The notes beneath the pieces were generated by a model. That model did no database searches. It was not told the origin of the DNA and was given only the letters and a program-made list of their open reading frames with translations. The position numbers and the translations under genes were made by a program. 46,815 bases of DNA from Bdellovibrionia bacterium (GTDB lineage Bacteria > Bdellovibrionota > UBA1018): NCBI GenBank assembly GCA_049424145.1, contig JBMSSC010000006.1, positions 1 to 46,815 on the forward strand, in the 5' to 3' direction. Within the stretch, counting starts at the first letter, position 1, and each line of letters starts with the position of its first letter. Of the stretch, positions 1-46,815 are shown one piece after another.

Positions 1-55
1 CGGACATGAATCGCCTTCGGGGAATCTCCCGCGTTCACGCCGGAGAGGATGTCAA
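1..55 (+). mobile_element. Right end (reRNA/omegaRNA 3' scaffold) of an IS200/IS605-family TnpB element, truncated by the window edge
   Basis: GGGAATCTCCCGCGTTCACGCCGGAGAGGATGTCAA follows the GGAATC-hairpin-GAGGATGTCAA pattern of IS605/IS1341 right ends, ending in TCAA at 52-55. Confidence 0.65.
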
Positions 56-254
56 AGGACAAAATCTTTAGCAGAGTCTTTCGTTTCGCTTCATGCTAGG
101 GTAAATTTTCATCTTCAATTAAACTGGGTTTTCCACCCAGGAGAAGGTCATCACGGGGCCCATCAGGCTACCCTGAGCGCCTTGGGTGTCCATTAAAATC
201 ACGCTCAGTAAACCTGAAGACCCAGCTCCATTCGGGCCTTCACTCACCACAGAT

Positions 255-731
255 CTAAGGCACAATAAACTGGCCTGTCATTCCCGTATACGCATCTTGG
301 AAGTCATACGTTCGGCCTCCTTCGGGAAAAGAGACGGCAAATGATGGCGCAGGTTGCCCTTCAGTCGGCATGAAGATTGGGGACGGCGCAAATCGAGACG
401 AGCCCGTGGGGACCACCTGATGCGCAAGACGTGCCCCAAAAGTGAAGAAAAATACCTTCGCCTCGGACGAGGGTAGGTGGCAAACCAAGGCCTCAGACGG
501 ACCATAAATCTTGTTATTCTCAGATGGGACCGTACAGCCACAGGTGACTTTGAAAAAACCGTCGCCGACTAAGACTTGGGCCTCTTGGGGGCCACACGGG
601 GCAGAAGTCAAGTTGAATTGATTCAAAAGGCTCGTTGGGGAACCACAGCCTAGGGCCCATGGACCTAAGCTCGCACTGAAAGCAAACCACCTTAAACTTC
701 TGGATCGGTTACATGATAAATCCCGTTTCAT
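255..731 (-). CDS. Hypothetical lipoprotein, possibly cupredoxin-like fold
   Basis: 158-aa ORF; signal peptide with ALGC lipobox; C-terminal YDFQDAYTGMTGQFIVP echoes the last strands of cupredoxins. Confidence 0.55.
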   Translation of the reverse strand: MKRDLSCNRSRSLRWFAFSASLGPWALGCGSPTSLLNQFNLTSAPCGPQEAQVLVGDGFFKVTCGCTVPSENNKIYGPSEALVCHLPSSEAKVFFFTFGARLAHQVVPTGSSRFAPSPIFMPTEGQPAPSFAVSFPEGGRTYDFQDAYTGMTGQFIVP

Positions 732-837
732 CTGGCTCAGAGTACCCTACTCCAAACTGGGTTGTACAATTTATTATGCGCTGAGCAAAAAAACACTCGC
801 AAAAGCTCAGGGATTCTGCTAGCACCGTTACTTCATT

Positions 838-915
838 GGACCCGTAGCTCAGTTGGATTAGAGCGTCAGACTACGGATCTGAAGGTCACAGGTTCGAGCC
901 CTGTCGGGTCCGCCA
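838..915 (+). tRNA. tRNA-Arg (anticodon ACG)
   Basis: GGACCCG/CGGGTCC acceptor stem, TCAGA-CTACGGA-TCTGA anticodon arm, GGTTCGAGCC T-arm, encoded CCA. Confidence 0.97.
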
Positions 916-923
916 TTTAAAAT

Positions 924-960
924 CGCCGGCGAAGCGCAAGCTAAGTCGGCGTTTTTATTT
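924..960 (+). terminator. Rho-independent terminator after tRNA-Arg
   Basis: CGCCGGC...GTCGGCG stem followed by TTTTTATTT. Confidence 0.6.
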
Positions 961-1030
961 TGGATAGTGCATGGACTCCAAATACTTGACCTTTTTGTTT
1001 TAAATCTACCTATTCACCCACCATCAACCG

Positions 1031-1209
1031 TGAAGAGCCGCCATTTGCGGGTCATCAGGGGTAACTCTACCTCTTCTTAAACTGAAACGGTCCGATCAAA
1101 TGAACTTCAATCGATCGTCCGGTGAGACAGGGACCACAAGGAGAGCTGGGTCTTTCTAGAGAGCTTGTGCTCAGTAGAGTTAGTGAAATCATGGTCCGAA
1201 AAGCTTTCA
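1031..1209 (+). ncRNA. Candidate structured RNA, 6S RNA-like long hairpin
   Basis: Nested pairings 1031-1038/1203-1209, 1048-1055/1191-1198 (two G-U, favouring +), 1062-1070/1174-1182, 1089-1093/1131-1135; about 180 nt; TTGACC at 986-991 upstream. Confidence 0.4.
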
Positions 1210-1423
1210 AAATAGAATTCATATTTCATTTTTTTCTCTTTAAAAGATTCGCATCTTATTTTTTATGTCTATTTAACTGAAATGTAAGATCAATCTTATC
1301 TCTAGGTTCAATAATCCATTCTTTTCTTCTCGACTCCTGGACTTCCTAATTGACCGATCATTTCATAAAGTGTACCTAGAATTCTGGTATATTTTTGAGG
1401 TACTCCAACCCTGGAAATACTTT

Positions 1424-2476
1424 ATGAAAACGAGTCACGAACCAAGCCTGCTTAAAAATTTAATTTGGTACTCTCGATTGCGAAGCACTGCGTTTGCAAT
1501 GCAGTACTGGACATTAAACAGACTCTCTGAGCTTATTGGATTTAAGACGCCGATAGCTTACGAAGAAAAAGAACTCCTTTTAGAAATTCGAAAAGAACTA
1601 GACCAACTCCTTTTGGCAGACGTGGGTCGAATTATTCAAGGGGTATATCCACCTTCAGTTTTGATGCCTGAGCTTTCTCTGCATGCACTAAAAACTCTAC
1701 CTCGAGTCGTCTTAGATACTTTTCGAATAGGGAAAAGAAGGACTCAAGGAGTTGCCAAAGAATTCACAGAGTCCGCGAGAAACAGTTTCTATGAACTCCC
1801 TGAATACTATTTGAGAAATTTTCATTTCCAAACGAACGGTTATTTGGGCGAAGACTCTGCTCGAGTCTATGACTATGAAGTTGAGCTGCTTTTCTCTGGC
1901 GCAGCCGATGCGATGAGAAGGTTGATCATTTCACCGATGAAAGAACGGTTTAAAGATTCGCCCGATGGGAAAGGGCTGAAATTTTTAGAAATCGGAGCCG
2001 GCACAGGTCGCGCCACGAAGTTCGTCCAATTAGCGTTTCCAAAAGCCCGGATCATTGCTTTGGATTTAAGCGACTCTTATCTAAAAGTGGCCCGGAGAAA
2101 TCTAGATTCGTTTAAAAGAATCAGTTTTTTACATGGCGATGGGGCTGCTTTACCTTTCAGAAATGAAGAGTTCGATGCGATCTACTCCGTATTTCTCTTT
2201 CACGAGATGCCGCTAGAAATCCGAACCGAGGTGATGAAAGAAAGTATTCGGGTTTTGAAAAATAAAGGGCTACTCGGTTTTGTGGACTCTCTTCAATTAG
2301 AAGACAACCCGCAATTTGATAAATTCCTAAAAGATTTTCCAAAGAATTTTCATGAGCCCTTTTATCATAATTATATTCATTCCTCGATGCGGGAGCTTTT
2401 TGAACAATTCCAATTAAGTCAGATTCAGTTCGGAGTGGGCATGCTGTCCAAGTTTGGTACTGGACTTAAAAAATAA
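1424..2476 (+). CDS. Class I SAM-dependent methyltransferase
   Basis: LEIGAGTG motif I, ALDLS, GDGAALPF, VFLFHE; ATG 1424 preferred over GTG 1370. Confidence 0.9.
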   Translation: MKTSHEPSLLKNLIWYSRLRSTAFAMQYWTLNRLSELIGFKTPIAYEEKELLLEIRKELDQLLLADVGRIIQGVYPPSVLMPELSLHALKTLPRVVLDTFRIGKRRTQGVAKEFTESARNSFYELPEYYLRNFHFQTNGYLGEDSARVYDYEVELLFSGAADAMRRLIISPMKERFKDSPDGKGLKFLEIGAGTGRATKFVQLAFPKARIIALDLSDSYLKVARRNLDSFKRISFLHGDGAALPFRNEEFDAIYSVFLFHEMPLEIRTEVMKESIRVLKNKGLLGFVDSLQLEDNPQFDKFLKDFPKNFHEPFYHNYIHSSMRELFEQFQLSQIQFGVGMLSKFGTGLKK

Positions 2477-2513
2477 ATTGGTTCTTGGAGTAGCCAAACG
2501 TGTTGTTGAATGG

Positions 2514-2532
2514 GAGACCGTAATGCGGTCTC
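2514..2532 (+). terminator. Possible terminator hairpin
   Basis: GAGACCG-TAATG-CGGTCTC perfect 7-bp stem after the methyltransferase; weak U tract. Confidence 0.35.
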
Positions 2533-2895
2533 TGTCGATCATTTGAGATGGTTTGAGCACGAGTTCTTTGGAGGGGGCCCATGATTCGCCCTACTTGTCC
2601 AGTCGACTCGTGCTCGATACACTGGGTGAGAGCGCGGCCCTCTTAGTGACTCGGTGCTTTTTCATGAGGAGTGATCCACTTTTTTACTGGCAAGGACAAT
2701 ACACTAGAAACGACTTGTTCGTCTTTTTGTCTGATCAGCAACCGATTCGTTTTGTTGCGCTTGGAGTCTTTTTTGGGTGCATTCTAAGTTTTTATTTTTG
2801 TTGATTTTTTCTCTTTTTCAACAAACGGGATTAGACCACTTTTGAGCTTGGATATTGCTCATGATCAATCCCTAAATCAGGCAAAATTTTCCCTC

Positions 2896-2922
2896 TTTAG
2901 CCCCTCTGTGGCTGACCGATAG
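2896..2922 (+). promoter_or_regulatory. Putative sigma28 (FliA)-like promoter
   Basis: TTTA-N15-ACCGATAG versus consensus TAAA-N15-GCCGATAA, just upstream of ORF 2933. Confidence 0.45.
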
Positions 2923-2932
2923 GTTTAGTAGC

Positions 2933-3217
2933 ATGGAGGCTAAAAACATGAAAAAGCAATTCAAGACGAAGAAAAATCAAGGGCAGGACAAGCGTTCCAA
3001 GAAAAATCGGATCGCTTCACAATCAAAGCCCATTCAAACCGATTCTGTAACCGATAACCCCCAAGAGGTCGAAGTGCTTTATCAAAAGCTCGGGGATCGT
3101 TGGTTTGCTTTTTCACTGTTAGATGACGAGGTGTTTTTTGGCTCCATTCATCCCGTTGAGCTCGATCCCAAGAGTCAGGTGATTCGATCTGAACTCAGTG
3201 GGATTAAACGCAAATGA
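2933..3217 (+). CDS. Hypothetical protein
   Basis: 94-aa ORF, basic N-terminus, EVLYQKLGDRWFAFS core; GGAGG precedes an alternative ATG at 2948-2950 region; overlaps next ORF (ATGA). Confidence 0.65.
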   Translation: MEAKNMKKQFKTKKNQGQDKRSKKNRIASQSKPIQTDSVTDNPQEVEVLYQKLGDRWFAFSLLDDEVFFGSIHPVELDPKSQVIRSELSGIKRK

Positions 3218-3438
3218 GTCATCGAGTGAGAAAGCAGACTGAGGCACCGGCTGAGCCCGTCTTGAAGAAAAAAGAGGGTAGGTCTGAAAGTGCTGCTCAG
3301 GCGAAGCAGGAGATTGAAATTCTCAATCAAAAGATTGCAGAGTGGGTATCTAAGGATCCTGAGAAAGCAGCTCTAATCATTTCACAATGGATTCACGGTG
3401 AGCAGTTTCAAGGCAATAAGACCGGAAGAAAAAAATAG
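3214..3438 (+). CDS. Small protein resembling the FliF C-terminal FliG-binding segment
   Basis: 74 aa; KIAEWVSKDPEKAALIISQWI resembles the FliF C-terminal 'DPE.AA.hh..W' helix pair; ATGA coupling to upstream ORF. Confidence 0.55.
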   Translation: MSHRVRKQTEAPAEPVLKKKEGRSESAAQAKQEIEILNQKIAEWVSKDPEKAALIISQWIHGEQFQGNKTGRKK

Positions 3439-3511
3439 TTCCAATTTGGAATTTAAGGCTTTTTCTTCATGGAATTGGGCTCGAATTTTTCGTATTCATT
3501 TTCAAAATGAG

Positions 3512-3577
3512 ATCCCTAGAGAGACGCAGTTACCCGGGAGTTACAGGGTAACTGCGTCTCTCTAGGGATTTTTTTTA
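3512..3577 (+). terminator. Perfect 24-bp inverted repeat with 10-nt loop followed by T tract
   Basis: ATCCCTAGAGAGACGCAGTTACCC (3512-3535) / GGGTAACTGCGTCTCTCTAGGGAT (3546-3569), then T run. Confidence 0.75.
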
Positions 3578-3667
3578 TCTTTCTCTCTCTTTCTTTCTCT
3601 CTCTTTCTTTTTCTCTCTTTCTTTTTCTCTCTTTCTTTTTCTCTCTTTCTTTTTCTCTCTTTCTCTA
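3578..3667. repeat. Polypyrimidine tandem repeat, 14-bp unit CTCTCTTTCTTTTT
   Basis: Four exact units from 3599 plus degenerate flanking units; about 90 nt of only C/T. Confidence 0.9.
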
Positions 3668-3948
3668 ATTTTTAAATAAAATCAACCTAGGTATTCGAAC
3701 CGTGAAATAGGGGAGTGGAACCCTAGATACGGGGATCAAGCGGATTTTTTTTTGGAGCTTCAAGCGCGCGGCCTAGGGAGCTAGTTGAGCAGCAGGAATG
3801 ATCCCGCTTGGGTGAGGCATTTCAAGTTGACGAGGGTGTGCGTCGATTGCAGTCATGTGCGATGTTGCTCATATTGAGCGAATTGACAGAGGAAGAAGTT
3901 GGTTTTTGGGAGATTTTGTTGCGGTGCTTTTTTGGAGCTCTTCTTAAA

Positions 3949-3985
3949 TAACCCAGGCAAAACGGATGTCGTTTTGCCTGGGTTA
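3949..3985 (-). terminator. Terminator hairpin downstream of the PilZ gene
   Basis: TAACCCAGGCAAAACG-GATGT-CGTTTTGCCTGGGTTA, perfect 16-bp stem 5 nt past the stop codon. Confidence 0.75.
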
Positions 3986-3990
3986 CAAGA

Positions 3991-4476
3991 TTACAGGTAA
4001 AATGCGCTTGCTTTCCCTAAGTCGCGATGAGCAAACAGGGCATATTGCTTGAGGAATCGAACAAAGAGTTGATATGCCTGGTAGGCTTTAATGGATTGAT
4101 CGACTTGGCATCCATAGCGAATGGTGCGTACGTTGTTTTCGATCGATGGCCGTGCGTTAACGATTTTGACAAAGATTTCTAGGTAGGTATCTTGGCTAAA
4201 ATAGATTCGAAGGGGAATCTCGTCATTTTTGATGGGGTTTTCAGAAGTGGGGTCCAATGGAACCTGAAACGAGCAGCCGTCTTCACTGAGTTCAATTAAG
4301 TCAACGGGATAGGGTTTTGAGTCTTTCCCAACAGAATAAACGGCGACTAGGTTTCTAAAGAGGATTCTTTCAGTCCTTCGGCGCTTTTGCTCTAATTTTT
4401 TCTCACGCACTTCATTAAAATCCACTACCCGTGTTTCGCTCTCCTGCGCCTTTGGGTTTCCAGTCCTTTGGTTCAT
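3991..4476 (-). CDS. PilZ domain protein (c-di-GMP receptor)
   Basis: RRRTER (RxxxR) and ELSEDG (D/NxSxxG-like) motifs; ATG 4476 with GGAGG upstream. Confidence 0.8.
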   Translation of the reverse strand: MNQRTGNPKAQESETRVVDFNEVREKKLEQKRRRTERILFRNLVAVYSVGKDSKPYPVDLIELSEDGCSFQVPLDPTSENPIKNDEIPLRIYFSQDTYLEIFVKIVNARPSIENNVRTIRYGCQVDQSIKAYQAYQLFVRFLKQYALFAHRDLGKASAFYL

Positions 4477-4496
4477 GTTTGAATCCTCCAACAGAT

Positions 4497-4524
4497 CTAT
4501 CGGAAGCAAGTTGGAGGCCCTCAA
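4497..4524 (-). promoter_or_regulatory. Putative sigma28-like promoter for the PilZ gene
   Basis: TGAG-N15-TCCGATAG on the minus strand about 20 nt upstream of the ATG. Confidence 0.4.
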
Positions 4525-4575
4525 GAGGAAATTTTTTCACTGAAGCACGATTTTTTGAGATCCCTGTTCCCGTTT

Positions 4576-6126
4576 TTATTGGGTTTTTTCTCTACGAGGG
4601 GCGGTAGGGATGTTTTTTTCAGCCTCATCAATCTGGCCGTGCAACGAGAGGAGTTGGTCATGGATTAAACTCTTGCTATCCTCGAGCTCCTTGGCAAGCA
4701 GTTTTGGCGCTTGAGCACTTTTGAAGGTTTGATCCTCTAAATCATGAATCTTTTGGACCGAGGCAGCAAGCGATTGGATGTCCTCATAAATGGAACCATA
4801 ATAAAATTGGTTTTCAAAGGTCTCAGTTGTCCATTGGGAGAAGATTTGGGTGAGATTGGCTTGAAGTTTCATCCACTTTGCATGAAAGGGATCCCATTTT
4901 TTCTTCAGCTTTAAAGTGGCAAACTGAGCTTGGCTGGTTTTTAGCTGCTCCTCAAGCGTACTGAGGTACTCCTTGAGCTCTCGGATCTCTCCTTGAGCTT
5001 TTTCGTGAAGCCTTCTTTGGTACTCTTGAAGGCTGCTCATGTAGTACTCGTCCTTGGGGCCACCCAGAAAATAGGTCTTAAATCCAATGACTTGCTCCGT
5101 CTCATCTTTTCCGAGAGGAGAATTGGCCAAGGGGATTAAGGAAATCCGGGGAATTAGATCCTGAAGACCGGGGAGTTGGGTTTGAGCTGCAGAAATGGCC
5201 ACTACATACTCTCCGCGAGTCAGCGGTTTTCCATTCTCCAGGCTCAGCGTACCGCTTCGAGCCATTCGATGGTTGAAGATGACTTCCACTTCCGATTCAA
5301 ACGAGTGGAGACTTAATAGCGTCTCTGGAACGCCGGCAATCTTCACATGAAGCGCAAACCCATCCGGAACGTTCGCAGCAAAAACGAGCTCAGGAAATAG
5401 CGGATCCCCTTGAAGTAAGCCGATGGCAAAGCGAGGGCCAACTTTTTTAAGATTGGCTTTGGCCGCTGTCTTAAACTCAGATCTTTCGGCTTCGATAAGG
5501 TTCAGCTCGGGTAAAATATAAACCCAGTTGCCCACTTCGGGGAACTGATCCGTTAGTGAGGTCAGGGCTCTCTGCTTCCAGTTTTGAGCAGAGGTGAGAG
5601 CTTCAGGGTGGGTGTAGAAAAAGAATGAGGCACTGCCCAAAGCTAGAACGCTTAAAGTGGCAAGTAGCTTGGTTTTGCTCCAAGAAGGAAAAGATCGATT
5701 GAGCCAGGACGGAGTTTTGATCAAAGCCGCTGGGGTCTCTGATTTTTGATGGTCGGCATGCGCCTCCAGAGCTTGCTCCTCAGGGGAGTCGGTTTCTGAC
5801 TCCTCGAGGGTCGGCTCGTGGGTGAGTCTCTCCTGCTCTGAGTCATTGGAGATGGGAAAGGTTTTTTCCCCAGCATAAGAGGTTTTAAAGGGGTTCGTTG
5901 ACTCAGCAGTGAAGCGAGATGTTGCATTTTTAAATTCATGGAGAGCTTCGGTGAACTGAGGTGAGTTAGCCGCAATCTTCCAATCCGGCATCCCTTCTCT
6001 CCAAATGTAGGTGTGCTCAAGGGATAGTCCTGCATCCAGGCGGGTCTGTAGTTCCTCAATAGAGAACGGACCTTCATGCTTTTCTTTGACAAACACGAAC
6101 CATTTTTTCTCGATAAAATTGTCCAT
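4576..6126 (-). CDS. GYF_2/DUF4339 domain membrane protein with C-terminal coiled coil
   Basis: WFVFVKEKHEGPFS...YIWREGMPDWK N-terminal motif; one TM helix near residue 155-170. Confidence 0.8.
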   Translation of the reverse strand: MDNFIEKKWFVFVKEKHEGPFSIEELQTRLDAGLSLEHTYIWREGMPDWKIAANSPQFTEALHEFKNATSRFTAESTNPFKTSYAGEKTFPISNDSEQERLTHEPTLEESETDSPEEQALEAHADHQKSETPAALIKTPSWLNRSFPSWSKTKLLATLSVLALGSASFFFYTHPEALTSAQNWKQRALTSLTDQFPEVGNWVYILPELNLIEAERSEFKTAAKANLKKVGPRFAIGLLQGDPLFPELVFAANVPDGFALHVKIAGVPETLLSLHSFESEVEVIFNHRMARSGTLSLENGKPLTRGEYVVAISAAQTQLPGLQDLIPRISLIPLANSPLGKDETEQVIGFKTYFLGGPKDEYYMSSLQEYQRRLHEKAQGEIRELKEYLSTLEEQLKTSQAQFATLKLKKKWDPFHAKWMKLQANLTQIFSQWTTETFENQFYYGSIYEDIQSLAASVQKIHDLEDQTFKSAQAPKLLAKELEDSKSLIHDQLLSLHGQIDEAEKNIPTAPRREKTQ

Positions 6127-6162
6127 TTTTTTATTTTCCAGGTAAAAGTAATTTTATAGCAA

Positions 6163-7035
6163 ATGTTGGAGCGAATCAAATTTTGCATCATTGGAGTTTC
6201 AGATCACCAAGGGGTGATGGAAGTGGGAGGACGACTCGGGGCGTCGTTAGGACCAAAGGCGTTTCGTTCCGTGTTTCGTTCCTTGAGGGGCAGGCTCCCG
6301 ATTCAGCTCGGCACTGAGGATTTAGGCGATGTTCCAGGGCTCGGCAGTGATGTAGCTCGGAATCACGAATTGGCCTCCCAGTTTATTGCTCAAGCCCATG
6401 AGGAGTACTCCTGCTCGGTTGTGGTCGGAGGAGGACATGATCATGGATTCTCTCACTTGCAGGGAGTCTTTAACGCTCTGAGTAAAAAAAGGGGTCCCAA
6501 GAAGTGGACGCTGGGGTGCATTAATCTGGATGCTCACTTAGATGTCAGAAAACCTGCTCCTCGAATCACGAGCGGCTCGCCGTTTTATTTGGCACTTGAG
6601 TCAGGAATTTTAAAGCCGAAACATTTCATCGAATTTGGGATCCAGTCGCATTGTAACGCGCCTGAGCTCTGGGAGTATGTCCAAGCCCGTGGGGTGAGTG
6701 TGGTGCCTTTTCAAAAGCTCAGGGGAGGTCGGGCGGTCCCTCAGTTTAAAAAGAAGTTTGCGTATCTTCAAGCCCACTGTGATTTTATCGTGGTGAGCTT
6801 GGATTTAGATTCCCTCTCCCAAGCCTATGCTCCCGGTGTTTCCGCTCCACAAGCTGAGGGCTTTACGTCCTCCGAAATCATCGAAATGATGGAGTTTGCA
6901 GGCGCTCAAAAAGAGGCGTGTTCTTTGGGGGTTTTTGAACTCAATCCCTTGCATGATTCAGGAGAGAAAACCGCCCGGTTGGCTGCAACGGCGGCGTATC
7001 ATTTCTTAGAAAGTGCAGCTCAGAGGTCGTCATGA
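6163..7035 (+). CDS. hutG: Formimidoylglutamase (arginase family)
   Basis: GGR.GA..GP, GGGHD, NLDAHLD, SLDLD, APGVSAP motifs. Confidence 0.85.
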   Translation: MLERIKFCIIGVSDHQGVMEVGGRLGASLGPKAFRSVFRSLRGRLPIQLGTEDLGDVPGLGSDVARNHELASQFIAQAHEEYSCSVVVGGGHDHGFSHLQGVFNALSKKRGPKKWTLGCINLDAHLDVRKPAPRITSGSPFYLALESGILKPKHFIEFGIQSHCNAPELWEYVQARGVSVVPFQKLRGGRAVPQFKKKFAYLQAHCDFIVVSLDLDSLSQAYAPGVSAPQAEGFTSSEIIEMMEFAGAQKEACSLGVFELNPLHDSGEKTARLAATAAYHFLESAAQRSS

Positions 7036-7101
7036 GTCTTGGGCTTAAGGCTCGATGGGGTGAACAACACCCCGGCTTCATCTTATTGAAGGGGTTCCCA
7101 A

Positions 7102-8598
7102 ATGGACTATATCCTAGCAATTGATCAAGGCACTACCGGTACCACGGCGTTTGTTGTGGATCGAAACTTACATGAAGTGGCTCAGGCGAGTGTGGATTTT
7201 GATCAGTGCTTTCCTAAGCCGGGTTGGGTGGAGCATGATTTGACAGCGATTGATCGCTCGGTGGTGCAAGCCGTGGGTCAGGCGGTTCAAGGCTTAGACT
7301 CCAAGCGGATCGCAGCCATTGGGATCACCAATCAGCGTGAGACGCTGTGTTTTTGGGATAAAAAAACGAATCAGCCGCTGGGGCGAGCCATTGTTTGGCA
7401 GGACCGTAGAACGTCTGAGCGTTGTGAGTGGCTCAAAAGTCAGGGTTTGGAGCCTGCTTTTCAAAAGGCAACAGGACTGCTTTTGGATCCCTATTTCTCA
7501 GGCACGAAAGCCGCGTGGGCTTTAGAGAATTGGTCGGAGGTGAAGGCGGCTCACCAAGCCGGGCGACTGGCTGCGGGTACGGTGGATAGTTACTTACTTG
7601 CGCGGCTGTCCTCTGGTGCAGTGCATGCGACGGAGTCGAGTAACGCCTCACGCACCTTGTGCTTTGATTTAAACCAGCTTCAGTTTTCTTCTCAGTTGTG
7701 TGAAACCCTGGGGGTTCCTCTTGAGATTTGGCCTGAGGTGCATCCGTCGGTGGGAACGTTTGCCAAGACCCGAGGTTTTCCTGGCCTCGCCGATGGAATT
7801 CCCATCACCGGTATTTTAGGGGATCAGCAGTCGGCGTTGATGGGGCAAGCCTGCTTGAGGGAAGGGTCTGCTAAATGTACCTATGGCACTGGGGCATTTT
7901 TACTGTTAAACACGGGTAAAAAACCGGCTTGGAGTCAGCACCGGCTCCTCACCACAGTGGCTTGGACGCTGAAGCCCGGAGATACGACTTATGCTTTAGA
8001 AGGGAGTGCATTTATTGCAGGCGCCGCGGTTCAATGGGTTCGCGATGGGCTCAGGTGGATTCGGGAATCCTCAGAGATTGAGAGTCTGGCCGCGTCGGTC
8101 CCCAGTACGGACGGGGTGGTCTTTGTTCCTGCTTTAACGGGTTTTGGTGCTCCTCATTGGGATCCTAATGCAACAGGCTTGTTTACGGGCATCACGCGAG
8201 GCACGACCCAAGCTCACATGGCTCGTGCTGTTTTAGAGGGGATCGCGTTTCAGAATGTGGAGATTTTAGAGGCGATGCAAAAAGACCTGGGACAGCCCTT
8301 GACTCAGATGAACGTGGATGGTGGAGCTTCAGCCAATGACTTGCTCATGCAGTTTCAAGCGGATGTTCTGAACTTAACCCTAAGACGACCCAAAGTGAGG
8401 GAAACCACGAGTCTTGGAGCCGTGTTTGCCGCAGGCTTAGGAGCTAAGATTTGGACGGATTTAAGTGAGATTGAGAAAACCTGGCAGGAAGATCGTGCGT
8501 TTCATCCTCAGTACTCTCAAGCTCAAAGACAAGAGGCATTTACCCGCTGGAGGCAAGCCGTCAAGCGAACCTTGCTCCATTCGGGCAATTCAATATGA
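7102..8598 (+). CDS. glpK: Glycerol kinase
   Basis: IDQGTTGT, GITNQRET, WQDRRT, DPYFSGTK, GDQQSAL, KCTYGTG, YALEGS. Confidence 0.97.
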   Translation: MDYILAIDQGTTGTTAFVVDRNLHEVAQASVDFDQCFPKPGWVEHDLTAIDRSVVQAVGQAVQGLDSKRIAAIGITNQRETLCFWDKKTNQPLGRAIVWQDRRTSERCEWLKSQGLEPAFQKATGLLLDPYFSGTKAAWALENWSEVKAAHQAGRLAAGTVDSYLLARLSSGAVHATESSNASRTLCFDLNQLQFSSQLCETLGVPLEIWPEVHPSVGTFAKTRGFPGLADGIPITGILGDQQSALMGQACLREGSAKCTYGTGAFLLLNTGKKPAWSQHRLLTTVAWTLKPGDTTYALEGSAFIAGAAVQWVRDGLRWIRESSEIESLAASVPSTDGVVFVPALTGFGAPHWDPNATGLFTGITRGTTQAHMARAVLEGIAFQNVEILEAMQKDLGQPLTQMNVDGGASANDLLMQFQADVLNLTLRRPKVRETTSLGAVFAAGLGAKIWTDLSEIEKTWQEDRAFHPQYSQAQRQEAFTRWRQAVKRTLLHSGNSI

Positions 8599-8621
8599 GA
8601 AGTTAGGTGAGTTAAGTAAAG

Positions 8622-10073
8622 ATGGGAAAAATCAAAGTTCATTACGTTTGCCGAAGTTGTGGCTACAGTTCCCATAAGTGGTTAGGCAAGTGCTCAGGCT
8701 GTGGGGCTTGGAATTCTTTGAGCGAAGAAACTCAGGTCGCCCCTGCAGAGGCCGGCTCTCTTTCGGCCATGCGTGAGGAGTTCATCGAGTTCAGCGAGCG
8801 GGAGAAGGCAGCAAGCCCCTTAGAGGGTCTGGATTTTACTGCTGCCCCTGTTCAGGAGTTGGGCAGCGCGTCGGCTGAAGCAGGAAAGCCTCAGAGCCGA
8901 TGTTCAACGGGTCTTGTGGAGCTGGACCGAGTCTTAGGGGGAGGACTGGTTCGAGATAGCCTCATTTTGCTGGGTGGGGATCCTGGCATCGGAAAAAGCA
9001 CCTTGCTGCTTCAAATGGCAGCAGGCTTAAGTCAGAAAAATCCGGATTCAAAAGTTTTCTACGCCAGTGGAGAAGAATCCGTGGAGCAAATTCGTCTTCG
9101 CTCCAGTCGCTTAGGAGTCCATGGGAGGGGAAAGATCTTTTTAGCATCTGAGACCCAGTTGGAGAAAATCTTTGCGTCGGTGAAGGAGTTAAGGCCCGAT
9201 GTTTTAATCGTGGACTCTTTACAAACGGTCTCAACCTCTTACTGTCCTTCAGCCCCGGGAAGTGTAGGCCAACTGAGGGAAGTCACGGTTCGTCTGATGA
9301 CCCTAGCTAAGACGGCTGGGATTTGTGTGTGGTTGGTGGGCCATGTGACCAAAGATGGGGCCATTGCTGGTCCTAAGACCGTGGAGCACATGGTGGATAC
9401 AGTGTTGTACTTTGAGGGAGAAAGCGGTCAGAGCTATCGCCTCCTGAGGACGGTGAAGAATCGATTTGGGAGCACTCGCGAGTTAGGGGTGTTTGAGATG
9501 GACTCAGAAGGCTTGGTTGAAGTCACTAATCCTTCAGCCTTGTTTTTAAGTGAGCGGCTTGAAGCTGTTTCAGGAACGGCGGTGGGCTCTCCGATCGAAG
9601 GCTCGCGCCCCCTTTTAGTGGAGTTTCAAGCCCTTGTCACTCCCTCTGGGCTTGCGGTTCCCAGGAGGACCTCCGTTGGAATGGATGGAAACCGGATCTC
9701 TCTTTTGGCTGCAATCCTGGAAAAACACCTGCGCTTAAAGTTAGCGGAGCAGGATTTATTCTTTAATATCGCCGGGGGATTGAAAATCACGGAGCCTGCG
9801 TGTGATCTTGCCGCAGTGGCTGCCATTTGGTCGAGCTTTGAGGAGCGAGCCCTTCCTTTAGGCTGGGCCTTTGTGGGTGAGGTGGGGCTTACAGGGGAGG
9901 TGCGACGGGTGAGTCAATGTGACCTGCGTGTAGAGGAAGCCAAAAGGCAAGGGTTTCAAGGGGTGGTTTTACCACGCAGTCTGTCGAAGTCCGTTTTGGA
10001 TCGAATTGAGGGATCTGCTGCATTGAAGATTCGGGCAATCGATAGGATTGAAGAGTTGCCAAAGCTCTTTTGA
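8622..10073 (+). CDS. radA: DNA repair protein RadA/Sms
   Basis: N-terminal C4 zinc finger, GDPGIGKS Walker A, KNRFG motif, Lon-like C-terminus. Confidence 0.97.
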   Translation: MGKIKVHYVCRSCGYSSHKWLGKCSGCGAWNSLSEETQVAPAEAGSLSAMREEFIEFSEREKAASPLEGLDFTAAPVQELGSASAEAGKPQSRCSTGLVELDRVLGGGLVRDSLILLGGDPGIGKSTLLLQMAAGLSQKNPDSKVFYASGEESVEQIRLRSSRLGVHGRGKIFLASETQLEKIFASVKELRPDVLIVDSLQTVSTSYCPSAPGSVGQLREVTVRLMTLAKTAGICVWLVGHVTKDGAIAGPKTVEHMVDTVLYFEGESGQSYRLLRTVKNRFGSTRELGVFEMDSEGLVEVTNPSALFLSERLEAVSGTAVGSPIEGSRPLLVEFQALVTPSGLAVPRRTSVGMDGNRISLLAAILEKHLRLKLAEQDLFFNIAGGLKITEPACDLAAVAAIWSSFEERALPLGWAFVGEVGLTGEVRRVSQCDLRVEEAKRQGFQGVVLPRSLSKSVLDRIEGSAALKIRAIDRIEELPKLF

Positions 10074-10103
10074 TTTTTTAACTCTTCATGTTAAATTATA
10101 GGC

Positions 10104-10532
10104 ATGGCAAGAGATGACGAAGAAGCGGTTCGAAAAAGGATTCGACAGCGTGAAGATGAGCGCGAGGCTGAAGAGCAAGAGGAGAAAAGAAAAAAACAGC
10201 AATATGAGTTCTCCTCAGCTGAAAATACGACGGAAAAACTCCTGGATCTGATGACTCGAGCCGATCCTCTCATTGATCAGCTCAATAACCTTTACAATCA
10301 GTATTTTTCAGGAGCCGAGAAAACTCCTCCCAACGAGCGCAGGAAGATCTTGGATCAAATCATGGCGACCCTTCAGTTGATGAGTAAACCCACGGCGTCG
10401 GCTTTATATCGCTACACCACTGTACAATCGAAGTACCTCACGTTTCGGGACCGCTGGGATAAGCGCTTAAAAGATCTGGAGAACGGAAAAATGCAGGCAC
10501 TACGCGTCTCCCAAACCGGTCGTAAACGTTAG
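10104..10532 (+). CDS. Hypothetical helical protein, similar to MXAN_5187-associated domain proteins
   Basis: LYNQYFSGAEKTPP...RY......Y......WDKRLKDLENG pattern recalled from deltaproteobacterial proteins; family call tentative. Confidence 0.55.
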   Translation: MARDDEEAVRKRIRQREDEREAEEQEEKRKKQQYEFSSAENTTEKLLDLMTRADPLIDQLNNLYNQYFSGAEKTPPNERRKILDQIMATLQLMSKPTASALYRYTTVQSKYLTFRDRWDKRLKDLENGKMQALRVSQTGRKR

Positions 10533-10539
10533 AGACGTG

Positions 10540-14147
<3,608 letters not shown>

Positions 14148-14170
<23 letters not shown>

Positions 14171-14444
14171 AGAAAGCGATCAGGGTTTTAAGCTCCGCGA
14201 TTTCTTCCTCGGCCCTTTGAAGTTTTAAATGGACTTCATCAAAAGCAGGTGAAGCATCATGCGGAGTCGTTTTGGGAGGGGATGGACTCTCATCCCAAAT
14301 CAGGTAGCGGCCATGGTCAATCTTATATTGGATCTTATCGGCTTTAATGTAACGCCTGATCGTTGATATGCTGATGTCCTTTTCCGTGGCATATTGCAGG
14401 ATCGAAATCCAACTTCCTTGTGCAGTGCGTTCTTTAGGATTCAT
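14148..14444 (-). CDS. Small HTH (MerR/excisionase-like) coiled-coil protein
   Basis: WISILQYATEKDISISTIRRYIK helix-turn-helix; C-terminal EEIAELKTLIAFYE coiled coil. Confidence 0.65.
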
Positions 14445-14499
14445 AGGTCTAGTTTCAATTGTATTTCCATGAGCTTTAAATTCAAGTAATCTTATTGGT

Positions 14500-15795
14500 A
14501 TGAAGGGTGACACTTCGAGCCGTGAGGAGAGGATTAAAATTGGGCCGAAGCGCAAGATTGCTTTTGTGTGCAGCGGTGGGGCCACTAAAGCTGGAGCGTT
14601 TCACTTAGGTGTTGCCCTCGCATTGCAAGAGCAGGGCTTTAAGTTTTTTGGTGGCATGGCCCCGGTAAATGGGCCTGCTCCGAAGCCGGGCCCTATGGAT
14701 ATCTCCTTGTTTGTGGGTTCCAGTGCGGGATCGATCATTTCTTCCTACTTAGCAGCGGGCTATTCTTTAGATAATATTGTGAATTCTTTTTTAGGAAAAA
14801 CTCCCACGGAAGCCGATCGAGCCTTTCTTACTCCCAAGGAGTTACCTAGGCTCACGTATCAGAAAATGTTTAAGATCAAGCCCAATCTAGGTATGGCTGA
14901 GCAGTTAGGTCAGCTTAAGAAAATTCGCAAAAGCTTCTCTGAACTGCTCAATGGAGACTTGGACTCCTTCCTTCAGTTTAAGTGGTTTAAAATGAGTGGA
15001 ATTTTTTCGACTCACGGCATTGAGCAGTACATGAGAGAAGAAGTGCTGTTGTCCAATCGGTTTCAGGATTACCTGGCTGATTTATTTATTGTCGGAACGC
15101 AGTTGAATCATTCTAGAAAAGTCGTTTTCGGAAAATTCAGTTATCAACCGCCTCCTCATGATTTGACGTGTCAGTATGAAAACGACGTGGGAATTTCAGA
15201 GGCCTGCGCTGCCAGTACGGCGTTACCCGTGATTTTTAGTCCCTACCCCATTCGAACGCGCAACCAGTTGGCCTATTACATTGATGGAGAAATTCGAGAC
15301 ACGCTTTCCTCTCATATTGCAGTGGATGGGGGGGCGGATTTGGTGATTGCAAGTTACACGCATCAACCACTTCATGTGTCTCATGATCCCTCTGCTTTGA
15401 TCAACGAGGGGATTCCAGCCATCATGATTCAATCCATCTACCTTTTAATTGAGCAGAAGATCAATAATCATATTTTTAATAAGACCTCAAACCGAAATGC
15501 CATTGATGCTGTCTCCAAGTACTGTCGACAAGAGGGGATTTCAGACGCTCATCGTCAGAGGATTTGTGAAATCCTTGAGGTGCAGCTCAATTATCGAATG
15601 GACATTGATACCATTTACATCCATCCGAGTCCCTCCGATGCGCAGCTTTTTTACGGAGAGCACTTTAGTCTTTCGCCCAAAAAGATGGCCGATATGGTGA
15701 AAAGCGGATTTCAAGCCGCCATTGCCAAGCTTCGTCAGTATGAGTTTGCTGATCGCGTGAAGACTCATGCCATTGGAGTCACCGATTCAGGCTGA
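14500..15795 (+). CDS. Patatin-like phospholipase
   Basis: SGGATKAG glycine loop, GSSAG nucleophile, IDGE catalytic Asp. Confidence 0.9.
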   Translation: MKGDTSSREERIKIGPKRKIAFVCSGGATKAGAFHLGVALALQEQGFKFFGGMAPVNGPAPKPGPMDISLFVGSSAGSIISSYLAAGYSLDNIVNSFLGKTPTEADRAFLTPKELPRLTYQKMFKIKPNLGMAEQLGQLKKIRKSFSELLNGDLDSFLQFKWFKMSGIFSTHGIEQYMREEVLLSNRFQDYLADLFIVGTQLNHSRKVVFGKFSYQPPPHDLTCQYENDVGISEACAASTALPVIFSPYPIRTRNQLAYYIDGEIRDTLSSHIAVDGGADLVIASYTHQPLHVSHDPSALINEGIPAIMIQSIYLLIEQKINNHIFNKTSNRNAIDAVSKYCRQEGISDAHRQRICEILEVQLNYRMDIDTIYIHPSPSDAQLFYGEHFSLSPKKMADMVKSGFQAAIAKLRQYEFADRVKTHAIGVTDSG

Positions 15796-16115
15796 GTGCT
15801 CAAGGGGGTGTGAGCGTCGGTCTTTTGGATTTTATTTTTTTTGATCCAAGCTTCTGAAGCGCAGGTGACAACAAAAGAACCTAAGTCCTTGCCCACTTGC
15901 GAGGATTGCTGCATCAACCACTTCGTTTTCTTCCTGCCGATCCAATAGCCCAACAAAAAACATCCGATGGCCAACGAGAGGGATTCACTCACTTGGGGGG
16001 GGCTTAAGGGGGAAGTGGTTTGGGGTCTGAGTTGTAGCGGGATTTCTTTTGAGTCCATAAAGCCATTTTCCTGGATGAGTGTTGAGTGGGAGATCCGTTT
16101 TTGGGTGGAGGGCAA
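15765..16115 (-). CDS. Hypothetical membrane-anchored protein
   Basis: Single hydrophobic segment followed by basic residues; start uncertain (16115 or 16058). Confidence 0.45.
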   Translation of the reverse strand: MPSTQKRISHSTLIQENGFMDSKEIPLQLRPQTTSPLSPPQVSESLSLAIGCFLLGYWIGRKKTKWLMQQSSQVGKDLGSFVVTCASEAWIKKNKIQKTDAHTPLSTQPESVTPMA

Positions 16116-16275
16116 AAAAGCCCTCTCGGTGTTGAGAGATCCAAGATGGATGCCAAAAGGTGAGCTCAGGCGATTTTTAGACTCCTTGAATTTTAAGCGC
16201 GGCTGATTTTGGTATGTGGGTTGCTAAGAGTGGGTGGAGCAAAAACAGCAGCCCCAACCACGAGGAGAGTAGGAC

Positions 16276-16551
16276 ATGGAAGAAAACTCAGAGTTTCAGG
16301 GCAAAGCCACTTTGGATTCTTCGCGGGACGATGGGCTTGAGGCAATTTTAAAGGCTGCGCATCAAGTGAGAGCCGACGTGGAGCGGATGGTGGATGAATG
16401 TGATCTTCAAGCCATCACTCATCGCGTGGATGAGTTGGGGAGGAGAAACCCTTTGGGCCTGGCTTTAGTGGCTCTGAGCCTAGGAGTGATGGCTGGGATT
16501 CTACTGAGAGATCCTCAGTCTGGTCGATCAGAGCTAGGCTTGAGGCACTAG
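16276..16551 (+). CDS. DUF883/ElaB/YqjD-like tail-anchored protein
   Basis: RRNPLGLALVALSLGVMAGILLR C-terminal motif; GAGGAG upstream. Confidence 0.7.
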   Translation: MEENSEFQGKATLDSSRDDGLEAILKAAHQVRADVERMVDECDLQAITHRVDELGRRNPLGLALVALSLGVMAGILLRDPQSGRSELGLRH

Positions 16552-16589
16552 CTTTTCCTCTTGGAGTCTGATAAAAGCCTTCCTAACCG

Positions 16590-17108
16590 ATGAATGCTCG
16601 TCCGTGTTCCATTATCCTTTCGAAAGAAGCCTTTAAGTTCTCTTCTGCCCATATGACGGTTTTTCCCGATGGCAGCAAAGAGGCACTTCATGGGCACAAT
16701 TACCAAGTGGAAGTCGAAATTCAATTACTCGATACTTCACTGAATCAGTTGATCTCATTTTCGGTATTTAAGGAGCAAATCAAACAGATCTGTCAGCAGT
16801 GGGATGAGAAAATTCTGATTGCCGAGAAGTGTCCTTTTTTTCAGGTCCGCTCCCAATCTGCAGCTGAGTTTGAATTTATTCTATGTCAAAAACGCTACCT
16901 TCTGCCTGCAGATGAGGTGGTTTTACTGCCCTTAGATAACGTAACGACTGAAACGCTGGCTCATGAGTTCTGTGATCGCCTCGTTCAGGTGTTTGAATCC
17001 AACCGTTTGTTTGCTGGAGTCTCGGGATTGAAAGTTCGAATTGATGAATCCCGAGGTCAAGGCGCATCGGTGAGTTGGGCTCACTCCTCGCGTTCTTCCA
17101 GGGGATAA
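16590..17108 (+). CDS. 6-pyruvoyl-tetrahydropterin synthase/QueD family, PTPS-III-like
   Basis: FSSAH, EALHGHNY (E-x2-HGH), TTETLA. Confidence 0.85.
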   Translation: MNARPCSIILSKEAFKFSSAHMTVFPDGSKEALHGHNYQVEVEIQLLDTSLNQLISFSVFKEQIKQICQQWDEKILIAEKCPFFQVRSQSAAEFEFILCQKRYLLPADEVVLLPLDNVTTETLAHEFCDRLVQVFESNRLFAGVSGLKVRIDESRGQGASVSWAHSSRSSRG

Positions 17109-17137
17109 GGTTTTAGCCCCCAAAAAGTGAATCCCAG

Positions 17138-17542
17138 ATGAAAGCTGAATTAATCACTGAATTTCAATTTGAGGCCTCCCACTCGTTATCTGGCTATGAA
17201 GAGCCTCATTCTCACCTTTGGAGGTTACAACTGGTTTTGGCGGGCGAGGTCGTTCAGGGAAAGATTGTCGATCTGGTGGATCTAAGAGCTCAAGTGGAGG
17301 CAATTCTTTTGGATCTCAGAGGGACCTACTTAAATGAAAACCCCAAAGTTTTAGAATCCGTGAGGCAAGCGCCGACTTGTGAGACCTTGTGTGAGTACTT
17401 TGGTCAAAAGATGGATCAATTGATTCAAGCCCATTGGAGTTTGGTGAATCCCTCGGTTGGTCTTGGCTCGGTTTGCGTGACCCTGTGCGATCTAGAGGGA
17501 AATGAATTAGGGGGGGTTAGGACCCGTGCTGGAGGTTTTTGA
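17138..17542 (+). CDS. Second PTPS/QueD-family protein
   Basis: FEASH, EEPHSH, YLNE, PTCETL. Confidence 0.75.
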   Translation: MKAELITEFQFEASHSLSGYEEPHSHLWRLQLVLAGEVVQGKIVDLVDLRAQVEAILLDLRGTYLNENPKVLESVRQAPTCETLCEYFGQKMDQLIQAHWSLVNPSVGLGSVCVTLCDLEGNELGGVRTRAGGF

Positions 17543-17579
17543 AACATCCTGGTGATCTCCTCTGTGGACTTGCTTGATT

Positions 17580-17871
17580 GAGAAAGTTCTTGAAATTGAG
17601 GTATCTGGTTCTCGCAATAGCAAGAGATTGCGTAAAACTTTTCTGGGGTAAAATCTAAAAAGCACGGCAGAAGTTTCTAGATACTTTGCCCGCCTTAAAT
17701 TCGAGATGACAAGTGTCTTAAAACTTCACCCACGGAGCTCAGGAAAGTGCGCGTGGAGGAGAAGATCAGACGATATGAGGATGGAATAGTTCCGAAAATT
17801 GCAAGCTCTGAGAAACGCAAGGCGGGCTAATGCCAAGGGAAGCTGGGGTCTTTAAGGCCCGAGAGCTATTC
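17580..17871 (+). repeat. Dispersed structured repeat, copy A
   Basis: Collinear similarity to 39225-39485 (+), 35677-35970 (-) and 41079-41247 (-); shared GGGGTAAAATCT, TTCGAGAT, CACCCACGGA, ATATGAGGATGGAATA, GGGCTAAT, GGGAAGCT. Confidence 0.9.
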
Positions 17872-18081
17872 GTGCACCCACCCCCTGCAATCAGGTAGAA
17901 ATTGCATCCTGAGTTTCGGTGAATCACAAAGACATTAGTTTTAAGTCGATTCGACTTCTGCACACCATTCAGTGCAACTTGACGCAACCCCATGCAATGA
18001 GGTACAAGCATCCTTCTTGGCGAGCTTGAAAAACGCAAGTCAGATCAAGCGTTTGCAACTCGTTGAAAATATGGATAAAAC

Positions 18082-18171
18082 GGAGAGGTGGGTGAGTGGT
18101 TGAAACCGCACGCCTCGAAAGCGTGTTTACCTTAACGGGTAACGAGGGTTCGAATCCCTCCTTCTCCGCCA
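18082..18171 (+). tRNA. tRNA-Ser (anticodon CGA)
   Basis: CACGC-CTCGAAA-GCGTG anticodon arm, long variable arm, GGTTCGAATCC, encoded CCA. Confidence 0.97.
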
Positions 18172-18245
18172 TCCATCGGCTCTGCCTTCAACTTTTTCAG
18201 CTTTTTTTGAATGGCACCCACCATCAAGTGAGTAGACCCCTTTTT

Positions 18246-19604
18246 TTAACTGAGCACATTTTTTTGGGTCGTCTCGGGTAAGGCTTCCATGCGAGAGGGG
18301 ATCGAGATCCCATAGTGCTTGATCTGGCGATGCACGGTGGATGGGTTTTTCCCTAAAATCTTTGCTGCATGAGTCCGGTTCCCCTTAGATTGCTCGAGGG
18401 CGTGAATGAGTTTGGAGCGATCGTCAGAGGAGTCGAAATCGAGGGTCTCCGTTTTTTTGAGGAGGTAGTTTAAGACGGCTTCTTCATCCAACTCTTGCTT
18501 TTCACAAAGCGTCACAACTTTTTGAGCAAAGTGGGAGAGCTCTCTTACGTTTCCAGGCCAGCCATAAGAAAGCAGGAGGGGGAGGGCCTGAGCACGAATG
18601 GGGAAGGGGTGACCGTCTGAGAACTCCTGAATGTACTTGGTCAGATAGAGTTGCACGTCCTCAGGCCTTTGTCGGAGAGGGGGGATGTGAACTTCAAAGG
18701 TATTGAGGCGATAGTACAGATCCTCCCGAAACTCATCTAAGAGAATCATTCGAGGGATGTTCTTATTTGTGGCTGAGATGAATTGGACTGAAACTTTTCT
18801 AGGCTTTGAATCTCCTAAGCGTCGCACTTCCCCCTCTTGAATGACTCGAAGGAGTTTGGCCTGTAGATCCAAGGAGCAATCCCCGATCTCATCGAGAAAA
18901 AAAATTCCGTTATGGGCATGTTCAATGAGTCCCACCTTATCCGTTAAGGCACCTGTGAAAGCCCCTTTGCAGTGGCCAAAGAGCTCGGATTCGGCCATGT
19001 CTTTTGGGATGGCAGCCATGTTGGCTGTGATTAAGGTTTTTTTGCTTCGAGAGGCAATGGTTTTAGCCATGTACTCTTTTCCCGTGCCGCTCTCACCCGT
19101 GATGAGGATGGAGGGTGATTGGCCTCGAGCCGAGATTTTGTCCACCTCCATGAGAACTTTTTTCATTTTAGGAGATGCCGTTAAAAAATCAAATGCTCCA
19201 TTCTTATGGGAGGCTTGGAGTTTTTTTTGAATGAGCCCCGTTTCAATCGCATTTTGTAAGTCGATCTCGGTATCATCATCTTTGGCAATAAACTGAGTGT
19301 GTCGCCTTTGGGTTGCTTGGACGATTCGTTTTGTTTTCTTGTCATTGCTGAAGACCACAATGGGGATTTCATGAAAATTCATCGAGATCCAGTCCATTAA
19401 AACCAGTCCGTCTTCGGCTTGAGCCTCAAAATTCAAATCAGTGACAATGAGATCGATTAAGTTATTGTTGAGAACCGCTTTGGCCAAAGGAACGGAGGTC
19501 GCTGTTTTGATCTCATAGTGATTCTGAAAACTCATTTTGAGGGTTCGAAGAACGAGTGGGTCATCATCGACGAGAAGGAGTTTCGCCTGGGCAGATTCAA
19601 TCAT
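18246..19604 (-). CDS. Sigma54-dependent response regulator (NtrC/AtoC family)
   Basis: REC (LLVDDD, TDL), GESGTGKE, GAFTGA, FLDEIG, WPGNVREL, Fis-type HTH. Confidence 0.95.
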   Translation of the reverse strand: MIESAQAKLLLVDDDPLVLRTLKMSFQNHYEIKTATSVPLAKAVLNNNLIDLIVTDLNFEAQAEDGLVLMDWISMNFHEIPIVVFSNDKKTKRIVQATQRRHTQFIAKDDDTEIDLQNAIETGLIQKKLQASHKNGAFDFLTASPKMKKVLMEVDKISARGQSPSILITGESGTGKEYMAKTIASRSKKTLITANMAAIPKDMAESELFGHCKGAFTGALTDKVGLIEHAHNGIFFLDEIGDCSLDLQAKLLRVIQEGEVRRLGDSKPRKVSVQFISATNKNIPRMILLDEFREDLYYRLNTFEVHIPPLRQRPEDVQLYLTKYIQEFSDGHPFPIRAQALPLLLSYGWPGNVRELSHFAQKVVTLCEKQELDEEAVLNYLLKKTETLDFDSSDDRSKLIHALEQSKGNRTHAAKILGKNPSTVHRQIKHYGISIPSRMEALPETTQKNVLS

Positions 19605-20818
19605 AAGAGCACCTGAAAGCAGGCTCCACCCAGAGAAGAGGTCTCATAGATGATCCGTCCCCCATGGGAGCGGACGATATAGGCAGCGGAAGCCAGTCCT
19701 AATGCAGGTCGATCGGCTTTGGTAGAGCTTTTTCTACCTTGTAAATAAAGTCCCACCTCACTTGCGGGAACCCCAGGACCGTCATCCTCTACTCGAATGC
19801 AAAGGGGGCGATGGGCTCCAGATAAAGAAACTCTGAGGCGTTCCCGTTTAGCGTGCAAAGCATTTTGTATGAGGTTGGCGAGCGCTCTTCTGAGCAGGTC
19901 TCGGTCATGAGCCAGGAGGATCTCTTCATCGGGAAGTTGACATTCGATCGTTGGGGCAGGACTCGAATGGATGGAATACCAAGCATCTTCGATGGCCAGT
20001 CGAAGGGTGGGAACCAGGTTTTGGACCGGTAGCGATTGGGGCTCGAGATTCACCAGATATTTTCCTGCGGCCATTTGTCGACCCAGTTGATCGACGGTTT
20101 CTTTCATTAATTCAAAGACTTCGCTTTGCATTGAGGGATTTTTTTGGCTCTTTTCAAAGAGTTGAAGTTGGTTCTTTAAGGCTTTCCCGAGCTTTTCAAG
20201 GTCATGAATCAGATGTTTTTGGGCCTGATGGGTGAACTCTTGGGCTTTCAGCTGAGCGAGTTTGACTTGTGAATCCTGTAGAGATTGCCTTAGGTCGTGT
20301 TGATTCGTCCAAACCTCAACGAGAAGTGAATCCAGTTCTAAAAGACCTGAAATCGGCGGGGCCTTCTCCAAGAGAGGGTTGGATGAAATAAGGTGGACGG
20401 AGGCCTTAAACTGCTCAAGTGGCTCAAGCCTCTGATCCAGAAGAGCCGAGAGTTTTTTGATCCAAAACTTTCTCACTACCCATGTGGAGAGAAAAGCCAA
20501 TCCAGTCATTCCCTGACTGAAGGTCAAAAGCGTGTGGGAGAGTGATGGGGTAAAGTTTTGAATTTGGATACCCAGTTCAGCCGGAGTGGTGGCTTGCCCC
20601 CTTCTCTGGGGCTCTCGGTTGAGGGAAGGGATCGGATTTTCAAGAGGGTGCGCAGAGGGAAGGTGAAGTTGGACTACTCTTACTCCAATGAAGCTGCAGA
20701 GGAGCAGGATTCTTAAGCTCCAGAGCGTGATGGAAATCCAAAAGCAAGCGGGATTCAAAAGCGATTTGAAGTGTTCAGCTAAAGTCCCGTTGATCGGAGA
20801 GGAATGTGACTCTGTCAT
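19601..20818 (-). CDS. Membrane sensor histidine kinase
   Basis: Two TM segments, H-box LIHDL, N-box ANLIQNA, DDGPGV, ALGLA (variant G2 box); coupled to the regulator. Confidence 0.85.
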   Translation of the reverse strand: MTESHSSPINGTLAEHFKSLLNPACFWISITLWSLRILLLCSFIGVRVVQLHLPSAHPLENPIPSLNREPQRRGQATTPAELGIQIQNFTPSLSHTLLTFSQGMTGLAFLSTWVVRKFWIKKLSALLDQRLEPLEQFKASVHLISSNPLLEKAPPISGLLELDSLLVEVWTNQHDLRQSLQDSQVKLAQLKAQEFTHQAQKHLIHDLEKLGKALKNQLQLFEKSQKNPSMQSEVFELMKETVDQLGRQMAAGKYLVNLEPQSLPVQNLVPTLRLAIEDAWYSIHSSPAPTIECQLPDEEILLAHDRDLLRRALANLIQNALHAKRERLRVSLSGAHRPLCIRVEDDGPGVPASEVGLYLQGRKSSTKADRPALGLASAAYIVRSHGGRIIYETSSLGGACFQVLL

Positions 20819-20994
20819 AAATTACTCTGAACTCAAGTTTGCGATCCAGGAATCTACCCATCCTTTTGTTGAAGTGAGTTCAGTGACTAACATAAAACGT
20901 TGAAAAAACAAGTATCAATAAAAAGAGTTTTATCTAGTATTTTTATTTTATGAAAATCCATGGAATTCGACTTCGGTCTTGTTTCAAGACCCTA

Positions 20995-21045
20995 CCCTTG
21001 CATGAAATGCGAGAGTCTCGTGCAAGGGTCTTGCGGAAATCCGCA
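20995..21045. promoter_or_regulatory. Putative enhancer (UAS) palindromes for a sigma54 activator
   Basis: CCCTTGCA(20995)...TGCAAGGG(21028) and TGCGGA-AA-TCCGCA (21032-21045), about 100-150 bp upstream of a -24-like box. Confidence 0.4.
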
Positions 21046-21142
21046 TCTGTTCAGGAGAAAGAAGGATTTGCTGTTTTTGTGTAACTCTATGAATTTAAAT
21101 GAGATTTAATCTATTTTAAAAAATATCATTTTTTTAAGGATT

Positions 21143-21158
21143 TGGCACGGTTCTAGAA
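21143..21158 (+). promoter_or_regulatory. Putative sigma54 -24/-12 promoter (imperfect -12)
   Basis: TGGCACGGTTCTAGAA versus consensus TGGCAC-N5-TTGCW. Confidence 0.45.
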
Positions 21159-21211
21159 TTAATGGGATTTGCCGAACTCGATGGGTTCGGTTGAATATAA
21201 AGGAGGTAACT

Positions 21212-21400
21212 ATGAGAATGAGCTTTTGTCCGAGATGCAGTGAAAGGGGTTTTGAGTCTTTGAAAACTCATTCTTACTGCATTAACTGTAACTATTATCC
21301 GGAAGATTACTCTTCTAAACTGTTTCATCATAAAGGAGTCTTGAGTGCTGAAAATCGAAAGAAATTGACGAAACACGCTCGGCAGTTAGACTCCGCCTGA
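21212..21400 (+). CDS. Small zinc-ribbon protein
   Basis: AGGAGG at 21201-21206, ATG 21212; CPRC...CINC; 62 aa. Confidence 0.75.
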   Translation: MRMSFCPRCSERGFESLKTHSYCINCNYYPEDYSSKLFHHKGVLSAENRKKLTKHARQLDSA

Positions 21401-21720
21401 TGACCTTTAGGATCAGGTTTGAATAGAACCAGAAGAGAAGCTCTCTGAATTGAGTTTCGTTTTGGGAGTCTCTCTTCAGTTAGGGTTAAATCAAAATGAC
21501 AAGAGTATGGATCTTCGGGGAAGTCATCAAGAGACTAGAACTCACGGCTGGAGATGAGTGAATTCTGGTCACGAAGAAAACACCTGCTTTGATCCAAAAG
21601 AACCAAGCTGAGTCATCCTGTGGATTCATCCACGAAAGACTAAAAAACTTTGGACTTTTTTTGGCGCGAAGTAGGTGTTTTCAAGTGTGTACCCCACCTG
21701 ATGCTCTTTGATTCCCAGAT

Positions 21721-22809
21721 TTACTGAGCTTGCATGAGGTTCAGGAAAAAGGGGATTTCCATCGGGCTTAAGACTGCTCGATTTCTCAGGACAATGAGGG
21801 CCTTTTGATCAGCCGGGTAAATCATGAGGAAGCTTGAAAACCCATCAGTCAGCCCATGGTGCCAGAAGATGGGGTTTCCCCGAGAAGAGTTTTGAAGCAT
21901 CCATCCTAGTTTCAGATCCGCTCCTAACGATGAAAAAGTAAAGTTTTGAGTCAACGCCATGGCGTTCCCCAAGGGCGTTTGAGGAGGTCTCAGTTGTGCT
22001 TGAGCAAAAAGAAGGAGATCCCTCATTGTGGATCGAAGCCCTCCTGCTCCGACTAAGGCCTTCAGTTCAAAGGGTGGCACAGGAAATCCAAAAAGATGGT
22101 GTCCTTGCAGCAGACTCCCTGTTTGCGCCAAGGGGATTCTCACTGTCGTGCCCGCCATTCCCAGGGGTTCCGTGATCTGCTGGGTGATGAGTGTCTCAAA
22201 ACCCTGCCCTGACACCTGAGTGAGTACTCGTTCCAGCAGAGAAATCCCCACATTAGAGTATTGAAAAGCCATGAGCCCTTGGTTCAAATGGACCCGTTTT
22301 AAGAAGTGGATGAGCTGTTCATGGGTGCAGTTGGAGTAAGGATAACCACTCCGGATGGACTGGGTTCTCAAGAGATCAGTCAAATTCCATGGATCAAAGG
22401 GGTCTCGTGGGAGTCCTGAGCTGTGCGTGGCAAGTTGAATCAAGCGAATTTGACCAGCTGGTGTATCCCTCAGCTCAGGCAGAAAGAGCTCTACGGGGTC
22501 GTTCCATCCGAGTTGGCCTTGTTCAACTAAAAGAGTGAAGCTCAGTGTGGTGAAGAGCTTGGTTAGAGATCCGATTTCATAGAGTCTCTCTAAGGGAGCC
22601 GCTTGATCCTGTATCGGAGAGTTCCCAAACGTTTGATACTGAGAGCCATCTGAGTCAATCCACCCCACAAGGATTTGCTCCTTCGGGAACAAAAGACTTT
22701 GGTTTTGGAAGTACCCCTCCAGCGCACTTGGAAGGTGGGCCGCGTAAATGGGGCTTTCTACTGTGATGAGGAAGGTAAGAAAAATCAGAAATTTAAAAAA
22801 AACGATCAT
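21721..22809 (-). CDS. Serine hydrolase, beta-lactamase class C/PBP-like
   Basis: SLTK (SxxK), YSN, HHG triad motifs; LATHSSGL; signal peptide. Confidence 0.9.
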   Translation of the reverse strand: MIVFFKFLIFLTFLITVESPIYAAHLPSALEGYFQNQSLLFPKEQILVGWIDSDGSQYQTFGNSPIQDQAAPLERLYEIGSLTKLFTTLSFTLLVEQGQLGWNDPVELFLPELRDTPAGQIRLIQLATHSSGLPRDPFDPWNLTDLLRTQSIRSGYPYSNCTHEQLIHFLKRVHLNQGLMAFQYSNVGISLLERVLTQVSGQGFETLITQQITEPLGMAGTTVRIPLAQTGSLLQGHHLFGFPVPPFELKALVGAGGLRSTMRDLLLFAQAQLRPPQTPLGNAMALTQNFTFSSLGADLKLGWMLQNSSRGNPIFWHHGLTDGFSSFLMIYPADQKALIVLRNRAVLSPMEIPFFLNLMQAQ

Positions 22810-23039
22810 GGTCCATTCTCAGTGAGAACATCATCTTCTCATGATCTCGGTCAAGGAGTGGTCCAGAGGGGGGAAGTCTTGAAAAAATAATGAGTTCATC
22901 TTCGCGTTTAAAAAGATTTCAATCTAATAAACAGAAATAAAAAATAATTCAATTATAATTTGATTTGAATGAAAAAAATAAATGAACTTTCTAGCTTGAG
23001 TCACTTGAAATTCGTTTTAAAAAAAAACGAAGAGAAGAC

Positions 23040-23657
23040 TTACTCAGAGAAAACGCAAAGATACGTGGGGCCTTTTTTTTGAGTCAGGCTCCCAGGCCTT
23101 AGCTCTATGACCGCTTGCGTTGAATCCGAGGAGTAAAGCCTTGTTGGATTCTCTGGGTTTTGCTCAACGGCCATCTCCTCAAGTCGAAGGAGGTGCCCTT
23201 GGGCGTTGAAGAACGCAATTTGGAGCGGAATCAAGGTTCTTTTCATCCAAAACGAGCGCATTCCCTGATCTGGATAGATAAAAATCATACTCTCTTGTTT
23301 TGAAAGTTCGTTTTTTCTGAGACTCAACCCCCTTGCCATCGTTTCGGCTTGGATTGCGACTTGGGCTCGAGTTTTTTTGTAGATCAATCGGCATTCGGGT
23401 TGATGGGAAAATCCGAGAAGGAGCTGACTTTGATCCGCGGCGGGTGGGGATGCCGGTAGAAGCCAGGAGGTCCAAGGAATAAAACCAAAAAGGAGTCTCC
23501 AAGAGGGGTTCTGATTTAATTTTTTTGTTTTTTCAAGTGGGGAGAGGAATTTTTTGCCGAGTATTTTCGTATATTTAAAAATAAACATAAATAAAATATA
23601 ATAAAAAAACAGGAGATCTGCTTCTGAAATTTTTAGATCATTGGTCTTTTCGAGCAA
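23040..23657 (-). CDS. DUF192 domain protein
   Basis: RGLS.R, MIFIYP, FWMKRTLIPLQIAF, VIEL..G; true start probably well downstream of 23657 (AT-rich 5' part looks intergenic). Confidence 0.8.
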   Translation of the reverse strand: MLEKTNDLKISEADLLFFYYILFMFIFKYTKILGKKFLSPLEKTKKLNQNPSWRLLFGFIPWTSWLLPASPPAADQSQLLLGFSHQPECRLIYKKTRAQVAIQAETMARGLSLRKNELSKQESMIFIYPDQGMRSFWMKRTLIPLQIAFFNAQGHLLRLEEMAVEQNPENPTRLYSSDSTQAVIELRPGSLTQKKGPTYLCVFSE

Positions 23658-25465
23658 AGCTGACGGGTCTTATTTTCTCGCTGATTGTGACTGCTGTGGG
23701 GGGAGCGACTTTTTTCTTCCTGAAGCTTTATAAGAAAGATAAGCTTGCGTCAGTTTTTCAGAGCGAAATTTCTAATACCACTCAAATTTCAGACCATCTT
23801 GAGAATCTCCTGAATCTTGCGAAATCGATTGAGCCCAGTAAAGTTGCAGTGTCAAAGACCTTGATCTATCTCGGAGAAAACCCCTGTGACAAAGCTCACC
23901 GAAAGCCCGGTGTTGTCTCTGAATTCTACACTCGTCAATTGAAAGATTTGGAGATTAACCCTGAGATTTGGGCTGAAAGCTTTGAGCTGTTTCAGGCGTG
24001 CTCCAAGCTTTCACTGGGATCGGCTCAAATGAGCAATCAAGGAGTCGACAAAGTGGTGATTGTTGCCTCGTCCGTTCAGCTCATGCAGCCCTACCTGGTC
24101 GCGCTGATCCAAGTGGGTGAAACCCAGCGACTGGCTGTGATTGCGATGGATGGGTTTACCACGGCTGCTGCCAATACGATTTTTTTGGCCGACGCTCAGG
24201 GAAATACGCTTTGGGCCGCTGATGGGGAGAGTTATCTAAAAAGTGCTCTGTTAGACACTGGGGTGACTGTCACTGATATCGTGCAGTTCACCCAAAAGGC
24301 CATTGACTCGAGTACGCCTGAAGTTCGCCAGGCGGGCCGCGAGGGCTTGATTTCTTCTGTGAAGCTAGGAGAGGACTGGGCGGTTCATTCTCTGTCCTAT
24401 GAGCCCACGACTCTGCAGCCAGTGGCCTATGCAACTTCTCAATCTCTTCTGCTTGCGGCTGGGTTTATTTTTCTCTGTCTTTTTATCGGGCGAAGGGGGT
24501 CTGTCCTCGTCACTCGTCCTTTGAACGAGCTGAGTTTGCATGCTGAGCGTCTGGGAAAAGGCGATTTCTCGAGTCGAATTACAGTTTTTGGAACAGATGA
24601 GATCTCCGTGGTGAAAGCCGCATTTAATCTCATGACGGATCGGATCCTTCAGCTCATTGAGAGTACGAAGCAAGCGGTGGCTTTGGAAAGGGAACTGGAG
24701 CTTGCCGAGCAGATTCAAAAAATGTTGATTCCAGAAACCTCCTTGACCAAGGGATCCACTCGAATTGCAAGTTACCTTCAAAGTGCCAATCATTGTGGGG
24801 GTGACTGGTGGGGCTATTTAGAGCATTCGCGTGGAGAGGGGAGAAGTCCCCTGATTCTCCTGATGATCGGAGATGTGACAGGCCATGGAACGTCCTCTGC
24901 TCTGATTACAGCGACAGTTCGAGGGGGGTTATCAATTCTTGAGAGTTGGCTCAAGACGTTGCCCAATCAGGAGATTGATCCAAGGCTCATTAATAACTAC
25001 TTTAACCAGGTGGTTTACCAAGCTGCTAAAGGTGCGATTGGCATGACTTTTTTTACGGCAATTATTGACCCGGATGAGGAAAAACTAAGGGTGGCCAACG
25101 CGGGCCATAATCTTCCCTATGCATTAATGAAGTCACCTGAGAGTTCAGACTTAGAAGTTAAATCGATAGGTAAAGCCAGTGTCCCTCTGGGCTATGCACC
25201 TGATACGGTCTATGAGGAAATGGAAACCTATCCCTGGATTTCTGGTAGCAGGCTTGTTCTGTATACCGATGGCTTAGTCGAGTGCATGGAGAACGGCACC
25301 AATCTTTATGACCGAAGGCAATTGAGGAAAGCCTTAAAATCCAATGGACGATTGCAGGCTGATTACCTTCTGAACAAGCTTTTAGCGGATCGAAAAAAAC
25401 GCATCAAAGACCTCCCTTCAGAAGATGATGTGACGGTGGTCATCTGTGAGGCTTTATCTTCATGA
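23624..25465 (+). CDS. HAMP-domain SpoIIE/RsbU-type PP2C phosphatase
   Basis: HAMP, ELELAEQIQ, CGGDWW, GDVTGHG, ANAGH, YTDGL, EDDVT; frame open upstream to CTG 23624 with AGGAG at 23611 (ORF track starts at GTG 23687). Confidence 0.9.
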   Translation: MKFLDHWSFRAKLTGLIFSLIVTAVGGATFFFLKLYKKDKLASVFQSEISNTTQISDHLENLLNLAKSIEPSKVAVSKTLIYLGENPCDKAHRKPGVVSEFYTRQLKDLEINPEIWAESFELFQACSKLSLGSAQMSNQGVDKVVIVASSVQLMQPYLVALIQVGETQRLAVIAMDGFTTAAANTIFLADAQGNTLWAADGESYLKSALLDTGVTVTDIVQFTQKAIDSSTPEVRQAGREGLISSVKLGEDWAVHSLSYEPTTLQPVAYATSQSLLLAAGFIFLCLFIGRRGSVLVTRPLNELSLHAERLGKGDFSSRITVFGTDEISVVKAAFNLMTDRILQLIESTKQAVALERELELAEQIQKMLIPETSLTKGSTRIASYLQSANHCGGDWWGYLEHSRGEGRSPLILLMIGDVTGHGTSSALITATVRGGLSILESWLKTLPNQEIDPRLINNYFNQVVYQAAKGAIGMTFFTAIIDPDEEKLRVANAGHNLPYALMKSPESSDLEVKSIGKASVPLGYAPDTVYEEMETYPWISGSRLVLYTDGLVECMENGTNLYDRRQLRKALKSNGRLQADYLLNKLLADRKKRIKDLPSEDDVTVVICEALSS

Positions 25466-25478
25466 GGAGTCACATGCG

Positions 25479-26330
25479 ATGAGTTCGATGCTGCAAGGGT
25501 GGATTCAAAAGCTACCTGATTATAGAAATCTAGGAAAACAGTGGTTTCGTGAATGGAGAATTGACCTCCTTCTGCTTTTGGCCTCCGCTGTGTGTTTTGG
25601 TGTCTTTCTTTATCGGTCCCTTCAGGTGGATCGTCTCAGTGGAATTAACGCTCCCATGGCTTTCTTCAGTCGAGGCAAAGCAGAAAAGAAACCTCCAGGC
25701 AGTCCTCAATTTTACGAGCTCTCTGAGCAGAGTCAGCTTTTTAATCTTGATTCCATTTGGGTCGGAAAATCCAATGAAGCGACGCTGATGATGGAAGATG
25801 GCTCTTCTCTCACCCTTGCTGAAAACACCCTGTTGATCCTAAAAAGGCCATTTAAGCCCCAGGGACGAATGACCGTGGATCAACAAGTCAAGGTGCTCAA
25901 AGGCAGAGTGAAAACAGAGGAAGGAAAAGTCATTCGCCCAGTTCAACCAGAGGAAGCGCCTGTGGTTCCTGAAGTGAAAAAAGACGGTCAAACCCAAGGT
26001 CCGATCATCTTTTATCCAAGAGATCAGGCAACCATTTACATGAGGCCTGAGAAAAATATTCCTCTGACTTTTTCTTGGTCAAAGGAATTCGATGGGTATT
26101 TGATCTTGAAAAATAAAAATAACGAAAAAACCGTTCATTCTCGAGTTGAAAATCGAAAGTACTTAGCCGCAAGTCTGGATGGGCCTGGAGCTTACCTTTG
26201 GAAAATAGTTGATTCAAATCAGTCAGTTCTTTTAGGTCCCTTTAGTTTTGAGATTAAACAATTAAATGAAAATGCGGCAAAAGAGATCTTAAAAAATGGA
26301 ACTCCATCTGGTACCGAAGTTTATTGGTAA
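25479..26330 (+). CDS. Membrane-anchored FecR-like domain protein
   Basis: One TM; DSIWVGKSNEATLMMEDGSSLTLAENT FecR-like pattern; GAGGAG before ATG 25479. Confidence 0.65.
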   Translation: MSSMLQGWIQKLPDYRNLGKQWFREWRIDLLLLLASAVCFGVFLYRSLQVDRLSGINAPMAFFSRGKAEKKPPGSPQFYELSEQSQLFNLDSIWVGKSNEATLMMEDGSSLTLAENTLLILKRPFKPQGRMTVDQQVKVLKGRVKTEEGKVIRPVQPEEAPVVPEVKKDGQTQGPIIFYPRDQATIYMRPEKNIPLTFSWSKEFDGYLILKNKNNEKTVHSRVENRKYLAASLDGPGAYLWKIVDSNQSVLLGPFSFEIKQLNENAAKEILKNGTPSGTEVYW

Positions 26331-26754
26331 TTAGTATTTTGGTTATTTAAATCAGATTAAAATGATTTTTATTAGGTTATTTTTTGAAAGTCATCATGAG
26401 AAGTCTTTTGTTTTTTTTAATAAGATGAGATCCTAAGATAGGCATTCAAATATGAATCATAGCAGATTTGATCATTGACTAAATCTTCTCTGATACGGCA
26501 TGGAGTGCGAAGAATTATTTTTTTAGGCTACTGATGAGATGAGTTTTGACGGGTTGAATCGTGTTTTTTTATCAAGATTTCATAAAAATTCAATCGAACA
26601 AATGCTTGTAATGTCATCAGGATCAAGATTATAAAAAAAGAGCAGAAAGCCTCTTTGAGGCGAAGATTTAAATTTGAAAAAATCATTGAATCCAAGTGAG
26701 CGGATTGCCGAGTTCGATTGCTTAAAGATCCTTGGGTTCGGTTGAGGGGGGATT

Positions 26755-27957
26755 GTGCAGAGTTTAAGATTCAGTTGGCAAGTGGGGTTTGCTTTTTTTC
26801 TTGGGTTCTATTCGAGTTTTGCTCTGGGCAGTCCTGATCCTTTGATCGCTGCAACGCCTCCGATGGGTTGGAATACTTGGAACTACTTTGGATGTGAAAT
26901 CAATGAGCAGATGGTCAAAGAAACCGCTGAAGCCATGACTCAAAGTGGCATGCAGGAGGCGGGTTATCGGTATGTGATCCTCGATGACTGCTGGCAAGCC
27001 AAACGAAGAAATGATCAGGGACTTTTGGTGGCCGACCCCGTTCGCTTCCCCAGTGGCATTCGAGCCTTGGCTGATTGGCTTCACGCAAAGGATTTTAAGC
27101 TGGGTATTTACACAAGCGTCGGGTTTCAAACATGCAAGGGATACCCGGGGAGCTTTGGTCATGAACGTGAAGATGCTCAGCAGTTCATTGATTGGGGCGT
27201 CGACTTTGTGAAGGATGACTTTTGCGTCCGTGAGGGTTTTGCTTGGCCGTGGTGGAACTACTACAGTCACTATAAAGCCATGTCGGATGCACTGAAGACC
27301 TCTCCTCATCCGATTGTCTTTAGTCTTTGCAATTGGGGTGTGGGATCCAGTTGGAAATGGGCTTCAGAAATTAGTCACATGTGGCGCACCACCTTTGACA
27401 TTCGCGCAGATTGGAATTCCATCATGAAGATTGTGGACCTCCAAGCGGGTAAAGAAAAGTTTGCAGGCCCAGGGCATTGGAATGACCCGGACATGTTAGA
27501 AGTCGGCAACGCTCCTTTGACTGAAACGGAGTCTCAAGCTCACTTTAGCCTCTGGTCCATCTTGGCTTCTCCGTTAATTGCCGGCAACGATATTCGCTCC
27601 ATGTCGCCTCAAGTGGCTGCAATTCTCACTCAACCTGAGGTGATTGCCGTCAACCAGGATCCCCTGGGAGTCCAAGGAAAAAGAGTTTACGATCGCTCCC
27701 AGATTCAAGTCTGGTTGAAGCCGTTAAAATCCAATGGATTTGCTGTTGTGATCTTAAACCGAAAAACCGTGACTCAGTCCCTGGATTTGCGTGCCGAGCT
27801 GTTGGGTCTTGCTCCTGAGGCCTACCAGGTGCGTGATCTTTGGCAGAGGCAGGATCTTGGTCTGTTGATCGGCTCAATGAACTTTGAGGTCCCCGCTCAC
27901 GGGGTGAGAATGCTGACCCTATCACTGCCTGCCTCAGTTTCAGAACCTATTGAGTAA
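26755..27957 (+). CDS. Alpha-galactosidase, glycoside hydrolase family 27
   Basis: TPPMGWNTW, LDDCW, VDFVKDD, WRTTFD, WNDPDMLEVGN; signal peptide. Confidence 0.93.
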   Translation: MQSLRFSWQVGFAFFLGFYSSFALGSPDPLIAATPPMGWNTWNYFGCEINEQMVKETAEAMTQSGMQEAGYRYVILDDCWQAKRRNDQGLLVADPVRFPSGIRALADWLHAKDFKLGIYTSVGFQTCKGYPGSFGHEREDAQQFIDWGVDFVKDDFCVREGFAWPWWNYYSHYKAMSDALKTSPHPIVFSLCNWGVGSSWKWASEISHMWRTTFDIRADWNSIMKIVDLQAGKEKFAGPGHWNDPDMLEVGNAPLTETESQAHFSLWSILASPLIAGNDIRSMSPQVAAILTQPEVIAVNQDPLGVQGKRVYDRSQIQVWLKPLKSNGFAVVILNRKTVTQSLDLRAELLGLAPEAYQVRDLWQRQDLGLLIGSMNFEVPAHGVRMLTLSLPASVSEPIE

Positions 27958-28014
27958 GAGACGTTGAGTTTAAGGTGTTGATCTGAAGGCCCTTCTGGTA
28001 GTTCTAGGGGGACG

Positions 28015-29214
28015 ATGGATCAACAATTCAGAAGCAAAAATGAGGCGCAGTGGGATCGGATCGTTACCTTAGAGCTCTATCGGTGCTATGAGCACATTCG
28101 TTGGGCCCATCGACTTCGCCTTCAGCCAGCTGTGATTGAGCTGATGGACTCGCAGACGCACTGGGGTCAATGGAATCCAGAAACTCGTGTCATCCGAATT
28201 TCAAGAGCCTTGGTCCGCCAGCACTCCTGGTTTCAGGTGGAGTCGATCCTCCGCCATGAGATGGCTCATCAGTACTGCTCTGAGCTCCTAGAAATGGGTT
28301 GCGCATCCCCGGGTAAGCCGCATGGAGAGCTTTTTCAAAAGGCCTGTGAGATTGTGGGAGTTCCTCAGGAGTTTTCTCACGCATCAGTGGACCTAAAAAG
28401 CACCTGCTTGGATTGGAAATCCCAACCCCGCTCCCCAGAATCTGAAAAACTATTTAATAAGGTTCAGAAACTTTTGGCTCTTGCCACTTCAAGTAATGAA
28501 AACGAGGCCTTAGCTGCCATGACCAAGGTTCGTGAGTTGTATGCCAAGTACGCCATGGATTACTCCCAGCTAGGATCGGCTTTCGACTCAAAACGAAAAA
28601 TGGCCCATCTCGTCATCAGTCATCAGAAAAAAAGAATTGAAGCCCACCAGGATCGAATTGCTGGGATTTTAGCGGGACACTTTTTTGTCCAAGTGATTTT
28701 TACTCATCAGTTTGATTCAAAAACTCTTCAGTCGTATAAAGCCTTGGAGATCATTGGAACGCAAGAAAACGTGCTGATGGCGGAGTACGTCTATTACTTC
28801 TTACTTTCACAGACGGAGTTTCTCGTTCGGCAACTCAAACAACAGCAGCCACAGATCTCTCGCGTGCAAGCCAAGTCTTATCGCTTAGGGATCCTCAAGG
28901 GGTTTGCTGAAAAACTCAGGCAAATGGACAAAAACTGGAAGAAAGCATCCGTTAGCCCATCCAGTCCTGCTTCCACGCCGAGCATGAGCTTGGGGAAAAC
29001 CCTCACGCTCCTGTCGTCGGATCCTGGTTTAAAGTCCTACGTCGCTCGCGTTTTTCCTAGGCTTTCCAACTCCGCTGGAGCATCTCAGTCAATTGATCCT
29101 TCGCTCTACTCGGCCGGAGTCGTAGCCGGGGGGAAAATTAACTTACATCGAGCTGTCGTGGATCAAGGAGGACGATCGGGGCGTTTGTTGAATGCCTCGT
29201 CTCAATCCGATTGA
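28015..29214 (+). CDS. SprT-like metalloprotease fused to DUF2786
   Basis: HEMAH zincin motif, PHGELF; KVQKLLALATSSNENEALAA. Confidence 0.8.
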   Translation: MDQQFRSKNEAQWDRIVTLELYRCYEHIRWAHRLRLQPAVIELMDSQTHWGQWNPETRVIRISRALVRQHSWFQVESILRHEMAHQYCSELLEMGCASPGKPHGELFQKACEIVGVPQEFSHASVDLKSTCLDWKSQPRSPESEKLFNKVQKLLALATSSNENEALAAMTKVRELYAKYAMDYSQLGSAFDSKRKMAHLVISHQKKRIEAHQDRIAGILAGHFFVQVIFTHQFDSKTLQSYKALEIIGTQENVLMAEYVYYFLLSQTEFLVRQLKQQQPQISRVQAKSYRLGILKGFAEKLRQMDKNWKKASVSPSSPASTPSMSLGKTLTLLSSDPGLKSYVARVFPRLSNSAGASQSIDPSLYSAGVVAGGKINLHRAVVDQGGRSGRLLNASSQSD

Positions 29215-29222
29215 GAGGATTT

Positions 29223-29336
29223 TTAGTTTCCTAAAAACGTGACCACTTGATAGGCGAAATAAAAACCTCCTGCGATCGTGGGAATCGCAACCAATGCACC
29301 CGTTAAAGCAATGAAAAACTGTTTTCGATACGTCAT
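29223..29336 (-). CDS. 37-aa single-TM small protein
   Basis: AAAGGAG upstream of ATG 29336; MTYRKQFFIALTGALVAIPTIAGGFYFAYQVVTFLGN. Confidence 0.45.
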   Translation of the reverse strand: MTYRKQFFIALTGALVAIPTIAGGFYFAYQVVTFLGN

Positions 29337-29407
29337 TTGAACGTTGGCTCCTTTAGCTGGTTTTTTGCCCCTCGTTGGTCCCCAACAGCCCGGGGGATTT
29401 TGAGGCA

Positions 29408-31027
29408 TTAGAGAACAATATTGGTGTTGAGGAACTGAGAGTGTTCCCCATCCATAATGCTTCGAATCACCTTCTTGCCCATGGTATCTTGTTTGGTGGC
29501 CACCATGGTGCGGATACTAAAGGCCCGAAGGGCATCCGTCACACTTAGAGTGCCCTCGGCCGAGCTTTTTCTTCCCGTAAACGGGAAAACATCGGGGCCT
29601 CTTTGGCACTGCGAGTTCAGATTGATCCTACAAACTTGATTGGAGAGCAAGTCGATAATTCGACCAATCGAATGAGGGTCCTTGCCAAAGATACTGGCTT
29701 GCATCCCATAATGAGAGTGGATCATGTAGTCCTCAAACTCCTCGATCCGATCGTATTCTACGACCGGAACAATAGGACCAAACTGCTCCTGAAGGGTGAT
29801 TTGAGACTGAAGTGAGACTCGGCTTAAAACGGCAGGTGAGAAGAGGGAACCCACAGATTGGCCCCCGGTCTTGGGATTGCAATGCACTGCCCCGTGATTG
29901 ACGGCCTCACGGATGTACTCATTGAGCTGATCGACTTTATTTGGATCAGCTAGCGGCGTGATCATCACTTCGGGATCCCAAGGTAATCCGCAGCGCAGGG
30001 ACTCCACGGATTGGGTGAATTGCTCTAAGAAGGGTCGTGCAATCGAGCGGTGAACGAAGAGAATCTTCAGTGCCGTGCACCGTTGTCCATTGAAGGACAG
30101 ACTCCCTCGCAAGCATTCTGAGACCGTTAAATTTAAATCCGCATCCGGGAGAATCAGGGCCGGGTTCTTGGCATCCAGTCCCAAGATGCTGCGAAAACGA
30201 TGGGGCCTGGGGTGGGCTTGCTTAATTTGATTCGCCACTTCGCTTGAGCCAATGAAGGCCAATACGTCCACTTTGCCCGAGTGGATCGCCGGAGCAATGA
30301 TGGTTTTTCCTTGCCCGTTGACCACGCTGACGACGCCTTTGGGGAAGCAATCTCGAAAAGCCTCAAGAAGTGGATCCCAGATGAGTTGTCCAAAACGGGG
30401 AATTTTCACCACCACTACGTTTCCTAAAATCAGGGCTGGAATGAGCGTGGTGAAGGTCTCGTTTAGTGGATAATTGTAGGGGCCCATGCAGAGGGTGACC
30501 CCCAGGGGGGCCCTTCGGATCTGAGCCATGATCCCTTCGGCAAATTGGATTCGGCTGCAGTCGCGATCGAGCTGCTTGGTGGCCTCGAGCGTGTCATGAA
30601 TGTACTGGATGGTGCGGTCAAACTCGGCCTGTACGTCCTTCCAGCTTTTGGCAATTTCCCACATCAGGAGGCGGCAAATGAGATCCCGTTTTTGAAGCAT
30701 CTGCTCTTTAAAGGAGGCAATGGCTGCGATCCTTTCCTCCATTCGGGCTCGGGGCCATTCCCCAAGGCCTTGATTCCAGGCCAAAACCGCTGCATCCACC
30801 GCTTGCATAAAGCCTTCGGAATCCAGCTGAGGGGTCAGTCCAATTTCTGGAAAGCTCAGCGAATCATCCCGCTCGTTTCGAATCGAGCAGGCACTGATCA
30901 CGGGCTTGGTTGCAAACCCTGAGGTTAAAATCTTTCCGTTGACCAGTATCCTTCCTGAAATTCGAGGGATTTCCGCAAACGCTGGGATCTCAGATCGGGT
31001 GGGGAATAAGCCTGGATGTAGTTTCAT
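29408..31027 (-). CDS. gapN: NADP-dependent non-phosphorylating glyceraldehyde-3-phosphate dehydrogenase (ALDH family)
   Basis: PYNYPLNE, FIGSS, SFNGQRCTA catalytic Cys, EQFGP, CQRGPDVFPF; LGLDAK in place of ELGGK. Confidence 0.8.
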   Translation of the reverse strand: MKLHPGLFPTRSEIPAFAEIPRISGRILVNGKILTSGFATKPVISACSIRNERDDSLSFPEIGLTPQLDSEGFMQAVDAAVLAWNQGLGEWPRARMEERIAAIASFKEQMLQKRDLICRLLMWEIAKSWKDVQAEFDRTIQYIHDTLEATKQLDRDCSRIQFAEGIMAQIRRAPLGVTLCMGPYNYPLNETFTTLIPALILGNVVVVKIPRFGQLIWDPLLEAFRDCFPKGVVSVVNGQGKTIIAPAIHSGKVDVLAFIGSSEVANQIKQAHPRPHRFRSILGLDAKNPALILPDADLNLTVSECLRGSLSFNGQRCTALKILFVHRSIARPFLEQFTQSVESLRCGLPWDPEVMITPLADPNKVDQLNEYIREAVNHGAVHCNPKTGGQSVGSLFSPAVLSRVSLQSQITLQEQFGPIVPVVEYDRIEEFEDYMIHSHYGMQASIFGKDPHSIGRIIDLLSNQVCRINLNSQCQRGPDVFPFTGRKSSAEGTLSVTDALRAFSIRTMVATKQDTMGKKVIRSIMDGEHSQFLNTNIVL

Positions 31028-31131
31028 AGTGGCTTGAATTATTACCTAAAATGCCTTTTGAATCAAATGGCTCTTGGGTTCCGGTCTTTTTGGAGTGAAT
31101 TTTGGTTGGACTTTAACGCAGCTATGCTAGA

Positions 31132-32412
31132 GTGTCTGCATTGGAAAAGTTAATCAATTGGCAGTCCCTAGGGCTGTCTCCAGCGGCAGTTCAATTAGTT
31201 TCTCAAGCGGGTTTTCACGCTCCCACTCCTGTTCAGGCCCAAACCATCCCGGTGGTCTTAGAAGGGAAAGACGTCATCGCCTCAGCTCAAACCGGTACCG
31301 GTAAAACGGCAAGCTTTGTTTTACCCATGGTGGAGCGTTTTGCAGGTCGAGAAGGAACGTTTGGTTTAATCCTAGCTCCCACGCGAGAAATTGCCCAACA
31401 GATTCAAGGCACTTTGGAGCTTTTTGGAGCTCCACGCCAGGTTCGCTCCATTGTCCTCATTGGAGGAGTGGATATGAAGCTGGATGCCAAAGCCATTCAA
31501 ACCTATCCTCAAGTCATTGTGGCCACGCCTGGGCGTCTTTGTGATCACTTGGAGCGAGGATCTCTCTGGCTTGATTTCATTGAGATGGTGGTCTTAGATG
31601 AAGCGGATCGCATGCTCGACATGGGTTTTTCAGCTCAGCTCTCCCGCGTCATGCAAGAAGTCCCCGCCACTCGACAAACCCTGTTATTCTCAGCCACGAT
31701 TTCACCTCAAGTGGAGAAGCTCTCCAGTCGTATCCTGCGTCAGCCCCAAAAAATTGCCATCGGAAAGCCCCAATCCGCTGCCGGAGGCGTTGAGCAGACC
31801 GTCATTTGGATGGATGAGGCCTCGAAGAGTCGTGCTTTGAGAAAGCTCCTTGAGGAAGAAAAGGGCAGCATCATTGTATTCACCCGCTCCAAAGAAGGGG
31901 CGACTCGTGTCTGGCGCTCTTTGCATAGTGCTGGGATTTATGATGCCACCTACATTCACTCAGATCGAATTCAAGCCCACCGAGAACAGGCGTTAGCCGA
32001 ATTTAAAGAGGGCAAGTACCGAATTTTAATTGCAACGGATGTTGCCGGGCGAGGCATTCACGTGGATGAAGTGGCTCATGTGATCAATTATGACTTGCCC
32101 ATTGATGCCGATAGCTACACTCATCGGATTGGTCGCACCGGGCGAGCGGGGATGTCGGGAAAAGCCACCACATTCGCCACACCTCGTGATCGTCGCATGA
32201 TTCAGGAAATTGAAAAAGTGCTCAGGATGAGAATTCCGTCTCAAAATCATCCGAGATCCGAGACGAGGCCTGAAAAAATCCAACCTCGATCCCCAGGCGC
32301 GCATTCGGAATCTCGCTCCCAGTCTGAGCCCCAAGAGCAAAAACGTCGGAGGAGGAGAAGGCGTTTTTCTTCCTCTAAGCCCGACATAAGAAAGCCAAAC
32401 GATCCCTCATGA
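31132..32412 (+). CDS. DEAD-box RNA helicase (RhlE-like)
   Basis: Q motif, AQTGTGKT, PTRE, DEAD, SAT, HRIGRTGRAG; Arg-rich tail. Confidence 0.95.
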   Translation: MSALEKLINWQSLGLSPAAVQLVSQAGFHAPTPVQAQTIPVVLEGKDVIASAQTGTGKTASFVLPMVERFAGREGTFGLILAPTREIAQQIQGTLELFGAPRQVRSIVLIGGVDMKLDAKAIQTYPQVIVATPGRLCDHLERGSLWLDFIEMVVLDEADRMLDMGFSAQLSRVMQEVPATRQTLLFSATISPQVEKLSSRILRQPQKIAIGKPQSAAGGVEQTVIWMDEASKSRALRKLLEEEKGSIIVFTRSKEGATRVWRSLHSAGIYDATYIHSDRIQAHREQALAEFKEGKYRILIATDVAGRGIHVDEVAHVINYDLPIDADSYTHRIGRTGRAGMSGKATTFATPRDRRMIQEIEKVLRMRIPSQNHPRSETRPEKIQPRSPGAHSESRSQSEPQEQKRRRRRRRFSSSKPDIRKPNDPS

Positions 32413-32729
32413 GCTGGGTTCTGTTAGTGGCTGCGATTTTCTTTGAAACCTCAGGCACCCTCTGTCTGAAATTCTCTCAAGGATTCACTCGCCTGTGGCC
32501 AACCCTAGGGCTGGTCGTCTTCTATGCGCTTTGTTTCTTCTGCCTTTCACTTGCCGTCAGAAAAATTGACCTGGCCATTGCCTATGCCGTTTGGTCGGGC
32601 GTGGGGACGGCTCTCATTACGACGTTTGGTGTTTTGTTTTTTAAGCAGGCCCTTACTCCTCTCCAAGTTTTCTTTCTCGTTTTAATTATGATTGGAGTGG
32701 TGGGCTTAAATCTCGTCTCCCAGCGTTGA
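32409..32729 (+). CDS. SMR family multidrug efflux transporter
   Basis: 106 aa, four TM, membrane Glu (FET), AYAVWSGVG. Confidence 0.92.
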   Translation: MSWVLLVAAIFFETSGTLCLKFSQGFTRLWPTLGLVVFYALCFFCLSLAVRKIDLAIAYAVWSGVGTALITTFGVLFFKQALTPLQVFFLVLIMIGVVGLNLVSQR

Positions 32730-32853
32730 CAGGACTATGGCTTCCGATCGGATCTAGCAAGCGCCCCGTTTCAGAAGTGCAGGTCTAACGGCCCTAAGCC
32801 ACACGTCTGGCGCGGCGGGGAGCACGATTAGCTTCTGATCACTTTTTTGTGAG

Positions 32854-32900
32854 AGGCTTGCTCAGCATGTGAAAAGACTGAAGCAAGCCTTTCATTTTGT
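32854..32900. terminator. Probable terminator between convergent SMR and tex genes
   Basis: AGGCTTGCT...AGCAAGCCT stem followed by T-rich tract. Confidence 0.5.
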
Positions 32901-32936
32901 TTTTTGCCCATCGATTCAAAATCAGCCGTCAGGCTC

Positions 32937-35363
32937 TCACTTGGGTTTCAGTGAGCTTTTTAAAGCAGCGAGGCCGGCAAAAGCATTATTAAACACCTCT
33001 TTAGGCTTTTTCTGCGCATGAATCGGGGAAGGTCCTCCAGGAGCTCTTCGCTTGATGGAGTCCGCGGACCCTCCACTGGCTTGAGAAGGGGAGTGGGGAA
33101 ATTTTCGGTCCCCGCGCGGTTGAGGGGAGGAGAAGCTCCCTTTTTTTCCGGCCACAGCCACCGGAGGAGCTTTGGGTCGTTCTTGCGTATTTTTCATGGA
33201 AAGTGAGATTTGGTTCTTCTCCACATTCACTTCCAGAACTCGCACTTTGACCTGATCCCCGGGACTGACTACTTCCTTGGGGTCCTTGACGAAGTGATCA
33301 CTGAGTTGTGAGATGTGAACCAGTCCGTCTTGGTGAACGCCGATGTCCACGAAGGCTCCGAAGTTGGTGACATTAGTGACAATCCCCGGGCAGAGCATGC
33401 CTGGCTTTAAATCCTTCACCTCAAAGACATTTTCAAGAAATTGAAATGGAGTGAACTGCTCTCGTGGGTCCCGTCCTGGTTTTTCAAGTTCCTTGATGAT
33501 GTCCTCATAGGTAAATTCACCTACTTGGGCTTTAAAAGCAGGGTTGCTCTTAATCAGAGAAACTCCAGAACCGGTGAAGTCTTTCACTGACTTACCCAGT
33601 TGTTGGGCAAGCGCGTTGAGCTTCTCGTAGTTTTCTGGGTGAACGCCGGTGTTATCCAGAGGATTTGAACTATTGGGGATTCGTAAAAATCCGGCCGCTT
33701 GCTCAAAGGCTTTCTTACTGAAGCGATCGACTTTCAGGAGATCCTCTCGGGATTGAAAAAGTCCCTTTTGGTTTCTAAATTCCACCAGCGACTTAGCTAA
33801 GCTAGGACCGATTCCCGACACATAGGAGAGCAAGTGGTAGGAAGCCGTGTTGAGGTTCACACCGACTTGGTTGACGCAAGATTCCACGACACTGGCAAGG
33901 CTTCGTTTTAAAGAATGCGGTGAGACGTCGTGTTGATACTGTCCCACTCCAATGCTCTTGGGATCCACCTTCACCAATTCGGCCAATGGGTCTTGAAGCC
34001 TTCTTGCGATGGAAATGGCACCGCGAACCGTTAAGTCTAAATCGGGGAATTCCTCGCGTGCCGCTTCACTGGCGCTGTACACACTGGCTCCAGATTCGCT
34101 CACCATGATGACTGGGATTTTGATATCATTTTGAACTAAAACCTTACGAATGAAGGTTTCCGACTCTCGGCCTGCTGTTCCGTTTCCGACTGCAATGCAG
34201 GAGAGTCCTCCCGTTTTTACGATCTCACAAAGCAGGACTCCTGCTTTTTCTCTCTCGGCTTCGGAGTTGAGAAAAATGACCGTACTTGCAATGTACTTTC
34301 CAGAATCATCAACCACGGCGATTTTACATCCCGTTTTCACTCCAGGATCCACGCCTAAGACTGATTTAGCGCCATAAGGGGCTGCTAATAGCAGTCGCCT
34401 GAGGTTTTCTGCAAACACATCAATGGCTGAAGCATCGGCCACTTCCCTTAACGCCTTGTGAATTTCATTTTCAATGCTCGTTAGAACGTGCGCTTTAAAT
34501 GCCAAGTGGGCTGCGCGAAGAAGGATTTCTCGCCCTGGAGATTCAGCCAAGGTGGTGGCTTCATTTTCAAACGCTCGGAGAAGATTTTTTTCAAACTCGG
34601 CGTCATCCATAGGGCCTTCAATGGAGAGAATGAGCTCCTCTTCTGTCCAGCCGCGCTTCATGGCCAAATACCGATGCGAGTTTTGAGGAAGCAGCAGGGA
34701 GGCAATGCCTTCACGGTACTCAAAGTAGTTTTCAAACTTACTGTTGGGCTTTGCTTTTTTGCCCTTCTTGGTTTGAATCGTTCCTTTGGAGAAAAACTGC
34801 TCTCTCACCAGTTGCCTGAGGTGTTGAATTTCTGAGATCCTCTCAATGAGAATATCCTGAGCCCCGGCAATGGCTGCAGCGGCATCAGGAATGTCTTTGG
34901 CCTCATTCCTAAAAGTAAAGGCCCAGATCTCTAAGGTTTGCCCCGGATGAGGCGTCTGTAGGCCATGCCCACAATCCCAAATCCACTGAGCAAGAGGCTC
35001 CAGTCCCGCTTCTTTGGCCGTTGCCGCACGGGTTTTTCTTTTGATCTTATAAGGAAGGTAGAGGTCTTCTAACACTTCGGGCTTAAACGTGGAGAGAATT
35101 TGGGCTTTGAGCTCAGCAGTGAGCTTTTTCTGGCTTTCAATTTCCCCGATGATAAAAGCCTGTCGCTTGATCAGGGTGTCCCAGCGTTCCTTGCCTTCGA
35201 TAATGTTCTGAATGGCCACTTCATCTAAGCTTCCGGTGCGCTCTTTTCGGTAGCGAGCGATAAAAGGCACGGTGGCTCCTTCTGCCGAAAGCGAGAGAAC
35301 CGCTGTCACAGAGGGTAATGGAATCTCAGGATGGATTGTTTGTAACCAGGTTTCAAAATTCAC
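32937..35363 (-). CDS. tex: Tex family RNA-binding transcriptional accessory protein
   Basis: GATVPFIARYRKE, YqgF-like GVDPG..TGCK, ARRLQDPLAELVK, HhH, C-terminal S1 (FGAFVDIGVHQDGLVHIS); GGAGG before GTG. Confidence 0.95.
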   Translation of the reverse strand: MNFETWLQTIHPEIPLPSVTAVLSLSAEGATVPFIARYRKERTGSLDEVAIQNIIEGKERWDTLIKRQAFIIGEIESQKKLTAELKAQILSTFKPEVLEDLYLPYKIKRKTRAATAKEAGLEPLAQWIWDCGHGLQTPHPGQTLEIWAFTFRNEAKDIPDAAAAIAGAQDILIERISEIQHLRQLVREQFFSKGTIQTKKGKKAKPNSKFENYFEYREGIASLLLPQNSHRYLAMKRGWTEEELILSIEGPMDDAEFEKNLLRAFENEATTLAESPGREILLRAAHLAFKAHVLTSIENEIHKALREVADASAIDVFAENLRRLLLAAPYGAKSVLGVDPGVKTGCKIAVVDDSGKYIASTVIFLNSEAEREKAGVLLCEIVKTGGLSCIAVGNGTAGRESETFIRKVLVQNDIKIPVIMVSESGASVYSASEAAREEFPDLDLTVRGAISIARRLQDPLAELVKVDPKSIGVGQYQHDVSPHSLKRSLASVVESCVNQVGVNLNTASYHLLSYVSGIGPSLAKSLVEFRNQKGLFQSREDLLKVDRFSKKAFEQAAGFLRIPNSSNPLDNTGVHPENYEKLNALAQQLGKSVKDFTGSGVSLIKSNPAFKAQVGEFTYEDIIKELEKPGRDPREQFTPFQFLENVFEVKDLKPGMLCPGIVTNVTNFGAFVDIGVHQDGLVHISQLSDHFVKDPKEVVSPGDQVKVRVLEVNVEKNQISLSMKNTQERPKAPPVAVAGKKGSFSSPQPRGDRKFPHSPSQASGGSADSIKRRAPGGPSPIHAQKKPKEVFNNAFAGLAALKSSLKPK

Positions 35364-35384
35364 TGCAGCTTACCTCCAAATTAC

Positions 35385-35970
35385 GGTCCTCGTTTGTGAT
35401 TTCCTCTTTGCCCTTCAAGGTGGAATCTCCCCGTCTCGATTAAGCCGCTTTCAGCGGCTTCCACTTGAAACGAATCGGGCTTTTGGCCTCACGCCTCGTT
35501 CTGCCATCGACCGTTTTGTCATTTCGGTCGTCCCATTTACGGATTCCCTGCGTCCCTTTCTCACTGGGCCCAGGCTTTTTCAAATCCGGTTGAGCAGAGG
35601 AGATCGATGTTTCAGACCGGTCAACAGTTCTCTTGGGATGTCTTGCGACTGGATCTGTTAGAAGGAATCGGATGGAGTGAAGGGCTCTCTGGCCTAAAGA
35701 CCAGAGCTTCCCGGGGATTAGCCCGGTTCGCGTTTCTTTGGACATGCAATTTTCGGAATATTCCATCCTCATATTGTCTTATCTTGCCCTCCGCGCGCAC
35801 TTTCCCACCTTCCGTGGGTGACGTTTTTAGAAACTTGTAATCTCGAACTCACGAAGCGCCAAGTTTCTTGAACCTTCTTCGTGCTTTTACAGATTTTACC
35901 CCACATAAGTTTTGCGCGATTTCTCGCTAATGTGGGAACCTTGTATCTGTTTTTTCAAAGAACCAATCTC
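35385..35970 (-). ncRNA. Candidate large structured RNA upstream of tex (longest copy, B, of the dispersed repeat)
   Basis: Many helices on minus strand, GNRA loops, predicted pseudoknot; 5' half (35677-35970) shared with three other copies showing compensatory changes; boundaries approximate. Confidence 0.65.
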
Positions 35971-36072
35971 CTTTTAACGCTCTCAAATCCGGAAGGCAAG
36001 CGCTAAGCTCCCCTTAAAGAGCGCTAAAAAATTGGGTTCAATCTCGGGGTAACCCTGCTAAGGTGCTTGACA

Positions 36073-37899
36073 ATGACACTCTTGGTTAATGCATTTCAAC
36101 TCAGTAAAGCCTTTGCAGCGCGTCCTCTTTTTGAATCCATCACGTTTTCCATTGAATCCGGTGATCGAATTGGACTGATCGGACCTAACGGAGCTGGAAA
36201 ATCAACCTTGCTTCGGATCCTCGCTTCACAAATCTCCTGTGATGAGGGCACTCTTTCGTTTATGAAAGGCCTTCAAGTGGCTTTCTTAGAGCAAGTTCCG
36301 GTCTTCTCCCCTCAAGCGACACTGTTGTCCACGCTCTTGGAGGGCGCCCCAGATCCTGAGGACTGGAAGGCTCAAGGCAGCGCTCAGCAGTGGCTGTCGC
36401 GACTGGGATTTGACGGCTCGGGCGATTTGCGCGTGGACACGCTCTCTGGAGGGCTCAAAAAGCGAGTGGCTTTAGGCCGGGAGTTAATGAAAAATCCAGA
36501 TCTTTTACTCTTAGATGAACCCACAAACCATTTAGACATTCAAGGGGTCCTGTGGTTGGAGGAGTTTTTGTCTCACGCTCGATTTGCAACCTTAACCATC
36601 ACTCATGATCGGCTTTTTTTACAACGAGTCGCCAGCCGCATTTGGGAGCTGGATCGAAGAAACCCAGGAGGGCTATTGAGTGTCTCGGGTGACTACTCCG
36701 TCTACTTGGATGTCAAAGAGCAATTCATTGCCTCTCAGGAGCGGAGGGAGCAGGTTTTAAAGAACACCCTTCGCCGAGAGACTCAATGGTTGAGGCAAGG
36801 GGCAAAAGCTCGAACCACCAAGCAGCAAGCTCGAATCCAAAGAGCTCAAGATCTGGGTCAGGAGGTTCAGGATCTGGAGTTTAGAAATCAATCCCGGCAA
36901 GTGAGACTGGATTTTCAGGAGTCCGAGAGAAGTCCAAAAAAACTCATTGAGGCAAAAAAAATCTCGAAATCCTATGGGGAGAAAAAAATTTTCTCCTCTT
37001 TAGACGTTTTGATCACGCCCGGGAATCGACTGGGTCTTTTGGGTCAAAATGGCTCGGGTAAGTCCACATTGATCCGCGTTCTTTTGGGCCTGGAGAAGCC
37101 TGATGAGGGAATGGTTTTCAGATCCGAGAACCTGAAAGTGGCTTACTTTGAGCAGAATCGAGAAACTTTAGATCCGACTTTGAGCGTTGCCCAAACCCTC
37201 TGTCCTCAGGGGGACTTTGTTCAGTATCAAGGGAATCGAACCCATATTCGAAGCTACTTGGATCGTTTCTTGTTTTCTCAAGATCAAATGGAAATGGCTG
37301 TAGGCAAGCTCTCCGGAGGAGAACAAAGCCGCTTGGCCATTGCTCGGCTCATGTTACAAGAAGCCAATGTTTTAGTCTTAGATGAGCCCACCAATGATTT
37401 AGATCTCCCCACGCTTCGGGTTTTGCAGGATTGTCTGGTCGAGTTCTCAGGCGCTGTGATTTTAGTGACCCATGATCGATACTTTTTGGATCAAGTTGCC
37501 ACCCAGATCCTGGCGTTTGAGGATCGTTCTGGCGAATCCTCCTGTGTCTTTTTTTCAAGCCTAGATCAATGGGAAGACTGGCATCGGACCCAGGCTCAAA
37601 AGCCCGCGGCGCCCCAAGCACCCCTGAAGCCCGCGGCTTCAGAACCCGGCACGCCCTCCGTTTCACCGGTCGAAAAAAAGAAGAAGCTCAGCTACAACGA
37701 GCAGCGCGAGTTGGACTCCATGGAAACCAAGATTCAACAAGCGGAATCCTCATTGGTGGAGTGGACTCAAAAAAGTGAACTTAAAGAAAACCAGTGCAAT
37801 CCCATGAAGCTTGTTGAAATCACCGAGCAGATGCATCAGTTGCAGGCGGAGATTGATCGGCTCTATGCTCGGTGGGCAGAGCTTGAGGCCAAGACTTGA
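36073..37899 (+). CDS. uup: ABC-F family ATPase (Uup-like)
   Basis: Two NBDs (GPNGAGKS, GQNGSGKS, LSGG, DEPTN), KARTTKQQARI linker, C-terminal KKLSYNEQREL...RWAELE. Confidence 0.88.
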   Translation: MTLLVNAFQLSKAFAARPLFESITFSIESGDRIGLIGPNGAGKSTLLRILASQISCDEGTLSFMKGLQVAFLEQVPVFSPQATLLSTLLEGAPDPEDWKAQGSAQQWLSRLGFDGSGDLRVDTLSGGLKKRVALGRELMKNPDLLLLDEPTNHLDIQGVLWLEEFLSHARFATLTITHDRLFLQRVASRIWELDRRNPGGLLSVSGDYSVYLDVKEQFIASQERREQVLKNTLRRETQWLRQGAKARTTKQQARIQRAQDLGQEVQDLEFRNQSRQVRLDFQESERSPKKLIEAKKISKSYGEKKIFSSLDVLITPGNRLGLLGQNGSGKSTLIRVLLGLEKPDEGMVFRSENLKVAYFEQNRETLDPTLSVAQTLCPQGDFVQYQGNRTHIRSYLDRFLFSQDQMEMAVGKLSGGEQSRLAIARLMLQEANVLVLDEPTNDLDLPTLRVLQDCLVEFSGAVILVTHDRYFLDQVATQILAFEDRSGESSCVFFSSLDQWEDWHRTQAQKPAAPQAPLKPAASEPGTPSVSPVEKKKKLSYNEQRELDSMETKIQQAESSLVEWTQKSELKENQCNPMKLVEITEQMHQLQAEIDRLYARWAELEAKT

Positions 37900-37934
37900 C
37901 GGCGTCATGAAGATAGAAAAAGATCACCTCGGCC

Positions 37935-38696
37935 CTACGGGGTTTGCTTGCGCATTTGGATTTGAACAAAGCCCCTGAACTTGGACTCCGTTCGATCCCA
38001 GGTGGCCATGGCTTGAAGAAGAGCTTCCTCTGAAACCCAGTAGGGTTCATACCAACTGCGATCTGGATCTAAAATTAAGACTTTCTTCTTCTCTGCATCA
38101 TACGCGCCCACGGGGGAGTAGTGACCGACTGGGGCATCTCCAGTGAGGGTTCCCTGCAGAAAGTTCACCACAAGAAAGGCTCCCTGGGGTGTTTCACTTT
38201 CCACAAGCGCTGCATGAAGCTTTTTTCGGCTCTCCTCCAAGGTGTTATCGATATGAACCGTTCGGATGGATGCCGTGGGGATTTCAAGTCGTTCGGCGGC
38301 CTCTTGGATAGCCTCGGCCATGAAGTCGAGCCCCACGCCTCGTCCGCCTTGAGTGAGCCAGTTTTTCCAAGCACGGCTTTTGGCGTTCTTAAGCACGTCG
38401 TCTTGAGTGATGAGTGGCGTATCGGCTGAGAGTTTTTGATGGGCTCGAGCTGCATTGAGAATGAGAGTGACCGATGCAACCGAACATGCCGCACCATCTC
38501 TTTGGCCCGTATAGTAGGGGATCAGTTGCCAAAAGTGAGGGGCAGGGTGCCCTTGGAAATACTCAGGGGCAAGAGAAAGGGGGGTCGCCTCGGGTCCATA
38601 TTTCGGTTTCGGGGCTGAAAATCCTAAGACGGGCTGACCACAGAGGAAAACAAGGATCCACGCAAATGAAGTCTGGGTTCGGAAGCGATTTGGCAT
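37935..38696 (-). CDS. Phytochelatin synthase family protein (exported)
   Basis: Cys (ACSVAS), His (GHYSPVGAYD), Asp (LILDPD) papain-like triad; signal peptide. Confidence 0.88.
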   Translation of the reverse strand: MPNRFRTQTSFAWILVFLCGQPVLGFSAPKPKYGPEATPLSLAPEYFQGHPAPHFWQLIPYYTGQRDGAACSVASVTLILNAARAHQKLSADTPLITQDDVLKNAKSRAWKNWLTQGGRGVGLDFMAEAIQEAAERLEIPTASIRTVHIDNTLEESRKKLHAALVESETPQGAFLVVNFLQGTLTGDAPVGHYSPVGAYDAEKKKVLILDPDRSWYEPYWVSEEALLQAMATWDRTESKFRGFVQIQMRKQTP

Positions 38697-38933
38697 GATT
38701 CAAAAGATACCGGAAGTGCTCTGGATTCATCCAGTTTTTTGTTCGCCTTGCTCTTTTGTTTTGAGTTTGCTAGAAGAATTGAGGAAAGCAAAGCGAGAGA
38801 TCCAAGGTCCGTCGTTGACACAGCCCGGGCCAAGTTGTAATGTCTCGTTCAGCCCAATTGGACCGATCTTAAAACTTATTTTTCGACAAGAAAATCCAAT
38901 TTTAAGATCCCTGTTTTTTGAAAATAAAGATGC

Positions 38934-39023
38934 GGAGAGATGGCCGAGTGGTCGAAGGCACTCCCTTGCTAAGGGAGCAGCGGGTAAAACCGCTCGAGAG
39001 TTCGAATCTCTCTCTCTCCGCCA
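38934..39023 (+). tRNA. tRNA-Ser (anticodon GCT)
   Basis: CTCCC-TTGCTAA-GGGAG anticodon arm, long variable arm, GTTCGAATC, encoded CCA. Confidence 0.97.
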
Positions 39024-39224
39024 TTTTTAAAAAACAACCATTCTCAATAGCTTTCAAACTTTCTCAATCTAAATGCTTATCCAGAGATCATCGCCATTGC
39101 GTTGTGGAGCGCTAGACTTGTTGACGTTGATCCAAACTTTTTAGCCTGCAAACCTCTGGTTCTTCTCCGTTAGGGGGAGTTAGGGCTTTCCCTGTTGCCC
39201 TCCAGTTTTCTATCCGCAATCCCC

Positions 39225-39485
39225 GAGAAAGTTCTTTGCAATTTAGAAAACTTTTGCGGGGTAAAATCTAAAAAGTACGGCAGAAAGTTCTAGACACTTG
39301 GCCCTCCGTGAGTTCGAGATGGCAGTGTCTCAAAACGTCACCCACGGAAAGTGGGGAAGTGCGTGTGGAGGGCAGGATCAGACGATATGAGGATGGAATA
39401 TTTCCGAAAATCGCAAGCTCTGAGAAACGCGAATTGGGCTAATCCCCCGGGAAGCTCTGGTCTTTCAGACTGGGGAGCTGTTCAC
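39225..39485 (+). repeat. Dispersed structured repeat, copy C
   Basis: Collinear with copies A and B; short internal deletion near the 5' end. Confidence 0.9.
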
Positions 39486-39693
39486 TTTGGAAAAGCGCAA
39501 AGTGATCCAGGTTTCACCGTCTCACAAATCAAGTGTGGTCCTAAGGACTCTCGTCTGTTTGAGTGGAGTGAGCCGATGAGACACCTCAACATTTACTTAA
39601 GTGTGTCTTGCTGGACTCAGGCTTGATTCTACTAAAGTTTTTTATAAAATTAAAAAATTTATAATACTAATTTTATGCTATAGTAAATAAAGT

Positions 39694-40899
39694 ATGAATA
39701 AAATAATAACAATTAATCACCAGTTTGTTTTGTTTGCTCTTGTAATCATGATCTCAGCTTCTTTTGGTTGTAATGGAGCCAATGACTCGAATCAAGCCAG
39801 TCAATCGGCGGGAGGAAGCGCTCATTTCCGGAACGATCGTGTCGCTGTTGGTGGTTACCATTCGTGCGGAATTACTTTATCAGGCGCTTTAAAATGCTGG
39901 GGTTTGAATGCTGATGGTCGAGTAGGCAACAAGACTGAAACGGGAGATCAGCTCAGCCCGGTTGCAATCGATAGGGGCTCGACGTATTCACAGATTTCAG
40001 CAGGAGAGTCTCACACTTGCGGGATTACAGGCACTGGGATTGTTAAGTGCTGGGGCTCTGACAGCACTGGCCAATTAGGAAATGGATCTACGACGGGTGA
40101 CCAAGTCGCTCCAGTTGAGATCGCGTCCGACAGTGATACGACTTACTCACAGATCGCAGCAGGAGGGCATCATACATGTGCGATTACCAGCGCAGGTGTA
40201 TTACAGTGCTGGGGTTCTGACGGCAATGGCCAATTAGGAAATGGACCTACATCGGTTAACCTGAGCTCACCCATTGTAGTTGATGAAGGTACTCTTTATT
40301 CTCGGATTGCAGCGGGAGATCGTCATACATGCGGTATCACCAGTACGGGGATTTTAAAGTGCTGGGGTTCTGACACCAATAACCAAATAGGAAATGGGAC
40401 AGGAACGGTAGATCAGAACGATCCGGTGGAGATCGATCGTGGAACCAGCTATTCGCAGATTTCGGCAGGATACCACCACACCTGTGGCATCACAACTGGG
40501 GGCGTATTAAAGTGTTGGGGGAAAAATTATTCCGGTCAACTAGGAGATGGTTCGACTGGAGGCGAGGAGGCTTTACCGGTTGAAATCGATCGTGGGACCA
40601 CTTATTCACTGATTGCAGCGGGAACGAACCACACCTGTGGAATTACAAGCACTGGGATCTTAAAATGTTGGGGTCATCAAAATTTCGGTGCTTTGGGAAA
40701 TGGCCTGACCGGCGGATTAGAGGGCTCTCCGGTTGAAATCGATCGTGGGACTCAGTATTCCCAGCTTGCGACTGGAGATCGCACCACCTGCGCGATCACA
40801 GTCGAAGGGGACTTTAAGTGCTGGGGGCGGAATACCAATGGTCAGATTGGAGATGGATCCACGAATGATGGCTCTTATCCAATACCGATTAGTTTTTAA
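39694..40899 (+). CDS. RCC1/BLIP-II repeat beta-propeller lipoprotein
   Basis: SFGC lipobox; seven repeats of AG..HTCGIT..G.LKCWG....GQLG.G. Confidence 0.92.
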   Translation: MNKIITINHQFVLFALVIMISASFGCNGANDSNQASQSAGGSAHFRNDRVAVGGYHSCGITLSGALKCWGLNADGRVGNKTETGDQLSPVAIDRGSTYSQISAGESHTCGITGTGIVKCWGSDSTGQLGNGSTTGDQVAPVEIASDSDTTYSQIAAGGHHTCAITSAGVLQCWGSDGNGQLGNGPTSVNLSSPIVVDEGTLYSRIAAGDRHTCGITSTGILKCWGSDTNNQIGNGTGTVDQNDPVEIDRGTSYSQISAGYHHTCGITTGGVLKCWGKNYSGQLGDGSTGGEEALPVEIDRGTTYSLIAAGTNHTCGITSTGILKCWGHQNFGALGNGLTGGLEGSPVEIDRGTQYSQLATGDRTTCAITVEGDFKCWGRNTNGQIGDGSTNDGSYPIPISF

Positions 40900-41078
40900 A
40901 AGCGCTTTTCCGATTTGCAAAAAAACGCTAAATTTTACGGTCCGCATCCAGATCGCTCGATTGAATGGAGAAGAGCAAGGGACTCTATTACTAGTGGCGA
41001 GTCATTTAGGTGTGGGTCTAACTTAGGAATACCTGGTGTCCTTAAAAAAACAAAACGTGATCTAGAAAAATTGGTCTA

Positions 41079-41247
41079 GTGAACAGCTCTCCAGTTTGAA
41101 GCGCCAGAGCTTCCTGGGGAATGAGCTCGATTCGGGTTTTTTAGAGCCTGCGATCCTAGGAAAAAATCCATCTTCATATCGCCTTATCCTGCCCTTCGCC
41201 CGCGCTTTCTCATGTGCTGTGGATGACGTTTTGAGACACTGATCATC
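41079..41247 (-). repeat. Dispersed structured repeat, copy D (5'-truncated, diverged)
   Basis: Reverse complement shares CAGTGTCTCAAAACGTCA and GAGCTGTTCACT exactly with copy C. Confidence 0.8.
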
Positions 41248-41251
41248 CGGG

Positions 41252-41288
41252 AAAGCCCTCCCCTCAACTAAAAGGGAGGGGCTTTTTT
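41252..41288 (+). terminator. Terminator-like hairpin at the edge of copy D
   Basis: AAAGCCCTCCCCT...AGGGAGGGGCTTT followed by T run. Confidence 0.55.
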
Positions 41289-41777
41289 ACTAAAAAAATT
41301 GGGATCAATTTTTGGACAGGTTCAAATCATCATTTTCAATGGGATCAGCTTTTTATTTTCTTGGTCTCAAATTAAGTCTGAACGGGTCCCAAAATTCATA
41401 ACAATACCTTTTTAGGTGATATCCTGTTCCCTTCTTTCAGATTAGCCAGATCTTAAAAAGTCATATTTATGGTATTGAAAAGACAGTTAATTAATTAAAT
41501 AAATTAAAATAAAATCATCATTTTTAAATGAACCATAAGGCATTTCAAGTAGCGATTTCTAGGTTTTTTTGGAACTTCGTTAAGTTCTCTTAGAGAGTCT
41601 CGTCATTTTAAAGAAAAGTTCAGGGGAAGAGTGGGTTAAAAAGGTGAATGGAGGCTGAGTGCGCAGGATGTTGCTCGGGAGGTTCTAAATTAAAAAATGA
41701 ATAATAAGTATTGATATTTTATTATTGTGGACTTTTTTTGTGTGTGTTATCACTCCCGCCTGGAGCTTTAATTACAA

Positions 41778-43064
41778 ATGGTACTGAATAGTCTTAATCT
41801 GGTCTCGGGTCGGTTTCAATTTCAATTTCCGTTTCTTTGCATTGCTTGGGTGTTCTGTTCATGCGGTGGACCTCAGGGTTCTCAAAAGACGAACACGGAA
41901 GCAGTGCCTGTCAGTCGGGTGACTCAACCTCTTCGGCCAGAGAGAGTAAGGCCTGAACAGCGCGGAGCGGTCGAACCTTCTCAGAATCTTCTTGAAGACG
42001 CGCATTCGAGCTTTGATTTTAGTGACTCTAGCTCATCGATCGAGTCCTTCGTTTTAAGAAGTGATCGCAGTGACTCCAGCAGTGCTCGCACTTGGCTTGT
42101 TCTCTCCGATGATGATGGGGCTTTTGAGAGTGCCGCGGGCTCTTTATGGGCTGACTCACAACGGAGCAGTCATTTTGGGGATTCCTTGAGTCAGGATCCA
42201 GTGGATCAGTCGGATCTCAAGCTGAATTGGGGCTTTACCATTCCTACAGAAGGGCAGAACTACTTTGGGGTTTATAAGACCCACCAAAAGTGGGAGAGCC
42301 AGGATTTGGAAGAAGCTTTAAGGCTCGGAGTTGAAGCTAAAAATCCAGAACCTGCTTCAGAGGGTGGCCTGAAATCTGAGGTTCCTGAGTTCGACACCGC
42401 ATCATCGCAGCAAAGTGGGTTTGAGCTTTGGTTTCATGGATCTCAGCCCGAGGATTTCGCGGACGTGCGTTCTTCCGGATGTCGCTTTATCCCTTCGTTT
42501 GATCCCCATTCAGCCTCAGAGAGTGACTCCCGTTTTCAATCTCAAAGGGGACGCCTGGAGGTTCAGTTTCAAATTCTGAACCCCGAAGAAGGGTTTCTAG
42601 GCCGTGCTTGGGAGGCGGGAGCGGGGTTTTTAAAGCAGTACTTGCCGGAGGTTGCTCAGCCTGTATCCGTCATCAGCCCCTTGGGTCGGGTTCTGACCAG
42701 GAATTCTCGGTTTAGACCAAAAAAGACTCACGAGTTTAGCCTCAGTCTTCCTGAAGTGGATTGGTCCCAATCCAGATGGGAAGTTCCTTCATCGCCTTTT
42801 TGGAGCGAACCTGAGCAGACTGTGAGGATTCGTCATGGGGAGCAGGTGTTTCAGACCTCACGCGATGGATCAGGTGTGTTGGAGCAGTGCAACTTAGAGA
42901 TGAAGCTGAATTCTACTCAAAGCTTTCTTCAGGGAGCTTTACATTGTTTGGATCGCACGCCGCATCACGATTTTAGTGCCGGTTTAAAAGGAGATCAGGA
43001 CTCTCGAGGTTTTTATGTTCTGTTTGGTTGTTCAGTAGGTCTCGCGAGTCAGCCTAAGTTTTAA
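41778..43064 (+). CDS. Hypothetical lipoprotein with Ser/Asp-rich region
   Basis: 428-aa ORF, FCSC-GG lipobox-like motif; no recognised domain. Confidence 0.6.
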   Translation: MVLNSLNLVSGRFQFQFPFLCIAWVFCSCGGPQGSQKTNTEAVPVSRVTQPLRPERVRPEQRGAVEPSQNLLEDAHSSFDFSDSSSSIESFVLRSDRSDSSSARTWLVLSDDDGAFESAAGSLWADSQRSSHFGDSLSQDPVDQSDLKLNWGFTIPTEGQNYFGVYKTHQKWESQDLEEALRLGVEAKNPEPASEGGLKSEVPEFDTASSQQSGFELWFHGSQPEDFADVRSSGCRFIPSFDPHSASESDSRFQSQRGRLEVQFQILNPEEGFLGRAWEAGAGFLKQYLPEVAQPVSVISPLGRVLTRNSRFRPKKTHEFSLSLPEVDWSQSRWEVPSSPFWSEPEQTVRIRHGEQVFQTSRDGSGVLEQCNLEMKLNSTQSFLQGALHCLDRTPHHDFSAGLKGDQDSRGFYVLFGCSVGLASQPKF

Positions 43065-43154
43065 TTTTTTTTCAATCGAGCTGAGAAAAATTTCTAGCTG
43101 AGTTTTTGTTTTTTTTTGAGAATTGAGGTAAAAATTGGTTTCAAGGGGGAAGTC

Positions 43155-44756
43155 ATGCGACTCAATTCAAAATGGATTAAGACACTTTTGTTTGGGCTGT
43201 TTTATGGGGTTGTTTTTTCATTCAACGCTCACGCCCGAGTACTGGTGCCGGAGAAGAAGGCCACTCAGAGCGTAGGATTAATTGTCATTCAGGGAGCTCT
43301 CACGCCGGTGGACGCCTATGAGAGGCTGGCTCGTGAGATTCAAAAACACTCCTCTCAGGAGGTTTGGGTTTCATTGATTCAGTTCCCCCTGAACATGCCG
43401 AATCCACTGGTTTACGCAAGTGTGACGGATCAGGCGCGCAATGAGCTTCTTGCTGCTGGTCTTCAGGATCCGGTCTTTTATATCTTAGGGCACTCCTTAG
43501 GAGGGATTGTTGCGCAATCTCAGGATGTGAATTTACGTGGAGGGCGAGAAGCAGAAAACGCCGGGGTTAGTCCGCCTCGAACTCATGGGATGATCCTATT
43601 GAATTCCTACACGACTCGGCAGAATCAGTTTTTGCTCACTCAGTTGCCGGTTTTGACTCTGGGTGGGGAGTTAGATGGGTTAACTCGAATTGGTCGGCTA
43701 GCTGAGGCTTACAGTCGCCAGATCGATCGCTCCAGAGACCTGGCCGTCGCTGAGGTGAGATCTCCGGTGATTGTGATTCCCGGATTAAATCATCATGTGT
43801 TTCTTCAAGGATCCCCTTCGGATTTTTTAATGAAGCGAGACTTTAAGAGTCTGCTCACCGCAGATCAGGCTAACACTCAGTTAGCTCAAGTGATTGGTGC
43901 GTTTTTAGATGCCAACCTGAGCTCCTCGCCTTCGTCAAAAAAAGTGCTCCAGGAGTATCGAGCCGTCACCGAAACACTCGTGAGACCCTTGATTGATGCG
44001 ATGTGGCTTGAGGGGTCTTATCACTTACTGCCCCCATGCACGGCTCGAGTTCCCAATGGAGTGGATCAGAATCATTGTCAAAAGGGTTCTAAGTGGGCAG
44101 AGTACGCTTCCACTGTGATGGCTGGAGAGATTCCCCACGTCACGTTTGAAGTGGAAAACGTGTTTCATGAGTCCTATCGAGTTTTTCCGTTCTTCCATCC
44201 GCATATTTTAAATCAGTGCACTCCGGGAGTGGATTGCGTCATGAAGCTGACTAATGTGGTCCAAAACATTTATGCTTCAGAAGATGATCGTTTTGATGAT
44301 GCTCGTGGACCGGTGGCTGCCGTGGAGATGCGCTTGAAGATGAAATCCCGTCAGTCGACGTCTCAAGCGGCAGGGTTAGGGGTGTTGGATTTTCATGTGA
44401 CCGATGAGTGGGATGTGTGTGCTGAGATTAATCGGCAGGCACTAGCCTGGGCAGAGGCTCATGCTCCAAGCTCGGTCTTACAGCGGTATCGCCAGTATGG
44501 GCTTCCCATTGTCATGGGGCCTGATCAGCCGGAAAATGGGGGTCCAGGGTTTATCTGGAAGCCCATTCAGAAAGAAGTCATCACTCAGCCAGGGGGGCAA
44601 AAGGCCCTTCAAATCAGTGTGCCCACCATGCGCACTCCCGTGGATTTTGATTTTGTGCCGGAGTCTGCAGGTTATCACTACTGTCGATTGATGTCGCCCG
44701 CTTGGTTTATGGAGTGGATCTATACGGATGGGCTGCGCGCCTCTGAGCTTCAGTAG
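43155..44756 (+). CDS. Secreted alpha/beta hydrolase with Cys-containing C-terminal extension
   Basis: Signal peptide (AHA), GHSLGG nucleophile, GELDG Asp, NH His; ATG 43155 after AAGGGGG. Confidence 0.8.
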   Translation: MRLNSKWIKTLLFGLFYGVVFSFNAHARVLVPEKKATQSVGLIVIQGALTPVDAYERLAREIQKHSSQEVWVSLIQFPLNMPNPLVYASVTDQARNELLAAGLQDPVFYILGHSLGGIVAQSQDVNLRGGREAENAGVSPPRTHGMILLNSYTTRQNQFLLTQLPVLTLGGELDGLTRIGRLAEAYSRQIDRSRDLAVAEVRSPVIVIPGLNHHVFLQGSPSDFLMKRDFKSLLTADQANTQLAQVIGAFLDANLSSSPSSKKVLQEYRAVTETLVRPLIDAMWLEGSYHLLPPCTARVPNGVDQNHCQKGSKWAEYASTVMAGEIPHVTFEVENVFHESYRVFPFFHPHILNQCTPGVDCVMKLTNVVQNIYASEDDRFDDARGPVAAVEMRLKMKSRQSTSQAAGLGVLDFHVTDEWDVCAEINRQALAWAEAHAPSSVLQRYRQYGLPIVMGPDQPENGGPGFIWKPIQKEVITQPGGQKALQISVPTMRTPVDFDFVPESAGYHYCRLMSPAWFMEWIYTDGLRASELQ

Positions 44757-44864
44757 GCCAAATAGGGTTCCTTCAGCTCAGGCAAAGCGTGAGGCGCTGA
44801 GAGAGAATTTGCGATCAGTCGAGTGATCTGCTAGCATTGGCGGTTAGTAAAAAGAGAGAATCCT

Positions 44865-46736
44865 ATGCAGAACGCTTCTGAATTAGAAACTGAACATTCG
44901 ACCCTTCCACAGTCCTCCACGCTGACGCCTGATCAGCAGCGGTTGTATCGGATTCGCCATAGCTTAGCCCATGTTTTAGCTCAGGCGGTGCTTGAGCTAA
45001 GGCCCGGCTCCAAGCTCGGTTTTGGTCCCCCGATTGAGGATGGGTTTTACTACGATTTCATTCTCTCAAGCCCGTTGACTGAAGAGGATTTTCCCGAAAT
45101 TGAAAAAAAGATGAAGCATCTCATCAAGCAGCAGCACCGCTTTGTGAGACACGAGCTGCCCAAGGCCGAAGCGCTCTTAAAGCTTGATCAAATGGGTGAG
45201 CCCTACAAGCGGGAGTATGCCGAAGAGCTTTTTGAAAAGAAGTCGTTATCGGGGTTAAGCTTCTATCAGTCCGGCTCCTTTGTGGACATGTGGGAGGGGC
45301 CTCACGTCGAGCACACGGCTCAAATTCCTGGAGATTGCTTTAAGTTAAGGAGCCTAGCAGGAGCCTATTGGCGCGGGAACTCCAAAAACTCGATGATGAC
45401 TCGGATCTATGCCTGGGCGTTTAGCAGCAAAGAAGAGCTGCAGGCCCATGTGAAGGCCTATCAAGAGGCCTTAGAGCGGGATCATAAGAAATTGGGGAAA
45501 GAACTGGATCTATTTGCCTTTGATGACGACATTGGAAAAGGCCTTCCTCTATGGTTGCCTCACGGCACGGTGATCCGCGATGAGCTTGAAAAGTTAATGC
45601 GCGAGCTTGAGTTTCAAGGCGGGTACCAACGAGTGGTGACCCCCCATTTGGCCAAAGCCTCCCTGTATTACCGCACGGGTCACCTGCCCTATTATGCCAC
45701 TCACATGTTTCCCATGATGGAAGTTAAAGAGGTTCAGGAGGGCTCCGACGGAAAAACTCAGGAGAGTAAAGAGACCTATTGCTTAAGGCCCATGAACTGC
45801 CCCCACCATCACAAGGTGTTTGCCGCCCGTATGAGATCGTATCGGGATCTTCCAATGAGACTGGCAGAGTATGGTCAACTTTATCGCTTTGAAGACTCAG
45901 GAGCACTCTCAGGACTCCTGCGCGTTCGGGGAATGTGCATGAATGATGCTCACATTTATTGCACTGAAGAGCAGATCAAAAGTGAGTTTTTAGACGTCAT
46001 GGAGATGGTCAGAAAAGTCTACGAGATTCTCGGGATTAAGGACTACTACATGCGCTTTTCCACTTGGGATCCTGAGGATCCCAAGGGCAAGGAGAAGTTT
46101 CTTAATAATCCTCAGGCTTGGGAGTTTTCTCAGAAAAAAGTGTTAGAAGCGATCTTGGAATCTGGCCTCCCTTATGTGGTCGGCAAGGGAGAGGCTGCGT
46201 TCTATGGTCCAAAGCTCGATTTTCAGTTTAAAACGGTAACCGGACGCGAAGAAACCGCATCGACGTCTCAATTGGACTTCGGAGTGCCTGAGCGCTTGGG
46301 GATCACCTACACGGGCTCTGATAATCAAGAGCACTTCCCCTACGTGATTCACCGGGCGCCCTTAGGCACTCATGAGCGCTTTGTGGCGTTTATGATTGAG
46401 CACTTTGGCGGAGCATTTCCCACGTGGCTTGCTCCAGTTCAAGTGCGGCTGATTCCCGTTTCGCAGAACTTCAATGAGTATGCGAAGAAAATCCTCAGGC
46501 AGCTTAGGCTCCAAGGGGTTCGAGCTGAAGTGGATGAATCCAACGACACGATGGGCAAGAAGGTCCGAAACGCGCTCAAGCAAAAGATTCCAAATCTTTT
46601 AGTCCTAGGCGAGCGGGAGCAGGTGGACGGAACGGTTACTCTCAGGCGTTACGGGCAGGAGAAACAAGAGACCTTGAGTGTGGAAGCGTTTGAGGGTTGG
46701 ATTCAACAGAAAATCCGCACGCGCTCACGCGATTAG
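44865..46736 (+). CDS. thrS: Threonyl-tRNA synthetase
   Basis: RHSLAH, AGAYWRG, RPMNCPHH, GLLRVRG, AAFYGPK, IHRA, anticodon-binding domain; lacks N-terminal TGS domain. Confidence 0.97.
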   Translation: MQNASELETEHSTLPQSSTLTPDQQRLYRIRHSLAHVLAQAVLELRPGSKLGFGPPIEDGFYYDFILSSPLTEEDFPEIEKKMKHLIKQQHRFVRHELPKAEALLKLDQMGEPYKREYAEELFEKKSLSGLSFYQSGSFVDMWEGPHVEHTAQIPGDCFKLRSLAGAYWRGNSKNSMMTRIYAWAFSSKEELQAHVKAYQEALERDHKKLGKELDLFAFDDDIGKGLPLWLPHGTVIRDELEKLMRELEFQGGYQRVVTPHLAKASLYYRTGHLPYYATHMFPMMEVKEVQEGSDGKTQESKETYCLRPMNCPHHHKVFAARMRSYRDLPMRLAEYGQLYRFEDSGALSGLLRVRGMCMNDAHIYCTEEQIKSEFLDVMEMVRKVYEILGIKDYYMRFSTWDPEDPKGKEKFLNNPQAWEFSQKKVLEAILESGLPYVVGKGEAAFYGPKLDFQFKTVTGREETASTSQLDFGVPERLGITYTGSDNQEHFPYVIHRAPLGTHERFVAFMIEHFGGAFPTWLAPVQVRLIPVSQNFNEYAKKILRQLRLQGVRAEVDESNDTMGKKVRNALKQKIPNLLVLGEREQVDGTVTLRRYGQEKQETLSVEAFEGWIQQKIRTRSRD

Positions 46737-46762
46737 GAAACTGGGCTCGGGTTTTCAGCCCC

Positions 46763-46815
46763 TTGACGTCCTCCCCGCCCTAAAGGGCCAAGCCGCTTGC
46801 GCGGGGGGATTCCCT
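46763..46815 (-). mobile_element. Right end of a second IS200/IS605-family TnpB element, truncated by the window edge
   Basis: Reverse complement reads GGGAATCCCCCC...GCCCTTTAGGGCGGGGAGGACGTCAA, typical IS605/IS1341 right-end hairpin plus TCAA. Confidence 0.7.

What the first reader, a model, noticed from the sequence alone, without database searches (positions are those of the whole stretch)
17580..41247. Four dispersed copies of the same non-coding element with compensatory base changes
Seen: copies at 17580-17871 (+, A), 35677-35970 (-, B), 39225-39485 (+, C) and 41079-41247 (-, D), all intergenic. Differences preserve pairing: GCGA-GAAA-TCGC (B) vs GCAA-GAGA-TTGC (A, 17620-17631, still a GNRA loop); AGAAACT/AGTTTCT (B) vs AGACACT/AGTGTCT (C) vs AGATACT/AGTGTCT (A, U-G); CACGA/TCGTG (B) vs TACGG/CCGTG (C); GGTC/GGCC (B) vs GGTCT/AGACT (C). 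Indels break any shared reading frame. A, C and D all lose similarity to B at about the same point, after GAGC..TTC, suggesting a modular boundary. Inference: a multicopy element selected for RNA or ssDNA structure, spreading as a non-autonomous mobile unit. Four copies in 24 kb suggest more genome-wide. No transposase or reverse transcriptase is in the window.
Basis: partly seen in the sequence, partly recalled or inferred. Interest (0 to 1): 0.8.

Follow-up and report, generated by a model that had tools for sequence, protein, structure and literature searches.

The report
Gene-less transposon with boxA-led guide RNA
The four repeats are ageing copies of a small protein-free jumping element that carries its own promoter and the scaffold of a TnpB guide RNA, a known kind of passenger transposon; the new part is an extra folded RNA leader that begins with the signal ribosomal RNA genes use to avoid premature termination.

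Summary
The four copies are real, and longer than reported. They belong to a family of about 17 loci in this genome (61-87% identical). They are ORF-less IS200/IS605 elements (PATE / standalone omega-RNA type). Their left and right ends match an intact tnpA+tnpB IS605 in a sister genome. The 3' 155 nt is a TnpB reRNA scaffold: a model built from it hits the 3' ends of tnpB genes. Between the ends lie a sigma70-like promoter and a 5' leader of about 140 nt with no Rfam match. The leader starts with a motif that picks out the boxA sites of a sister genome's rRNA operons. Its first hairpin is shared with a second, younger ORF-less IS605 family also found in phages, and it covaries strongly across families. 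Within the window's family covariation is modest and copies are decaying. No intact helper TnpB was found. Best model: a trans-mobilised element that transcribes its own guide RNA, with an optional boxA leader that may protect this untranslated transcript from Rho. The identity is well supported; the leader's role is inferred.

The parts
39127..39131 (+). Copy C: transposon-adjacent motif (target pentamer, outside the element)
   Evidence: Aligned; same pentamer as the CdiIStron TAM in the passage
39132..39485 (+). Copy C, whole element (354 nt); top of domain I deleted
39149..39185 (+). Copy C left end: 4-nt DNA guide and subterminal hairpin
   Evidence: Aligns with the left end of the intact IS605 of G102; guide position inferred from the recalled IS608 pairing rule
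39195..39223 (+). Copy C: promoter-like -35/17/-10 at the family position (weak -10 here)
   Evidence: inferred
39223..39301 (+). Copy C: domain I remnant, starting with the boxA-like motif at 39231
   Evidence: R1 match E 1.5e-5
39330..39485 (+). Copy C: TnpB reRNA scaffold and right end
   Evidence: R2 match; alignment with tnpB right ends
35677..36036 (-). Copy B, whole element (360 nt); left-end hairpin partly deleted; TAM at 36041-36037
35971..35999 (-). Copy B: sigma70-like promoter, -10 ending 7 nt before the boxA-like motif
   Evidence: score 9.5 against a background 99th percentile of 7.6
35953..35963 (-). Copy B: boxA-like 11-mer at the predicted RNA 5' end
   Evidence: A profile of these columns picks the rRNA leader and spacer boxA sites of G005
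35859..35971 (-). Copy B: domain I, long hairpin with internal loops and a tetraloop cap, shared with family 2
35830..35868 (-). Copy B: domain II helix (possible pseudoknot with the 3' side of domain I)
35677..35829 (-). Copy B: TnpB reRNA scaffold and right end; the guide would be the flank from 35676 down
17507..17873 (+). Copy A: decayed copy; the left-end remnant overlaps the 3' end of the PTPS/queD-like ORF 17138-17542; right end mutated
   Evidence: R1 17578-17688; R2 17718-17875; 5' limit by eye
41079..41303 (-). Copy D: 225-nt deletion derivative, left end joined to the tail of domain II and the reRNA; -10, boxA and domain I lost; TAM at 41308-41304
   Evidence: R2 41077-41234
1..55 (+). 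Right end of a family-2 element, cut by the contig start
   Evidence: R3 match E 1.2e-10

Best explanation
An ORF-less IS200/IS605 element of the PATE / standalone omega-RNA kind. SHOWN: (1) its ends are those of a TnpB-bearing IS605 subfamily of this bacterial family; (2) its 3' half is that subfamily's reRNA scaffold; (3) it inserts behind a fixed pentamer without target duplication; (4) a promoter-like motif keeps a fixed distance to a 5' leader that opens with a boxA-type motif and folds into a hairpin shared with a second ORF-less IS605 family. INFERRED: a Y1 TnpA moved the copies in trans by peel-and-paste. The promoter replaces the tnpB mRNA that normally supplies the reRNA, so a TnpB made elsewhere can load it, use the 3' flank as guide, cut the empty site and restore the element. 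The boxA leader recruits NusB/NusE so that the untranslated 300-nt RNA escapes Rho and folds, with read-through into downstream host genes as a side benefit (about 35% for this step). The window's copies are probably old and mostly inert, and some may persist as promoters.
For: R2 (3' 155 nt) has 4 matches outside G000 among 116 order genomes; 3 overlap the 3' end of a tnpB ORF, and all three proteins pass the NCBIfam guided_TnpB cut-off. Both ends align with an intact tnpA+tnpB element in G102. Removing the phage copies restores a 104-codon ORF and an 86-codon open frame. There is a ladder of forms: intact IS605; minimal end+promoter+reRNA in a phage; with domain I; with domains I+II (window); deletion derivatives (D). 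Mean promoter score is 8.1 at one offset against 2.0-4.9 at the others. The boxA profile's top hits are the leader and spacer sites of both G005 rRNA operons (13 bits; background 9e-5 per position at 12 bits or more). Domain I shows 8.7 double changes against about 1 expected, 0 of 300 null runs. The three phage records lack TnpA and TnpB. PATEs with omega-RNAs acted on in trans are described in PMC10055086 and PMC10691335 (passages).
Against: No intact cognate TnpB and no intact TnpA was found in G000, though the assembly breaks at repeats. Transcription is not shown. Promoter weights are a recalled E. coli consensus, the copies are related, and most -10 boxes lack the last T. The boxA-like motif sits at the very 5' end and can pair with the 3' side of domain I, so it may be conserved for structure; the two rRNA operons are not independent, and the motif differs from them at one position. 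The minimal phage element has no leader, so the leader is optional. Copy C folds no better than its shuffles (z 0.19). No true empty allele of a window copy was seen.
Confidence: 0.8

Rival explanations
1. Domesticated portable promoter: the copies are kept because they drive downstream host genes, and the reRNA is baggage.
For: The next feature downstream is co-oriented in 11 of 13 family-1 copies by manual reading (automated count 9 of 13; two-sided binomial p about 0.02). These include gatC, smpB, a xerC/D-like gene, tex and a tRNA-Ser; three starts lie within about 30 nt.
Against: Young family 2 shows 9 of 16. IS200/IS605 strand bias at replication forks (recalled) could give the same skew. 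Copies are absent from sister genera at DNA level (1 of 41 genomes) and accumulate pair-breaking changes.
Confidence: 0.2
2. Decayed IStron: the 5' leader and the family-2 body descend from a group I intron fused to IS605 ends.
For: By eye four motifs recall P/Q/R/S in order. RNAalifold predicts an invariant helix with one bulged A in family 2. Two of 10 family-2 copies score near or above the 99th null percentile in a gapped motif-chain test; one pairwise test gave P 0.03 among 12.
Against: RF00028 does not hit any copy. R1 and nhmmer find nothing in 30 group I intron matches from the phylum. The ungapped chain is at shuffle level; gapped scores are 11-28 against 72-76 for real introns. A covarying nested helix competes with the P3-like pairing. 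Neither family ends in G, and IStrons were reported only in Firmicutes and Fusobacteria (PMC4227781).
Confidence: 0.1
3. The 5' half is the eroded 3' third of tnpB, now kept only as RNA structure, so the whole 300 nt is one long reRNA.
For: reRNAs overlap tnpB coding sequence. Copy C scores 4.5 bits on a TnpB profile at a collinear place, 0 of 40 shuffles.
Against: That is 1 of 19 protein-level tests; the other 18 and all nucleotide tests are at shuffle level. R1 hits none of the tnpB loci tested. Sister tnpB genes and the minimal phage element have the reRNA without the leader.
Confidence: 0.1
4. Trans-acting guide RNAs of a domesticated nuclease-dead TnpB regulator (TldR-like).
For: Multiple promoter-driven scaffolds with different guides; one leader+reRNA-like locus on a phage-like contig of G076 has no visible left end.
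Against: For 13 family-1 and 16 family-2 right ends the best TAM-adjacent second site matches at most 10 nt. No cognate TnpB-like protein in G000. Ends and scarless insertions mark mobility.
Confidence: 0.04

Closest known systems
PATE / PATE-like IS200/IS605 elements and standalone omega-RNAs (PMC10055086, PMC10691335, PMC7290912; passages read)
   Same: No ORF; subterminal hairpins; insertion behind a pentamer; right end with reRNA; needs TnpA and TnpB in trans. The terminal motif equals the ISGst2 TEM quoted.
   Different: A promoter at a fixed place and an optional boxA-led structured leader of 100-140 nt, shared between two end families. The Halanaerobium PATE-like element is only left end, tnpB tail and right end.
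Intact IS605 (divergent tnpA, tnpB) of G102, contigs C371 and C253
   Same: Left-end layout, right-end layout and reRNA scaffold.
   Different: Encodes both proteins; no leader, no internal reRNA promoter seen.
IStrons (CdISt1/CdiIStron, ORF-less BcISt1; PMC4227781, bioRxiv 2023.11.20.567912)
   Same: IS605 ends around a long structured RNA that may soften the cost of insertion; same TAM as CdiIStron in the C-type copies.
   Different: No group I core by five tests, no terminal G, an internal promoter.
boxA/Nus antitermination of rRNA operons and CRISPR leaders (PMC5725501 and PMC7862264, passages)
   Same: A boxA-type motif at the start of a long untranslated RNA.
   Different: Here it lies inside a mobile element and at about +1; function untested.

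Membership tests
IS200/IS605 non-autonomous element (PATE) | Subterminal hairpins at both ends | tested here: met
   left hairpin partly deleted in B, decayed in A
IS200/IS605 non-autonomous element (PATE) | Insertion 3' of a fixed pentamer, variable 3' flank, no target duplication | tested here: met
   One of two pentamer variants in 7 of 8 G000 left ends aligned; flanks differ; phage joints restore ORFs
IS200/IS605 non-autonomous element (PATE) | DNA guide tetramers that pair with TAM and TEM | tested here: met
   By eye: the last guide base changes with the last TAM base (C, C19, C26 and the phage copy against G102 and G071); degenerate in B-type copies. Pairing rule recalled; principle
IS200/IS605 non-autonomous element (PATE) | No protein-coding capacity | tested here: met
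   Indels, no codon periodicity, no TnpB remnant
IS200/IS605 non-autonomous element (PATE) | Autonomous relative with the same ends | tested here: met
   G102 C371 and C253; none intact in G000
IS200/IS605 non-autonomous element (PATE) | Excision and insertion by TnpA in trans | not testable with these tools
   Needs an excision assay
TnpB reRNA (omega-RNA) | Scaffold homologous to that at tnpB 3' ends, ending at the right end | tested here: met
TnpB reRNA (omega-RNA) | Expressed and able to guide TnpB | not testable with these tools
   No bench assay; no RNA data to hand
IStron / group I intron | Group I core (P/Q/R/S, P3-P7 pseudoknot) | tested here: not met
IStron / group I intron | Terminal G at the right end | tested here: not met
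   one short G071 copy ends in G, probably by decay
boxA (nut-like) antitermination site | Sequence like the host family's rRNA boxA | tested here: met
   one genome with two operons; G000 has no assembled 16S
boxA (nut-like) antitermination site | NusB/NusE binding and Rho resistance | not testable with these tools
   Bench test
TldR-type domesticated guide RNA | Guides match TAM-adjacent genomic targets; dead TnpB present | tested here: not met

The most novel reading that the evidence does not exclude
ORF-less IS605 elements of Bdellovibrionota and their phages have captured a portable 'promoter + boxA + folded leader' cassette and swap it between end families. It recruits the host's rRNA antitermination machinery to make TnpB guide RNA without any mRNA and to carry transcription through the insertion into downstream genes. 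That would be a splicing-free counterpart of the IStron strategy for making an insertion harmless.
Probability: 0.3. Interest if true: 0.75.

Novelty: new variant of a known kind. Interest (0 to 1): 0.5.

Why it matters
How standalone omega-RNAs are expressed, and why hosts tolerate them, is open; PMC10691335 calls their role unknown. This family gives a natural ladder from intact IS605 to promoter-driven reRNA, with and without a boxA leader, plus cognate TnpB and TnpA genes in sister genomes, so each step can be tested in E. coli. If the leader works as proposed, it is a transposon exploiting Nus antitermination and a ready-made cassette for expressing long guide RNAs. If not, it remains an unannotated covarying RNA motif. 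For annotation, the two families explain many contig breaks in this genome.

Tried and rejected
Rfam: no match at gathering level in the window; at E-value level only sub-threshold Transposase-2 hits on the right end of 2 of 8 loci, and nothing meaningful on 12 related loci. No match in plasmid or phage collections. B as DNA hits 1 of 41 genomes. R1 hits 1 of 151 phylum genomes. Of 13 genome contigs pattern matches only 2 were real; of 8 viral matches one was the locus already held and the other 7 failed R1. Group I intron ancestry: five kinds of test, not supported; the gapped test was designed after the ungapped one failed. Two helices were mistyped by one column and were redone. tnpB coding relic: not supported. 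Regulatory guide targets: none. Family-1 domain II is not detectably homologous to the family-2 middle (z 0.0). No RNA holder listed. DNA contigs of four runs showed no joint that skips a whole copy. IS110 bridge RNA, HEARO, 6S, SRP and ribozyme readings were considered from memory and dropped: no Rfam hit, and the ends are explained. Literature: no paper held TnpB+boxA+antitermination or Bdellovibrionota+non-coding RNA+TnpB; searches listed nothing on such a leader. No supplements were read; end alignments in the supplements of PMC10055086 and of the two bioRxiv preprints could bear on novelty. A scripted look-up of motif positions was not completed, so sub-element coordinates are hand-read and may be off by 1-2 nt.
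Full report
OBSERVATION. The four copies exist as described and lie between genes. In the whole genome (G000, 2.69 Mb, 193 contigs; Bdellovibrionota according to earlier scan notes, and in line with the titles of related records) nhmmer gave 25 matches at E<0.01. Twenty are pieces of about 17 loci of this family (family 1); five belong to a second family. Nine aligned family-1 copies are 61-87% identical and split into a B-type and a C-type group. B folds better on the element strand (z -3.7) than on the reverse (z -1.7); C does not beat its shuffles. Rfam has nothing at gathering level.

THE ENDS. Downstream it stops at a hairpin plus a terminal pentamer. Both ends align with those of an intact IS605 (divergent tnpA, tnpB) in sister genome G102. 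The C-type TAM equals the CdiIStron TAM (passage) and the terminal motif equals the ISGst2 TEM (passage). By eye the last guide base changes with the last TAM base, as the recalled IS608 rule predicts. I have no empty allele for a window copy. In two phage contigs, removing the element restores a 104-codon ORF (family 1) or an 86-codon open frame (family 2), which fits scarless insertion.

THE 3' HALF IS A TnpB reRNA. Covariance model R2 matches 14 family-1 loci in G000 and 4 places in 3 other genomes of 116 searched. Three of the four overlap the 3' end of a tnpB ORF (guided_TnpB above cut-off). R2 did not match the other TnpB loci tried, apart from a second G102 IS605, so it is subfamily-specific. 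The structure includes a 4-bp pseudoknot, 93% paired; tree-aware support is P 0.01-0.03. The 3' flanks, which would be the guides, have no second TAM-adjacent site longer than 10 nt: they are plain flanks, as in homing, not regulators.

THE 5' HALF. A -35/17/-10 pattern ends 7 nt before domain I in family 1 (mean score 8.1 over 11 copies; other offsets 2.0-4.9; background 99th percentile 7.6) and mostly 8-10 nt before it in family 2, while the spacers diverge (weights recalled). Domain I is a long hairpin with internal loops; domain II is a 9-bp helix, perhaps part of a pseudoknot. Domain I is shared with family 2 (z 6-10), a younger ORF-less element of about 410 nt with different IS605 ends. 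Family 2 has at least 16 right ends in G000, mostly at contig ends, including window 1-55. Its right end resembles that of an intact IS605 in G060, whose TnpA is 91-94% identical to a frameshifted copy in G000. Model R1 finds domain I in 4 of 116 order genomes, 1 of 151 phylum genomes and three phage records that lack TnpA and TnpB. It was not found beside any tnpB locus tested. Tree-aware covariation is strong across families: domain I 8.7 double changes against about 1, family 2 41 against 3, both 0 of 300 null runs. Within family 1 it is modest. That test is my own Fitch-based shuffle on structures derived from the same alignments, not R-scape. A profile of the first 11 nt of domain I, taken from family-2 rows, gives as top hits the leader and spacer positions of both rRNA operons of G005, where boxA is expected (consensus passage).

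A LADDER OF FORMS. Intact IS605 (G102); minimal left end + promoter + reRNA, 272 nt, in a phage; the same plus domain I (a metagenome contig and G071); plus domains I and II (A, B, C and five more in G000); deletion derivatives (D, C60). The leader is therefore an optional module that has moved between end families.

HOW IT WORKS. Shown: identity of the ends and the reRNA, scarless insertion in phage relatives, modular leader. Inferred from established IS605 biology (PMC10055086, PMC10691335; passages): TnpA moves the element in trans, and TnpB in trans uses the reRNA to cut the empty site and restore the element. Inferred here: the promoter stands in for the lost tnpB mRNA, and boxA recruits Nus factors to protect an untranslated RNA from Rho, as proposed for CRISPR leaders (passage), with read-through into host genes. 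Downstream features are co-oriented in 11 of 13 family-1 copies by manual reading (automated 9 of 13) but 9 of 16 in family 2; replication-strand bias is a confounder. G000 holds no intact cognate TnpB, its assembled TnpB has a different right end and an early stop, and its tnpA copies are broken or cut by contig ends. The window's copies are probably relics.

RIVALS. Group I intron descent was tested in five ways against 30 intron matches from the phylum and is not supported beyond a weak hint. Descent from tnpB coding sequence is not supported. The origin of domain I is unexplained.

PAPERS SEEN. Passages only: PMC10055086, PMC10691335, PMC7290912, PMC4227781, PMC13521648, PMC5725501, PMC7862264, bioRxiv 2023.11.20.567912 and 2023.11.30.569447. 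The others were search listings; no supplements were read. Searches found no paper joining TnpB with boxA, or with Bdellovibrionota non-coding RNA; the library is incomplete.

VERDICT. A real feature; a known kind (PATE with reRNA) in a new variant with a shared boxA-led leader. Interest 0.5.

Noticed in passing
window 1-55; G000 C70:11451-11863, C114, C27, C2 and many contig ends; L051, L108, L110; G071: Family 2: a young ORF-less IS605 element of about 410 nt with a 310-nt RNA of roughly ten covarying helices and no Rfam match, also in three phage records. It is the stronger structured-RNA candidate of the two families.
   Followed up: partly
alignment A7 (family 2): One antisense frame is stop-free over 106-108 codons in 6 of 10 copies (83 in a seventh), without codon periodicity or a conserved start. 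Unexplained.
   Followed up: partly
L159:2394-2665: The minimal family-1 element sits antisense in the start of a phage gene; a 16-nt duplication in its left end rebuilds the gene's start. The same phage record also carries a family-2 element.
   Followed up: partly
L076:12150-12441 (G076, phage-like contig end): Promoter, domain I and a reRNA-like segment with no visible left end; the contig ends before a right end.
   Followed up: partly
L167:900-1920 (G005): A family-2 element broken up by antisense pieces of what looks like an IS110-type transposase (family recalled, not scanned).
   Followed up: no
G000 C157:3480-4664, C128, C60:2397-2690: A third TnpB family with a different right end; the longest copy has an early in-frame stop, and a family-2 element abuts the C128 remnant.
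   Followed up: partly
L128-L157: Group I introns, many in tRNA genes, in 24 of 151 sampled genomes of this phylum; one appears to carry an ORF (L128, not checked).
   Followed up: no
window 3505-3680: A 31-bp inverted repeat followed by a 14-nt pyrimidine-rich tandem repeat.
   Followed up: no
window 39694-40899: Secreted-looking RCC1-repeat gene with AT-rich flanks, bracketed by copies C and D in inverted orientation, a layout that would allow inversion or capture.
   Followed up: no
window 16590-17542: Two tandem PTPS/QueD-like genes; the C-terminus of the second runs into the left-end remnant of copy A.
   Followed up: no
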